Part shown: in pieces, positions 1-64,000 of the stretch
How positions within the stretch are numbered: the first letter of the stretch is position 1
Layout: the number at the start of each line of letters is the position of its first letter
NCBI GenBank assembly: GCA_024679065.1
Contig: JAGIQG010000009.1
Coordinates: 90,954,001-91,018,000 of the forward strand
DNA: 64,000 nucleotides
Direction: 5' to 3'
Source: Sphyrna mokarran
Lineage: Eukaryota
Notes under the pieces: model-generated
Seen by the model: the letters and a program-made list of their open reading frames with translations, nothing else
The model's database searches: none
Told to the model about the DNA's origin: nothing
Translations under genes and position numbers: made by a program

Positions 1-380
1 AATGGCTTGATATTCGGTGGTGGGGTCATGCTCCAGGGGGAGGTAGGTGAAAGTGTCCGAGAGTTGGCACTCAGCCTCAGTGAGGTCGAGATCTATATGC
101 CAGACGTCAAAAGCACTGCCCTTGATGAAGAATTTGTTGACAAAGTCAGCGTTGGACCTGAGAGATTGATGTGCAGCAAGTTCACGAGAAGACAAGTTAA
201 AGTGGTTGAGAGGAGCGGTGAAATTGAGACAGCCGATAGTTCTTAATGAAAAGATCAAGAGCAGGTATGATGTCAGAGGGAGGTGCTCAGGTAGAGGGAG
301 AATGCTGGAAGTGGATGAAAGGATCTGCTGAATGGGAGAAGGGCTCCTGCCCAAAGAAGGTAAACATGGAGATGAAGGTC
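1..380 (-). mobile_element. Penelope-like element (second family), decayed N-terminal/pre-RT fragment
   Basis: Minus strand translates KGSAFDVWHIDLDLTEAECQLSDTFTYLPLEHDPTTEYQ and FFGQEPFSHSADPF, resembling the PLE KPADKGG..RQL..Y..L..DPT block (cf. 31340-31450). Confidence 0.7.
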
Positions 381-510
381 TGATGAAGACTCATCCTGAC
401 TCGAAATTTTGGCTCTATTCTCTCTCCACAAATGCTGTCTGACCTGCTGAGTTTCTCCAGTATTTTCTGGTATTGTTTCACATTCCAGCATCAGCAATAT
501 TTTGCCTTTA
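380..510 (+). mobile_element. PLE second-family terminal repeat (pLTR) end with decayed hammerhead core
   Basis: CTGATGA(380)..GAAA(403) followed by ctctccacaaatgctgtctgacctgctgag; joined in inverted orientation to the 1-380 fragment. Confidence 0.55.
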
Positions 511-534
511 AATTAATAATATGATTTATTTGAT

Positions 535-940
535 TAGGTCAAAGGCATCCATCATTGAGTCATCAACTTCAGACTGTAATCTGTATTTCCTTATTTTGTT
601 ACCTTTTCTTTGCATGTGTCATCCTTCATCTTGTTTTTCTTGGTTTTGCTTCCAGACTGCAGCTGTTCATGATTCTGCCATTCACATCTCCTCTGAACCC
701 ATATTTTGTTTCTTTATTTGTCCCATTATTAGTCCATTTGGCAGTGTCCTATTAACTCTTCTGTCATTCAGTTATCATTTGTTTATCACAGAGCTACCCT
801 TCACTCCAACATTTCATCTGCATAAAAGTTATGACATTTCTAACTTTTCCCAGTTCTGATGGAAGATTATAACCTGAAACATTAACTATGCTTCTCCACA
901 GATGTTACCAAGTTTTTGAAGCATGTCATTTTTTGTCTTC
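535..940 (+). mobile_element. PLE second-family 3' end with decayed hammerhead (852-887)
   Basis: agtt-CTGATGG..GAAAC-ATT-aact (stem I agtt/aact), then ctccacagatg as in the 380-510 copy. Confidence 0.5.
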
Positions 941-1179
941 CAAAAGGCTAATGTTTTGATTGGTCATATGCACTTTCTCTGGTTTGTGGCCACTCTCCCC
1001 ACCTCCCCCGAAAAGTTTCCATGTTAAGCTGCATGGAATTTGATCGTCTCGCATTCCATACTATTGCCCATGTGTTCCTGGTAATAGGGAGTGGGGTCGG
1101 TCTCCAAAAACGATTATTCTAAAATTAATGAAAATATTAAATATATAAAATACATTGACGAAATATATAAAATATGTTG

Positions 1180-2367
1180 AACACATTGACGAAGAAAGAG
1201 CGGTGGACATAGTGTACATGGACTTTAGCAAGGCGTTTGATAAGGCCCCCCATGCAAGGCTTCTGGAGAAGGTGAGAGGGCATGGGATCCAAGGGGCTTT
1301 GGCCTCATGGATCCAGAACTAGCTTTCCGGCAGAAGGCGGAGAGTGGGTGTGGATGGGTCTTGTTCTGCATGGAGATTGGTAACCAGTGGAGTGCCCCAG
1401 GGATCTGTTCTGGGACCCCTGCTGTTCGTCATTTTCATAAATGACCTGGATGAGGAAGTGGAGGGATAGGTTAGTAAGTTCGCCGATGATGGTCGGTGGT
1501 GTTGTGGATGGTCTGGAGGGATGTCAATTGTTGCCGCGGGACATAGACAGGATGCAAGACTGGGCGGAGAAGTGGCAGATGGACTTCAACACGGATAAAT
1601 GTGTAGCGGTCCATTTTGGCAGGAATAATGGAATGAAGGAGTACAATATAAGAGGTAGGAGTCTTAGCTGTGTTGTAGAGCAGAAGGATCTCGGGGTCCG
1701 GGTCCATAGGACTCTTAAATCGGCCTCGCAGATGGAGGAAGTGGTGAAGAAGACATACGGTGTACTGGCCTTCATTAATCAAGGAATAGAGTTTAGGAGT
1801 CAGGAGGTAATGATGCAGCTCTATAAGACTCTTGTCAGACCCCACTTGGAGTATTGTGCGCAGTTCTGGTCGCCTCATTATAGGAAGGATGTAGAGGCTA
1901 TTGAGAGAGTTCAGAGGAGATTTACAAGGATGCTGCCTGGATTGGGAGGCAGGCCTTATGAAGATAGGTTGAGGGAGCTGGGACTCTTCTCACTGGAGAG
2001 ACATAGGTTGAGAGGCGACCTGATAGAGGTTTATAAAATGTTGAGAGGAATAGATAGGATGGACTCTCAGAGACTATTTCCCCAAAATGGTCAGTATGAG
2101 AGGACACAGATTTAAGATGCAGGGAAGCAAATACAGAGGAGATGTTAGGGGTAAGTTTTTCACTCAGAGGGTGGTGAGTGAATAGAATCGGCTGCCGTCG
2201 GAGGTTGTTGAGGCAAACTCGCTGGGATCTTTTAAAAGACTTCTGGATGAGTATATGGGAACTAATGGGATAGGGGGTTATAGATAGCTCTGTGGATTGG
2301 TAGATGTGATCGGCACAACACAGCCCGAAGGGCCTGTTTGTGTTGTATTGTTCTATATGTTCTATAT
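1180..2367 (+). mobile_element. CR1 LINE, 5'-truncated (RT C-terminal half plus tail)
   Basis: [19 protein letters not shown] and LYKTLVRPHLEYC motifs; tail ccgaagggcctgt..(gttctat)n; near-identical to the 20246-23005 subfamily. Confidence 0.95.
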
Positions 2368-3693
2368 AAAATATGTAATATACCTGAAGAAAAATTACTT
2401 TTGGACTTTGAGAAGTCAATAATTTGAACAATATTTTGTAAAACTTGGAATCTCATCATTTGATGTCCTCTCCAGAATTTGTATGTAGTATTTGTTGTGG
2501 GTTTTTAGTTTTATCTGTTTCAATGGATGAGAAAAGGGAACTTTCATTGTTAACTCATTTTAAGTATATGTTATCACAATGATTGAACAACTCCAATGAA
2601 TCTTGTTCTGAACTATGTTTTTAACCCTGCTTGAGATATACCTGGTTAAAAGCAGCGAAAGTGAGGATGGGAATCTGTGGTTTGGGCTTCATTGACTGTT
2701 CTATTGGATCTCAGATTTAAAAGGAACCAAATAGTAACTGATAAATTTCAGCAGAAATGCAATAGGGCAAGAATCAAACAGGCTGCTGTGGGTGACCAAA
2801 GGGATAGTTATCTTAGCAGAATCTCAGAAGTCCAGATGTAGATAGAACTGAGGTAAAATAAATAAAGCTGGGACTTTCTGCTTCTTTCCTGTGACGCCTG
2901 TCATGGCAGTTATTAACATAAAATATTGCCAGAGTGCGAAATTCGGGTTTATGATGTTGTAAAACCAGTTTGCAATACTGCTGTCAAGCCTTCAAATGCT
3001 TTTCCCGCTGCCTAATGTCAGGCATGCCTTTTGCATACATTTCAACATCATGCATCATTAAAAAGGGTGCATGTCAGAATCATTCTTCCAACACTGGATC
3101 AGTAGGGCTTGTCAGTGTGCAATTGTGCTGTGTTTCATAGCGCTATATAAGCGATGTGCCCTTGGTGACATGCACTTTGCTCGACCCTTTGATATTCACG
3201 TACCTATTTTGCATCATACAATGTTTGTGGCAACTCATGTTCAACAGCACATCGCCTTCAGCAAGGGCTACCTCCAAAGCTGTACCTAATAGATCAGCAA
3301 TAAGATGGGGTTCATCTTGAGTAGGCTAACAGCAAGGCCCCTGACTGAAGAGTGGGATAAGTAGCCAAAGGCATGCCAAAGGGCTAAGGCCTGTACTAGA
3401 GTTGTGGGGGATGGGGGGTGGTGGGGGGGAGGAAGGGGAGGTCGTGCCTTATGAATCTGGTAGAATTTTTTGAGGAGGTGATGAAAATGGTGGACGAAGG
3501 GCACCATTGTCTATATGGATTTCAGTAAGGCGTTTGACAAAGTCCCTCATGGGAGGTTAGTTGAGACAGTCAAGGCTCATGGAATACAAGGACAGGTAGC
3601 TAGATGGATAAGTAACTGGCTTAGTAATAGGAACTCAGTAAGAATTTAGCAACACGAATTTATAATCCAACCAATTTATTTGATAGTAAAAAA

Positions 3694-3724
3694 GCGAGCT
3701 TTCGACTCTGTGTCTTCGTCAGGC
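3694..3724 (-). ncRNA. Minimal hammerhead ribozyme motif in PLE pLTR
   Basis: gc-CUGACGA-A-gac(acaga)guc-GAAA-GC-UC-gc; core intact, stem I only 2 bp. Confidence 0.75.
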
Positions 3725-3939
3725 AAATGCAGTGTTCTGGTCTGCAATAGCACACATCAGCACAGACAGTCAGAGATTGCTGATTAGAATGCGAATCCTT
3801 ACATCTAACCTGCTATTCAAGTGTTAAAGTGGCTAACAATGTGTGTGAAGGGAATCCTGAGCATTGTTAGAGAATTGTGTATTTTCTCCAGACAGCACAG
3901 TAAGTGAGGTTTTTTGCTAACCCAGGCAAGTTACGGGGG

Positions 3940-4946
3940 TTACAGATAGTGTGTCATGAAGCCAAGATCCCTGTTAAGACCGTCCTCATGTGTGCGGAGC
4001 TTGGCTATCAGTCTCTGCTCAGCGACTCTGCGCTGTCGTGTATCACGAAAGCCCCCTTGAAGAACATTTACCCGCAGGTCGGAGGCCGAATGCCCATGAC
4101 TGCTGAAGTGTTCGCCCACAGGAAGGGAACTGTTTTGCCTGGTGATTGTTGAGCGATGCTCATTCATCCGCTGTCGTAGTGTCTGCATGGTCTCCCCAAT
4201 ATACCATGCTTCGGGACATCCTTTCTTGCAACGTATTAGATAGACAACGTTGGCCGAGTTGCAAGAGTATGTACCGTGTACCTGGTGAATGGTATCCTCA
4301 CGTTTGATGACGTCGTCCATGTCTAGGATCCGGCATGTCTTGCAGAGGTTGCTGTGGCAGGGTTGTGTGGTATTGTGGTCACTGTTCTCCTGAAGGTTGG
4401 GTAGTTTGCTGCGAACAATGATCTGTTTGAGGTTGTGCGGTTGTCTGAAAGCAAGAAGTGGGGGGGTGGGGATGGCCCTAGCGAGATGTTCATCGTCATC
4501 AATGATATGTTGAAGACTCCGGAGAAGATGTCGTAGCTTCTCCGCTGCGGGGAAGTACTGGACAACAAAGGGTACTCTGTCCACCGTGTCCCGTGTTCGT
4601 CTTCTGAGGAGGTCAGTGCGGTTTATCGTTGTGGCACGTCGGAACTGTCGATCGATGAGTCGAGCGCCATATCCTGTTCTCACGAGGGCATCCTTCAGCG
4701 TCTGGAGGTGTCTGTCACGATCCTCCTCATCTGAGCAAATTCTGTGTATACAGAGGGCTTGTCCATAGGGAATGGCTTCATTAACATGTCTAGGGTGGAA
4801 GCTGGAGAAGTGGAGCATTGTGAGGTTGTCTGTCGGTTTGCGGTACAGTGAGGTGCTGAGGTGACCGTCCTTGATGGAGATGCGTGTGTCCAAGAATGCA
4901 ACTGATTCTGGAGAATAGTCCATGGTGAGTCTGATGGTGGGATGGA
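3940..4946 (-). pseudogene. PLE ORF 3' part: RT thumb, linker and GIY-YIG endonuclease (open frame, 5'-truncated)
   Basis: FLDT..LYRKPTD..SFHP, CxxxxCxxC linker, NVVYLIRC..C..YIGET..LRQRMNEH, and GLN terminus. Confidence 0.92.
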
Positions 4947-5386
4947 GAACAGTGACCACACAACCCTGCCACAGCAACCTCTGCAAGACATGTCGGATCA
5001 TAGACATGGACGACATCATCAAACGTAAGGATACCATTCACCAGGTACACGGTACATACACTTGCAACTCGGCCAACGTTGTCTACCTAATACGTTGCAA
5101 GAAAGGATGTCCCGAAGCATGGTATATTGGGGAGACCATGCAGACACTACGACAGCGGATGAATGAGCATCGCTCAACAATCACCAGGCAAAACAGTTCC
5201 CTTCCTGTGGGCGAACACTTCAGCAGTCATGGGCATTCGGCCTCCGACCTGCGGGTAAATGTTCTTCAAGGGGGCTTTCGTGATACACGACAGTGCAGAG
5301 TCGCTGAGCAGAGACTGATAGCCAAGCTCCGCACACATGAGGACGGTCTTAACAGGGATCTTGGCTTCATGTCACACTATCTGTAA
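4947..5386 (+). pseudogene. PLE GIY-YIG endonuclease, second (inverted) copy
   Basis: Near-identical translation to the C-terminal ~145 aa of the 3940 ORF. Confidence 0.92.
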
Positions 5387-5601
5387 CCCCCGTAACTTGC
5401 CTGGGTTAGCAAAAAACCTCACTTACTGTGCTGTCTGGAGAAAATACACAATTCTCCAACAATGCTCAGGATTCCCTTCACACACATTGTTCGCCACTTT
5501 AACACTTGAGTAGCAGGTTAGATGTAAGGATTCGCATTCTAATCAGCAATCTCTGACTGTCTGTGCTGATGTGTGCTATTGCAGACCAGAACACTGCATT
5601 T

Positions 5602-5632
5602 GCCTGACGAAGACACAGAGTTGAAAGCTCGC
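5602..5632 (+). ncRNA. Minimal hammerhead ribozyme motif in PLE pLTR
   Basis: gc-CUGACGA-A-gac(acaga)guu-GAAA-GC-UC-gc. Confidence 0.72.
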
Positions 5633-6816
5633 TTTTTTACTATCAAATAAATTGGTTGGATTATAAATTCGTGTTGCTAAATTCTTACTGAGTTCTTACC
5701 ACCCCAATCCAACGCCGGCATCTGTACATCATTAGTAATAGGAGACAGAGAGTAATAGTGGAAGGGTGTTTTTCTAGCTGGAGGTGGGTCACTAGTGGTG
5801 TGCAGCAGGGCTCGGTACAGGGACCTCTTCTATTTGTAATATATATAAATGACTTGGAAGAGGGAGTAAGTGGAGTGATCAGCAAGTTTGCAGACGATAC
5901 AAAGATGGCTGGACTAGTGGATAGTGAGGAGCATTGTCAGGCGATGCAGCAGGACATAGATAGGCTGGTAGCTTGGGCAGACAGATGGCAGATGGAATTC
6001 AATCCTGATAAATGTGAGGTGATGCATTTCGGGAGAAAGAATGTAGAGGGGAGGTATATGATAAAGGGTAGACCTATTAAGAGTATAGAAACGCAGAGGG
6101 ACCTGGGGGTGCAGATGCACAAGTCTCTGAAGGTGGCAGAGCAAGTGGAGAAGGTTGTGAAGAAAGCATATGGTATGCTAGCCTTTATAGGAAGGGGTAT
6201 AGAGTACAAGAGCTGGCCTTTAATGTTGCAGTTGTATAAAACGTTGGTTAGACCTCATTTGGAATACTGCGTCCAGTTCTGGTCGCCTTACTACCGGAAG
6301 GACGTGGAGACTCTGGAGAGAGTGCAGAGGAGGTTTACCAGGATGCTGTCTGGTATGGAAGGTCTGAGTTACGAGGAGAGGTTAGGCAAATTGGGACTGT
6401 TTTCCTTAGAAAGACGTAGACTTAGAGGAGATCTAATAGAGGTGTACAAGATTATGAGGGTATAGATAGAGTAAACAGGGTTAAGCTTTTTCCTAGGATG
6501 GACTCGAATAGCACGAGGGGTCACGGGCTTAGGGTGAGAGGGGTAAGGTATAATTTGGATGCTAGAGGGAGTTTTTTCACTCCCTCTAGCATCTAGCTAG
6601 AGGGTGGTGGGGATATGGAATGCGCTGCCAAATAAAGCGGTGGAGGCAGGTACTCTGGAGTTATTTAAATAATACTTAGATGGGCACATGAACAGAATGG
6701 GAATGGAGGGGTATAGGAAACTGATTTAAAATAGGGATCATGAGCCTTGGGAGTCCCTGGGAATGTGTAAATAGATGATGATATTTATGTACTTGTTTTT
6801 ATCCAACAGGTGCTTT

Positions 6817-6935
6817 GGTCCACCTTGTTGTCTAACAAGGGGCATAGACACGATGGGTCGTGAGAGGGCTGCTCTTGGATTTTTTTCAAGAGTATCCTAG
6901 TGCTTCACATCGTTAGTGTACGCTTGACCTGGACC
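6817..6935 (+). other. Conserved structured RNA domain in CR1 3' UTR (copy A1)
   Basis: Closing stem ggtcc/ggacc, hairpin ccttgtt/aacaagg, long stem ending in ctcttgga/ttcaagag; homologues at 27637, 32628, ~47015 and ~54128. Confidence 0.7.
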
Positions 6936-6942
6936 ATTTGAT

Positions 6943-7130
6943 GGGCAACACGACAGCTCAGTGATTATCGCTGTGCTGTGCAGATACATGGATTTGAGCC
7001 TGTGTATGTGGGAGTTTGCGCATTCTCCCTGTGCTTGCGTGGGTGTTCTCCGGATGCTCCGGTTTCCTCCCACATCCCAAAGGTGTGCTCTTAGGCTAAC
7101 CAGCAAAACAAATTCTCCCTAAATTGTCTC
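6943..7130 (+). mobile_element. Decayed tRNA-head + V-domain SINE sequence embedded in CR1 3' UTR
   Basis: gggcaacacgacagctcagtga aligns to a HE1-type head; ggagtttgcgcattctccc..gctccggtttcctcccaca is the V-SINE core. Confidence 0.8.
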
Positions 7131-8639
7131 AAATTTGGTTTTTAATCCATAGATCTATAAACATAGACAGGGATCACGGGTAGGGGTAGGAACATTGGGG
7201 TGGTGGTGCAGGCTCGTTGGGCCGAAGGGCCTGTTTCCCATGCTGTTTTGTTCTTTGTTCTTTGTTCTTTGAAGTAGGGTTTGCATACTTGACTAGGCTG
7301 GTGAGGGTGTGGATGTCTTCTATACTTGAATTTAATTGCATGGGACCTGAATGGGAAGGTGGCAAACTCAGGAAGGGTTTGACTTTATATTGTTCATCTT
7401 GCCAAGACTTCTCTTGTCCCAGTGCAGGGAGGGTGAGGATAATGGTGGTCCAGTCTCAGACCATTATCAACAGGCATGGACATGATGCCACTGCATCAGT
7501 CAGAGGTTTGTGGTGGGAGGAGGGGTGTATGATCATTTTCTTGGGCGACAGTTACCAAACTCAGCCCAGGGAGGAATCTACAACCCATAAGTAGGGAAAA
7601 GGTAGTATATGGGCAATAAGAGGTCTCATGATGGAAGTGGGAAGTTGTGGGGGAGAGGACAGTGGTGGTGTCCTCTCCCCCCACAATTTCCCACTCCCAC
7701 CATGTGAGTTGTGGTGTGAGGCTTTGTAAATCACGCTGTGCCAGAGGCCTCAAGATCGATGGGAGCAAGGTCCACAAGCACATCAAAAATCACAATAGGT
7801 CGAAGATTAGAATGAAAGAATTGAGGGAAACCTCAACATCATGCTGCATAGAGTCCTTGGGAGAGATATCTGCACTCTCAAGGGAGGGGCCAAGTAGGTC
7901 TGGCATTGAGGCCTCAACACCACCTTCTTATAAGATGAAGCAATTGAACAACAAGCAAAATAAATGAGGGCAAACTCAGCTGGTGAGTTCTCTGGGGGCC
8001 TCTTGAATGATTGGTGCAATTGCTACAGAGCCGAATAAAGGGCCAACAAATAGATACGTGTATTCTTGGATGAGAAAAGATTTGCAACTGAGTCAGATTA
8101 TGAGTTCTTCATTCAGAATGTAGAAAATCAGGAAGGCTACCACTGAAGAAACCTCATTATTAATGTGCATCTTTAATATTAGAGCAGTAATGGATTACTT
8201 TTGTCACAGCTTCCAAATTCCCCAGAGCAAGAAGAAAGTCAGGAGCAACTTGTGACAAGCCTCACATCATTCTGCTGGCAAGTTCACACAAGAAGGCTCA
8301 GCTCCTCCCCACCTGCAAACCGTTCTCCACTGATAATCTTGGTTCCTAACCAAACATGTTACACAAAGTGTTTACTCTCAACTAAATGGAAAGGTAAACT
8401 TGAAATGTGCCTGCACTGGATTTCAAGGCTGAATATTTGCTGACAGTAGTACTAAGCTCTTTAACCCAGTGAGTTAATAGTTGTCATTGGGAGAAATAGG
8501 ACCGTTAGAGATTCATGCTGACTCATGCTTTCTCATGTATGTTGCAGAGAGAAGACCACGACTAAGATGGATGTCTGTATAACTGCATGTAAGCAGGTCA
8601 GAGGCGCGGACGAGCACTCAACAACTCTGTGTGAACCAG

Positions 8640-10030
8640 TTGACAGGGGTTTTTGCAGATATCTTTGTTCTATTGTTATGCCAATCTGAGGTCCCTATTT
8701 GGTTCAAGAAATCTGTTTCCATCATCCCTGTATGAAAGAAAAGCCAAGCAGCATGCCTTAATGACTACACGCCTGATGGCTCTGACACCGATCATTATGA
8801 AGTTCTTTGAAAGATTAGTCATGATACAAATCAATTCCGGCCTCCCAGACTGCTTGGATCAACTAACGTTCACCTGTTGCCGCAGCAGCAACAGATTCCT
8901 TCTCCTTGGCTCTATGCTCAACCCTGAAACACCTCCACCTCTCCATTTCTCCCCATGAATATCCATGTCAGACTCCAGCTCAGCCTTCAACACCATTATT
9001 CCCAAAGAACTTATCTCCAAACTCTGTGACCTGGGCCTTGGCACCTCCCTCTGTAACTGGATTCTGAACTTTCTAACTTACAGACCACAATCAGAAAGGA
9101 TAGGCATCAACATCTCTTCCACAATCATCCTTGTGTGTGCCTCACAAGGCTGAGTCCTCAGCCCTCTACTAGTCACCTTATGCACCTATGACTGTGCGGC
9201 CAAATTCCCCTCGAATTTGATTTTCAAGTTTGCTGACAACACCAGTGAGTCAGATCTCAAACAATGATGAGACAGAGTACAGGAATGAGATTGAGAATTT
9301 GGTGAACTGGTGGAGCAATAATAATTTCTCCCTCAATGTCAACAAAACAAAGGAGATTGTCATTGACTTCAGGAAGCATAAAGAAGAATATGTCCCTGTC
9401 TACATCAACAGGAGTGAAGTAGAAAAGTACAAGAGCTTCAAGTTTTCAGGTCTTCAGATCACCAACAATCTGTCCTGGTCCCCTCTTGCTGAACTATAGT
9501 TAAGAAAGCTTACCAATGCCTTTACTTTCTCGGAAGACTAAGGAAATTTGGCACGACTCTCACCAACTTTTACAGATACATCGTAGAAAACATCCTTTCT
9601 GGTTGTATCATAGCTTGGTATGGCTCCTGCTCTGCCCGAGATGCAAGGGTCTTCAAATGGTGGTGAGTGCAGCCCAATCCATCATGCAAACCAGCCTCCC
9701 ATTCGCTGACTCTGTCTACATTCCCACTGCCTCAGCAAAGCAGCCAGCATAATTAAGGATCCCATGCACCATGGACATTCTCTCTTCCATTTTCTTCCTT
9801 CGGGGAAAAGATACAAAAATCTGAGGTCATGTGCCAAGCAACTCAAGAACAGCTTCTTCTCTGCTGCTTTCAGATTTTTGAATGGACTTACCTCGCATTA
9901 AGTTGATCTTTCTCTACACCCTCGCTATGACTATAACACTACATTCTGCACCCTGTTCTTTCTTTCTCTATGAATGGTATCTTTTGTCTGTACAGCACGC
10001 AAGAAGAATACTTTTCACTGTATGATAATA
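8640..10030 (+). mobile_element. Rex1/Babar LINE, decayed, 5'-truncated
   Basis: [38 protein letters not shown] and LNVNKTKEIVIDFRK motifs; aatca-type tail. Confidence 0.88.
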
Positions 10031-10034
10031 CATG

Positions 10035-11155
10035 TAATAATCAAGTCAATACCCGAATAACAAGGACATGTCAAATTTCTATTTATTGACTACTGCTCAG
10101 CCTTCAACACCATTATTCTCTCAAATTCATCTCCAAACTCTGTTGCCTGAGGCTCGGTTCCTCCTTCTGTGACTGGATCTTTGACTTCCTAACCCACAGT
10201 AAGAGTGTGCAACAACACCTCCTCCACAATAATTATCAACACTGGTGCTCCACAAGGCTGATTCTCAGCCCCTTACTATATTTCTTATATACCGATGATT
10301 CCAATGATTATATTACCAAATTCCCCTCCAACTCGATTTTCAAGTTTGCTGATGACACCACCGTAGTGGGTCTGATCTCAAACAGTGATGAGACATAGCA
10401 CAGGAAAGAGATAGAGAATCTAGTGAGCTACTGCAATGGCAATAATCTCTCCCTCAATATCAACAAACCAAAGAAGATTGTCATCGACTTCACAAAGCAT
10501 AGTGGAGGGCATGCCTCTGTGTACATCAATGGGGATGAAGTAGGAATGGTTGAGAGCTTTAAGGTTCTAGGTGTCCAGATCACCAACAACTGTCCAGTCC
10601 CTCCATGTTGACACTATAGTTAAGAAAGCCCACAAATGCATCTACTTTTTCAAAAGACTATGGAAATTTAGCATAACTGCTATGACTCTCACCAGTTTTT
10701 ATAGATACATCATAAAAAATCTTTTCTGGATGTACCACAGCTTGGTGTGGCTTCTGCTCTATCCAAGACTGTAAGAAATTATAAAAGGTTGTGAACAAAG
10801 CCCATTCCATCACTCAAACCAGCCTCTAACTCATTGACGTTGTCTAAATTTCCCTCTGCCTTGTAAAAGCAGCAAGCATAATCAAGGACCCCAAGCACCC
10901 TGGACATTCTCTCTTCCACCTTCTTCCAGCAGGAAAAGGATACAAAATTTGGAGGTCACATACCAACCAACTCAAGAACAGCTTCTTCCTTGCTGTCATC
11001 AGGCTTTTGAATAGACCTACCTCGCATTAAGTGGATCTTTCTGTGCACCTTACCTGCACACTTTCTTTTTCTATGAACAGTATGCTTTATATAATGTCAA
11101 AAAAATATTTTTCACCGTATACTAATACATGTGACAATAATAAATCAAATCAAGT
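10035..11155 (+). mobile_element. Rex1/Babar LINE, second decayed copy
   Basis: LSPLLYFLYT and KFADDTTVVGLI; tail aataataaatcaaatcaa. Confidence 0.88.
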
Positions 11156-11379
11156 CAGAAGGAGATGATATCAATGGCAATGCCAGGCTTGCCAAAGGGA
11201 GGAGATTCACCCTCACCTGTAATCCATGCCAAGGAAGTGACTCCCAGAACTACCTTATATAGGTGCTGTTACGATGGCCACAAAGCTCATCGGAGATTGT
11301 TGATAGATATCCATTATGATTATGATCTTCCTTTGTGAATGAGCAAGGCTCATCCAATGAGAAGTGAGCAACAGGGCCT

Positions 11380-13710
11380 TAAAAACCTGTTGCTTTAACT
11401 TGTTAAGACTTACAACACTAAGTTAAAGCAACAGATATATTTAGTAGCAAAAGTCACTAGCTTTTGGAGTGTTTGCTGCCCCTTCATCAGGTGAGTGGGA
11501 GATGTGTTCACAAACACAGCATATAAAGACACAAACTCAATTTAGAAAATAATGGCTGGAATGCGAGTCTTTACAGGTAATCAAGTCTCAAAGATACAGA
11601 CAATGTGAGTGGAGAGAGGGTTAAGAACAATTTAAAGAGATGTGTATTGTCTCCAGCCAGGACAGTCAGTGAGATTTTGCAAGCCCAGACAAGTCGTCGG
11701 ATTACAGGTAGTGTGACATGAAACCAATGGTCTGGTTGAGACTATCCTCATGTGTGTGGAACTTGGCTATCAGTGTCTGCTCAGTGACCCTACACTGTCA
11801 TGTGTCATGTAGGCCGTTTTGGAGAACACTTACCAGAAGATCAGAGGCTGAATGCCTGTGACCATGAAGTATTCCCCAATAAGAAGAGAATACTTTTGCC
11901 GGGTGATTGTCGAACGGTGTTCATTCACTCATTGTTGTAGCTTTTGCATGGTCTCTCCAATATCCATGCCTCGGGATATCCTTTCCTGTAGCGTATCAGG
12001 TAGACAACGTTGGCCAAGTTGCAAGAGTATGTACAGTGTACTTGGTGGACGATGTTTTCACGTGAGATGCTGGCATCCGTGTCAATGATCTGGCATGTCT
12101 TGCAAAGATTTCTGTGGCAAGGTTGTGTGATGTTGTGGTTGCTGTTCCTCTGAAGGCTGGGTGGTTTGCTGCAAACCATGATCTGTTTGAGGTTGTGTGA
12201 TTGTTTTAAGGCAAGAAGTGGTGGTATAGGGATGGCCTTGGCGAGATGTTCGTCTTCATCAATGACATGTTCAAGGCTCTACAGAAGATGTCATAGCTTC
12301 TTTGGTCCGATGAAGTACTGGACGCCGTGGCCCATGTTTGTCTTCTGAAGAGATTGGTGTGGCGGCGCGTTGGAACTGTCAACTGATGAATTAAGCACCC
12401 TATCCTGTTCTTATGAGGATGTCATTCAGCGTCTAGAGGTGTCTGTTGCAATCCTCCTTATCTGAGCAGATCCTGTGCATATGGAGGACTTGTCCATAAG
12501 GGATGGCTTCTTTAATGTGTTTAGGGTGGGAGCTGGAGAAGTGAAGCATCGTGAGGTCATCTGTAGGCTTGTGATACGGTGAAGTGTTGAGTTGACCGTC
12601 CTTGGTAGAAATGCTTGTGTCTACGAACGCAACCGATTCCAGAGAGTCGTCCATGGTGTTATGATGGTGGGATGGAACTTGTTGATGTCAACATATAGTT
12701 GTTTTAATGATTGTTCACCATGAGTCCAAAGGAAGAAAATGTCATTGATGTATCTAGTGTATAGCATCAGTTGAAGGTCCTGTGCTGTGAAGAGGTCTTG
12801 TTCGAACCTGTGCATGCAGATGTTAGCATATTGAGGTGCGAATTTGGTCCCCATGGCTGTTCCATGTGTCTGGATGAAGAACTGACTGTTGAAGATGAAG
12901 ATATTATGATCCAGGATGAAGCGGATGAATTGCAGCTGGAGACTGGCAGTTGTCAGCGTTGAGTACTGAGGCAGTTGCAGCAATGCCATTGTTGTGGGCA
13001 ATGCTATTTAGAGTGCTAAGTAGTGATAAGTAGTGCTCCTGGTTCAATTGCTCCGTGTGCTGAGTTTCTGTAGAAAGTCTGTAGTGTTGCAACAAAAGCT
13101 GGGGGTTCTTTGTACAATGAGTTTCAGGATGCCCTCGACGTAGCTGGAGAGCTTCTCGCATAGGGTCCCATTGCCTGATACGATGGAACGGCTGGGTGTG
13201 TTTGCCTTGTGTATCTTCAGAAGGCAGTAGAGATCTCCAATGCAGGGCGTGTGTGGGATGTGAGGACAGAGGGTACTCTGAACGTCTGGATCAAAGGTCT
13301 TGATCAGTGTGTTCTTTGGTCGGATCTGTAAATAACTGTCTGTAGTGTTCCTCATTGTTAAGTGCACTTCTTTTCAGTCATCCGTTCTTGTTCAGTGTGA
13401 TGATGATCCTTCCTTTGCTAGTTTGATGACAATGTTGCAGTTGGTCTTGAGAATGTGGATAGCATTGCGTTGGGCTTGGGTGATATTCGGGGTTGCCTTG
13501 TGAGTGCAGTTAATGAATCTAGTGTTGGCATACCTGCTGATGGCTTGGGCATACATGTCAAGTCAAGGGCAGTGGCTTTCCAAAGGTGTCCAATTTGACT
13601 TTTTCCTCTTCATTTGCTGCAGTGTGGATCTCTGTTGGCTGTTTCAGTTCACTGGCTGTCTCATTGTGTTTGCTGTTAGCCTCTTGGGGCTTGTGGAAAA
13701 ACTTCTGCTT
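11380..13710 (-). mobile_element. Penelope-like element, older subfamily, multiply disrupted
   Basis: QTHGTAMGTKFAPQYAN, YTRYIND, NVVYLIRY..PEAW; pLTR at ~11410-11710 with a short inverted end piece at 11380-11411. Confidence 0.9.
11454..11494 (-). ncRNA. Decayed minimal hammerhead motif
   Basis: ucac-CUGAUGA-A-gggg..cucc-(A)AAA-GC-UA-guga; the G of GAAA is lost, consistent with CpG decay. Confidence 0.6.
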
Positions 13711-13914
13711 TAATCTGGACCATGCTTCAAATTCCTGGGATGCAGTCTTGCTTGTAAACTATGGGTGAGGTTCTTTCTTTTGATTCCCAATAAAGGGCCT
13801 GTAGTGATGAGAAGCTGGCTCTAGTTGAATTAGTACAGTGCCTTGCAAGACCCTTGCGGATACGTGAGAGTTAGTGTTGCCAACACTTTTCTGTGATCAT
13901 GAATCTAGTAGCTC

Positions 13915-14432
13915 ACATAGAACATGTAGAACATTGAACATTACAGCACAGTGCAGGCCCTTCAGCCCTCCAGTATTGTGCCAAGCTTTGCCTAATCCCT
14001 AGATCAAGCTATCCCCTCCCTATAATTCTGCTGTGCTCCATATGCCTATCCAATAACCGCTTAAAAGTTCTAACTGTGTCCAACTCCACTATCACAGCAG
14101 GCAGTCTCTTTCAACCCCAACCGCTCTCTGAGTGAAGAATCTATCTTGGATATCACTCCTATATCTCCCACCATGAACCTTATAGTTATGTCCCCCAGTA
14201 ACAACTACATCTACCACAGGAAATAGTCTCTGCATGTCCACTCTATCAATCCCTCTCATCATCTTATAAACCTCTATTAAGCCACCTTTCATCCTCCTCT
14301 GCTCCAAAGAGAAAAGCCATGATGTAGAGATGCCGGTGTTGGACTGGGGTAAACACAGTGTTGTCAGACTTCTTACTGTGTTTACCCCAAAGAGAAAAGC
14401 CCCAGATCCCTCAACCTTTCCTCATAAGACCA
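13915..14432 (-). mobile_element. CR1 3' fragment
   Basis: GLIEVYKMMRG..RFFTQR; tail (catagaa)n at ~13915. Confidence 0.9.
14319..14386. mobile_element. 68-bp palindromic mini-PLE insertion with 15-bp TSD
   Basis: TSD ccaaagagaaaagcc at 14304-14318 and 14387-14401; content matches the pLTR end at 5675-5732 in both orientations. Confidence 0.88.
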
Positions 14433-14434
14433 AT

Positions 14435-15510
14435 CAATTCCGTACACAACATATACTGCATTCTCCAGAAATTGAGGTCACGTGGACTGGGAGGATATCC
14501 ACTGCCAGTAGCCCTGAAAGAGATAGCTACACTGAACTTCTGTACCAGTGGCTCATTCCAAGGCTCAGCTGGGATCTCCGCTGGATCTCACAAGCTTCTA
14601 TTGGACAGTGATAGCCTTTTTCCTAGGATGGAGAAAGCTAGCACGAGGGGACACAGCTTTAAATTAAGGCGTGATAGTTATAGGACGGATATCAGAGGTA
14701 GGTTCTTTACCCAAAGGGTGGTTCGGGAGTGGAATGCCCTGCCTGCAGCAGTTGTAGATGCGCCAAGTTTGGTGGCGTTTAAGAGGTTAGTTGATAAGTA
14801 TATGGAAGAGGAGGGAATGGTTTAGTTTGGAGGGGCATTGCTTTTTATATTGGTCGGCACAACATCGAAGGCCGAAGGGCCTGTTCTGTGCTGTAATGTT
14901 CTATGTTCTATGTTCTATCTGTAAGTGTATCCAGGAGTTAACTGATGCTGTTTTTGTCCAGGCTCACAATTCCCTGCGCTTTGCAAGAGATCAAGCAAGC
15001 TAGGTGGCAGGGCATTGGGTTTTGCAGTGATTTCCAGATTCTCACAAGTGAGGGTGCCACCAATCACATACATATATGTACATACATATATACATACAAG
15101 CACTGCAGTACATCTACAGCAAAGGTTCCATTTGCTGAATGTGCAGCTGGTATGTGACCACAACAAACAAATTCTGCTGTTTGCTTGAAGTATTTTTGAA
15201 GCTTCTAAGTCTTAGATCACTTATTCTGGGCATTTTGAGGGACAGCACTGCTTTTTAGGTTGGTTTCCCAGTGGCAAAGTGTAATTGCAATGGATGTGAC
15301 TCATGATACTTGTCTGGAGGCCACACTGAATCTGAGAGAAGGTACAATCCTACTCATGTCTCTACATGAATATTGGTGGAGTGCACCACAGACATTTTAA
15401 TGATGAGATTCTGATGCCTGGACAGATCTGGTAGGCCACTACAGTACAGTCCCTAGAGGGTCCCATAGATCATATGGTCACATGGTCTGCTGCATGTTTC
15501 ACAATCCAGC
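14435..15510 (+). mobile_element. PIF/Harbinger DDE transposase remnant, split by a CR1 tail
   Basis: GGYPLPVALK..LNFCTSGSFQG; CIQELTDAVF; KGFHLLNVQLVCDH (frameshifted); MRF*CLDRSGRPLQYSP; VCCMFHN. Confidence 0.88.
14601..14917 (+). mobile_element. CR1 3' end (young subfamily shared with 36945 and 39311)
   Basis: TRGHSFKL..RFFTQRVV; near-identical UTR; (gttctat)n tail. Confidence 0.92.
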
Positions 15511-16106
15511 AATGCAAAGAGGGTTGGAGGGAAGCCATCAGATGCCAAGATTAAAGAGCTACATATCTCTTCTATAAAGACAAGATGTTCTTCCTGAAAT
15601 AGAGAATGTGAATTGTGGTAAATTGTCTTGTATTCACATCTCTGAAGGTGCTGCTTCTTTGGCACCTCTCACAGATCCCAGTCACTATGGCAGCCTACAA
15701 GAGGCAATTCTGTTGCTCAACTATCCTCACTGAACATATATCTGCATGCCTTCAATGTGACAACCATTTCCAGGAGATAATGTCACCCAAGGAGTATACT
15801 GAACATTGCAAGATTCTACAAGTTGCCTGACATATATTACAGTGCTTCCTCTTGACCAAAGATAGTCCACCACCAGAGCTGCCTCTGGTAAAAGGTAGCA
15901 GATTCATACATCATGAAACCCTCAAGATTACTTGATAGTAAATAGCACATACCAGCTTTACTACATCCTCTCTCCTAACCAAGAACTAACTTCAGCATAT
16001 CATTAAGCTACCATATACACTTCCAGAGCTTGCTTAAGACTTCATTGAATGCAGTAAGTAATCATTTGTAACCAGCATTACTGGTCTTGGCAAATGTTTC
16101 AATTAG

Positions 16107-16380
16107 GGTGACTTGCCTGGGTTTGCAAAATCTCACTAACTGTCCTGGCTGGAGACAATACACACACCTCTTTAACTCTCTCCACTCACATTGTCTGTAC
16201 CTTTAAGACTTGATTACTTGTAAAGACTTGCATTCCAACCAATATCTTATAAATTGAGTTTGTGTCTTTATATGCTGTTTGTGAACACAATTCCTTATTA
16301 ATGAAAGAGTGAGACTCAGAAAGCTTGTGCTGCTAAACAAACCTGTTGGACTTTAAATCTGGTATTGTGAAACTTCTTAT
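16107..16380 (+). mobile_element. PLE pLTR-only fragment
   Basis: Matches the reverse complement of 11420-11695; gaaagcttg remnant; ends at acttctta. Confidence 0.8.
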
Positions 16381-17804
16381 GCAGAGTAGCAGTAGACTCC
16401 CTTTCTCTCCACTGATCTCAGGCAGAGTGACAGCGGACATCCCCCCACTCCTTCCCCCCCCCACCCCATTTTGGGCAGTGTCCCGATTGCAGCCATTTTT
16501 GGACCTTGGTAAAGGGGAATCAATATGAACTCATTGTGCTACTTGCTTCATGCCCAACTTTACCAAGTTTTTACGCCTGGAAATGGGCTCAACACAATGG
16601 TAAAATCAGGCCATGTTAGTCCATTGCAGCACTAATGGAGTGCTTTAGTATTGAAAAATAAGTATGAGGAGGTGCTGCACAGTTGGAGGGTCAGTGCTGA
16701 GTTGCCGCTGTATTGTCAGAAGGGCACCGCTATGGGAATGCTGAACTGTTGGAGGGACAGTATGAGGAAATGACTGCAGTGGCCAGGCAGAAATGAAGAT
16801 GCATTGAATAGTTGAAGGGGCAGTTGCCTGATGGTATGCAGCACTGCAGGAGGAGAAGTACTGGCCTGTTAGAAGATGAGTACTGAGAGCACACTACCAA
16901 TTAGAGATGCTGGGTGGAATCATCTGGTCTCATCAACAATGGCAAGCGTGATGGGTGATTGAACTTAATTTAGCACGAGGCTAAAAATCACAACGTCAGG
17001 ATGAACCGCAGCAGGTTTGTTCTTAGGACTTGCTTCATATCAGGTGTTGGTAGCAAAAGCTGTGCCAAGGTTGGATACAGAGGGCAGGAACAATAACAAA
17101 GTGGGAAGAGGGGAGGGAATGGTGAAGAGTGAAGCAGAGGCAGGAGAAAGGAGGAGGACCAGTAGGGAATTTGGGAAAGGTGGAACCAAGGAACAATAGG
17201 GTAATGAGGGCGGGGGAGAGACTGGAATGGAGTCAGGAGAGGTGGACAAGACCAATAAGGAAGGGTGGAGTGGATGCAGAATAGAGTAGGCACAGCTAAT
17301 AGTGAAGAATGGAATAGGTGCAAGATGGAAAGATGGAACAAAGTCTTGGGCTGTGAGGGAGAACATGCAGGAAAGGATGGGAGGCTGTCCTGGGAAGATA
17401 GACAGACTGTCTGGGGCATGTTTGGAGGCTGCCTGGGGAAGGAAGCTAAGTTATCCTAGGCAGTGTGTCTGAGGAAGGAAATCAAATTGTACTGGCCATG
17501 TTAGAAAGGAAGTGGAGGGGTAGGATGAGGGGAAATATGACAAATAACAGGAGAGAGGGTAAAACATTCTGGAAATGCTGGCAAATCTCACACATGCCAT
17601 GCAAAAATTCTAAAGTTTGTTGTGCAGTTTCTGAAGCCTTTCAAGTTTTTGATATCAGAAAACTTAGACTGATTGTGAGGAATTAAGTCTCACCAATGTT
17701 ATCTTTTAGCCCAAGTGAAGGGAAAGCTCTATTAATTATTAATTCTCTCCATGGAGAACTGATTTTGTAACTGATAATGCCAGGTCACTGTTCACACTGT
17801 GCTG

Positions 17805-17985
17805 TGAGGAGAGCTACAATGCCTTCTGACTGAGCAGACAATAGGTATATAATCCAATTGGTCCATCAAGTCTGCACAAACTCTCTAACAAGAGTATCCT
17901 AAAGATAAAGTTTAGATGTTTGGAGCACTCAGACAGCTCTTCAATACTCTTCACAGGGTGTCCCAGATCAATTTTGACTGCAGAT
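17805..17985 (+). mobile_element. Harbinger transposase C-terminal remnant
   Basis: EESYNA..EQTIG..ILKIKFRCLEHS..LQYS, homologous to 15403-15470. Confidence 0.65.
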
Positions 17986-18469
17986 GTCTTGCCTGAGGGA
18001 GGCATGGAGGAATGAGGTATCTTCTCTATCAAGGACACTGAAGGGATTGGAGCTGACAAGCTCGAGGATGTTGCTGCTATACATGCACCAGCCATTGCAG
18101 CAGTAAGACATGGTAGACATGCCCGTGACAATCTGAGAGCTATCAGATTCTAGGCTGAGGAAGCTGCCAACACCTTTGTGGAAATTTGGTTTTCTATCTT
18201 CTGCTTTGCTGTAATTTGATCCTTTGCATGTGCCAAACTGTGCAAAAATGCCCCATGCTAAATGTGCACATTAGATCATGCACAGCACTCTGTTCTGAAA
18301 CCTTGGACATCTTTAAGTAGAATTTTGATTTCACCCATGCACTGTATGGCAACGTGCAAACTTTATCAAATCAAACCTCACCCAGCAATGCGCTCACTTC
18401 GTCCTGACACCTGCCTCCAAAATGGAGCTAACCTGGCAGAGATGCTTTCAAGTAGAACCAGACAGATTA

Positions 18470-18870
18470 GGGAACATAAGAATATAAGAAATAGGAGCAG
18501 GAGTAGGCCATACAGCCTCTCAAGCCTGCTCCGCCATGCAATAAGATTGGGCTGATTGCAGCGGTTCAGAACCACTTTCCCGCTTTTTCTCCGTAATCCT
18601 TAATTCCTTGTCAATCAAAAACCTATCCACTCTTGACTTAAATATATTCAGCAAGGAAGCCTCCACCACTTCAACAGGCAGAGAATTCTAAAGATTGACC
18701 ACCCTTTGCGTGAAGAAATTCCTCTTCAACTCTGATCTGAACTGTTTCCCTGCCCCCCACCCCAATCTTGAGGCTGTGCCCTCTAATCCTGCTATCTTTG
18801 TTAAGTGGGAAGAGTCTCTCAACCTCTACCCTATGCATCCCCTTCATTATCTTATACGTCTCTATAAATT
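18470..18870 (-). mobile_element. CR1 3' fragment (cataaga-tail subfamily)
   Basis: IETYKIMKG..RGHSLKI; tail gaacataagaatataagaa. Confidence 0.85.
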
Positions 18871-19159
18871 TTCTATCTGTTGTGTAAATACCATAAGCAG
18901 TCAATCAAAATCTAGTTAAAGATTGTGAAATTTAATGTAAAGAAAGCTTTTTAAAAGTTTTGAGATTTCTGGGAAGGCTCTGGGACTTGAAAAATTGCAA
19001 TGTTAAAAGAATGGGGCTGAGTGAGCAGCTGTGGTGAAATGGAAATGCGCTTCAGGCTTATGGCTTGTATCAACAATGAAGTGTTTGATCTTCTTTGAAC
19101 CGTCAATCATTCAAAATGGCCAGACTGCATCTTCTGCTCAGAACCTATAAAAGGGAATT

Positions 19160-19340
19160 TCCCAGACTGAAACTGACATCATCTAGTCCGTCAGAGGACT
19201 TCAAATGGGTCTGCTCATACCTAGGGCTTCTGAAACAGCACAAGTGATATCCCCAATGAAAATGACATCTCCTGTTGGTCAGAGGACATCAAAGGCAACT
19301 GCTCAGACTTGGAGCTTCTGAGAAACAGCAAAGGAAATCC
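19160..19340. repeat. Diverged ~90-bp direct tandem duplication
   Basis: tgacatc..gtcagaggac.tcaaa..ctgctca..gcttctga..aacagca occurs twice. Confidence 0.75.
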
Positions 19341-20245
19341 CTTCTGTAGAATGGAATGTTGCTGTGATTTTGAAGGTTGCCAGGTATCCGGGACATGGAT
19401 ATTAAAGTGACCAAACTACTTCAAAGGTTTCACAATACACATACAAGCATGAAGGCATGGAACAGAAAGCTGCTTAAGATCACCATGTTCCACTTTTCCC
19501 ATGCTAGGAGGGGCAATCAGCCATGAGACCTCATCCCAGGGGAGAGTCCCAAGGTTAACCCCTTCCCCTCGCAGCTTGAGCCCACCCAAGCCTCCAGGTC
19601 CCATAGATTCCCCTTTACAGTTTGTCACTGGGAGAGGATCATATTGACACAAAACTTATCTTCTTGTCCTCCCTCAAGAGTCCAAAGCATTTGACCAGGT
19701 TTGACAGTGACAGTGGGGTCACCCTTAAATCTACATGAGAGGATGAGGGGATGACTTGTTCTTTTATTGGTGGTGGGAGCATAGGCAGAGGGGAGGATGC
19801 CCTCTTTGCTGAGGAGCTGGGGGAGTGCTTGGGCTGGGAGGGGCCTTGGTCAGTGGGGAGAGGAGGGGGAAGGTGGAGATGGGGGGGCGTTGCATTTGGG
19901 CTAGCTATGTTCATAGTGTTGGGGAGAAAATGGGCTTGTCTCTGAATACTGAGATCGAAGCACCCTTGAAAAATGGCACCCCAATCACTGTAAAGCCAGG
20001 CTGGCATGCATGTTTTATATCTTGTACATAATTACATTATAAAGGTGGCTGAATTCTGCCTGACAGGCACTGCCACAGCCAGCAGGAAACACACTGGTTT
20101 TGCCACCAGTGGCAATATTTCATTTTTTTTTAAAACAGAGAATTGAGGCCATTCTCTATATCATTCATTCTCCTCTCCCAGCCACATTTAATGGAAATGT
20201 CCCTTTACTATTTTAGAGAGATTCAAAGTCATAGACCCTCTTAAA

Positions 20246-23005
20246 AACATAGAAACATAGAACAATACAGCACAAACAGGCCCTTCGGCCCACGAGTTGC
20301 GCCAATCACATCTACCAATCCACAGACCTATCTATAACGCCCTATCCCATTCGTTTCCATATACTCATCCAGAAGTTTTTTAAAAAACCCCAGCAAGTTT
20401 GCCTCAACAACCTCCGACGGCAGCTGATTCCATTCACTCACTACCCTCTGAGTGAAAAACTTACCCCTAACATCCCCTCTGTATTTGCTTCCCTGCACCT
20501 TAAATCTGTGTCCTCTCGTAGTGACCATTTCAGATCGGGGAAATAGTCTCTGAGAGTCCATCCTATCTATTCCTCTCAACATTTTATAAACCTCTATCAG
20601 GTCGCCTCTCAACCTACGTCTCTCCAGTGAGAAGAGTCCCAGCTCCCTCAACCTATCTTCATAAGGCCTGCCTCCCAATCCAGGCAGCATCCTTGTAAAT
20701 CTCCTCTGCACTCTCTCAATAGCCCCTACATCCTTCCTATAGTGAGGCGACCAGAACTGCTCACAATACTCCAAGTGGGGTCTGACAAGAGTCTTATAGA
20801 GCTGCATCATTACCTCCTGACTCCTAAACTCTATTCCTCAATTAATGAAGGCCAGTACACTCTACGCCTTCTGACCACTTCCTCCACCTGCGAGGCTGAT
20901 TTAAGAGTCCTATGGACCCGGACCCCGAGATCCTTCTGCTCTACAACAGAGCTAAGACTCCTACCCCTTATATTGTACTCCTTCATCCCATTATTCCTGC
21001 CAAAATGGACCACTACACATTTATCCGCGTTGAAGTCCATCTGCCACTTCTCCGCCCAGTCTTGCATCCTGTCTATGTCCCGCTGCAACTTTTGACATCC
21101 CTCCAGACCATCCACAACACCACCGACCTTTGTATCGTCGGCAAACTTACTAACCCATCCCTCCACTTCCTCATCCAGGTCATTTATGAAAATGACAAAC
21201 AGCAGGGGTCCCAGAACAGATCCCTGGGGCACTCCACTGGTTACCGACCTCCATGCAGAACAAGACCCATCCACAACCACTCTCTGCCTTCTGCTGGCAA
21301 GCCAGTTCTGGATCCACGAGGCCAAAGCCCCTTGGATCCCATGCCCTCTCACCTTCTCCAGAAGCCTTGCATGGGGGACCTTATCAAACACCTTACTAAA
21401 GTCCATGTACACTACGTCCACCGCTCTTCCTTTGTCAATGTGTTCAGTCACATTTTCAAAGAACTCAACTAGGCTCGTAAGGCATGACCTGCCCTTGACA
21501 AAACCATGCTGACTATTTCTAATCAGTCTAAACTTCTCCAAATGTTCATATATCTTATCCCTCAGAAGCCTCTCCATCAGCTTACCAACCACTGAAGTCA
21601 GACTCACCGGTCGGTAATTTCCTGGACTATCCCTGTTCCCTTTCTTAAAGATAGGAACCACATCCGCAATCCTCCAATCCTCCGGAACCTCTCCCGTTTC
21701 CATGGACGACGCAAAGATCATCGCCAGGGGCTCTGCAACCACTTCCCTCACCTCCCACAATAACCTGGGGTACATCCCATCCGGTCCCGGCAACTTGTCT
21801 ATCTTGATAGAATTTAACAGGTCTAACACATCCTCTTTCCTAACATCCACATACTCAATCTTTTCCGTTTGCCTCAAACCTGCAGTACAACCTCCCAGTT
21901 CACTTTCCACCGTGAATACCGAGGCAAAGTACTCGTTAAGCACCTCTGCCATTTCTTCCAGATTCACACAGACTTTCCCCCCTTCACCTTTTATGGGTCC
22001 TATCCCTTCTCTTCTCATCCTTTTACTTTTCACATATTTGTAGAAGGCCTTGGGATTCTCCTTAATGTTACCTGCCAAGGCCTTCTTATGACCCCTTCTG
22101 GCTCTCCTAATTTCCTTTTTAAGCTCCCTTCTACACACCTTATACTCCTCTAGATCACTAACATCTCCTAGCTCTCTGAACCTTTTATACACCTTTCTTT
22201 TCTTCCTAACTAGGTTCACCACAACCTTCGTGCACTACAGTTCCCGCGTCTTACCAAAACCTCCTTGTCTCCTCGGAACGTTGTCTTGCAGAGCCCCAGA
22301 CAAACATTCCTTGAATATCCGCCACTTTCCTTCTGTACTCTTCCCCAAGAACACCTCCTTCCAGTTTATACGTCCAATTACCTGCCTAATGTTTTCATAT
22401 TTCCCCTTACTCCAGACAAACACCTTCCTACCCTGCCTGATCCTATCTCTTTCCATTGCTATCATGAAAGAGATAGAATTATGATCTCCTTTCCCAAGAT
22501 GCTCTCCTACCGTGAGATCCGACACCTGTCCTGGCTCATTAGCCAGCACCAGGTCAAGTACAGCCTCTCCTCTTGTAGGCTTTTCCACGTACTGTGTCAG
22601 GAAACCTTCCTGAACACACCTAACAAACTCCTTGCCATCCAAACCCCTTCCCTTTGGGATATTCCAGTCGATGTTTGGGAAATTGAAATCTCCCATCACG
22701 ACAAACTTGTTATTTCTACATCTGTCTAGGATCTGATTCCCTATCTGCACCTCAACTTCCCTGTCGCTATTGGGCGGCCTATAGAATACACCCAGCAAAG
22801 TTATCGACCTTTTGCTGTTCCTAACTTCCACCCACAGGGACTCCGTAGACAATCCATCCACGTCTTCCACCTTCTTTGCAGCCATGACACTGTCCCTGAT
22901 CAACAGTGCCACACGACTTCCTCTTTTGCCCCCAACCTGTCCCTCCTGAAGCATCTGAATCCCGGCACCTGAAGTACCCAGTCCTGTCCCTGAGACAACC
23001 AAGTC
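20246..23005 (-). mobile_element. CR1 LINE, near-complete ORF2 (APE endonuclease + RT), one stop and one frameshift
   Basis: ORFs 22235-23002 (YRPP, GDFNFP, LDL, GDH), 20831-22222 (YRPVSLTS, FADD) and 20328-20810. Confidence 0.97.
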
Positions 23006-23364
23006 TCTGTAAAGTCTCTTATAGCCTACTTTTAGAATGATAGATCTCTTTATTGGCTAAGTTTTACAGTAACAGGTGCCTTATCTTTCTCTCTCCCACA
23101 CATTCCAAATTCAGTAAGTTACTTATCCCACTGATGGAACTTGAGCTTTGCCAGGCTGCTTCAATTTGACAGGCGTATTGATCCTCATCCCCAGCATTTA
23201 TTGCAATCGCTTTCTAGATCTGATGGATCCCATTGTTTTCAGTTGCATCCTGAGGATAGTGTCTCAGACATTACCTCTCCATCCCTTGACCTCGATGTCT
23301 AAAAGATAAAAGCTGGTAACCAGGCAGGAGAGAGTGAGTAGCTTGTACTGATTATTGAGCTCTT

Positions 23365-23960
23365 ATAGAACACTACAGCACAAACAGGCCCTTCGGCCCA
23401 CAAGTTATACCGATCACATCTATACCTACCAATCCACAGACCTATCTATAACCCCCGATCCTATTCGTTTCCATATACTCATCCAGAAGTCTTTTAAAAG
23501 ACCCCAGCGATTTTGCCTCTACCACCACCAATGGCAGCTGATTCCACTCACTCACCACCCTCTGAGTGAAAAACTTACCCCTAACATCTCCTCTGTACTT
23601 GCTTCCCTGCACCTTAAATCTGTGTCCTCTCGTAGCGACCATTTCAGCCCGGGGAAATAGCCTCTGAGAATCCACCCTATCTATTCCTCTCAACATTTTA
23701 TAAACCTCTATCAGGTCGCCTCTCAACCTTCGTCTCTCCAGGGAGAAGAGTCCCAGCTCCCTCAACCTATCTTCATAAGGCATGCCTCCCAATCCAGGCA
23801 GCATCCTTGTAAATCTCCACTGCACCCTTTCAATAGCCTCTACATCCTTCCTATAGTGGCGACCAGAACTGCGCACAGTACTCTAAGTGGGGTCTGACAA
23901 GGGTCTTATAAAGTTGCAGCATTACCTCCCGACTCCTAAACTCAATCCCACGATTAATGA
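23365..23960 (-). mobile_element. CR1 3' fragment, same subfamily as 20246
   Basis: ORF 23442-23876 near-identical to 20328-20810. Confidence 0.93.
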
Positions 23961-23970
23961 AGACATCTGG

Positions 23971-24137
23971 TTGTGAACTCTATGCAATAGCTTACCTGTG
24001 AGCCTTGTGCAATGGAGCCTGCTTGTGAGCCCTGTGCAATAGCAGACTGCCTCTGACACCTGTGCAATAATAGTCTGCCTGTGAACCCTATGCAATAGCT
24101 TACCTGTGAGTCCTGTGCAACAGCAGCCTGCCTGTGA
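23971..24137. repeat. Minisatellite, six 25-28 bp units
   Basis: tgtgaRccctRtgcaatagc(agc)ctgcc; units 1 and 5 share the short ttacc variant. Confidence 0.85.
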
Positions 24138-24711
24138 TGTCTTTTCTGGAGACTTTGGCTGAACTGTAATGGGAAAGGGTGAAAACACAAACATTAAACC
24201 CACAGTGAATGGAATAGGAGAACAGTTTGATAGATTAGTGAAGTTAGAGCAGAACATGGGCTCAAAACTGAAATCGATGTTTTTCCATCCAAAATATTCC
24301 TTTCCAAAGCTTACACCCAATTTTATATGCTTAACAAGTCCTAATTCCAATTGCCATTTCCAGTGTTTGTTCCAGGATTGATCCGAATCTCATTTCTTTT
24401 TAGTCTTCACTGTGATGTGATTGGTTGTCACCCATCTCATTCTGTCTGGCTCTAAACTAATATAGTTCTTTCCATCAAATCCAACTCTCATTGATCTCTT
24501 AATGGAGCCATCTTCAATGATCTTGACAGTCCTTATCAATTGCAAAACATGCATTCCTTTTGAATATTAACAGAGCAACAAAAAATTTAATGGCGAGGTC
24601 TTTTTACTATTTTAGGGAGACTCAAAGTTATAGATTCTCTTGCCGACCCATTGTTACAATGATTGATCTCTTTATTAGCTCAGTTTTACATGAACCTTTC
24701 TAAAAAGTGAC

Positions 24712-25950
24712 CATAAGATAATAAGATGTAGGAGCAGGTCATTTGGCCTTCTGACCCTGATCCCTCATTCAGTAAGATCATGCCTGATTGCTTGTGGCTT
24801 TAACTCCTTTCCCGCCTGCCCTTCATAATCCATTATTCACATGTAGATCAAAACTCTGTCTAACTTGGCCTTGAATATATCAATGACCTAGTCTCATTTA
24901 CTTTCTCGTATAAGTAATTCCAAAGACCAGAGAGGAGAAATTCATTCTCATCTCTATTTTAAATGGCCTTAAATGGGAGACCACATATTTTTAAATATTG
25001 CCCTCTAGGTCTAAATTTCCTCACAAGCAAAAACATCCTGTTAGCACCTACTCTGTCAATCCCCTCAAATCTTTTATATTCCACTAAGATCACCTTTCAT
25101 TACCACATTCATTAGCAGATGGAACTCATTATCATAGGAAGTAATTGATGCCAAAACACTGAATGTGTTCAAAAGGCAGCTGGATATAGCACTTGGGGTG
25201 AATAGGATCAAAGGTTATGGGGAGAAGGCAGGATTAGACTATTGAGTTGGACGATCAGCCAAGCTCATGAGAAATGGCACAGCAGACTTGAAGGGGCAAA
25301 TGGATTCCTCCTGCTCCAATCTTCTATGTTTCTATGTTTCATTCTTTTGAACTGCAACAAGTATCCTTTGAGGATAAGGGATAAACATTTAGAACTGAGG
25401 TGAGTAGAAATTTCTTCATGCAGATGGTGGTGAATGCACGGAGTTCATTATCACAGAAAGTAGTTGAGGCCAAAACATTGTCTGAATTCAGGAAGAAATT
25501 ATATATAGTTCTTGGGATTGAAGGGATCAAGGGATATGGGGGAAAGGAGGAATCAGAATGTTAATTCAATGATCAGCCATGATCAAAATGAATGGTGGAG
25601 CAGGTTTGAAGGGCCGAATGGCTTACTCCTGCTTCTAGTTTCTACATATTAGTCCAACCTGCTCAATCATTCCTTATAAGACAATCCTTTCATCCCAGGA
25701 ACCAGCGTAGTGAATCCTCTCTGAATTGAGCAAATATATCCTTTATCCATCCTTGCAGTAAAGGGCAACATTCCATTTACATTGCTAATTACTTTCTGTA
25801 CCTTAAAGTTAACTTTTTGAGCTTCATGTACAATGGCAGACAGATTTTCTGTATCACACGCTTCTGCAGTCTATTTCTATCCTTTCCACTAGACATATTC
25901 CCATCTACTAAACAGTCCATTCACTTAAGCAATATCCCTTTGCAGACTCT
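24712..25950. mobile_element. Nest of old CR1 3' fragments (minus-strand host; plus-strand inserts ~25135-25340 and ~25370-25650)
   Basis: Tails cataagataataag, ctatgtttctatg and ctagtttcta; FF.Q.VVN-type motifs. Confidence 0.75.
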
Positions 25951-26029
25951 TTGGGCAGTGTTGTCTGTGGCAGAGAGCAATTGAAAGCTCCACTCTTTTA
26001 GGGAAGGTCCACAGAATTTTCTTTTCATT

Positions 26030-26500
26030 TCCATTCATGGGATATGGGCATCATTAGCTAGGATAGCACTTTTGCCCAACCCTAATTGTCTATGAGAAGG
26101 TAGTGATGAGCTGCCTTCTTGAACTGCTGCGGTCTATCTGGGCACAACCTCAGACTGAAGAGCCAATCCTTTAAACAGAGATGAGGAGGAATTTCTTCAG
26201 CCAGAGAATGGTGAATCTGTGGATCTCTTTGCTGCAGAAGGCTGTGGAGACCAGGTCATTATGTGTCTTTAAGATAGAGATAGATAGGTCCTTGATTTTT
26301 AAAGGGATCAGAATTATGGGGAAAAGGGAGGAGAATGGGGATGAAAAAAGTATCAGCCATAATTGAATGGTGGAGCAGACTTGATGGGCCAAGTGGCCTA
26401 ATTCTGCTCCAATGTCTTATGGTCTTATGGTGTAGGTACACCCAAAATATTGTTAAGGAGGGAGCTCCAGGATTTTACCCAGCAACAGTGAAGAAATCAG
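26030..26500. mobile_element. 3' end of a second CR1/L2-group LINE lineage (minus) with a CR1 tail inserted at ~26140-26430 (plus)
   Basis: 26030-26120 matches 49500-49590; the insert encodes MRRNFFSQRMVNLW and ends gtcttatggtcttat. Confidence 0.7.
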
Positions 26501-26807
26501 GCACTTACACTGATGAATAGGAGGTTTTCTCCAAAATCAAAGGCCCTGGGGATGGAAATCCCACCGAAATATAGTGCCCAGAGAGTGAAAGCACTGAGAT
26601 GAAAGTGAGGCAGGCAAATCTGAGACCACTTGTTAGCGATCTACCATGTTTCCATGTATATGCATTATTAATGAGGCAGGATGTACTGGAAAATGGGCAC
26701 AATGCAAAAAAATCTCAGTGTGGTGATGGATGAAAGAAAATTCACTTTTCGCACCAACACCGCATCTAACACCAAAGGAAGTTCTGACTCAAGTTTCTTT
26801 CTTTCTT

Positions 26808-28092
26808 CTGGTAGCTTGGGCAGACAAATGGCAGATGGAATTCAATCCTGATAAATGTGAGGTGATGCATTTTGGGAGAAAGAATGTAGGGGGAGGTATA
26901 TGATAAAGGGTAGACTTATTAAGAGTATAGAAATGCAGAGGGACTTGGTGCAGGTGAACAAGTCTCTGAAGGTGGCAGAGCAAGTGGAGAAGGTTGTGAA
27001 GAAAGCATATAGTATGTTAGCCTTCATAGGAAGGGGTGTAGAGTACAAGAGCTGGCCTTTAATGTTGCAGTTGTATAAAACGCTGGTTAGACCTCATTTG
27101 GAACACTGCGTCCAGTTCTGGTCGCCCTACTACCGGAAGGACGTGGAAATTCTGGAGAGAGTGCAGAGGAGGTTTACCAGGATTCTGCCTGGTATGGAAG
27201 GTCTGAGTTACGAGGAGAGATTAGGCAAATTGGGACTGTTTTCCTTAGAAAGACATAGACTTAGAGGAGATCTAATAGAGGTGTACAAGATTATGAAGGG
27301 GATAGATAGCTAGTAAACAGGGTTAAGCTTTTTCCTAGGATGGACTCGAATAGCACGAGGGGTCACGGTGAGGGGGGGTAAGGTATAATTTGGGTGCTAG
27401 AGGGAGTTTTTTCACACAGAGAGTGGTGGGGGTATGGAATGCGCTGCCAAGTAAAGTGGTGGAGGCAGGTACTCTGGAGTTATTTAAGAAATACTTAGAT
27501 GGGCACATGAACAGAATGGGAATGGAGGGGTATAGAAAACTGATTTAAAATAGGGATCATGAGCCTTGGGAGTCCCTGGGAAGTGTGTAAATAGATGATA
27601 ATATTGATGTACTTGTTTTTATCCTACAGGTGCTTTGGTCCACCTTGTTGTCTAACAAGGGGGCATACACGCGATGGGTTGTGAGAGGGCTGCTCTTGGA
27701 TTTTTTTCGAGAGTATCCTAGTGCTTCACGTTGTTAGTGTACGCTTGACCTGGACCATTTGATGGGCAACACGACAGCTCAGTGACTATCGCTGTGCTGT
27801 GCAGATACATGGATTTGGGCCTGTGTCTGTGGGAGTTTGCGCATTCTCCCCGTGCTTGCGTGGGTTTTCTCCGGGCGCTCCGGTTTCTTCCCACATCCCA
27901 AAGATGTGCTCTTAGGCTAATTGGCAAAACAAATTCTCCCTAAATTGCCTCAAATTTGGTTTTTAATCCATAGATCTATAAACATGGACAGGGATCGCGT
28001 GTAGAAGTGGGAACATCGGGGTGGCGGCGCAGGCTCGTTGGGCCGAAGGGCCTGTTTCCCGTGCTGTTTTGTTCTTTGTTCTTTGTTCTTTG
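26808..28092 (+). mobile_element. CR1, long-3'UTR lineage (copy A2); structured domain 27637-27756, then V-SINE part
   Basis: Collinear with 5965-7271. Confidence 0.95.
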
Positions 28093-28109
28093 TAAACATT
28101 CTGTACTGA

Positions 28110-28785
28110 AAAAGTGGAGTAGACTGTGTATGGAACCAAAAGAAATGGGCTTTTTGCGTCTGTATTCACAGGAAACGGGCATGGAGTCTATGGAAATAGG
28201 GCAAACAGGTAGGGAGGTCATGGAACCTTTACAGATTAAAGAGGAGGAGGTACTGGCTATCTTGAGGCAAATAAGAGTGGATAAATCCCCAGAACCAGAC
28301 AGGGTATTCCTACAATCCTTGAGGGAGGCTAGTGTTGAACTTGCAAGGACCGTGGCAGACATATTTAAAATGTCAATATTCACGGGCGAGGTGCTGGATG
28401 ATTGGAGGGTGGCTCATGTTGTTCCATTGCTTAAAAAAGGTTCTAAAAGAAATCCGGGGAATTCTAGGCCAGTAAGTTTGACGTTGGTGGGCAAGTTATT
28501 GGAAGGTGTGATAAAAGATAGCTTCTACAAATATTTGGATAGACAGGGACTTATTAGGGAGAGCCAACAAGGCTTTCTGCGTGGTGGGTCATGTTTGACC
28601 AATCTATTAGAGTTTTCAAGGAAGTTACCAGGAATGTGGATGAAGGGAAGGCGGTGGATGTTGTCCACTTGGATTTCAGCAAGGCCTTTGACAAAGTCCC
28701 TCATGGGAGGTTAGTTAGGAAGGTTGAGTCGCTAGGTATACATGAGGAGGTTGTAAATTGGATTAGACACTGGCTTAAAGGAAGA
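28110..28785 (+). mobile_element. CR1 RT N-terminal fragment ending at a PLE junction
   Basis: DKSPEPD, DWRVAHVVPL, DFSKAFDKVPH, WIRHWLKGR. Confidence 0.92.
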
Positions 28786-28844
28786 ACTTAGTAAGAATCT
28801 AGCAACACCAATTTTAAATCCAACCGATTTATTTGATAGTAAAA

Positions 28845-28880
28845 TTGCGAGCTTTCGATCTTTTCATCTTCGTCAGGCAA
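28845..28880 (-). ncRNA. Minimal hammerhead ribozyme motif (best-preserved copy)
   Basis: uugc-CUGACGA-A-gau(gaaaag)auc-GAAA-GC-UC-gcaa. Confidence 0.82.
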
Positions 28881-30311
28881 ATGCAGTGTTCTGGTTTGCA
28901 ATAGCACACATCAGCACAGACAGTCACAGATTGCTGATTAGAATGCGAATCCTTACATCTAACCTGCTATTCAAGTGTTAAAGTGGCTAACAATGTGTGT
29001 GAAGGGAATCCTGAGCATTGGTTAGAGAATTGTGTATTTTCTCCAGACAGCACAGTAAGTGAGGTTTTTTGCTAACCCAGGCAAGTTACGGGGGTTACAG
29101 ATAGTGTGGCATGAAGCCAAGATCCCTGTTAAGACCATCCTCATGTGTGTGGAACTTGGCTATCAGTCTCTGCTCAGCGACTCTGCGCTGTCATGTGTCA
29201 TGAAGGCCCCCTTGAAGAATATTTACCCGAAGATCGGAGGCCGAATGCCCGTGACTGCTGAAGTGTTCGCCCACAGGAAGGGAACTGTTTTGCCTGGTGA
29301 TTGTTGAGCGATGCTCATTCATCCGCTGTCGTAGTGTCTGCATGGTCTCCCCAATGTACCATGCTTCGGGACATCCTTTCTTGCAACGTATTAGGTAGAC
29401 AACGTTGGCCGGGTTGCAAGAGTATGTACTGTGTACCTGGTGAATGGTATCCTCAAGTTTGATGATGTCATCCATGTCTATGATCTGGCATGTCTTGCAG
29501 AGGCTGCTGTGGCATGGTTATGTGGTATTGTAGTCACCGTTCTCCTGAAGGTTGGATAGTTTGCTGCGAACAATGATCTGTTTGAGGTTGTGCGGTTGTC
29601 TGAAAGCATGGGGACCAAATTTCATGTTCATGGAAGTGAGATGTTCATCGTCATCAATGATATGTTGAAGACGCCGGAGAAGATGTCGTAGCTTCTCCGC
29701 TCCAGGGAAGTACTGGACAACAAAGGGTACTCTGTCCACCGTGTCCCGTGTTTGTCTTCTGAGGAGGTCAGTGCGGTTTATCGCTGTGGCACGTCGGAAC
29801 TGTCAATCGATGAGTCAAGTGCCATATCCTGTTCTCACGAGGGCATCTTTCAGCGTCTGGAGGTGTCTGTCATGATCCTCCTCATCTAAGCAAATTCTGT
29901 GTATATGGAGGGCTTGTCCATAGGGAATGGCTTCTTTAACGTGTCTAGGGTGGAAGCTGGAGAAATGGAGCATTGTGAGGTTGTCTGTCAGTTTTCGGTA
30001 CAGTGAGGTGCTGAGGTGACCGTCCTTGATGGAGATGCATGTGTGCAAGAATGCAACTGATTCTGGAGAATAGTCCATGGTGAGTCTGATGGTGGGATGG
30101 AACTTGTTGATATCATCATACAGTTGTTTCAATGATTGTTCACCATGAATCCAAAGGAAAAAGATGTCATCAATGTATCTAGTATATAACCTTGGTTGAA
30201 GATCCTGTGTGGTGAAGAAGTCTTGTTCGAACCTGCGCATGAAGATGTTGGCATTTCGAGGTGCGAATTTGGTCCCCATGGCTGTTCTGTGTGTCTGGAA
30301 CAGAACACTGC

Positions 30312-30351
30312 ATTTGCCTGACGAAGACGAAAAGATCAAAAGCTCGCAAAT
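30312..30351 (+). ncRNA. Hammerhead motif with 6-bp stem I and a mutated core
   Basis: auuugc-CUGACGA..(A)AAA-GC-UC-gcaaau. Confidence 0.68.
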
Positions 30352-32344
30352 TTACCTTCAAATAAATCGGTTGGATTTAAAATTGGTTTTGCTAGATTCT
30401 TACTGAGTTCTTACTACCCCAGTCCAACGCCGGCATCTCTACATCATGACTACTATCGACACCGCATACTGCCGGATCCAAGTGGAGAGGATCTCCAAGA
30501 GGATTGCACAAATCGACCCAGACATCAAGTTTCTACAGAGATGCAAGAAAGCAGACAGGATACCAAAGGGACTACAGATCACGAACCCACTCAGGTCAAC
30601 CTATAACACAGACTACACTGAGAGACTTTGCCGTCGCACCTCTCTCACACTCCTCAATCACCTCATACACCAGCTCTATAGCAAACGCCGCACCCTGGAA
30701 AGTAAAATGGAATACATATTCTCAACTTGCGCTCAGGACGCAGACCAGCTGCGAAACTTTGCCAAGCATATAAGATGAAGAAACTACACTATTTACATGC
30801 ACACCAAGAACAGGAAACTTGAAAAACTCGGCATCACCACCAGCAACAACCAAGGCACCACAGTACCTTGGCACCACAGTAGAAAACAGCACTACCGCAG
30901 GGAGGTCCATTGTTAACTTGTCGGACTACACATTTCAATCAGAGAAATCGAAGTTCTCAGCTGAGGGCTCAATTTCTGTCCTACCACCAAAATGGACCCC
31001 ATCAGTCTCGCAGCGGACACAGAGGAATTCATCAGGCAAATGAGACTATGTGAGTTCTTCCACAAACCCCAAGAGGCCAATAGTGAACTCAATGAGACAG
31101 CTAATGAACCAGAACAGCCGACAGAGGGATCCGCAGTGCAGCAACCGAAGAGGAATGAATCCAATTGGACTCCTCCGGAAGGCCGCTGCCCCTGACTGGA
31201 CATGTATGCCCAAGCCATCAGGAGGTGCGTGAACACCAGATTCATCAACCATACTTACAAGACAGTCCTGAACATCACCCAAGTCAAAGCAAGGCCATCC
31301 GTGCTCTCAAGACCAACTGCAATATTGTCATCAAACCAGCAGACAAAGGAGGCGCCACCGTCATACTGAACAGAATGGATTACTGTGAAGAAGTGTACCG
31401 ACAACTAAACAATGTGAAACACTACAGACAGTTACCAGCAGATCCGACCAAAGAACACACTCGTCAACTCAACACTCTGATCAAAACTTTGATCCGGACC
31501 TTCAGAACACCCTCCAGGCCCTCATTCCACGTACTCCCTGCATTGGAGATCTCTACTGCCTCCCAAAGATACACAAGGCAAACATACCCGGCCGTCCTAA
31601 AGTATCGGGCAATGGGACCCTGTGTGAGAACCTCTCCGGCTATATCGAGGGCATCCTGAAACCAATTGTACAAAGAACCCCCAGCTTTTGTCTTGACATT
31701 ACAGACTTCTTACAGAAACTCAGCACACATGGAGCATTTGAACCAGGGACACTCCTTGTCACAATGGATGTCTCGGCACTCTACACCAACATCCCCCACG
31801 ACGATGATATTGCTGCAACTGCCTCAGTACTCAATGCCAACAACTGCCAGTTTCCGGATGCAATTTTACAACTCATCCGCTTCATCTTGGACCACAATGA
31901 CTTCACCTTCAACAATCAGCTTTTCATCCAGACACACGGAACAGTGTTCCTTTTTGCTTTTTCTGCCCCCTTCATCCTGTGTGAATTAGTCACTCTACTA
32001 CAGAAAAAGGAGCTGGCTGTTTGGTGAATATCTGATAAATAGTTAAATTCTGTTTCAATCCTAAGGTCTAAAATGATGTAAACTAAGGTAGTAAAATATA
32101 TAAAAAGGAAGGTAAATAAATATAAGTAATTAATTAAAACACACTAAGAATGGCAGAACAGGTAATATATCAAGGCCACAACATGTACGAGCTCCTGGAT
32201 GCCAGTGTGATCAAGAGCAAACACATGTCTACAGTAAGTGTTTGCAGTTCAAGGAGCTTTGGATCAGTCATTGGAGGCTGATCTGCAGACATGATGACAC
32301 AACAAGGAAGGGAAAAGTACCTGGAAGCTCTGTACTAAGAGACA

Positions 32345-33551
32345 ACAAAGAACAAAGAACAACACAGCACGGGAAACAGGCCCTTCGGCCCAACAAGCCT
32401 GCGCCGCCATCCTAACATCTTAATGACATATAGAGACCAATATAGGGACAATTTGTTACCCAATCAGCCTAAGAGCACATTTTTGGATGTGGGAGGAAAC
32501 CGGAGCACCCGGAGAAAACCCACGCAACCACGGGGAGAACGCGCAAACTCCCGCAGACACAGGCCCAAATCCATGTGTCTGCACAGCAACAGCGATAGTC
32601 TCTGAGCTGTCATGTTGCCCATCTGATGGTCCAGTTTAAGCATACACTAACGACATGACGCACTAGGCCACTCCTGAAGTAACATCCAGGAGCAGCCCTC
32701 GCACGACCTGCCGAATGCATGCACCTTGTTGGTCAACAAGGTGGACCGAACAGCCTGTGGAAACAATTAAAGCATTTAAACAGTCCTCCTATATCCCTCT
32801 ATCTGCAGACCGCTCATGTGGCTGTCCAGGAGACCCTTAAACAACCCTAGCGTGCCTGCTCCCACCACCTTACTCAGTAGTGCATTCCACACCCCCACTA
32901 CCCTCTGTGTGAAAAAATGCCCTCTAATATTAGTCTTATACATAGCCCCCTTCACCCTAAGGCCGTGACCCCTCGTTCTATCAGAATCTAATGGTGGAAA
33001 AAGCTTACCACCATTTACTCTATCTATACCCCTCATTATCTTATATACCTCTAATAGATCCCCTCTCAGCCGACGTCTTTCAAGGGAAAACAACCCCAGT
33101 GTTTTCAATCTTTCCTCGTAAGACAGCCCTTCCATACCAGGCAGCATCCTGGTACATCTCCTCTGCACTCTCTCCAGGGCCTCTACATCCTTCCTGTAGT
33201 ACGGCGACCAGAACTGGACGCAGTACTCCAGATGAGGCCTAACCAACGTTCTATACACTTGCAACATCAAACTCCTACTCTTGTATTCTATACCCCTTCC
33301 TATGAAGGCTAACATACCATACACTTTCTTCATCACTTTTTCCACCTGTACTGACACCTTCAGAGACTTGTGAACCTGCACCCCCAGGTCTCTCTGCGTC
33401 TCTATACTCCGGATAGTTTTACCTTTTATCCTATAACTCCCCTCTACATTATTCCGGCCAAAATGCATCACCTCGCATTTATCCGGATTAAATTCCATTT
33501 GCCATCTATCTGCTCAATCTACCAGCCTATCTAGATAGGCAGATAGATAGG
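32345..33551 (-). mobile_element. CR1, long-3'UTR lineage, divergent subfamily (copy B); structured domain 32628-32747
   Basis: ORF 32776-33498; TSD aagagaca at 32337-32344 and 33552-33559. Confidence 0.95.
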
Positions 33552-33966
33552 AAGAGACAGTCATACCATTTAGGATGGTGTCTTCTGATCTGGTCTATGA
33601 TCAGGTACAGGACAGCATAAGACAGGTAAGGGAACTCAGACAGCAGGAATGCAGAAGCCTCAGCCTTTTCAATTGTCCAGTAGCTTGAAGGATCTCTCAG
33701 CTTGTTTGGATGGGAGTATGGTTTGCAGGGTGGATAAACAAACTGATTATGGCACCATGTTGAAAGCTATTTAAGTGTGTGTGTGTGTAGGGATGGGGGG
33801 AGGTGGGGAGAAGGAATGTAGTGATAGTAAGGGACATTATAGTGAGGGGGATTAATACTGTTCTCCACAGCAAAGAGTGAAAGATCAGATATTTAAATTG
33901 CCTACCTGGTGCCACATTCAGGGCATCTGCCCAAGGTTGGAGGGAACTCTCAGTGGGATACCTGCC

Positions 33967-34140
33967 ATCACAGAATCCCAACAGTGGAGAAGGAGGCCGT
34001 TCAGCCCATTGAACTGCACTGAATTTCCTGCAAAGCATTATATTCAGGCCCTATTGCTGTAACCCTACATATTTACCCTGCTAATTCCTCTAACCTACAC
34101 ATCCTGGGACACTAAGTGGCAATTTAGTACAGCCATTCAA
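33967..34140 (-). mobile_element. HE1-type SINE 3' fragment
   Basis: Reverse complement resembles 51620-51790 (taaattgc..ccttct.cactg..attct.tg). Confidence 0.65.
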
Positions 34141-34494
34141 TAATTTAATATAGCCAAGTGATAATTTTTGGATTATTACCTGAGCTACATGCAAATTGGC
34201 ACAGATAAATTAAAATAGAAAGGTGAATGCGTAACTCAAAACTAATGTGGGAGAAAAGGTTTCCATTTGTGGAATATTGGCGCAACTACTGGAGGAAATG
34301 GAAGCTGTGTCATTGAGACAGTCTATACCTGAATCATGCTAGGACTAGTGTCCTTGCCAGCTTCATAACTTAAGCAGTAGAGGGTTTAAACTAAATGATG
34401 GTAGCCAGAGATCAAATTTGGGAAACGTATGTGAAATCAAAGAGCAGACAAAAAACAAGAGAGAAAGATATTCAGTATTATAGAAAGTTGTGGT

Positions 34495-34725
34495 CTCTAT
34501 ATTGGAGAGACCAAGTGTAGTCTGGGTGATCATTTTGCTGAGCACCTTTGGTCTGTGTGCAACCAGGATCCTGAACTTTCTGTTGCTTGCCTTTTTAACA
34601 CATGATCCTGCTCCCACGCTCACATGTTTGTCCTTGGCTTGCTGCAATGTTCCAGTGAAACTTAACACAAACTGGAGGAACAGCACCTCATCTTCTGGCG
34701 TTCTGGTCTCAACATCGAATTCATC
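34495..34725 (+). mobile_element. PLE second-family GIY-YIG fragment
   Basis: YIGETKCSLGDHFAEHLWSV..KLEEQHLIF. Confidence 0.75.
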
Positions 34726-34739
34726 GAATAGAAGGCAAT

Positions 34740-34910
34740 GGCAGAACGGATTTATGAAGGGAGATCATGCTTGACAAACCTGTTGGAATTCTTTCAAGAT
34801 GTAACTAGTAGAGGTGACAAGGTGCAGCTAGAAGATGTAGTGTATTTGGACTTTCAGAAAGCGTTTGACAAAGTCCAGCATAAGAGATTATTGGGTAAGA
34901 TTAAATCCAA
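34740..34910 (+). mobile_element. CR1 RT fragment
   Basis: GRSCLTNLLEFF..YLDFQKAFDKV. Confidence 0.88.
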
Positions 34911-36944
34911 TATTCTGTCCCTGTGCGTCAATCACACACTGCCCTTGCAAGATCTGGCTATCCACTCCTGGCCTTTGCAAGTACAAGTAAGTGCTACCCA
35001 TAGAATGCACTTGTGCATACATGCCACCCCAGCCCTGCCCTCGGGGACCAAGCCCACATGCACATGCATGTTGCCACCCACAGCCTGCGCTCGTGCCACC
35101 CGCAGTCTGCCCTTGCGTGTATATGTAACTCTACGCATTGCCCGTGTGTGTGCTTGCCACCGTACGCCATGCCTTTGTGCACATGTGTGCCACTGTACGC
35201 ACTGCCTTCATGTCCGCACTCCACCCATGCCCTGCCGTCACACACATGCTCCACCCGCCTTTGCACATGTGTTCCAACCAACGCCCTGCCCTCATGCACA
35301 TACACCACACTACATCCTGTCTCATCTACATGCACCACCCTATGCCCTCCACTCACCTGTGTGCCCAACACTCTGCCCTCACACGCATGCTCCACCCTAC
35401 CCTATGCTGTTATGCATGTGCCCCAACTGACATACTGTTCTCATGTGCACTCCACTCTATTCTGCCCTCATGTGCATACAGCACACAATGCCCTCCCTTC
35501 ACGAACATGGTCCACCACACACCCTGTCCTCATGCGAGTGTCACCCTACACACTGCCATCACACACATTTGCCACCTTATGCCCTGCCATTGCACGTGCT
35601 CCATCTTATTCTGTGCCCTTGCAGGTGCACTCCACCCTATGCCCTGCCCTTTCCTGCGTGCTCCACCCCTACACCCTGACCTCATGTATGTGCCACACAA
35701 TGCCCTGCTCTCACGCACACGTGTTACACAATGCCCTGTGCTTGCATGCGCACACCCCCATTCCCAGCTGTCGTGCGTATTCCACTCTAAGCTTGTCCTT
35801 GCATGTGTGCTCCACCCTAGGCCCTGCCCTCGTATGCACATTCCACACTATGTCCTGCTCTTACGTGCCCACTCAACCTTACTCCTTGTCCTCCATCCTA
35901 CACCCTGCTCTCGTGTGCGCTCCACCCTATGCCCTGCCCATATGCATGTGCCACAACGCTGTGCCCTCATGCACGTGTGTTACACAATGCCCTATCCTTG
36001 CATGTGCCAATCCATGCTCTGCCCTCATCAACACAATCCACTGTAAGCCCTATCTTCACATGCGCACTCCACTCTACACCCTACCCTTGTATGTACACTC
36101 TACACTACACCTTGCCCTCATGTAACTATTCAACCCTACTTGCTGACCTCCACCCTACACCCTGCCCTCAGATGCGAGGTCTACCTATGCCCAGCTCTTG
36201 TATGCGAGCTCTACCCTACATCCTGCCCTGACATGTGCACTTCACCCTATGCCTTATCCTTACGCCTGTGCTCCACCCTATACCCTGCTCTTGCGCACGC
36301 GCGCAACACCTAAAACCCTGCTCTTGTGTGTGCGTTCTACCCTAAGCCCCGAACTCGTACGTGCTATATCCTTTGCCCTGGTCTTCCATGTGCACTCAAC
36401 CCTATTCACTGCCATCCACCATATGCCTTGCCCTCACGTGCACACTCCACCCTACACCCTGTTCTTGCGTGCAAGCTCCACGCTCTGCATGTCCTCATGT
36501 GCATGCTCTACACTATGCCCTGTCCTCACACACATGCTCCATTGTATGCCCAGCCCTCATGTGCATGCACACCACACAACACCCTGCCCTCATGTGCGTG
36601 CACCACCCACATCCTGCCCTGGTATGCATACCACCCTACACTCTGTCCTCTTGCACACACTCCACCCTATGCAATGCCCTCATGCATATGTGCCACTCTT
36701 CACGCTGCCCTTGCCCAGGTATGTTCCACACTGCGCCCAGTCATTGCACTCACCTTTTGCCATGCCCTCAAAAGTATGCTCTGCCCTATACCCTACCCAC
36801 TGTGCGCTCCAACCTACACGCTGCCCTTGCGCCTCACGATGCCCTGCCCTTGTGCATGCGTGGCACACAGTGCCCTGCCTTCACACAGGTCACACTACAC
36901 CCTGCACCTATGCACGTGCCACTCTATAGCCTGCACTCACACAT

Positions 36945-37226
36945 GCTAGCACGAGGGGACACAGCTTTAAATTAAGGGGTATGAGTTATAGGACGGATAT
37001 CAGAGGTAGGTTCTTTACCCAAAGAGTGATTAGGGAGTGGAATGCCCTGCCTGCAGCTGTTGTAGATGCGCCAAGTGTGGTGGCATTTAAGAGGTTAATT
37101 GATAAGTATATGGAAGAGAAGGGAATGGTTTAGTTTGGAGGGGCATTGCTTTTTATTTTGGTCGGCACAACATCGAAGGCCGAAGGGCCTGTTCTGTGCT
37201 GTAATGTTCTATGTTCTATGTTCTAT
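36945..37226 (+). mobile_element. CR1 3' end inserted in the array
   Basis: Near-identical to 14637-14917. Confidence 0.93.
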
Positions 37227-39310
37227 GCATTACCCAAGGCCCTGTACTTGTGGGCACCACTGTATGTCCTGCTCTCATGCGCATGCTCCACTTTACGCTC
37301 TGTCTTTGCATGCATGTTCCACTCTATACCCTGCCCGCATATGTGCACTCCACCTTATGCCCTGCCCTCGTCACCTGCTCAACCCTACTCCTTGTCCTCC
37401 ACCCTACACCCTGCCCTCATGTGTACACTCCACCCTATACACCCTGCCCTCGCACACAAGCTCTACTCTACACCCTACCCTCATGTGTGCTCCACTCTAT
37501 GCCCTGCTCTCCCGTGTGTGCACCATCTAATGCTCTATCCTCGCATGCTCAACCCTGCTCCCTGCCCTCCAATTTTGAGCTCACCCTCACCCTTACCTTA
37601 TGCCCTGCCTTCACATGCACGTTCCAACTTCCATTACATGCATGCTCCACCCTATGCCCTGCCTTTGTGCACGAGCTACACACTACGCATTCCCTTCATG
37701 CATGAATTACACCCTATGCCCTTTCTACATGCAAGGGTTCCACCCTGTGCCCTGCCCTCACATGCATGAACTACACAACGCTATGCCCTCATGCATGAGC
37801 GCTACCCTTCACCCATCCTCACATATGCCATCCTACATTCTGCCGTGTGCTGCTCTCATGCTTCATCCTAAGCCCAGTCCTTTAGTGCACCACTGTACAC
37901 CTGCACTCACACATGCATTCCACACTACTTTGTGCACACTCCACCCTATGGCCTGCCCTTGCGCATGTGCCCCATCTGACATCCTGCCCTCATGCATGTG
38001 CTCTACCTCATGCCCTGTCCTTGTGCGCATACAGCACACTACATGCTGCCCTATGCCCTGTCCTCATGCATGCCCTCTAACCTGTGCCCTGACCTTGTGC
38101 ATGCGCTCCAACTGACACCCTGCCCAATGTGAACACTCCACCCTATGCCCTGCCCTTGTGCACGTGCCCCACTGTACGCCTTGTTTCTGTACACACATTC
38201 CAGAATATGCTCTGCCCTCACGTGCATGCACCACACAATGCCCTGCCCTAACGTGCACGCTCATCCATGTCCTGTCCTCGTGCATGCGCTGCCCTATACA
38301 CAGCCCTTATGTGGGTGTGGCACACAATGCCCTGCCCTTATGCGCACGCTCCACTCTAAGCCCTGTCCTCACGTGCGTGCTCCACCCTATACCCTGCCTT
38401 TGTATGCAAGCTCTACACTATGCCCTATCCTCGTGTGCCCACTCAACCCTACTGCCTGTCCTCCATCCAATACTCTGCTCTTAAGCGTGTGCTTCACCTT
38501 CCTCTCTGTTCTTGCATGCGAATTCTTGCCTTCACCTTGCCTTTGTGTGCGCGTCCACCTTATGCCTTATCCTCAATTGCATGCTCCACTCTATACCCTG
38601 CTCTTACACGCATGCAACATACAACACCCTGTGCTTACCTGTGCATGCAACTCCATGCCCTTTAGTCACACACGCCACCTTATGTCCTGCCTTGTATGCA
38701 ATCCACTCTACGGCCTGTCTTTGCATGTGTTCCATCCTACCGTGCTCTTGTGTGCACGCTCTACCCTACGCCCTGCCTTCACATGCATTCTTGACTCTAA
38801 GCGCTGACCTCATGTGTGCTACAACCTTCGCCCTGTTCTCCCGTGCGCGCTCAACCCTATGCTTGCCCTCCACCCTACACCCTGTCCTCACATATGCACT
38901 CCACTATATGCCCTGCCCTTGCAGGTGTGCACCACATAACGCCCTGTCCTCAAACATGCGTGATACTCTGTGCCCTGCCATTGCATGTATGTGCTACCCA
39001 ATGCCCTGCACTTGCATGCACGTGCTACCCTATGCCTTGCACTTGCACATGTGCGAGCCACCCTGTGCCCTGTCCTAGTATTCACCCTATGTCCTGTCCT
39101 AGGACTCCACTTTATGTCCTGCCCTTGCCACGCTCTTGATTCTAAGTCCTGAACTTGTGCGCGTCTTACACCTTTCACTCTGCTCTCCTACGTATGCTCA
39201 AACCTGCTCCCTGTCCTCCACCTTATATCTTGCCCTCGCGCATACACTCCACCTATGCCCTGTCCTTGTGCATGAGCTCCACCCTATACCCTGCCCTCAT
39301 GTACGCAGTC

Positions 39311-40885
39311 TAGAACATAGAACATAGAACATAGACCATTACAGCACAGAACAGGCCCTTCGGCCTTCGATGTTGTGCCGACCAAAATAAAAAGCAATGC
39401 CCCTCCAAAACTAAACCATTCCCTTCTCTTCCATATACTTATCAATTAACCTCTTAAACGCCACCAAACTTGGCGCATCTACAACAGCTGCAGGCAGGGC
39501 ATTCCACTCCCTAATCACTCTTTCAGTAAAGAACCTACCTCTGATATCCGCCCTATAACTCATACCCCTTAATTTAAAGCTGTGTCCCCTCGTGCTAGCT
39601 TTCTCCATACTAGGAAAAAGGCTATCACTGTCCACCCTATCTAAACCTCTAATCATCTTATATGCTTCAATAAGATCCCCTCTTAGCCGCCTCCTTTCTA
39701 ACGAAAACAACCTCAAATCCTTCAACCTCTCTGCATAGGACCTGCCCTCCATACCAGGCAACATCCTGGTAAACCTCCTCTGTACCCTCTCCAATGCCTC
39801 CACATCTTTCTTATAATGTGGCGACCAGAACTGCACACAATACTCCAAGTGCGGCCGCACTAGCGTTTTGTACAGTTGCAACATGATGCTGCGGCTCCTA
39901 AATTCAATCCCCCTACCAATAAAAGCTAAGACTCCATATGCCTTCTTAACAACTTATCCACTTGACTGCCTACTTTCAGGGATCTATTGACACATACACC
40001 AAGATCCTTCTGTTCCTCAACACTACTAAGAGCCCTACTATTAGCCCTATACTCTACAAATTTATTGTTCCTGCCAAAGTGCATTACCTCACACTTTTCC
40101 ACATTAAACTCCATTTGCCACCTCTCGGCCCAGCTCTGCACTTGTCCAAGTCACTCTGTAAACTAAAACACCCCTCTTCACTATCTACCACACCACCAAC
40201 TTTAGTATCATCTGCAAATTTACTGATCCATCCCTCAATACCCTCATCCAGATCATTTATAAAAAATTACAAACAGCAGGGGCCCCAAAACAGACCCCTG
40301 AGGCACACCACTCGTCACCGAACTCCAGGATGAATATCTCCCATCAACCACCACCCTCTGTCTTCTATCTGCCAGCCAATTCCTAATCCAATTAGCTAAA
40401 TCACTCTCTATTCCACACATCTGCATTTTCTGTAGAAGTCTTCCATGGGCCACCTTATCAAACGCCGTACTAAAGTCCATATATACTACATCAACCGCCT
40501 TACCCCCATCCACCTCTCTGGTCACTTTCTCAAAAAACTCAATGAGGTTAGTAAGGCATGACCTACCCTTCACGAAACCATGCTGAATGTCCCCAATCAA
40601 TTCATTTCTTTCTAAATAACTATAAATCCTATCCCTAATAATTCTCTCCAATACCTTGCCCACAACAGAAGTAAGACTCACTGGCCTATAATTCCCTGGA
40701 AGGTCTCTCTTCCCCTTCTTAAACAATGGGACCACATTCGCTATCCTCAAGTCCTCCGGAACCACACCCGTAACCAACGAGGACCTGAAGATCAGAGCCA
40801 GAGGCTCTGCAATCTCCTCTCTTGCCTCCCAGAGAATCCTAGGGTAAATCCCGTCCGGCCCAGGGGACTTATCCAACTTCAAACC
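39311..40885 (-). mobile_element. CR1 RT fragment inserted in the array
   Basis: ORFs 40253-40897, 39926-40141 and 39411-39884; (tagaaca)n tail. Confidence 0.96.
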
Positions 40886-43800
40886 CTCAAACTTCAACCC
40901 TCAAAACCCTCAAACCCTCTACTTTATGCCCTGTCCTCATGCGTTTTCCACACAATACTCTGCCCTCGTGTGTCTGCTACTCTATGTGCTGTCCTTGTGG
41001 TGTGTGCTACCCTTTGCTTTGTCCTCACCCAGGTGCACTCCATCTTATGCCCAGGCATCACACACGTTCCATCTTATGCCTTGCTCTCACATGTGCACTA
41101 CGCCCTATGCCCTGCCCCCTCCAACCTGTACCCTACCCTCACGTCACAAAATGCCCTGCTCTCGCATGCACACATGCCACACAATACCCTGCCTTTGTGC
41201 ATGTCACCTTATGTCCAGTACATATGAGTGTGCTACCCTACACCCTGTACTCACTTGCACACTACCTGACGCCCTGCACTTGCGGCACCACTCTATGTCC
41301 TGTCCTTGCACACATGCTCCACTCTATGCCTTGCTCTTTGCATGCACGCCATTCTATGACTTGCCCTTGTGCACATGCTCCACCCTATGCCCTGTCCTTG
41401 TGTGCATGTTCCACTCTATGCCCTCTCTTCATGCATGAGCCACACACTACACACTGCTTTTGTGTGGGAGCTATACTCCATGCCCTGTCCTTGGGCGCAT
41501 TTTCCACCCTATGCAGTGCCTCATACATGCAAACCACACAATACTATGCCCTCACAAGTGAACACTATCCTTCATCCTACTCTTCATCACGCGTGCCACC
41601 CTACACCTGCCCTCTTACGTGCTCTGTCCTCACGCTCCACCCTACACCCTGCCCTTATGCACGTGCTCCACCTATGCCTGCCCTCATGCACATACTCCAC
41701 ACTATGCCCTGCACTTGTGCACACCCACCAGACAACGCTCTGTCCTCATGCATGTGCTCCTGGACCCTGCCATTGTCTGCACTCTTCACCCTAAGCTCTG
41801 CCCTCACTTGCATGCCCTCATATGTCCTGCCCTGGCACACCTGCTCCACCTGTGCCATGCGTTTGTGCACACATTCCACCCTACACCTTGTGTTCGCATG
41901 CATGCTCTATTCTACTCTCTGCCCATGCGCGCTCTGCCCTATGACCTGCCCTATGACAAGCTATACATTATGCACTGCCTTTCTACGTGATCTACACCCA
42001 ATGTCCTGTGCTTGTGCACATGCTCCACCTTACATCTTGCTCCCACACGTGTGAACCACATAACACCATGCTCTCATGCATGAACACCACCCTTCACCCT
42101 CCCCTCACTCGTGTCACCTTACCCTCTCGCATGCTCTGCCCTCACACTATGCCCTATAGTCACATATGCCCACCACACAACACCCTATCCTTGAGCGCAT
42201 GTTTCCACCCTACACCCTGCGATCATTCAAACCTACTCACTGCCTCTACCCTACACCCTATCCTTGCATGCGAACTTCACCCTACATCCTGCGCTCATGC
42301 ACGTGCTGCACTTCACCCCTTGCCCTCATACATGTGCCCAACCCTACACCCTGTTCTTCTGCACGTGCTCCACTCTACACCGTCCTCACATGCGCACCAT
42401 GCATTTCCCTGCCCTCACGTGTGTGTGTTCCACTCTACACCCTGTCAACATGCATGCGCCACCCTAATGCTGCCCTCGCACATGCTCATCACCATGTGTC
42501 CTATCATTGTGCGTGTGGTCCACCCTATGCCTTGCCATCGCACACAATGCCTAGTCCTCATGCCCATGTTTTGCGCAATGTCATGTTCTCAGGCATGTTA
42601 CTCTACTTCCTGCCCTTGCACGTACACCTCCTCTACACCCTACATTCACGTGCACAACCCTACGCATTGCCCTCATGCATGCACTCCACCCTATGCCCTG
42701 CCCTCATACGTGCGCTTCACCCCTTGCCCTGCCTGCATGGCTGCTCAACCGTATTCCCTGCCCTACATCCTGCGCTCACATGCATGCTTCACCCTACACC
42801 CTGCACTTGCATGCTAACTCCACCTTACATCTTGCCTTCATGTGCTAGCTCTACTCTACGCCATCCTCACATGCGCGCTCCTCCCTACACCCTACCTTGC
42901 ACATGGGCATCACACAATGTCCTGCTCTTGCATGCAAGCTACTCTATGACTATTCGCATGTACGCCACTTTACACCCTGCCCTCAAGTGCCCTCAACACC
43001 TATGCCCTGCCCTCACACATGCGCACCACACAGCATCCTGCCCTTGTGTGCTAGCTACCCTATGACCTATTCGCGTTCGCTCCACCTTATGCCCTTCGTT
43101 CAAGTGCATGCTCCACCTTACGTCCTGAACTTGCACGCATGTTCAACCTTATCCCTCCCTACATCGTACAGCTCGCCCTCACGAGCACACACCATCCTAT
43201 GCTCTGCCCTCATGCGTGTGCTCCCCCCTACTCCCTGCAATCCAAGCTACATCCTGCCCTTGCACGTGAGCTCTACTCATACCTTGCCGTCATGCACATG
43301 CTCCAACCTATGCCATCCTCATGCATGCACTCCATACACCATCATGTTCTCACATGTGCATGCTACCCTATGACCTATAGTTGTGTGCTCTACTCTATGC
43401 CCTGCCCTCATGTGTACTTCACTCTATGGCATGCCCTCATGCACAAGATCCACTCTATATCTGACCTCCATCTTACGGACTGCCCTCACATGTGCAATCT
43501 ACTCTAAACCTGCCCTCAGATGCGAGTTCCACCTTACATACTGCCCTCAAACGCGCACTCCATTCTACCTGTCTCATGTGTGTAGTCCACCCTCTGCCAT
43601 GCCCTCTCATGCACACTCCATCCTATGCCCTGCCCTTGCCATAGAATGCTCTGTCTTCACGGATGTCACCATAGGGCATTGTGTGGTGTGAGTTTGAGGG
43701 CAGGGTGTAGAGTGGAATACATGCATGAGAACAGGGTGTTGGGGGGGGGCACGTGCATGATGGTATGGGGTAGAGTGCAGCACATGCATGAGTTCAGGGT

Positions 43801-46680
43801 GTTGGGTGGAGCCCACACATGAGAGCAGTATCTTTGCGCATGACCTATAGCTATGTCCTGTCCTCACGTACATGCTCCACTCTATCCCCTGCCATCATGC
43901 TTGCGGACCACACAATGTCATCCACTCGTGTGTGAGTGCTGCCCTTTACCCTAACCTCACACATGCCACCCCATGCCCTTATGCATGCCCAGCCCTCACG
44001 CTCCATTCTATGTGCTGCCTTTGAGCGTGCGCTCTACCCTACCCCTGCACTTGCACATGCCCACCGCACAACATCCTGCCCTCACACACATGTTCCACCC
44101 TTCACCCTATCCTCATGCACATGCACCACACAACACCCTGCCCTTGCACATGTGTGCTACTCTACATCCTGCCGTTGCGCACCACCCTACACCCTATATT
44201 TGCACGCATCACCTTCTACCCTGCGCTCACACACACACTGCACCATATGCCCTGCCCTCATATGTGCGCTTCAGCCCTGCACGCGTGCTCACTCAACCCT
44301 ACTCCCTGCCTCCACCCTAAGCCCTGCACTCACATGCGCGGTCCACCATACACTCTGAACTTACATGCAAACTCCAGTCTATGCCATCCTCACACGCATG
44401 CTACTCCCTACGCCCTGCCTCGCACATGCGGACCATACAATATCTTGCCCTCGCGTGCATGCTACCCTATAAACCTATATTTGTGTGCACCACCTTATGT
44501 GCTGCCCTCAAGTGCACACTCCACCCTCCACATGCTCAATTCTATTCCCTGCCCTACACCGTATGGCTTACCTACTCACTCACACACTCCATTCTATTCC
44601 CTGTCTTCACACGTGTGCTCCACCCTACACCCTGCCCTTGCACGTGAGCTCCATCCCACACCTTGTCCTCATGTGCTCCATCCTATGCCATCTCATGCAT
44701 GAGCTCCACACAATGTCCTGCCTTCACATGTGCATGTACTCTATGACTTATAGTTGTCCGTTCTACCCTACACCCTGCCCTCAAACTCACTCCTCATGCG
44801 CATCATCCTCATGCGTGCATTCCACCCTCTGCCTTGCCCTCTCACACGCGCTCCATCCTCACCACACAATGCTGTCATCACAGATGTCACCCTACACCCT
44901 GCCATGCGGCAATGCCTTCGCATGTGACCTACATCCTTTTCTCTGAACTCGCATACATGCTCCATGCTACGCCTTTCCCTTAAACGTATGAACCACAGAA
45001 CGCCATGCCCTTGTATGTGAGGATTACCCTTTTCCCTAACCACACGCATGCATTGTCTCACTCTCCACCTTATACCTGTCTTCTTGCATGTACTCCACAC
45101 TAACCCTGTCCTTGTGTGCCATCCTATGTCCTGCCCTCATGCATGCCCTCCACCTTAAGCCCTGCCCTCGCTCACGTGTTCCACCTAATGTCACTCCCCA
45201 GCGCTCATGCTCCATTCTGTACCCTGTCCTCATGTGTGCGCTGTACCCTAAGTCCTGCCTTCACGTGCAGGAATTCATAACTTCTGGCTCAACTTTGTGC
45301 AGAATTAAAAGATACAGTGTAATTAATAAACAACACCTTGCCCTCACGTATGCGCCACCCTATGAACTGCCCTAACCCACAAGTCATCCTGCGCCTTGCC
45401 ATTGCATGCGTATCCCACTTTATGCCATGCCCTCACACATGTGCTCTATTCTATGCCCTGCCTTCGTGCATGCACCACACAAGCACTACCCTGGCACATG
45501 CCCTTCACACACTGCCCTGCCTTTGTGTGTGCCACCCTACATTCAGCACTCGCACATACCATCCTAGCCCCTGTCCTGTACAAGCACTCTACCCTATGCC
45601 CAGCCCTCACGCACCCGCTCTGCTCTACTGCCTGCCCTCCACCCTATGCACTGCCCTTACACTCATGCCAGCCTGTACCCTGTCCATCACATGTGTGCTC
45701 TGCCCTACACCCAGCCCTCATGTGTGCCACCCTATGCCCTGCAACACAATACGCCCTCCACTCATACTCGCTCGACCCTATGCCCTGTCCTCATGTGCAT
45801 ACCACCCTATGCAGTTCCTTTGCACTTGTGCCCGCCCTGTGTCCTGCCATCATATGTGTGCTCCACATTATGTTGTGCCCTCATACATGTATTCCATCCT
45901 ATGTCCTGCCCTCACATGTGCCATTCTACGCCCTGCACTCATACATGCATCACCCTATACCCTGCATTCGCATGCATGCCATCCCAAACCCTATCCTCAT
46001 GCACACACACCGCACAATGCCATGCCCTCACGTGTTTGCACTTCCCTTCGCCCTACTCTCAGTGGCGTAGCCAGTTCCGAAAGTTAGGTGGAGCGAGCAC
46101 ATAAAAAAGGAGCCATGACATAATAAATGACCACCCTCTCATTACTATTCTGCCAATCACTGCCCACCCTGCACTGACATCACCATAGTTTGGAGTTATC
46201 ATGTCGCACACAAACCAACCGTTTTTTTCTCAGTAATTTATTTTCTTTTCTTTAAAAAGCTTTTATTTTTGAAAAGGCCCCACTTCTGAAAAATGACTAT
46301 TACTGAATCCCGATGTTCATCTGTAGACCAGGCCATCCCACTGAAGAGCAGGGCTGAGGAGCCATATCCACATTGGCGGAGCTTGTGGATGGATCATGCT
46401 CTGATTGGTAAACTCAGCTGTCAATCGGCACTGAGTGAGGTCCTGTGTTCCGGATTGGCAGAGCAGGGGGAGGGAGGGGAAACATTTTGTCCTAGGATTG
46501 GTTTATCGAGTTGTTAGTCAGGGGGTTGGATGTGGGTCTTCCCCATACACCACAATATATAACCACAAAATATACATTTTTGAAAAAACAAAAATCACAG
46601 GTAGGCTGTAATTAATGAATTCCGTGCACAAAGTTTGAAAGGCATTCAAAATCCCCTTGTGTGGACATTTGCAGACAGTA

Positions 46681-47123
46681 AAACAAAGAACAAAGAACAA
46701 CACAGCATAGGAAACAAGCCCTTCAGCCAAACAAGCCTGCGCCGCCATTTTAACATTCAGTGAATGCCTCATCTACCTTTTTCTACCCATGACTTTTCTC
46801 TATGCCAGATTTGGGAATTCTAATTTAGGGACAATTTGTTAACACCAATCAGCCTAAAAGCAGGAAACTGGAGCACCCTGGGAAAATCCACGCAAGTATG
46901 GGGAGAATGTGCAAACTCCCATCGACACCAACCTAAGTTGGAGATCTGACCCAGGTCCATGTATCTGCACAACAAACAGTGATAGTCACTGAGCTGTTGT
47001 GTTGCCCATCAGTTGGTCCAGTTTAAGTGTACACTAAAGACATGAAGCAACATCCAAGAGTAACCCTCGCACGACCCACTGCGTGTATGCCCTTTGTCGG
47101 CCAACAAGGCAGACCGAATCACC
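46681..47123 (-). mobile_element. Solo copy (C) of the CR1 3'UTR module (structure + V-SINE + tail)
   Basis: Aligns to 32345-32755 with no ORF2 sequence; part of the apical hairpin is deleted. Confidence 0.9.
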
Positions 47124-47519
47124 ATTAAAAAAGGGACAATAAATATTTCTCTTTGACACTATAATCTCAGGAGTGCTGTGAGATAGTTAATTTCACAGAG
47201 AAATGGGACATTTCAACTTCATAACTTCTGGCTCAACTTTGTGACAGAATTAAAAGATACAGTTAATAAATGAGTACTGGTGTGTTTACCCGTTCACCTC
47301 ACTGCACTTTACATGAGTGTTTCTGCCATTCAGTTCCTAGGTTATGGACATTCACAATACAGGTTCCAGCCTCTCTGTAAGCTTGTCAGTTACTGGGTGA
47401 GGAGTCATGCTCCCGATTGGTTTATCAAGCTGTCAGTTAGGAGCTCAGTAGATAGTGAGTATAAAAGGCACCACTTTTGAAAAATATGCTCAGGGAGAGT
47501 GGTCGCTCCCCCTGCAGTC

Positions 47520-48062
47520 CCCCAGCTATGCTATTGCCCATCCTATGCCATGCACTCCCACGTGCTCTTTCCCAAATCCTGTCCTCTATGCCCAGTCCTT
47601 GCGCAAGGGCACCATACCATGTCCTACGCTCATACGTGCATGCTACTCTACACTATATACTCGCATGTGCTACCCTATGCCCTGCTCTTACAGATGCCCT
47701 ACATATTCCCTGCCTTGTGTGCCTGCTCAATCCTACTCCCTGCCCTCCACCCTATGCCCTGTCCTCGTGCACGCATTCAGGGTATAGGGTGGTGTGCGTA
47801 CACAAGACCAGGGCCTAAGATGGGACACTCACGAGGATAGTGCATAGGCTGGAGCATGCATACAAGGGTTAGGCGTAGGTTGGAGTTCCCGCATACCACT
47901 ACAACCTGCCCACCCCAGCCTGCCCTCATGTACATGCTACTAACGCCCTGCCTCACGTGTCAACACAATGTCCATACCCTTGTGTACATGCTCATGCTAC
48001 GCTCTGCCCTTATGTTCTCACCCTGCATCCTGCCCTCGCGTGCTCCACTCTATGCCCTGCCC
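47520..48062. repeat. Outlying block of the 31-bp array with an internal inversion
   Basis: Same ccctatgccctg motifs; G-rich orientation at 47778-47885. Confidence 0.85.
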
Positions 48063-49064
48063 AGGAGGAAAACCACAAGGCATCTTCGAGACCTGCCTGC
48101 AACATCCCTTGAGCTCCACTAGCAGCATTTACCTCCTCACGCCAGTTCAAGGCTGCCACACTAGGCTGCGATCTTAAATACCTGTTCTGATTTGTGCCAA
48201 AATTACATCACGACAAAAAGGTGGGAGACACAAACATGGGCAGAGATTATCATGTGGATTTTGATAATAGTATGTAAAGGTATGAAAACTTATGCTAAAC
48301 AGCAGCCTGACGGTTTTCAGCAGGTTTCTGACAGCATCCTTTATTTCTGGCTGGGAAACGTGCGCAGGTTGAGAAAACTATCAGGGAATCCGCAAAATGG
48401 CCAACATGCACATTTCCTGGTTGGACCAGCCAGAAAAGTGGCGAGCTGCAAGGGGAGAATTGTGGCTTAATGGCAGAATTTAATTCCCTCTCCCATGACG
48501 AGTTTGGAAATGGGGACAACATTTAATCGAGCAACCTGATGGTGGGTGGCGAAATGGATGTCCTACCCTGACTGTGAAATTTTTGTGAATTCCCCTAAAC
48601 CCCTCCAATCCTGCTCTCATTCATCTGTGTCTTTGATTCCCTGCTAAACCTGAACTTCTGCTGCAGCACTGCCTCTATCATTGCTGCCTGAAATGGATAG
48701 TTTTCCGCTCTCCAGCACCAGAATCTTTAATCCCACCAAGTCCTCTTCCTTCCACTGAAGCATCTGAAAGAAGGCAGCACAGAGGTTTTGCGGACTCTTC
48801 AGCTGGCTACTGAAACTCCCATCACCTACATTGAATCCTGCACAATTCCACCAGTTCTGATGCCAGGGGAGGAGACATGAATCTAGGACTCCTCTCCCAT
48901 TATAATAAAAAAGGTCTCATTAATTTTGCAGCATCATCTTTCCACTTTTTTTTAGCTCCATTCCAATGTTTTTTATTTAATCAGATTCCAGAATATTTTT
49001 TTCCAGCCCAAAACAAAGGGATGAAAACTTCACCTTCTTGGAGTAGAGAAAACCCCATCCCACC

Positions 49065-50790
49065 CTATAAAGTCCCACAAAAGAAATTAGTAAGCAAAAT
49101 TAGAGCACATGGGATTGAGAGTAATATACTGGCATGGATTGTGAATCACTAATGGACAGACTGGAAATAAACGGGCGATTCTCAGTTGGCAAGTTGTCTA
49201 GTATTGCAAGGATCTGTAAATATCACTGCTGTCCCAGAGGACCACGGACTGCTTTCCTCCTTTTGGACCCCACTGGGAATATGAGTTGTAAAGTAGATGC
49301 AAAGAAGTTTCAAGAAAAGTTAAACAGACTGGGCAAAAAATGTGGCAAATGTGAAATTATCTACTTTGGTAGGAAAACAGAAATGTGGAGTATTTTTTAA
49401 ATAGAAATTTGGAAATGCTGATGTCAAAAGAGACTTGAATGTTCTTGTTCATAAATTGCTGAAAGTGAAGGTGCAGCAAGCAATGGGTAATTTTTGAAAG
49501 TTCATTCATGTGATGTGGGTATCACTGGCTTGGTTAGAAATTATTGCCCATTCCTAATTGCCTTTCAGAAGGTGATCCTGAGTTGCCTTCTCAATCTGAG
49601 ACTGAAACACATCAAGATTCTGTCTCAGATAAACTAGGGCATTAAGTAGCATTACTTCACACCTACCAATAGATAATTTATGAAAGAATAAACATGTTCC
49701 TCAGACAGTTCTTCAAGTATAGGCACACCCACGGTGTTGTTAGGGAGGGAACTCCAGAATTGTGACACACAACAAAGGAACAGCAATATATTTCCAAATC
49801 AGGATTAGAATGGTATTTGGTTTGAGGGGCAATTCCAGATGGTAGTGGTGTGGCTTTCCCATATGTCCATTGTAATGGTAGATGGTAATAGTTATGTTTC
49901 TGGAAGGTGCTGTCTAAGGAGGCTTGGTGAGTTCCGACAGTGTATCTTGTAGATAGTACACACTGCTCCACTTTGCATCGGTGAGAGAGGGATTGAATAT
50001 TTGTGGATGGGGTGAGAATCAAGCAGGCTGCTTTATCCGAGATAGTGACAAGCTTCTTGAGTTTTGGAACTGCACAATCCAAGTGAGTGGAGAGTATTCC
50101 ATCACACTCTTGATTAGTATGTTGTGGCTTTGGGGAGTCAAGAGGTGAGTTGTTCGCTGCCTACCCTCTGATGTGTTCTTGTAGCCACAGTTTTTATGTA
50201 GCCAGTCCAATTCAAATTCTGGTTAATCATGACCTTCAGAATGGTGATAGTAGGGATTTCATTGCGGTAAAGCCATTGAATGTCATGGGGAGATGGTTAG
50301 ATTCTATCTTGTTGGAGTTAATCTTTATTGCAAGAGGATGTGAAATACAAGAATCAAGATGTCTTGCTGCAATTGGATAGAGCCTTGGTGCGGCCATACT
50401 TCGCTGTATTGTGTACAGCATTTGTCTTTTTATCTAATGAAGGGTATATTTCCCACAGAGAGAGTGCAATGAAGGTTAATTGGGCTAATCCCTGGGAATG
50501 AGGAATTATCCTATGACAAAATATTGAGGTGACTTGGCCTGTATTTTCTATTGTCTAGAAGAATGAGAGATGATCTAATTGAAGCATGCATAATTCTTCC
50601 TGGATTGGAAGGGTCAATACAGGAAGGATGTCTCCCCAGCTCAAGGTTCTAGAACCGGGAAGAACGGTCTCAGTAAAAGAGGTAGACCATTTAGAACTGA
50701 AATGAGTGGGAATTTCTTCATTCAGAGGGTGATGAGTCTTTGGAATTCTCTACCATAAAGGACTGTGGAGGCTCAGTCATTGAGTATTTG
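49065..50790 (+). mobile_element. Old CR1 (plus) interrupted by a second-lineage LINE 3' part (~49500-50330, minus)
   Basis: KVPQKKLVSKIRAHGI and KCEIIYFGRK; insert has SVMEYSPLTW and DKAACLI. Confidence 0.75.
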
Positions 50791-51484
50791 ACCATATATA
50801 TACATATCCTTATAATCGGTACTCTCTAGACTGATTCTACTTACATCCTGGTGTGGGTGATACTGTACTCAGTCCCACTTGGGAACCAGTCCCTTCTGCT
50901 ACATCCATCTCAAGTTTTTATGGATATAGATTGATTTTAGTTTTCTTCCAGGTTATTTCAACTCTTCCATTTCAATAAGTCTCGTGTATTAACTTTACTG
51001 TCACAGCGATAAACTATTCTAATCCCATGCTATTTCATTATTAACATTAACAGGTATGCATTAATAACATTCTTATTCCCAAATTTATCATCAAGTCCCT
51101 GACATTGAAGATTGAGTGGTCTGGAGGTCATACATCCACCACAGTGCTTCAGTGAAGAACACAAAACAGTTGTGTGGTCAGAAGGCTGCTGAAGGACTTC
51201 TCATTCCATGACAGCATGCTACAGATTGGAAACAGATCAGGAGGCACAGTCTGGGTGCTGTTGGGGCACCAGAAAGTGTGAGGTATGCAAATTAATTGAT
51301 GCTATATTGCTTTGTCTGTTTTCTTTATTTGTTATGATGTGGCTAGGAGACCAAGTCAAACTTTGGGTTAGCTAACGAAATTTACAACTGTGTTTTTGTC
51401 TAATTGGATCAGAGAAAAAATTCTTGGAACTGGCTAGCCTGGAAATTTAAAATTTTGTCTTACGTTGAAGCCTGTTTGTTATGA

Positions 51485-51790
51485 ATGGTGCAGTGGTTAG
51501 CACAGCTGCCTCTCAGCACCAGGGACCTGAGTTTAATTCTGGCCTTGGGTGACTACGTCTGTGTATATTTCCTTTGGATGCCGCGGTTTCCGCTCATAAT
51601 CCAAAGATTTGTAAGTCAGGTGAATTGGCCATGATAAATTGCTCTTAATGTTCAAAGTGTGCAAGAAGGAAGATTATCCATGATAGATGTGTGGTTTATG
51701 TGGAAAAGATGGGGCTTGGGCCTAATAAGATGCTCTTTTGGAAAGTTGGTGTGGTCAGGTGTCCTCCTTCTGCACTGTAGCAATTCTATG
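51485..51790 (+). mobile_element. HE1-type V-SINE, decayed
   Basis: A-box-like tggtgcagtggttagc, B-box-like gagtttaattct, V-domain remnant, tail ccttctgcactgtag..attctatg. A second head fragment lies at 52180-52250. Confidence 0.8.
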
Positions 51791-52396
51791 GGGCTATAGT
51801 TCTGCTTGGCTGAAATTGAACTCACACAGGGAAATTAGTGGAGGCTTCTGCTTGAATTAAATCTATTTTTTCCTTTGCTTGTAGGCTTTCTATCTCTGGA
51901 GCCTCCCTGATGAGTTTTCTCAGCATCGACTTCTACAGTGGAGTCGTTTAAGCATAGAAAGCATTGAAGGTGTCCTTTTATTTAGTTCTTCAGCATTGTT
52001 GTGAGAAAGTCCTTTGCTATCACCATGATGAATTCTGATATATTTGCCTTTGGGGAATTTCTTTCCACAGCTTCCAACTTCATATGTTTCCCAACCCTGC
52101 TTCCCAAAATTCACGAAAAGTAATGCCCAGGTACACCCACCTTATTCTCTCACTCCCCTCTGTCAGCATTACAACATACTGGCACAGTAGTTAACACTGC
52201 TTACTCACAGTGCCAAGGACCCAGTTTTAATTCCAGCCTTAGGTGACTGTTTAGACCCCATTTTACCATTGCATCGCATCTGTTTCCAGGTGTGAAAACT
52301 TGGTAGTCGGACATGAGGCCACTAATACAATCTGCGCCCATGTCTGCACAGATGCCCACTTTACCAACGCCCGAACATAGCCGCAATCCGAATCTC

Positions 52397-52953
52397 GGAT
52401 ATCTTGAGGCATGGTACATTGACAAACCATGCAGATGCTACGACGATCGATGAATGGACACCGCTTGGCAATCACCAGGTAGGAGTGTTCCCTTCCTGTC
52501 AGGGAACACGTTAGCAGTCACGGGCATTTAGCCTCTGATCTTCGGTTAAAGCCTTCAGCACACCAACAATGCAGAATTGCCAAGCAGAAACTGATACCCA
52601 AGTTCTGCACATATGAGGATGGCCTCAACTGGGATCTTGGGTTCATGTCACATTATCTGTAACCCCCATGATTTGCCTGGGCTTGCAAACTCTCACTAAC
52701 TGTCCTGGCCTCAGATAACTCATACCTTTTTAACCTGTGCTTAACTCTCTCTCCACTCGCATTGTCTGCAATTGTAAAGACTTGATTACTTGTTCAGACT
52801 CACATTCCAACCACTAATTTGTAATTGAGTTTGTGTCTATATATGACTTGTTTATGAAACAAATCATTCACTCATCTGATGAAGGAACAGTGCTCCGAAA
52901 GCTCATGCTACTGAATAAACCTATTGGACTTTAACCTGTGAGACTCTACTATG
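52397..52953 (+). mobile_element. PLE 3' fragment (GIY-YIG + pLTR)
   Basis: EAWYI..MNGHR..EDGLNWDLGFMSHYL*, then pLTR. Confidence 0.88.
52873..52907 (+). ncRNA. Minimal hammerhead motif
   Basis: cau-CUGAUGA-A-gga(acagugc)ucc-GAAA-GC-UC-aug. Confidence 0.75.
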
Positions 52954-52959
52954 CAATAA

Positions 52960-53230
52960 GGAGAGATAATATCTTAGAGGGGGCATCAAATGATGCTTCA
53001 TAGTTAGAGCTTAGGAATAAAAAAAAAAGGGGCAGGCATGCTTCTAGGTGTTTATTATAGATTCCTAGATAATCAGCAGAAAATTGAGGAGCCAGTATGT
53101 GCACAGTTCAGGAAGGTGTGTAAAAACAATAATATAGGGTAATTATATTAGGTCATTTCGACTTTCTCAACATGAATTGGGACAGATATTCTGTTAAGAA
53201 CTTGGATGGAGCAGATTTCTTAATGTGTAC
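52960..53230 (+). mobile_element. CR1 APE endonuclease fragment
   Basis: ELRNKK..LLGVYYRF..IILGHFDF, decayed. Confidence 0.65.
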
Positions 53231-53766
53231 AGGTGTATTGTTTAGATCCTAAATAGCTACCCCTTATTCTGCGATGAATCCTTTGGTTCTAGACATCCCC
53301 GGCAGGGGAAGCATTCTTCCTACATCTATTGCCACTCAGTTCAAGGGCAATTAAGGGTGAGCAATAAATGCTGGCCTTTGAATCCATTGAACGAATAAAA
53401 AAAATACTCTGTTGAAAAGCTGTAAGAAGGTAAAGTCACCACAGTGCCAGATGACCCAGGCTGCTCTCCCCTTTGAAGGGCAGAACTGGGTGATGAAGAT
53501 TCTAAACTGAGGTTCACCTCATATCAGGAGTCAGAAGGTTGAGAAGACAGGGTCTTCATGAATAATCTCATGTTGTAACCAAATGTTGTATATTTCAATG
53601 AGATAACTCATTCTTCAATTCTAGAGAATGCAATCCCAGTCTACTCAATTTATTTTAAAATGTTGTTATTCATGGATATGTAACATTAGGATATTACGAC
53701 CACTGTTCCTTAAGTGATCCCTAACTACACTTTACTATTTGAAAAACCTTGTATCTATGAATATTA

Positions 53767-53880
53767 ATGATGTGGTGATGTCAGCATTGGATTTGGGGGG
53801 CACAGTAAGAAGTCTCACAACATCAGGTTAAAGTCCAAGTTAAAGTTGGATTTTAACCTGATGTTGTGGACTTCTTACTA
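53767..53880. mobile_element. ~110-bp palindromic mini-PLE insertion
   Basis: agtaagaagtc..caacatcaggttaaa is inverted with tttaacctgatgttgtggacttcttact; probable TSD ctatgaaYatt at 53755 and 53878. Confidence 0.82.
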
Positions 53881-54115
53881 TGAACATTTAGATACCAAAT
53901 GGGTCTTTTTTTTTGAGCCAGGTCTCTGTTATCAACTTCACATCCCTTTGGAGTACAGAAAAGCCCCTCGACCCTGTCAAATCAGAGGAAGCCCCATGCC
54001 ACCCTCTTAGAGGAAAGCATCCATCCCAAAAACATTGGTTTTTGTATTGATGGCTTTTTGATGTAGAGAAATTTATATAATTAACAAAAATTCTTTCCTC
54101 TGCCCTTAATATCCT

Positions 54116-54574
54116 ACAGGTACTTCAGTCCGCCTTGTCTAACAAGGGGCATACAAGCGATGGGTCATGAGAGGGTTGCACTTAGATTTTTCGAGAGTAT
54201 CCTAGTGCTTCATGTCGTTAGTGTACCTTGACCAGGACTATTTGATGGGCAACATGACAGCTCAGTGACTATCGCTGTGCTGTGCAGATATGTGGATTTG
54301 AGCCTGTGTCTGTGAGAGTTTGCGCATTCTCCCTGTGCTTGCGTGGGTTTTCTCTGGGTGCTCCAGTTTCCTCCCACATCCTAAAGATGTGCTCTTAGGC
54401 TGATTGGCAAAACAAATTCTACCTAAATTGTCTCAAATTTGGTTCTAATGCATAGATCTATAAACATAGATAGGGATGACAGGGATCATGAGTAGAAGTG
54501 GGATCATTGAGATGGCGGCGCGGGCTTGTTGGGCCAAAGGGCCTGTTTTCTGTGCTGTTTTTTTCTTTGTTCTT
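54116..54574 (+). mobile_element. Solo copy (D) of the CR1 3'UTR module
   Basis: Aligns to 27626-28092; probable TSD ttaatatYct at 54106-54115 and 54575-54584. Confidence 0.92.
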
Positions 54575-55214
54575 TTAATATTCTGTGGCTTGTTGTCAAA
54601 TTGTGCTAGATAACTCTCCTGTGAAGCACCTTGAGATATTTTACTATGCCAAAGGATACTACATAATTTGTTCTTGTCATTTGGAATCCACCAATGCCGG
54701 ACTCTTGAGCACCTCCAAATTATAATTGCTCCACAATTGGTAGCTGTGCCTTCAATCACTCCCAGTCTCTAGAATTATCTCTTCCCTTAAATTCATTCCT
54801 TCAAACATTCTTGTGTGACCAAACTATTCCTTTAGTGTGTCAAAATTTATTTGATAATTCTTCTCCTTGGAATATTTTGCTCTGTCGAAGATGCTATTTA
54901 AATGCATTAGAGATTTTTTTTTTAGATTCACTTTTAACTAACATAGTTCAAACTATATCCTCAGTTTATATCACTGCATTATAAAGAAGGAGATATGGAG
55001 CACAATTCCTTCACAGTGACAATCAGTATTGGATTGTCACTCCATAGCCACTTACCTGCACGAAATTTATTCAGTGCCTGTCTTGCTCTACCTTGCTGGC
55101 TCACATTGCACAAGATCCAGGCAGTGCATCATGTCCCCTGGTCCAGCATTGCAGTCTAAAAGAATTGGACTAAAGGAAGACACATATCTTTTTCACAGCC
55201 ATAAGTTGGCATAG

Positions 55215-57600
55215 AGCAGATCAGTTTAAACGTCCAACATGTACCCACTAACATGTCTCCTTCCCACCAGAGACCCAAACATCCTAGACCACTGCTACAC
55301 AAATATCAGAAATGCCTACCACTCTATAGCCCACCCACCTTTTGGCAAATCAGACCACCAGCTCTTGCTCCTGGTTTACAATCAAAAACTGAAACGGGAG
55401 AATCTGTCAAAGAAAGTTGAGCAATGTTCGTCTGAGGAATCGAATGATCTCCTATAAGACGGCTTAGGGTCTGTGGATTGATCAATATTTTAAAACTCCG
55501 TAAATTAACCTGAATGAGTACGCCATTACGGTAACTAACTTCATTAGTAAGTGTGCAAAAAACAATGCCAAAGAAGCAAATCCATGTTTTCCCCAACCAG
55601 AAACTATGGATGAATAGAGATATCCACTACTTGTTGAAGTCTAGGTCTGAGATGTTCAAGTCAGGGACTCTGATCTATACAAGAAAGCTAGATATGATCT
55701 AAGGAGATCCATCAAAGATGTCAGAAGGATCAAGCTAGAGTCCCAGGCTAGCCACATGGATCCCTGCCAACAATGGCAAGATCTGCAAGACATAACAAGC
55801 TACAAGATGAAGGCATGTAAAATTGCTCCAACTCATCCCTCAATGCATTTAATGTCTGTTTTAAGCGAGAGGTCAGTGACAGCACACTTTCCATCTGAAA
55901 GCTCTGGATGAATGTATCTGAGGTCACTTTGCAGATGTCAGAGCAGCCTTCTCGAAGGGCAACCCACAACTGGCCCGGATGGAGTACCTGGACAACCAGG
56001 TGGCGTTTGTATTTGCAGACATCTTCAATCTCTTTTTACAATAATGTGAGGTCCCTGTCTGCTTTAAGAAGACGACCATCATTCTGGTACCTAAGAAAAA
56101 CCAAGCAGTGTGCCTTAATGACTTCAGCCAGTGGCTCTGACATCCATTAATATGAAGTGCTTTGAAAGGTTAGTCATGGCACGAATCAATTCCAGATCCC
56201 AGATTACCTGGATCCACTCGGTTCACCTACCGCCGCAACAGATCCACAGTAGACAGTCTCTCTGGCCCCGCACTCAACTCTGGAACACCTAGATAACAAA
56301 GAAACCTCTGTCAGACTTCTATTCATTGACTAAAGCTCAACCTTTGACACTATTATTCCTAAGAAACTCATCTTCAAATTCCGTGGCCTGGGGTTCAGTT
56401 CCTGCCTCTGTGACTGGATCCTAAACTTACTAACCCACAATCGTCAATCAGTAAGAATAATGGATCCTCCATGATAATCCTGAACATTGGTGCCCCCTAC
56501 TATATACTTTTTATACACCTATGACTGTGTGGCCAAATTCCCCTATAACTCGAATTTCAAGTTTGCTGACGATATCACTGTAGTGGGTCGGATCTCAAAT
56601 AATGAGACAGAGGCAAGAATGAGGTAGAGAATCTGGTGAAGTAGTGCAATAACAACATTCTCTTCCTCAATGTCAAAAAAACAAAGGAGATAGTCATCAA
56701 CTTCAGGAAACATAGTGGAGAATATGACCCTGTTAAATCGATAGAGGCGAAGTAGAAATGGTCGAGACCTTCAAGTTTTTAGTCGTCCAGATCACTAAAA
56801 ACCTGTTCTGGTCCCTTCACACTAACACTACAGTTGAGAAAACACACCAATACCTCTACTTTCTCAGAAGACTAAGAAAATGTGGCACGTTGGCTACAAC
56901 TCTCATCAACTTTTACAGATGCACCATAGAATGCATTCTTTCTGGTCTGGCTCCTGCTCTGCCCAAGACCACAAGAAAATTCAAAGGGTCGTGAATGAAG
57001 CCCAGTCAAGTTGGAATTTATCCTGGGAATAGGTTAGAAAAGACATTGAAGAAAAATATAATGTGAATGTTAATGAGTTCAAATAACTAGCTAATTTCAA
57101 AAATAGAACCTGAGAAGCTCCTTCACTCCCATATTACAATTTTGAGCACCTACCCATTGGGCTCTGCCATTTTGACTGTCCCTGCATCATGAACAAGTAT
57201 TTATCAATGGGATCGCCCCAATGGGAAGCAAACAGCCTCCCATCCATTGACCCTGTCTATACTTCCTGCGGCCTCGGCAAAGCAGCCAGCATAATTAAGG
57301 ACCCCACGCACCCCGGTCAATCTCTCTTCCACCTTCTTCTGTCAGGAAAAAGATACAAAAGTTTGAGATCATGGACCAACTGACACAAGAACACCTTCTT
57401 CCCTTCAGCTATCAGACTTTTTGAATGGATCTACTGTGCGTTAAGTTGATTCTTCTCTACATCCTAACTATGACTGCAACACTGTATTCTGCACTCTTTC
57501 TTTCCTTCTCTCTGAGCTGTATGCTTTGTCTGTATAGTGCGCAACAAACCATACTTTTCACTGTATACTGATACATCTGACAATCATAAATCAAATCAAT
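55215..57600 (+). mobile_element. Rex1/Babar LINE (APE C-terminus + RT), decayed
   Basis: PTRDPNILDHCYT..FGKSDH, KFADD, LYFLRRLRK; tail aaatcaaatcaa. Confidence 0.9.
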
Positions 57601-58599
57601 GTGACTATTGGAAGCAGTGTCCCTTCTATGGTATCCTGTGTGATTATAAAAACAAGGAGCACTCACAGCACAGTGCTGAATATCACTGGAACAGAGGGTT
57701 GAACAAATATGGATGGCACTTTGCTCCAAAATTCGCCACGTCAAAGAATTGTACAGTGTATGTTGGAGGCGACATTTCTTCTGGGACTAAAAACACCAAC
57801 TGGCAACCATTTTGTTATGAGCATAGCAGAGATCACAATGACCAATCCAGTAACTGGAATATTCCTGCATTGAATATATCAGCATTGAAACAGCTTTTTG
57901 GAAATGGGTTTACTACAAGTGCAACAGAGAATTTGCTGATGAATACTCAGCAAAGTCAGCAAACATCATTTCAAGTTGGAATTTATCCTGGGAATAGGTT
58001 GGAAAAGACTTAAAAAAAATAATGTGAATATTAATGAGTTCAAATAACTAGCTAATTTCAAAGATAGAACCTAAGAAGCTCCTTCACTCCCATATTAGAA
58101 TTTTGAGCACCTACCCATTTTGACCCTCCCTGCCTCATGAACAAGTATTTATCAATGAGATCGCCCCAATGAATTTGGAAAATTTCCCTATACATAAGAC
58201 GAAGTATTTTCCAATTTAAAGTGCTGATTGGCCTACTTTATATCTGAATTATTTTCTTTTTCAATCTTTGTTTTAATTTAAAGTTACATAGGTATTTAAT
58301 TGTTCAATCATTTGTTAAAATCCTGTTTGAGACTGTTAATGTTTGGACAGAGATCTTAACACCCTGCCATTAACTGACAGCATTACAACACAAGAGAGGG
58401 AGTTTCTTCAACCTTGCCGCATGTTAGTCACGCTCCCAGAGAATCGTGTGTGGGCCTAAAAATCTATTTCGCATCCGGCGCCAAACAGCTTGCAAGTTCC
58501 CTGGCCCCTACCTAATGGTGTGAACTGGATCAGGCCAGAATGGCCATGAATTATTAGCATATATATAAAGTAGCATTTAAATATGCAAAGCTTATTTTC

Positions 58600-59200
58600 A
58601 TCCCATCACACAGAATTTACTGGCTTTTGAGCGAGAATTGCTACTGATGTCCATGAGCAGAGGCCTAGCATGATGGTCATACTGGCATGAGCGGGAGTGG
58701 AGAGCATTGGACGCTACTAAAGACCTGAGATGGTTGAGGAAATGGCCAAGTGGTGCCATTCCCACCTCATGGTTTGCAACTATGGCCACTAGATAGCCTT
58801 GTGGTGGCCAGAGGACAGCCCTGCGGTGCCATTTGGATACCAATAATGTGCCAGGGCAGTGCCAGGAAAAGGGCCCAAGTGGAGGTCATGACGGAGTTGA
58901 TGTTTAATGTTGATTGGGTGGGCGGGGAGGAGTTTTGCAGGTGATCCTGATTGGGGAAGGAGCATGTTGCGGATTGGGCACGGGGACCCATCATGGAGGA
59001 CCCATCGTGAGGGCCTCATCTGGCGAACTGCGTTGGGCAGGGGGTTGAATACATGACATCGATGATGATGGGGGGGAGGGTGCATGCATCCTGATGTTTG
59101 CCGGGGGAAGGAGAGGTCTCTTAGTGCACCCTGAGATAGGTTTGTCCTCGCAAAATAGTGTCTGAATGCGCAGAAGCCAAACTCACCTTGTCAGTACTGG
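58600..59200. mobile_element. Possible Harbinger-derived remnant
   Basis: Only weak cues, e.g. RRAVLWPPQG resembling the Myb/SANT-like ORF. Confidence 0.3.
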
Positions 59201-59914
59201 TGCAAACCTCCCATCTGTCCAAATAAGTGACTGAGTGTGGAAGGATTGTGATGTGGCGCATGCCTGAGAGACTGATGAAAATCATTCCATCATTCTCGCT
59301 GTTATGGGACTTACAATCTTTTTGGGAGCACTTCTCTCCAAGATTTCAAGTTTCTATACAAAAATAAACTTTATCGTATGTAAAATAAATAAATAAAGTA
59401 TTATCTTAACACTAAAATTTATAACTATTTAATTCAACTTTGTTTCTATGTTCTATGTTTTCTATGCTTGTACTCTGCACTACCATACATGCCTCCCTTT
59501 GCAAGCTGTCTTGTATTACAGGAATTTTGAAGGTTCATTCATTTCTTTCAGGACAACCCTAAGGCATGACACAGTTCTCTGGAATTTACTTTAATTCTCC
59601 TCAATATTTCAGCTTTTACAAGGCACATTATTTATGGAGATCTTTTTATTGGCTTTTGGTTAAAAGACTGGCCAATCTTCTCTAAAAACGTAAAATACCT
59701 CATGACAGTGGACTGTTCAGTTCTTTGTCCTAACTGCTGGCAGATATATATCTGCCTTGTATCTAACAGCGTCCCAAATGCAAATTACTGCAAAGACCTC
59801 TGAAGATTTCTTTCTCTTATTATGATTTTTTCAGTTTCTTTCATCATATGAATTCCAAGTTCAGCTTGAGCCTCCAAAGCATTCCCATGGTGAGCAATAA
59901 AGTTGAAATTTGGC

Positions 59915-60290
59915 TGCTATCCAGGCAGGTGGGGAATATTCCATCACATTCCTGACGTACATTTTGTAGACGGTGGATAGACTCTGGGGAGTCAGGGATG
60001 AGTTACTCACTACAGTATATCTAGCCTCTGACCTGCTCTTGTAGTTTGTGGTGCATCGGGTTGAGTTTCTGGTCAATGGTAACTCCAATGATGTTGACAG
60101 TAGCGGAATTCAGTGATGGTTACACCATTGAGTATTAAGGGATGGTGATTAGAATATCTCTTATTAGTGATGGTCATTGCCTGGAGTTTGTGTGGAGCGA
60201 ATGTTACTTGCCTCTTGTCAACCCAAGCCTGGATATTGTCCAGATTTTGTTGCATAAGAATATGGACTGCTTCAGTACTGAGGAGCCACT
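59915..60290 (-). mobile_element. Second-lineage CR1/L2-group LINE, piece 1
   Basis: MQQNLDNIQAW..VTFAPHK and VRNVMEYSP; continues at 63338. Confidence 0.85.
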
Positions 60291-63200
60291 CAGGAGGGTA
60301 TAAACTAGTTTGGCAGGGGAGTTGGGATCCAAAGCAGTAGGGAGACAGAAGAGAAATTTGAGGACAGCACAGAAGTTAAGGAAAGCACATTAATTAGTAA
60401 AGGCAGTGTCAGTAATCCTAGTACCAGGCAGATCAGACAGAAGCAAGACAGAGAGCAAGGGAAGTCCAGATTAAACTGCACTTATTTCAATGCAAGTGAC
60501 ATGATGGGCAAGGCAGATGAACTCAGGGCACTGATAGGTACATGGGACTGGGATATTATAACCATGACTGAAAAATGGCTAAGTGAGGGACAGTTTAATG
60601 TTCCAGGGTACAGATGCAATAGGAAAGCTAGAACAGGATGTAAGAGAGGAGGGGAATTGCACTTTTGATTAGGGAAAACATCACGGTCATACTGAGAGGG
60701 GATATATCTGAGGGTTCAGCCATTCAGTCAAATGGAGAGAATTAAGAAATAAGAAGGGGAAAATCACTTTGATAGAATTGTATATAGGCCCCCAAATAGT
60801 CAGCGGGAAATTATGGAGCAAATATGTAAGGAGATTACAGATAGCGCCAAGAAAAATAGGGTGATAATAGTCAGAGATTTTAATTTTCCCAACATTAACT
60901 GAGACAGCCATAGTACTAGAGGGTTGGATGGAGAGAAATTTATTGAGTGTATTCAGAAGGAATTTCTCATTTAATATGTGGATGGCATGACTAGAGACGG
61001 GGCAAAATTTGACCTCCTCTTGGGAAATAAGGAAGAGCAGGTGACAGAAGTGTTAGTGAGGGATCACTTTGGGACCAGTGACCATAATTCTACTCGTTTT
61101 AAGATAGCTATGAGAATGATAGGTCTGTCCGAAAACTTAAAATTCTAAATTGGGTCAAGGCCAATTTTGATGGTATCAGGCAGGAAGTTCCAAAGGTTAA
61201 TTGAGGAGTCTGTGGAAAGGCAAAGGGACCTTTGGTAAGTGGCATGCTTTCAAAAGTATATTAATCAGGGCTCAGGATAAACACATTCCTCTTGGAGTCA
61301 AGGGCAAGGCTGGCAGAAATAGGGAACCCCTGGATGACTCGGGATATTAAGGCCCTGGTCAAGAAGAAGAGGCACATGATGTGCATAGGCCGCTGAGATC
61401 AAGTGAATCTCTTGGAGAGTATGGGGGTGTAGGGGTAGAGTTAAGAGAGAAATCAGGAGGCAAAAAGGGGACACAAAATTGTTTTGGCAGATAAGGCATA
61501 GGAGAATCCAAAGAGCTTTTACAAATACATAAAGGGCAAAAGAGTAACAAAGGAGAGAGAAGGGCCTCTTAAGGATCAACAAAGTCATCTATGTGCAGAT
61601 CCATAAGAGATAGATGTAATCCTAAATGAATACTTCTCATCAGTATTTCCTGTTGAGGAAAGTATGGATGTTAGGGAACTTGGGGAAATAAATAGTGATG
61701 TCTTGGGAGTGTACATATTACAGAGAAGGAGATCTGGAAGTCTTAAAACGCATCAAGATAGAAAAATATGTGGGACCTGATGAGATATATCCCAGGACTT
61801 TGTGGGAAGCTAGGGAGGAAATTGCGGATTCTCTATCTGAGATATTTGAATCATCAATAGAGATGGGTGAGGTGTCTGAATACTGGAGAGTGGCAAATGT
61901 TGTGCCTTAGTGTAAAAAGGGCTGCAGGGAAAAGCCTGGGAACTACAAGCCAGTGAATCTCTCATCTGTGGTGGGTAAATTATTGGAAAGTATTTTGAGA
62001 GACAGGATCTACAGGCATTTAGAGATGCAAGGACTGATTAGGGACAGTCAGCATGGCTTTGTGAGTGGAAAATCATGTCTCACAAATTTGATTGAGTTTT
62101 TTGAAGGGGTAACCAAGAAGGTAGATGAAGGCAGTGCAGTTGATGTTGTCTATGTGTACTTTAGCAAGGCCTTTGACAAGGTACTGCATGGTAGGTTGTT
62201 GCATAAAGTTAAATCTCACAGGATCCAGTGTGAGGTATCTAAATGGATACAAAATTGGCTATAAATTGGTGTTGCCAACTTCTTAACAGAAGCCAGAGTG
62301 TGGTTGTAGAGAGTTGTTTTTTTAAAACTGGAGGCCTGTGACCAGCGGTGTACCTCAGAGATCAGTGCTGTGCCCACTGTTACTTGTCATTTATATTAAT
62401 GATTTGGATGAGAATATGGGGGGCATGGTTAGTAAGTTTTCAGATGACACCAAGATTGGTGGCATAGTGAACAGTGAAGAAAGTTATCTCCAATTGCAAT
62501 CTTGATCAATTGGGCCAGTGGGCTGACAAATAGCAGATGGAGTTTAATTTAGACAAATGTGAGGTGATGTACTTTGGTAGACTGAACCAGGGCAGGACTT
62601 ATTCCGTTAATATAGGGCATTGGGGAGAGCTACAGAACAAAGTGATTTAGGGGTACATGTTCATAGCTCCTTGAGAGTGGAGTCACAGCTAGACAGAGTG
62701 GTGAAGAAGGCACTTGGCATGCTTGATTTCATTGGTTAGAACATTGAATACAGGAGTTGGAACATCTTGTTAAAGTTGTACAAGACATTGGTAAGACCAC
62801 ATGTGTGCAATTCTGGTCACCCTATCACAGAAAGGATATTTTTAAACTAGAAAGAGTGCAGAAAAGATTTGCTAGGATGCTACCGGGACTTGATGGATTG
62901 AGTTATAAGGAGAGGCTGAATAGATTGGGACATTTTTTTCTCTGGAATATAGGAGGCTGAGGGGTGACTTTATAGAGGTCTACAAAATATTGAGGGGCAT
63001 AGACAAGGTGGATAGTCAATATCTTTTCCCAAAGTAGAGGAGTCTAAAACTAGAGGGCATAAGTTTAAGGTGAGAGGAGAGAGATACAAGAATGTCCAGA
63101 GAGGCAATTTTTTCACACAGTGTCTGGAACAAGCTGCCAGAGGTAGTAGAGGCAAGTACAATTTTATCTTTTAAAAAGCATTTAGATAGTTATATGGGTA

Positions 63201-63337
63201 TGATGGGTATAAAGGAATATGGGCCAAATGCGGGCAATTGTGATTAGCTTAGGGGTTTAAAACAAAACGGCAGCATAGACAAGTTGGACTGAAGGGCTTG
63301 TTTTCATGCTGTAAACTTCTATGACTCTGTGACTCTA
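60291..63337 (+). mobile_element. CR1 LINE, near-complete decayed ORF2, nested in the second-lineage LINE
   Basis: APE start NCTYFNAS, SDHN; SQHGFVSGKSCLTNL, FSDD; tail (ctatgact)n. Confidence 0.93.
62260..62285 (+). mobile_element. 26-nt PLE pLTR fragment inside CR1 W-L|x-x-R
   Basis: tataaattggtgttgccaacttctta matches 5662-5687 at 23/26 by eye. Confidence 0.7.
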
Positions 63338-64000
63338 TGAGTCGCAAATGACACTGAACATTGTGCAATCATCGATGAACATCCCTACTTCTGACCTTAA
63401 GATGGAGGGAAGGTCATTGATGAAGCAGCTAAAGATTGTTAGGCCTAGGACACTACCCTGAGGGACTCCTGCAGAAATGTCATGGAGTTGAGATGACTGA
63501 CTCTCACAACATTTTCCCATGTATCAGGTATGACTCCAGTCAATGGAGAGTTTGCCCCCTGATACCCATTGATCAAGTTTCACAAGCGCTCCTTGATGCC
63601 ACACTCGGTCAATGCGGCCTTGATGTCACTCTCACCTCACCTCTGGAATTCAGTTCTTTTGTCCATGTTTGAACCAAGGCTGTAATCAGGCCAGGAGCTG
63701 AGTGACCCTGTGAAACCCAAACTGGGTGTCACTGAGCAGGTTATTGCTGACCAGGTGCTGGTTGATAGCACTGTTGATGACCCGTCCATCATTTTACCAA
63801 TGATCAAGAGTAGACTGATTGGGCAGTAACTGGTGAGGCTGGATTGTCCTGTGTTTTGTGTACAGGACATACCTGGGCAATTTTCCACATTGTTGCTTGT
63901 TGCCAGTGTTGTAATTGTATTGAAAGAGCTTGGCTAGAAGAGCTGCAAGATCTGGAGCACAAGTCTTCAGTACTATTGCTGGAATGTTATCAGGGTCTAT
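63338..64000 (-). mobile_element. Second-lineage CR1/L2-group LINE RT, piece 2
   Basis: YCPISLL and [28 protein letters not shown]. Confidence 0.88.

What the first reader, a model, noticed from the sequence alone, without database searches (positions are those of the whole stretch)
3616..62290. Three PLE insertions hit the same W-L-x-x-R codons of CR1 ORF2
Seen: TGGCTTAGTAATAGG|PLE (3616-3632), TGGCTTAAAGGAAG|PLE (28771-28785) and TGGCT|26-nt pLTR piece|ACAGA (62256-62290). The three hosts are different CR1 subfamilies, so these are not one duplicated event. Of seven CR1 copies spanning this site, the others (~1320 TAGCTTT, ~21300 TGGCTTG, ~40375 TGGCTGG, ~49145 decayed) are empty. The 14319 mini-insert also sits at GGCTT in a CR1. 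The 53767 insert does not. Inference: the GIY-YIG endonuclease prefers GGCTT(A)-like sites, making this PLE a parasite of the dominant LINE.
Basis: partly seen in the sequence, partly recalled or inferred. Interest (0 to 1): 0.82.

Follow-up and report, generated by a model that had tools for sequence, protein, structure and literature searches.

The report
Penelope retroelement repeatedly hits one CR1 site
In this shark DNA, a Penelope-like retroelement has inserted independently, within the same few bases, into the reverse-transcriptase gene of three different CR1 LINE copies, which suggests that its endonuclease has a preferred target inside the genome's commonest repeat.

Summary
Two Penelope-like element (PLE) insertions start after TGGCTTAGTAATAGG (PLE from 3632) and TGGCTTAAAGGAAG (PLE from 28785). 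These are the same bond, within 1 nt, of the W-L-x-x-R codons of two CR1 ORF2 copies. The first has a perfect 11-bp target duplication. A third CR1 (62261-62285) carries a 25-nt piece matching the PLE 3' end at 22 of 25 positions, in the same interval.

The hosts are only 67-70% alike while the PLE arms are 92-94% alike, so these are separate events. Random placement gives a same-site pair in 0.6% of trials and a triple in 0.02%. Contigs of a public run of the same species add two more junction types at this site.

The inverted, one-tailed build matches published PLE biochemistry: both strands cut, two RT start sites. Only the target is new, and four literature searches found no PLE aimed at a LINE gene.

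- A hot spot is likely.
- The GGCTT(A) motif is not established.
- Five of eight PLE events in the window lie elsewhere, so "parasite of the LINE" overstates it.

The parts
3433..3631 (+). CR1 host 1, ORF2 5' part, ending in W-L-S-N-R (TGGCTTAGTAATAGG at 3617-3631). The left TSD copy is 3621-3631.
   Evidence: tblastn to a window CR1 ORF2, aa 243-311; sequence; TSD coordinates.
3632..4943 (-). PLE insertion 1, antisense arm. It holds an intact 365-aa ORF (RT C-terminus, CX4CxxC linker, GIY-YIG). Its outer end is the 'no-tail' terminus.
   Evidence: Self-BLAST; Pfam GIY-YIG; translation.
4944..5731 (+). PLE insertion 1, sense arm (4944-5694, 97.2% identical to the mirror part of the antisense arm) plus the 37-nt tail (5695-5731).
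5732..7271 (+). Right TSD copy (5732-5742), then CR1 host 1 continues (R-R-Q-R-V...) to its 3' end.
   Evidence: 257-aa open frame 5692-6462.
28121..28784 (+). CR1 host 2, ORF2 5' part, ending in W-L-K-G-R (TGGCTTAAAGGAAG at 28771-28784).
28785..30298 (-). PLE insertion 2, antisense 5'-truncated arm starting at the same 'no-tail' terminus as in insertion 1.
30298..31944 (+). PLE insertion 2, sense part: 112 nt of pLTR end, the 37-nt tail (30410-30446), the ORF start (ATG at 30446) and about 1.5 kb of decayed ORF. It breaks off at 31944 into unrelated DNA, so neither the right junction nor the rest of CR1 host 2 is present.
61454..62260 (+). CR1 host 3 (c6), ORF2 5' part, ending in W-L (TGGCT at 62256-62260).
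62261..62287 (+). A 20-27-nt sense-oriented fragment of the PLE 3' end, taken from 7-31 nt inside the no-tail terminus. It replaces 4-7 nt of the CR1 between TGGC(T) and (AAC)AGA.
   Evidence: 22 of 25 matches to the ins1 arms; 0 of 300 shuffles reached 20; alignment; codon alignment.
62288..63016 (+). CR1 host 3 continues (R-S-Q-S-V-V-V...).
1320..1334 (+). Empty W-L-x-x-R site of CR1 copy c1 (TAGCTTTCC...).
21290..21304 (-). Empty W-L-x-x-R site of CR1 copy c3 (TGGCTTGCC...).
40364..40378 (-). Empty W-L-x-x-R site of CR1 copy c5 (TGGCTGGCA...).
14319..14388 (-). Mini palindromic PLE insert (tail plus short fold-back) with a 13-15-bp TSD, in the G-L-F-S-L-E codons of an antisense CR1 ORF2 C-terminus. 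This is a different CR1 site that also begins with GGCTT.
53768..53882 (-). Mini palindromic PLE insert with a TSD of about 13 bp (2 mismatches), not in a CR1.

Best explanation
A Neptune-type Penelope-like element of this shark integrates by cutting both target strands about 11 nt apart. It primes reverse transcription from each 3' end, at one of two fixed start sites in its RNA that lie 37 nt apart. This gives inverted arms, one with a 'tail', and a TSD.

Its endonuclease module (a GIY-YIG domain plus a conserved CX4CxxC linker) has a sequence preference that is met by the W-L-x-x-R codons of CR1 ORF2. The bottom strand is cut after TGGC and the top strand after the first R codon. Different CR1 lineages are therefore hit again and again at the same bonds.

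Shown here: the anatomy, the identical break points, the independence of the events and their improbability by chance.

Inferred: that the protein's sequence recognition is the cause, and what exactly is recognised.

The site is a preferred target, not an exclusive one.
For: - Same bonds. Insertions 1 and 2 begin after the first R codon, within 1 nt of each other. The insertion 1 TSD places the other cut after TGGC. The third insert starts after TGGC(T).
- Independence. Hosts are 67-70% identical and PLE arms 92-94%.
- Chance. 0.56% for a pair and 0.02% for a triple.
- CTGGCTTA occurs twice in the window and both sites are occupied.
- Contigs of run X1. Among the 15 joints shown of 744, two join a PLE sense arm without a tail to the CR1 at C|TTGGTAATAGG (5689->5735 and 5697->5735). 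These differ from insertion 1, which has the tail there and reads CTTAGT.
- GIY-YIG domain. The three linker cysteines are invariant in 11 of 11 aligned PLE proteins.
- Literature. The PAc PLE cuts and extends both strands from two internal RT start sites, and the tail is the stretch between them (PMC11167929, abstract, passages and main-text section 3, part 1 of 2). The CX2-5CxxC linker has been proposed to mediate target bias in Neptune PLEs (PMC8557442, passages).
Against: - The sample is one 64-kb window plus a truncated contig table, with no genome-wide denominator.
- 5 of 8 PLE-end loci in the window are elsewhere.
- 3 of 6 CR1 copies spanning the site are empty. 4 of 6 TGGCTTA sites are empty.
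- One shown contig joint puts the PLE end about 60 nt further down the CR1 (5803->3631).
- The contig joints have short sides (20-25 nt). The table favours forms nearly colinear with the reference.
- The second independent GGCTT site (14319) is out of register and not significantly similar.
- The right junction of insertion 2 is missing.
- The homology map used for the chance test misses the most diverged CR1 pairs, so those probabilities are somewhat too low.
Confidence: 0.6

Rival explanations
1. The endonuclease has only a loose, short preference for AT-rich or TTA/ATT-like sequence. Because CR1 is so abundant, many 'warm' spots recur, and the W-L site is just the one that happened to show up in this window.
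For: PAc prefers AT-rich DNA and an ATT motif (PMC11167929, main-text section 3, part 1 of 2). The TSDs here are AT-rich and three start with TTA. PLE ends also lie at other CR1 places: 14319 in the C-terminus, the 52397-52950 copy next to a CR1-like endonuclease region, and joint 5803->3631.
Against: 135 of 920 11-mers of host 1's CR1 coding part are at least as AT-rich as the TSD. CTTA occurs 409 times in the window. A short motif would therefore scatter the hits, not place three within 15 nt and two on the same bond.
Confidence: 0.25
2. Pure coincidence: random insertions into a genome that is about one quarter CR1.
For: CR1-like sequence makes up roughly a quarter of the window.
Against: A simulation that allows any homologous positions of any repeat in the window gives 0.56% for a pair within 2 nt and 0.02% for a triple within 8 nt. 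Further junction types at the same bond appear in contigs.
Confidence: 0.05
3. A single ancestral insertion was later copied, by segmental duplication, retrotransposition of a CR1 that already carried the PLE, or gene conversion between CR1 copies.
For: The two large inserts have the same orientation and the same no-tail terminus. One contig joint has a k-mer depth of 395 against about 13-16 for single-copy contigs, so some junctions are multi-copy.
Against: The hosts differ right up to the junction (AGTAATAGG against AAAGGAAG) and are 67-70% identical, while the PLE arms are 92-94% identical. The inner structures differ: arm lengths are 1312+751 nt in insertion 1 and 1514 nt plus pLTR-ORF in insertion 2. 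The third insert has a different build and orientation rule.
Confidence: 0.04
4. The site is broken for reasons unrelated to the PLE's sequence recognition, and the PLE merely uses the break. Candidates are a DNA hairpin, a fragile site, or resemblance to the PLE's own pLTR/tail target.
For: Penelope EN was reported to recognise its own tail-containing fragment (PMC11167929 passage citing Pyatkov 2004).
Against: The occupied hosts have no stable fold at the site (z = +0.96 and -0.50). The target flanks score no better against the PLE's own sequence than shuffles do (19-20 against a null median of 19-21).
Confidence: 0.04

Closest known systems
Poseidon PLE of Anolis carolinensis (PAc), in vitro integration (Frangieh et al. 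2024, PMC11167929)
   Same: Both target strands are cut and extended. There are two adjacent internal RT start sites, and a 30-40-nt tail lies between them. The ORF has RT followed by a C-terminal GIY-YIG domain, and the pLTR-ORF layout is the same.
   Different: [quoted passage not shown] Here the recurrent target is a specific place in another retrotransposon's reading frame.
Neptune, Naiad and Chlamys PLEs with microsatellite insertion bias (Craig et al. 2021, PMC8557442)
   Same: These are PLEs with a target bias. A CX2-5CxxC zinc-finger-like linker upstream of GIY-YIG has been proposed as the determinant, and the shark element has CX4CxxC in that position.
   Different: Their targets are simple repeats ((TA)n, (CA)n, (C)n), and TSDs are often not discernible. 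Here the target is a unique-sequence coding site with clean 11-15-bp TSDs.
Target-specific non-LTR retrotransposons (R2 in 28S rDNA; Tx1 and R1 clades; Utopia in U2 genes; PMC4640811). From memory: Tx1L inserting into the Tx1D transposon.
   Same: Repeated integration at one defined nucleotide position of a multicopy sequence, which is read as a low-cost niche.
   Different: Those elements use RLE or APE endonucleases and nearly all copies sit in the target. Here the enzyme is GIY-YIG and only 3 of 8 window events are at the site.
L1 twin priming (recalled, not looked up)
   Same: Inverted, 5'-truncated arms arise by priming on both target strands.
   Different: In L1 the second priming is internal and sporadic. 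In this PLE both primings start at fixed sites and this is the normal mode.

Membership tests
Canonical EN+ Penelope-like element | A single ORF with RT followed by a C-terminal GIY-YIG endonuclease | tested here: met
   Pfam GIY-YIG in both arms. Shark homologues carry RVT_1 plus PLE-specific Pfam families. The RT region is seen in translation.
Canonical EN+ Penelope-like element | pLTR architecture with an adjacent inverted 5'-truncated copy | tested here: met
   Insertion 1 has inverted arms that are 97.2% alike. Insertion 2 has an inverted arm followed by pLTR end, tail and ORF.
Canonical EN+ Penelope-like element | A 30-40-nt tail at only one end of the insertion | tested here: met
   The 37-nt tail is at 5695-5731 and is absent from the left end at 3632. 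The same holds for the minis at 14319 and 53768.
Canonical EN+ Penelope-like element | Hammerhead ribozyme in the pLTR | tested here: inconclusive
   Rfam gave no hammerhead match at gathering score on the whole window, nor at E<=10 on two pLTRs. CTGATGA...GAAA-like cores are visible by eye at about 52877 and about 5605. Motif recognition is from memory.
Neptune/Nematis-type PLE | CX2-5CxxC zinc-finger-like motif upstream of GIY-YIG | tested here: met
   C-HSNL-C-KT-C. The three cysteines are invariant in 11 of 11 aligned proteins. Clade placement by phylogeny was not done.
Site-specific retroelement (R2/Tx1-like sense) | Most copies occupy one defined target | tested here: not met
   3 of 8 PLE-end loci in the window are at the W-L site and 5 are elsewhere.
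Site-specific retroelement (R2/Tx1-like sense) | Independent copies share the junction nucleotide | tested here: met
   Insertions 1 and 2 agree within 1 nt. The third agrees within 1 nt at the other cut. Contig joints agree at the same bond.
CR1 LINE (host) | APE-type endonuclease plus RT in ORF2 | tested here: met
   Exo_endo_phos(_2) and RVT_1.
CR1 LINE (host) | Placement in the CR1 clade rather than L2, Rex or others | not tested
No phylogeny or reference comparison was made.

The most novel reading that the evidence does not exclude
This shark PLE lineage may have evolved true sequence-directed integration into a conserved stretch of the CR1 reverse-transcriptase gene. Its CX4CxxC-GIY-YIG module would read an extended site spanning both cuts (about 15-25 bp around TGGC|TT...R|AGNCAGAG). 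That would make it the first GIY-YIG retroelement that lives mainly inside another retrotransposon, disabling CR1 copies as it spreads. It would also be a natural two-strand-nicking, RNA-templated inserter with a definable target.
Probability: 0.3. Interest if true: 0.75.

Novelty: new variant of a known kind. Interest (0 to 1): 0.55.

Why it matters
What PLE endonucleases recognise is largely open. Published data give only AT-rich or ATT, microsatellite or self-sequence preferences.

A defined hot spot in an abundant LINE gene would provide a natural substrate, with both nick positions known, for the in vitro system that already exists. It would allow the CX2-5CxxC linker hypothesis to be tested. 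It would also be an example of one retrotransposon class using another as a landing pad.

For genome annotation, it would explain why many shark CR1 copies are split at the same codon.

Tried and rejected
1. Harvesting more shark loci through PLE protein homologues.

2. Scans of viral, metagenome and prokaryote genome collections with the PLE tail pattern. The first two scans gave 0 hits. The looser pattern gave 120+120 stretches. These are chance matches of at most 25 nt with no PLE around them, so they were discarded.

3. A protein search with the 74-aa frame that reads from the CR1 flank into the antisense arm, to collect junction peptides. It returned 1 candidate and 0 hits.

4. Earlier notes of the scan gave titles only and no usable flanks.

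5. Read laying gave qualitative joints, but 729 of 744 joints and 7137 loose ends were not shown. No count of occupied against empty sites was possible.

6. Self-target mimicry was rejected.

7. A hairpin at the site was rejected.

8. AT-richness alone was rejected.

9. A bipartite motif shared by the W-L site and the 14319 site (GGCTT ... GGAG.CAGAG) looked attractive. It is not above background in a general alignment test: 8,918 of 42,642 windows score as well. It is kept only as a hypothesis.

10. Rfam found no hammerhead.

11. Supplements of PMC11167929 (Figs S1-S2, cleavage and genomic-end data) and of PMC8557442 were not opened. They may hold target-site data that bear on the motif question.
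Full report
WHAT IS THERE. The window is shark DNA. Earlier notes on this genome describe NAR-TCR loci, and the closest PLE proteins come from Mustelus, Scyliorhinus and other sharks. It is rich in CR1-like LINEs, with Exo_endo_phos plus RVT_1 domains, and in Penelope-like elements.

The PLE encodes an RT C-terminus, an invariant CX4CxxC linker and a GIY-YIG domain. It has a 3' UTR/pLTR of about 310 nt and two alternative outer ends. One is a 'no-tail' end (...CTTACTGAGTT). The other lies 37 nt further on (...TACATCA), directly before the ORF's ATG.

Insertion 1 spans 3632-5731. It consists of an antisense arm without a tail (3632-4943) joined head-to-head to a sense arm with a tail (4944-5731). 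The arms are 97.2% identical over 763 nt. The insertion is flanked by a perfect 11-bp TSD at 3621-3631 and 5732-5742.

Insertion 2 spans 28785-31944. It has an antisense arm, then 112 nt of pLTR end, the tail and about 1.5 kb of decayed ORF. It breaks off into unrelated DNA, so its right junction is lost.

Two mini inserts, at 14319-14388 and 53768-53882, follow the same rule with TSDs of 13-15 bp.

A sensitive scan with nine terminal probes found PLE ends at 8 loci only.

OBSERVATION. The six CR1 copies that reach the site were aligned on TGGATnnnnnnnTGGCT.
- Host 1 reads TGG CTT AGT AAT AGG | PLE.
- Host 2 reads TGG CTT AAA GGA AG(A) | PLE.
- The top-strand break is therefore the same bond, within 1 nt.
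- The TSD of insertion 1 puts the other break after TGGC.

In the third CR1 the frame runs ...TGG CT, then 27 extra or replaced letters, then AGA AGC CAG AGT. Only 7 nt are expected in that gap.
- The 25-mer 62261-62285 matches the ins1 arms at 22 of 25 positions, at 7-31 nt from the no-tail end.
- The next best matches are the two insertion-2 arms and the 53767 mini.
- 0 of 300 shuffles reached 20 matches.

I read this third insert as a sense-oriented PLE 3' fragment of 20-27 nt that replaces 4-7 nt. Its left edge falls on TGGC(T). Its right edge lies 3-6 nt before the top-strand break of insertion 1. Up to 5 letters at that edge could belong to either partner. It lies inside the same 15-nt interval, but it is a deletion-type event, not a TSD-type event.

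INDEPENDENCE. Over the 190 nt upstream of the site, the three hosts are 67-70% identical to one another. They differ in the two codons that abut the junction. The PLE arms of insertions 1 and 2 are 92-94% identical. The inner builds also differ. Duplication, retrotransposition of a composite element or gene conversion cannot explain the three window events.

CHANCE. I placed 8 events at random on the 55,174 non-PLE positions. A coincidence was counted for any two positions aligned to each other in a self-BLAST of the window (554 directed HSPs).
- A pair within 2 nt arose in 0.56% of 20,000 trials.
- A triple within 8 nt arose in 0.02% of trials.
- The map misses the most diverged CR1 pairs, so the true values are somewhat higher, but not by orders of magnitude.

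BEYOND THE WINDOW. All runs that hold the stretch are kept as contigs. I laid window:1100-6500 on four of them at 80% likeness.
- The empty form of host 1's site is abundant in X1. Joints that skip 2111-2112 nt appear in 23 contigs, and 59 contigs run on past 3632 with uninterrupted CR1 sequence.
- One 542-nt contig of X4 shows the empty form with 12 mismatches.
- Among the 15 joints shown of 744, two join a PLE sense arm without a tail to the CR1 at C|TTGGTAATAGG. These are 5689->5735 (depth 395) and 5697->5735 (depth 97.7).
- Both differ from insertion 1 in configuration (no tail on that side) and in the host (CTTGG, not CTTAG). They are therefore further events at the same bottom-strand bond.
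- Their short sides are only 20-25 nt.
- One other shown joint (5803->3631) puts a no-tail end about 60 nt further down the CR1.
- Most rows were not shown, so no frequency can be given.
- The table also shows many symmetric fold-back joints (for example 3690->5636 in 9 contigs), so mini palindromic inserts are common genome-wide.

THE MOTIF.
- CTGGCTTA occurs twice in the window and both sites are occupied. TGGCTTA occurs 6 times with 4 sites empty. GGCTT occurs 97 times.
- The three W-L events are one homologous site and count once for motif inference.
- The only independent case is the 14319 mini. It sits in CR1's G-L-F-S-L-E codons in the same orientation relative to the CR1. Its TSD starts with GGCTT and is followed by GGAGCAGAG, against GGAGACAGAG at the W-L site.
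- The GGCTT there is 3 nt out of register with the cut. In a general local-alignment test, 8,918 of 42,642 window segments resemble the W-L site at least as well.
- The 53767 target has no such motif.
- AT-richness does not single out the site: 135 of 920 11-mers are as AT-rich.
- There is no fold at the occupied sites.
- There is no resemblance to the PLE's own sequence.
- What is recognised therefore stays open. It must be more than 4-5 nt to give this recurrence.

MECHANISM AND LITERATURE. The double-ended, one-tailed build is what Frangieh et al. 2024 found in vitro for the Anolis PLE. [quoted passage not shown]

Craig et al. 2021 describe inverted 5'-truncated copies, the one-sided tail, microsatellite bias, and the CX2-5CxxC linker as a candidate determinant of target bias (PMC8557442, passages).

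Target-specific retroelements reported so far are mostly non-LTR elements of the early-branched, Tx1 and R1 groups (PMC4640811, passages).

Four full-text searches listed no paper describing a PLE aimed at a LINE coding sequence. I saw listings only for these, apart from the papers named above.

VERDICT. The anatomy is already known. The recurrent, bond-precise use of the CR1 W-L-x-x-R codons is real in this window, is unlikely by chance and is echoed in contigs. I take it as a preferred target of this PLE's endonuclease (confidence 0.6). Two things remain unproven: that GGCTT(A) is the determinant, and that the element is mainly a parasite of CR1.

The read laying tables were truncated. The collection scans returned only chance hits. 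Paper supplements were not opened.

Noticed in passing
window 30298-31944: The sense half of PLE insertion 2 stops abruptly at 31944, inside the RT region, and runs into unrelated unique DNA. The rest of the PLE and the 3' part of its CR1 host are missing, which points to a later deletion or rearrangement.
   Followed up: partly
window 11387-11460: The 3' end of the second-family PLE (antisense, about 11395-13703, about 77% like insertion 2) is followed by a 15-nt inverted copy of its own sub-terminal sequence. This is a snap-back with the 3' ends facing inward, unlike the other inserts.
   Followed up: no
window 13780-13890: There may be the 3' end of a third PLE family here, in sense orientation. 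It has a GTGATGAG-like core and ends in a sequence that resembles the other families' sub-terminal GTGTTG...CTTACTGTG end. It abuts the 5'-truncated end of the 11395-13703 copy.
   Followed up: no
window 52397-52965: A 5'-truncated second-family PLE copy has a clear CTGATGA...GAAA core. Its right flank (52951-53300) matches a CR1-like endonuclease domain (E = 3e-7). A candidate TSD (ATATCTT.GAGG) lies 15 nt beyond the apparent end.
   Followed up: partly
window 3632-5731, as seen in run X1: Many contigs join the two arms at mirror positions about 59 nt and about 108-113 nt from the ends (3690->5636; 3739/3741/3744->5584-5587). Perfect mini palindromes with preferred fold-back points are therefore common in the genome.
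   Followed up: no
window 3509-3623 and 5735-6114, as seen in run X4: A 542-nt contig of another coded organism carries the empty form of host 1's site with only 12 mismatches. A 1321-nt contig matches the antisense arm at about 98%. Whether this is an orthologous empty site or a shared young repeat could not be told.
   Followed up: no
window about 35000-47000: A long stretch is made of diverged internal repeats (66-76% alike, many overlapping ORFs of 150-370 aa) and is GC- and CA/TG-rich. It begins right after a CR1 fragment that is cut about 36 nt before the W-L site (34756-34908). Its nature was not examined.
   Followed up: no
window 5692-6462: The PLE tail is open in the CR1 frame. A 257-aa frame runs from 13 tail-encoded residues straight into the CR1 ORF2 C-terminal half.
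   Followed up: no

Follow-up and report, generated by a model that had tools for sequence, protein, structure and literature searches.

A CR1 LINE lineage of Sphyrna mokarran carries a conserved tRNA-like head and V-domain in its 3' untranslated region

In the genome of Sphyrna mokarran a V-domain lies between ORF2 and the 3' terminal repeats of several CR1 copies, which raises the question of whether a LINE has taken up part of a SINE and, if so, what keeps it there. V-SINEs, among them HE1 of sharks and rays with its partner LINE HER1, and the borrowing of LINE tails by SINEs are already known (PMC3747384, PMC4824008), and V-SINEs are distributed from cnidarians to vertebrates (PMC4824008). 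Why SINE central domains have been conserved for more than 500 million years is, according to PMC4824008 and PMC11481361, unknown; suggested roles include a part in transcription, stabilisation of the RNA, the exchange of tails and an advantage to the host. Here we analysed a 64-kb stretch of contig JAGIQG010000009.1, referred to below as the window.

Self-comparison of the window and module searches revealed five copies (A to E) of a common 3' unit, consisting in all of them of a 134-nt structured domain, a 58-nt head, a V-domain, a post-V spacer and a stem-loop tail with (GTTCTTT)n (Table 1). In A, B and C this unit is joined to a CR1 ORF2, the stop codon being followed by a linker and then by the modules in the above order; the distance from stop codon to unit is ~80 nt in A and B and ~20 nt in C. 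Copies D and E consist of the 3' unit only, with no ORF2. An earlier note on this DNA had reported three CR1 copies with an identical order after the ORF2 end. The order was borne out by the searches and the three copies are real, although D and E have to be added to the count. Every copy is 5'-truncated and broken. Copies A and B inserted independently of each other: no similarity extends past the tail, the flanks differ and B is truncated within the ORF2 of A. The span 5732-7271 given previously for copy A holds for its 3' part, but the copy as a whole starts near 3433, and an insertion divides it. All copy counts, trees and rates given here refer to this one window, that is, to five copies in three lineages, one of which is without ORF2. 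The chimera of a CR1 with a V-domain 3' UTR is real.

Table 1. Positions of the V-bearing CR1 copies and of the comparison elements in the window.
Feature	Positions	Strand	Remarks
Copy A, upstream ORF2 piece (RT region)	3433..3631	+	identified by tblastn, sequence and junction; cut off from the remainder by a nested insertion
Penelope-like insertion (GIY-YIG) nested in copy A	3632..5731		~11-bp duplication; outside the chimera
Copy A, 3' part of CR1 ORF2	5732..6729	+	RVT_1; broken by frameshifts; family stop codon 6727-6729
Copy A, AT-rich linker	6730..6808	+	~60 nt shorter in C
Copy A, structured domain	6809..6941	+	short hairpin and long hairpin in a closing stem; z -3.4
Copy A, remodelled tRNA-like head	6942..6999	+	A-box-like site kept, 18 nt around B box deleted
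Copy A, V-domain	7000..7094	+	5' half predicted to pair with head; Vhc hairpin ~7038-7076
Copy A, post-V spacer	7095..7199	+	neutral-rate divergence between lineages
Copy A, CR1-type 3' stem-loop and (GTTCTTT)n	7200..7271	+	
Copy B	26808..28092	+	subfamily of A; 5'-truncated; structured domain 27629-27762, head 27763-27820, V-domain 27821-27915, tail 28021-28092
Copy C, second subfamily	32345..33551	-	ORF2 to 32776, structured domain 32755-32622, head 32621-32563, V-domain 32562-32469
Copy E, read as basal form	46682..~47170	-	T-arm/B-box segment kept; ~50 nt of A/B-type linker; no ORF2
Free V-SINE S1, decayed, with A and B boxes	51477-51790	+	comparison; internal deletion in 5' half of V
Free lone SINE head S2	52177-52255	+	comparison
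Copy D, A/B subfamily	54113..54575	+	truncation 6 nt upstream of structured domain

The ORF2 of copy A contains an RVT_1 domain, and in the ORF2 trees the V-bearing copies are placed among sibling copies of CR1 type. For copy C the best-listed matches of ORF2 were to RT proteins of sharks, rays, birds and turtles. Among the matches listed (120 of 4968), the named relatives of highest identity were those of sharks and rays, with Stegostoma at 69%, Mustelus at 63% and Chiloscyllium at 61%, and the proteins of birds and turtles were 36-53% identical, in keeping with an elasmobranch host.

The GIY-YIG Penelope-like element nested in copy A was found to hit the identical few bases of CR1 ORF2 at 3632, 28786 and ~62260-62285, in three CR1 families, and another CR1 copy, the fourth, contains a related Penelope-like end at 14320-14390, accompanied by a duplication of 15 bp. 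This pattern suggests a target preference inside CR1, on which a literature search found nothing. The window also contains, at 35100-46100, a long stretch of degenerate purine/pyrimidine repeats that matches itself weakly at many points and is interrupted by CR1 copies, as well as a repeat family at 8649-11150 and 56009-58170 with several segments 71-87% identical; one ORF of this family (10159-10581) weakly matched CR1 RT in tblastn.

The V-domain was identified on several grounds. The BivaV-SINE2 primer, listed in the supplementary table of PMC4824008, matched copies A, B, C and D with 1, 3, 1 and 2 mismatches, respectively, and none of 100 shuffles; no match was found in copy E, which has a deletion at the primer site. 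A 39-nt hairpin with an internal loop is present and corresponds to the Vhc as described in PMC4758252. With the primer site in four of the five copies, this hairpin and the identity to a V-SINE outside the window (L001, see below), the copies contain what defines a V-domain, namely ~80 bp with a Vhc. The head of copy E is collinear with those of the free SINEs of the window, 44 of 72 positions being identical to S1 (p=0.0012) and 42 of 74 to S2 (p=0.0002). The heads of A-D have lost 18 nt over the T-arm and B box, a deletion common to these four copies, and for this reason match S1 and S2 less well (p=0.03-0.24); E retains the segment. ARAGORN and Rfam found no tRNA in the window, and the assignment of the head rests on its likeness to SINE heads, by which it is tRNA-SINE-derived. 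A B box with at most one mismatch is absent from all five heads and the A-box-like site has two mismatches; the A and B boxes of an internal Pol III promoter are thus not found together in the LINE-borne heads. Nor do the copies have the form of non-autonomous SINE units, since none of the five starts at the head and three are joined to ORF2.

Scanning of GTDB contigs with a V word resulted in a single match, L001 (1150-1478, minus strand), a V-SINE of vertebrate type that includes a (TG)n tract and lies on a contig of a bacterial metagenome-assembled genome, apparently a contamination from a vertebrate host. A scan of the same contigs for the remodelled head gave no matches. Compared to the LINE-borne modules, L001 is 54-60% identical in the head and 70-76% in the V-domain outside the query word (head versus V, p=0.04-0.27); its B box is also non-canonical, and it represents a single genomic copy. 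Against free V-SINEs, the identity of the LINE-borne heads is thus ~60% (54-61% against free canonical SINEs) and that of the V-domain ~75%.

Head and V-domain are predicted to fold together. In the prediction, V contributes its 5' half to pairing with the 5' strand and the middle of the head, which produces a four-way junction; the Vhc hairpin comes next. The z scores of the head+V fold are -2.1, -3.3 and -2.8 in A, B and C; the fold is not significant in D (z -1.3). In the fold predicted for E, the segment deleted from the other copies forms the apical part of one arm. L001, folded alone, adopts the same predicted topology (z -2.4). When the pairs of L001 were mapped onto A-D, five double changes were counted in each (null 1.3-1.9; p=0.006-0.022), or six when B or C served as the reference (p=0.002 and 0.0007), and all but one of the double changes lie outside the L001 query word. 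On E there were four (p=0.31), and covariation among the five window copies alone was not significant. From this comparison of predicted folds with one outside copy, a head:V four-way junction is predicted, with support from covariation, to be common to the LINE-borne modules of A-D and the free V-SINE.

In order to compare rates at the level of lineages, only sites at which A equals B were used, scored for a difference in C. Such differences were found at 71 of 221 third codon positions and at a similar proportion of the post-V spacer (20/53, p=0.52). They were far fewer, relative to third positions, in the head (3/56, p=1e-5), the V-domain (4/87, p=5e-8), the Vhc within it (0/34, p=7e-6) and the tail (3/47, p=1e-4), and amounted to 26 of 127 in the structured domain. 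The V-domain therefore does not diverge at the neutral rate, which the earlier note had named as the outcome that would speak against its retention, and head and V are together under constraint. Differences between A and B are even over the three codon positions (12, 9 and 12 of 229) and therefore reflect decay after insertion; this decay is of the same size as the entire difference between B and C in head and V. Between C and B the codon positions differ at 40, 34 and 77 of 230 sites and four-fold sites at 21 of 60.

The same comparison alters what had been said of the head. The earlier note described a decayed tRNA-like head with eroded A and B boxes next to a well-kept V core, and supposed that V alone was retained. 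It is correct that the head derives, on its likeness, from a tRNA-SINE and is changed relative to free V-SINEs, that its B-box part is deleted in A-D, and that V is conserved. The head, however, is not now decaying: between B and C it is as conserved as V (3/58 versus 6/94, Fisher p=1), and retention of V alone is not upheld.

Low divergence of head and V might have arisen in ways other than selection. A single swap of the 3' end is excluded, because a neutrally evolving spacer lies between two conserved blocks, and homogenisation of the head by free canonical SINEs is excluded by an identity of only 54-61%. A further alternative accepts a single capture and explains the low divergence by later exchange, through gene conversion or double template switching, between the masters of the A/B and C subfamilies, head+V being a neutral passenger or a recombination hub. 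The V-domain has indeed been proposed to aid exchange of 3' ends (PMC4758252), and lineage-unique changes are unevenly spread, with 9, 12 and 10 of 115 sites in the structured domain of ABD, C and E against 2, 6 and 17 of 135 in head+V (p=0.015). Such an exchange would need a tract bounded on both sides, the structured domain and the post-V spacer staying divergent. Moreover, the E-unique rates are alike in the two regions (10/115 versus 17/135, p=0.41), the differences of E in head+V are far below the 32-38% of neutral sites, and the compensatory changes relative to L001 are left unexplained. We regard exchange as an unlikely source of the conservation, albeit the strongest of the competing explanations, and prefer purifying selection.

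The structured domain preceding the head was found in these five copies only within the 64-kb window. Its predicted fold beats all of 200 shuffles in A, B and C (z -3.4, -4.2 and -6.3) and is no better than shuffles in D and E, which are older (z 0.0 and +0.5). Of the pairs predicted in B, four are broken in C against 10.8 expected (p=0.001), and p=0.07 was obtained from C to B; double changes were in excess from C to A (p=0.02), with none for D or E. Rfam gave nothing for the whole window at the gathering threshold, and for the domains of B, C and E up to E=10 it returned no 5S rRNA or ribozyme family and nothing meaningful. Readings of the domain as 5S, SRP, ribozyme or SECIS, for which there was no meaningful Rfam match to E=10, were set aside, and a stretch in copy E that we took to be 5S-like found no confirmation. 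The 5' end of the E domain resembles one sibling CR1 tail (I, p=0.0004) and that of A another (L, p=0.009); the remaining 33 of 35 pairs were not significant, and a profile of nine sibling tails detected none of the five domain starts. The resemblance in E may mark the original end of the LINE. Exactly at the 5' edge of the domain, A-D carry a pyrimidine tract followed by CAG/G, similar to a 3' splice acceptor and absent in E; its sites at 6790-6810, 27610-27630 and 32755-32775 (minus strand) have been kept though the linker diverged.

It is conceivable that the 3' unit is a free composite SINE, in which a new 5' module replaced the lost B box as in the 5S-fused DeuSINEs, and which was then captured by the LINE and perhaps still exchanges with it. 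Copies D and E, having no ORF2 and both starting near the 5' edge of the structured domain, could be taken for such SINEs, and there is a precedent for a module 5' of a tRNA head combined with loss of the 3' part of the head (PMC4758252). However, D includes 6 nt and E ~50 nt of the LINE linker (in E, homologous to the A/B linker, p=0.006), and as they start within it, at different points, they look like short 5'-truncated LINE copies rather than a free SINE. In addition, the domain belongs to no Rfam family, has no A/B box pair at its start, and contains a T7 run in A and B (T5 in D) that would stop Pol III. A free composite SINE is about as improbable as exchange, if slightly more so, and a unit assembled within the LINE is preferred.

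A profile of the nine sibling tails matched all five copies (22.7-32.3 bits), showing that they end in a CR1 stem-loop with terminal repeat. The tail of the free V-SINE S1 had no match to the profile and shares only 28 of 50 positions with the LINE-borne tails. Being of the sibling-CR1 type and unlike that of S1, the tail may be the LINE's own. The earlier suggestion that a whole V-SINE, including its tail, was absorbed is not supported, given this tail and the missing B-box part of the head in A-D. None of the modules occurs in the nine sibling CR1 3' ends that were inspected in the window, each of which has a short UTR. A further tail type occurs in three old CR1 3' end fragments lying close together at 25126-25644 and 26170-26421.

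In an ORF2 tree of eight rows, from which four short or long-branch rows were left out, A, B and C fall on one side of a branch separating them from the short-UTR CR1 families of the window (support 100/99); with all 12 rows the support for A+B+C decreases to 85/90. ORF2 and UTR group the copies alike, and E, keeping the longer head, is read as the basal form. Together with the one common junction and the one 18-nt deletion common to A-D, the tree supports a single capture before the split of the subfamilies, as proposed previously, the V-bearing type mapping to one group among the window copies. The proposed direction, from SINE to LINE, is likewise supported, because V-SINEs extend from cnidarians to vertebrates and the nine sibling 3' ends are short. 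The opposite course, a V-domain born in a CR1 3' UTR and later taken by SINEs like the Ceph-domain from RTE UTRs, has the general precedent that SINE bodies can derive from LINE UTRs (Kojima 2018, PMC5786205). It is very improbable here given that V follows a tRNA-like head in the UTR, that V-SINEs greatly exceed this CR1 clade in age and breadth of distribution, and that sibling CR1 families are without V.

Target-site duplications (TSDs) bear on how the unit moved. Copy C is flanked by an 8-bp TSD (32337-32344 and 33552-33559) that encloses both ORF2 and UTR, and copy D by one of 7 bp; in 3000 random pairs of 20x20 nt, matches of these lengths occurred by chance in 0.5% and 1.7%, respectively. 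No TSD was found around A, B or E, so that two of the five copies have one; an 8-nt candidate for E was not accepted, being 13 nt away from the tail. The single TSD around the whole unit, previously ascribed to the copy at 26808-28092, thus exists for that at 32345-33551 instead. The conclusion that the chimera moved as one RNA stands, for copy C, on this TSD and on the repeated independent copies. At the 5' junction of C (33526-33551), extra sequence with a short palindrome lies between the ORF2 homology and the TSD. The reading with no chimeric master, in which V-SINEs inserted independently beside CR1 fragments or one segment was duplicated, can point to the abundance of both elements in the window and to the missing TSDs of A and B, but is effectively refuted within the window and hardly credible as a whole: the junction and the non-SINE domain are the same in all copies, in none of the five was a TSD or a further tail detected that would separate ORF2 from the head, the TSD of C surrounds ORF2 together with the UTR, the A-B similarity stops at the tail with differing flanks, and ORF2 and UTR agree in grouping the copies.

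The following course of events would account for these observations. One master CR1 of a cartilaginous fish would have gained the V-SINE head and V between its ORF2 stop codon and 3' stem-loop, most simply through insertion of a V-SINE, itself equipped with a CR1 tail that was compatible, into or next to the 3' end of a LINE copy, or through template switching that joined the two. A read-through RNA would have become the new master, and the chimeric unit then moved as one RNA. The Pol III promoter would no longer have been needed and the B-box segment was deleted, while the predicted RNA fold, the head:V four-way junction and the Vhc hairpin, would have been retained, purifying selection on active masters keeping the head+V block nearly unchanged. 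The constraint suggests that the module may help the LINE. Most likely the block would act in cis at a post-transcriptional stage: beside the tail recognised by the RT it would form a scaffold that binds protein or resists nucleases, and it might raise the stability of the RNA or its chance of being reverse transcribed. The proteins of stringent LINEs bind the tail stem-loop (PMC4176376). We consider this account as a whole, from single capture through one-RNA mobility and promoter loss to a selected fold acting in cis, fairly probable. A more general form of it, in which the conserved unit of V-SINEs is the head:V junction plus Vhc with a role independent of Pol III, which CR1 would have captured, stripped of its promoter, extended by a second long hairpin domain and kept under selection, is more tentative, and we hold it to be possible rather than probable.

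Among known systems, HE1/HER1 is similar in its tRNA-derived head, V with Vhc, CR1-type tail, order of modules and host group. By description it differs in that here the modules lie in an ORF2-bearing LINE, the B-box segment is deleted, a 134-nt domain lies upstream, and no (TG)n tract follows V in the shark LINE copies. The elasmobranch CR1 siblings share ORF2 with RT, a 3' stem-loop, a terminal repeat of 7-8 nt and 5' truncation, but their 3' UTRs measure ~60-120 nt compared to ~430-540 nt in the V-bearing copies. BovB elements, with SINE-derived 5' ends, are also LINEs with SINE-related sequence, located at the 5' end and not in the 3' UTR. DeuSINEs (5S upstream of the tRNA head), pectinoid MESC and LP-SINEs likewise combine a new 5' module with loss of the 3' part of the head (PMC4758252), but remain non-autonomous SINEs, whereas here LINE ORF2 and a structured domain lie upstream. 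Ingi-3_AC and R4-1_ADi are LINEs with SINE-related sequence, Ceph/RTE-like, in the 5' rather than the 3' UTR (PMC5786205), and their accessible description shows no tRNA head with a constrained domain. The accessible part of the same survey, which compares LINEs and SINEs in Repbase and describes LINE-derived SINE bodies, contains no V-bearing LINE, and a 2026 survey of CR1 (PMC13343379) does not treat 3' UTR content in its accessible part. Our literature search, with most subscription papers outside its reach, brought up no description of a CR1 whose UTR contains a V-domain; a Repbase or Dfam consensus may exist.

Annotation of shark repeats will split copies of this kind into a CR1 and a separate SINE. 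That head and V are constrained within a LINE from which the B box has been lost speaks against a role of the V-domain confined to Pol III and against a benefit to the host from single loci, and points instead to an RNA structure acting in cis. If this is true, the chimeric CR1 would be a natural experiment separating the RNA function of the V-domain from SINE transcription, in which the predicted pairings define exact mutations for testing.

What the first reader, a model, noticed from the sequence alone, without database searches (positions are those of the whole stretch)
54106..54584. Solo UTR modules start at nearly the same nucleotide: candidate new non-autonomous element or cleavage site
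Seen: both ORF-less copies (46681-47123 minus; 54116-54574 plus, probable 10-bp TSD) begin within about 5 nt of the CAG|G just upstream of P1. In LINE-linked copies this site looks like a 3' splice acceptor (ttgtttttatccaacag|g; ttgtttccacag|g). Inference: a defined RNA 5' end from self-cleavage, processing or an internal promoter, or an RT drop-off point. Two copies are too few to be sure.
Basis: partly seen in the sequence, partly recalled or inferred. Interest (0 to 1): 0.72.

Follow-up and report, generated by a model that had tools for sequence, protein, structure and literature searches.

The report
Truncation hot zone in shark-type LINE
The two 'solo' pieces are shortened copies of a common jumping gene, not a new element; such copies end about four times more often than expected in a broad 75-base zone just in front of a predicted RNA fold, likely because copying breaks off there, but not at one fixed base.

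Summary
Both ORF-less copies are real, but they are 5'-truncated copies of two different CR1 LINE subfamilies (21% apart). They start at -10..-7 and at -1 (or about -30) relative to CAG|G. I mapped 5' ends of 165 genomic copies picked by their 3' spacer only. 40 end within -50..+25 (4.8 per kb against 1.1 elsewhere; ratio 4.3). A hold-out of 59 copies gave ratio 2.7 (p=0.018). Two module-less CR1 families show no such zone. There is no spike at CAG|G (6 of 40 within 5 nt, 5.8 expected); ends are densest near -35. Solos form no clade, share no flanks and show no spliced junction. So the distribution is not smooth, but a single cleavage site or a new non-autonomous element is not supported. Most likely, reverse transcription or 5' joining stops at the 5' edge of the folded UTR domain (inferred). 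A decay-protected RNA end remains open. No RNA reads could be laid. The scan has noted the module itself many times elsewhere in this genome; one word search found no note on the end distribution.

The parts
54106..54112 (+). 5' copy of target-site duplication (TTAATAT, 7 bp; the last 3 nt are shared with the element as microhomology)
   Evidence: 3' copy at 54575-54581
54110..54574 (+). 5'-truncated CR1 copy (solo 54k), subfamily A; starts -10..-7 from CAG|G
   Evidence: nearest rows at 0.08 include LINE-linked L217, L254, L256
54117..54120 (+). CAG|G of the acceptor-like motif; branch point and most of the pyrimidine tract are lost in this copy
54127..54240 (+). Predicted three-way-junction RNA domain (P1, short hairpin P2, long P3); decayed in this copy (z +0.8), strong in LINE-linked window copies (z -3.1 to -5.5)
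   Evidence: no Rfam match
54247..54410 (+). Degenerate tRNA-like head plus V-SINE-like core (labels recalled, boundaries approximate)
   Evidence: 72-85% matches to many free SINE-like copies over this part only; HE1/HER1 pair listed in PMC3747384
54512..54574 (+). CR1 3' tail ending in (TTGTTCT)n, shared with other CR1 copies
54575..54581 (+). 3' copy of the target-site duplication
46682..47123 (-). 5'-truncated CR1 copy (solo 47k), subfamily B; starts at -1, or near -30 (about 47143) with a small deletion; no clear TSD
5740..7266 (+). LINE-linked copy: CR1 ORF2 3' part (RVT_1) plus full module; acceptor AG ends at 6809
26808..28087 (+). LINE-linked copy; acceptor AG ends at 27629
32344..33533 (-). 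LINE-linked copy of a subfamily with a short upstream UTR; acceptor AG ends at 32755

Best explanation
The solos are 5'-truncated copies of several CR1 subfamilies, and their 5' ends pile up about fourfold in a broad zone (-50..+25, densest near -35) at the 5' edge of a predicted folded 3' UTR domain, likely because reverse transcription disengages or host 5'-end joining succeeds there. Shown: truncated-copy status, no separate lineage detected, the zone, its absence in module-less families, and low end rates inside the folded and V-core parts. Inferred: copying starts at the shared tail (TPRT, established for LINEs) and passes the folded module, where ends are rarely captured. On leaving the fold it meets a short AU-rich tract, possibly protein-bound because it looks like a branch point plus pyrimidine tract. 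There the cDNA end is released and joined to the target, often through a few bases of microhomology, or it re-primes further upstream on the same RNA.
For: Life table of 165 copies, ends per kb at risk: 0.56 (+280..+151), 1.67 (+150..+86), 0.65 (+85..+26), 3.3 (+25..+1), 4.7 (0..-24), 7.0 (-25..-50), 0.9 (-51..-100), 1.0-1.7 further up; 0 of 300 constant-hazard simulations reach the scan score. Hold-out 8 of 59, ratio 2.7, p=0.018; all 217 copies with ends up to +280, ratio 4.1. Control families: 58 copies, 1.07 per kb, 1 end at the same distance from the 3' end, best window matched by 106 of 300 simulations. No clade, no shared flanks, no hidden upstream LINE (1 of 40, an old 69% copy). 4 of 15 private internal deletions have their 3' break in -50..+35 against 9% exposure (binomial p about 0.04, my arithmetic), which needs intact RNA upstream if they are template jumps. 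Several copies lack the P2 hairpin, as expected from RT skipping. The short TSD and microhomology fit CR1/L2 behaviour described in PMC4245944 (introduction read) and PMC4760211 (passages).
Against: The zone was drawn after seeing the data, and the hold-out effect is weaker (3 of 29 in ranked loci alone, p=0.35). Subfamily C shows no excess (2 of 27, ratio 1.1) although its fold is predicted to be more stable than A's. Queries taken from the two solos give ratio 6.4, the others 3.1 (Fisher p=0.07), so ascertainment inflates the first estimate. T or A content does not predict ends outside the zone (slope -0.55 +/- 0.92), so a weak hybrid alone is not the cause. A classical RT stall would be expected at the 3' foot of a fold, where only a small bump is seen. 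The abrupt upstream edge near -42 fits a fixed RNA end or roadblock at least as well. The deletions could postdate insertion. The fold has energy support and one-sided changes but no two-sided covariation between subfamily consensuses (4 of 42 pairs in single copies).
Confidence: 0.55

Rival explanations
1. A subpopulation of LINE RNAs really ends near -45..-30, because 5'-to-3' decay stalls at the fold or at proteins bound on the branch-point and pyrimidine tract. The surviving fragment of about 500 nt keeps the tail and is retrotransposed, with ends nibbled further in.
For: Hazard rises towards -50 and then drops sevenfold. The pooled mode is at -35..-31 (14 of 63), about 10 nt upstream of the branch A. 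Ends are depleted inside the fold. The motif is kept in all seven consensuses while the UTR upstream varies in length.
Against: No sharp spike. Ten ends at +1..+25, mostly at or inside the fold's 5' strands. Internal deletions that break in the zone continue into upstream LINE sequence. No RNA evidence could be obtained.
Confidence: 0.25
2. A separate non-autonomous (SINE-like) element with its own master copies starts at the module.
For: The solo share differs among subfamilies (A 12/39, B 12/39, E 9/29, D 5/29, C 2/29). Solo-derived queries return more solos (p=0.07). One column in subfamily A is enriched in solos (7/19 against 1/36, p=0.0016 before correction for 129 columns).
Against: 41 label changes on the tree against 39.7 +/- 2.2 in shuffles. 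Nearest-neighbour test not significant (88 of 300). Equal divergence of solos and linked copies. No shared upstream flanks among 63 zone solos. Starts are staggered. The tree rests on about 420 nt and has low resolution.
Confidence: 0.07
3. The acceptor is used in splicing, and solos come from spliced RNAs or from RT blocked at a lariat branch.
For: A textbook-like acceptor in all subfamilies. Spliced L1 RNAs are known to retrotranspose (PMC5860796, abstract and passages).
Against: No excess of ends at 0. No deletion joined at 0 in 290 copies. Many ends lie upstream of the branch A at -22..-24. One apparent exon-module join (L129) is an insertion at an intron donor in a gene that retains its introns. 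The LINE 5' UTR was not recovered, so a 5' UTR donor could not be looked for.
Confidence: 0.06
4. A self-cleaving ribozyme cuts at or near CAG|G.
For: A stable fold begins 7 nt after the site. 5' ribozymes are known in R2 (passage in PMC13580325).
Against: No Rfam match. The predicted fold is nested, without the pseudoknots of HDV-like or twister ribozymes (family features recalled). No spike of ends at one base.
Confidence: 0.03
5. The zone is an artefact of sampling or alignment at the border between the conserved module and the variable UTR.
For: Post-hoc window. Only the top 40 of 1200-2000 candidates per query were scored. Weaker hold-out.
Against: Unranked genome blocks give 5 of 30 (ratio 4.8, p=0.009). 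Flanks of zone solos are unrelated to each other and to any known upstream variant. The same method gives flat controls.
Confidence: 0.05

Closest known systems
5'-truncated CR1/L2-clade LINE insertions (zebrafish ZfL2-1/ZfL2-2; PMC4245944 abstract and introduction, PMC4760211 passages)
   Same: 3'-anchored copies of variable length, short TSDs where found (5-8 bp; the paper gives a 3-5 bp peak for L2/CR1), microhomology at the 5' junction, baseline end rate about 1.1 per kb as in two other CR1 families here.
   Different: A local three- to fourfold hot zone tied to a UTR module. I saw no such sequence-specific zone in the passages read.
HE1 V-SINE / HER1 LINE pair of sharks and rays (table row in PMC3747384)
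   Same: tRNA-like head, V-like core and CR1 tail in the same order; free SINE-like copies in this genome match the core.
   Different: Here these parts sit inside the LINE's own 3' UTR behind a 135-nt fold. Solos start 110-180 nt upstream of the head, not at it, and have no lineage of their own.
SpIREs, spliced integrated L1 copies (PMC5860796 abstract and passages)
   Same: A LINE RNA that carries a splice-acceptor-like signal.
   Different: SpIREs have junctions at the splice sites; none was found here in 290 copies.
R2 elements with a 5' self-cleaving ribozyme (passage in PMC13580325)
   Same: A structured RNA next to element 5' ends.
   Different: The structure is in the 3' UTR, matches no Rfam family, and the ends are not fixed.

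Membership tests
5'-truncated CR1 LINE copy | Colinear with the 3' end of RT-encoding copies | tested here: met
5'-truncated CR1 LINE copy | 3' tail with short tandem repeat; short or no TSD | tested here: met
   (TTGTTCT)n tail; 7-bp TSD at 54k, none clear at 47k
5'-truncated CR1 LINE copy | Continuous range of 5' ends from the tail into ORF2 | tested here: met
   ends from +316 to beyond -1200
5'-truncated CR1 LINE copy | CR1 clade assignment by RT phylogeny | not tested
   RVT_1 hit only; the CR1 label is recalled from the ORF2 C-terminus and tail
Non-autonomous element / SINE family | Fixed 5' end shared by most copies | tested here: not met
   ends spread over 75 nt; 6 of 40 within 5 nt of CAG|G
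Non-autonomous element / SINE family | Own lineage with diagnostic changes | tested here: not met
   resolution is low
Non-autonomous element / SINE family | Own promoter at the 5' end | tested here: inconclusive
   the tRNA-like head lies about 130 nt downstream; the B-box-like segment is absent in 4 of the 7 main cluster consensuses as printed (clusters 1, 2, 3, 7) and in cluster 4; no transcription data
SpIRE-like spliced retrocopy | Junction exactly at the acceptor | tested here: not met
   0 of 290 copies; the LINE 5' UTR was not available
SpIRE-like spliced retrocopy | Acceptor used in RNA | not testable with these tools
   no raw RNA reads could be laid
Known self-cleaving ribozymes | Match to a family model or its core fold | tested here: not met
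   Rfam; nested fold
Known self-cleaving ribozymes | Self-cleavage in vitro | not testable with these tools
   needs a bench assay

The most novel reading that the evidence does not exclude
The acceptor-like tract plus the fold act as a barrier to 5'-to-3' RNA decay, or carry a splicing-factor footprint. The LINE would then shed a stable 3' RNA of about 500 nt that its own protein copies into the genome: a flavivirus-sfRNA-like subgenomic RNA in a LINE, and a route by which SINE-sized elements arise without a promoter of their own.
Probability: 0.2. Interest if true: 0.7.

Novelty: new variant of a known kind. Interest (0 to 1): 0.35.

Why it matters
The cause of LINE 5' truncation is described as unknown and as probably set by host repair (PMC4760211, section on 5' truncation, passage read). 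A defined element of about 200 nt that raises the end rate three- to fourfold at its 5' edge, in a family with thousands of candidate copies beside flat control families, is a natural test case for whether template structure or bound proteins set truncation points. It does not define a new element or a cleavage site.

Tried and rejected
Single-nucleotide start at CAG|G: rejected. Solo clade or secondary masters: not found. U-tract or weak-hybrid explanation as a general rule: no effect outside the zone, and the zone term survives adjustment. Fixed distance from the 3' end: controls are flat. Hidden alternative upstream UTR: 1 of 40. Exon-trap chimera at L129: an insertion in an intron-containing gene. 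Rfam at gathering score (whole window) and at E up to 10 (27500-28150): no match. RNA evidence: two raw RNA runs laid 0 reads (no test); the contig runs cannot show ends or strand and may be DNA. Full-length LINE: none in 14 extended loci, longest about 2.7 kb. The automated TSD search gave few credible TSDs, too few to compare microhomology inside and outside the zone. One spacer query returned nothing. A sixth subfamily was not sampled. Paper searches with no hit: CR1 + retrotransposon + splice acceptor + 3 UTR + SINE; non-autonomous + CR1 + SINE + truncated + chondrichthyan. One search (truncation hotspot, stem-loop) listed 11 papers, none on this topic by title or abstract start; I did not read them. 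A 2025 review on L1 5' truncation (PMC12614454) is not held and was not seen; it may bear on novelty. No supplements were read.

Full report
Setting. The window is G000:C1548:90954001-91018000 of a 2.77-Gb vertebrate genome. I call it shark-like from the repeat content; that label is recalled, not shown. The window holds five copies of a module of about 460 nt. Three follow the 3' end of an RT ORF (RVT_1 hit on the 6.8k copy) and two stand alone. Positions below count from the first base after the AG of CAG|G (0).

Anatomy. The module is an acceptor-like tract, a predicted three-way-junction fold of about 115-135 nt, a degenerate tRNA-like head with a V-SINE-like core, a variable spacer and the CR1 tail. 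The SINE labels are recalled and backed only by 72-85% matches to free SINE-like copies and by the HE1/HER1 row in PMC3747384 (passage). The tract has a YTNAY-type A at -22..-24 in six of seven subfamily consensuses, a pyrimidine tract and CAG|G in all seven, while the UTR upstream varies in length. The fold scores z -3.1 to -5.5 in the three LINE-linked window copies and not at all in the two solos. Among the seven consensuses, seven variable pairs are kept in all rows by one-sided changes, none is kept by a clean two-sided change, and ten are broken or gapped in at least one row. In 12 single copies 4 of 42 pairs show a two-sided change. Rfam gives nothing. Earlier notes of this scan describe the same module elsewhere in the genome; I treat them as leads only.

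The two solos. The 54k copy has a perfect 7-bp duplication with 3 nt of microhomology. The 47k copy starts at -1, or near -30 with a small deletion (its upstream 40 nt score above 311 of 315 control flanks). The two are 21% apart and each sits among LINE-linked copies of its own subfamily.

Census. To avoid selecting on the 5' end I queried the genome with the 3' spacer of five subfamilies (extra rows; one query empty). Each search scored the best 40 of about 1200-2000 candidates. I mapped ends against long members, dropped the five query-source copies (including both solos) and set four ambiguous ends by hand. Of 165 copies, 40 end in -50..+25: 4.8 per kb at risk against 1.1 elsewhere, ratio 4.3; 0 of 300 constant-rate simulations gave as strong a 76-nt window. 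The rate is low inside the fold (0.65) and the V core (0.56), shows a small bump at the fold's 3' foot (1.67), climbs from 3.3 (+25..+1) to 4.7 (0..-24) and 7.0 (-25..-50), and falls to 0.9 beyond. Only 6 of the 40 lie within 5 nt of the junction (5.8 expected if uniform). In a pool of 63 zone ends that also includes copies found by 5'-domain queries and both solos, the fullest 5-nt bin is -35..-31 with 14; end calls are good to about 3 nt.

Hold-out and controls. The hold-out had 59 copies. 29 were further ranked loci (one duplicate pair counted once), of which 3 end in the zone (ratio 1.5, p=0.35). 30 came from 824 kb of unranked blocks that include this window (the two solos, SINE-only matches and one copy ending at +348 left out; four copies censored by a short reference), of which 5 end in the zone (ratio 4.8, p=0.009). 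Together the ratio is 2.7, p=0.018. The effect is uneven: A 7.0, B 5.8, E 7.0, D 2.5, C 1.1. Queries from the solos give 6.4, the others 3.1, so a true ratio of 3-4 is a fair reading. Two CR1 families without the module (58 copies) have the same baseline (1.07 per kb), one end at the matching distance from the 3' end, and no significant window. Base composition does not explain the zone. Zone solos do not hide an unrecognised upstream LINE (1 of 40).

Not a separate element. On a tree of 180 module copies built from +25 onward, solo versus linked status changes 41 times against 39.7 +/- 2.2 in within-subfamily shuffles; the nearest-neighbour test is also null. Solos and linked copies are equally diverged from their consensus. 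None of 63 zone solos share an upstream flank at the junction. The tree's resolution is limited.

Not splicing, as far as DNA shows. Among 290 copies no deletion joins upstream LINE sequence at 0. L129 looked like an exon joined to the module but is an insertion at an intron donor. No full-length element was recovered, and no RNA reads could be laid, so use of the acceptor is untested.

Mechanism. After dropping eight rows of a shared subfamily deletion, 4 of 15 private deletions of 28 nt or more break in -50..+35 against 9% exposure (p about 0.04 by hand); a block copy (+32, with 5 nt of microhomology) and L126 (-48) add two more such cases. If these are template jumps, RT lets go in the zone while the RNA upstream is intact. 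With ends reaching into the fold's 5' strands and no spike, this favours disengagement or 5' joining at the fold's exit (0.55). The papers I read describe 5' truncation as premature joining by host repair or annealing at internal microhomology (PMC4760211, passages; PMC4245944, abstract and introduction). Against this reading stand the sharp upstream edge near -42, the mode about 10 nt before the branch A, and the lack of effect in subfamily C. These keep a protected RNA end or a protein roadblock alive (0.25).

Verdict. New variant of a known kind; interest 0.35.

Noticed in passing
census, +86..+150 of the module: A second, smaller excess of 5' ends (15 ends, 1.67 per kb against about 0.6 on either side) at the 3' foot of the fold and the start of the tRNA-like head, mostly in subfamilies B and D. 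Could be RT stalling on entry or SINE-like starts.
   Followed up: partly
L138, L312; L152, L112-L116: Repeated deletion of the P2 hairpin (about +14..+41). Five copies of the short-UTR subfamily share it, so an element lacking P2 still spread.
   Followed up: partly
L129 (G000:C749:52470913-52474060): A module copy starting at +4 is inserted in sense orientation directly at an intron donor of a myosin-heavy-chain-like gene (label recalled), with a 5-bp duplication that keeps the donor GT.
   Followed up: yes
L101-L124: The short-UTR subfamily has UTR variants that differ by 37-84 nt just upstream of the acceptor-like tract, but the tract itself is always kept.
   Followed up: partly
zone solos, 400 nt upstream: Older CR1 sequence lies upstream on the same strand in 1 of 40 zone solos against 6 on the opposite strand (5 against 7 of 31 for copies ending inside the module). 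Small numbers; could reflect selection against a working acceptor.
   Followed up: no
L139; contig joint 28057 to 27628 in run X1: Two cases where another element's 3' tail is joined to the module at 0 or -2.
   Followed up: no
window 3507-5700, 11481-13703, 28661-30351, 31053-32027, 52397-52934: Penelope-like fragments (weak GIY-YIG hit, E 1.5e-4); the copies at 3.5-5.7 kb and 28.7-30.4 kb include inverted duplications of the 3' part.
   Followed up: no
window 35000-46100: About 11 kb of imperfect, low-complexity repeats rich in TGC/CAC/CCT that give many long spurious open frames on the + strand.
   Followed up: no
window 8649-11153 and 56009-58171: A 71-79% identical repeat family in tandem and dispersed copies, with no Pfam hit on the nearby open frame (57516-58013).
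   Followed up: no
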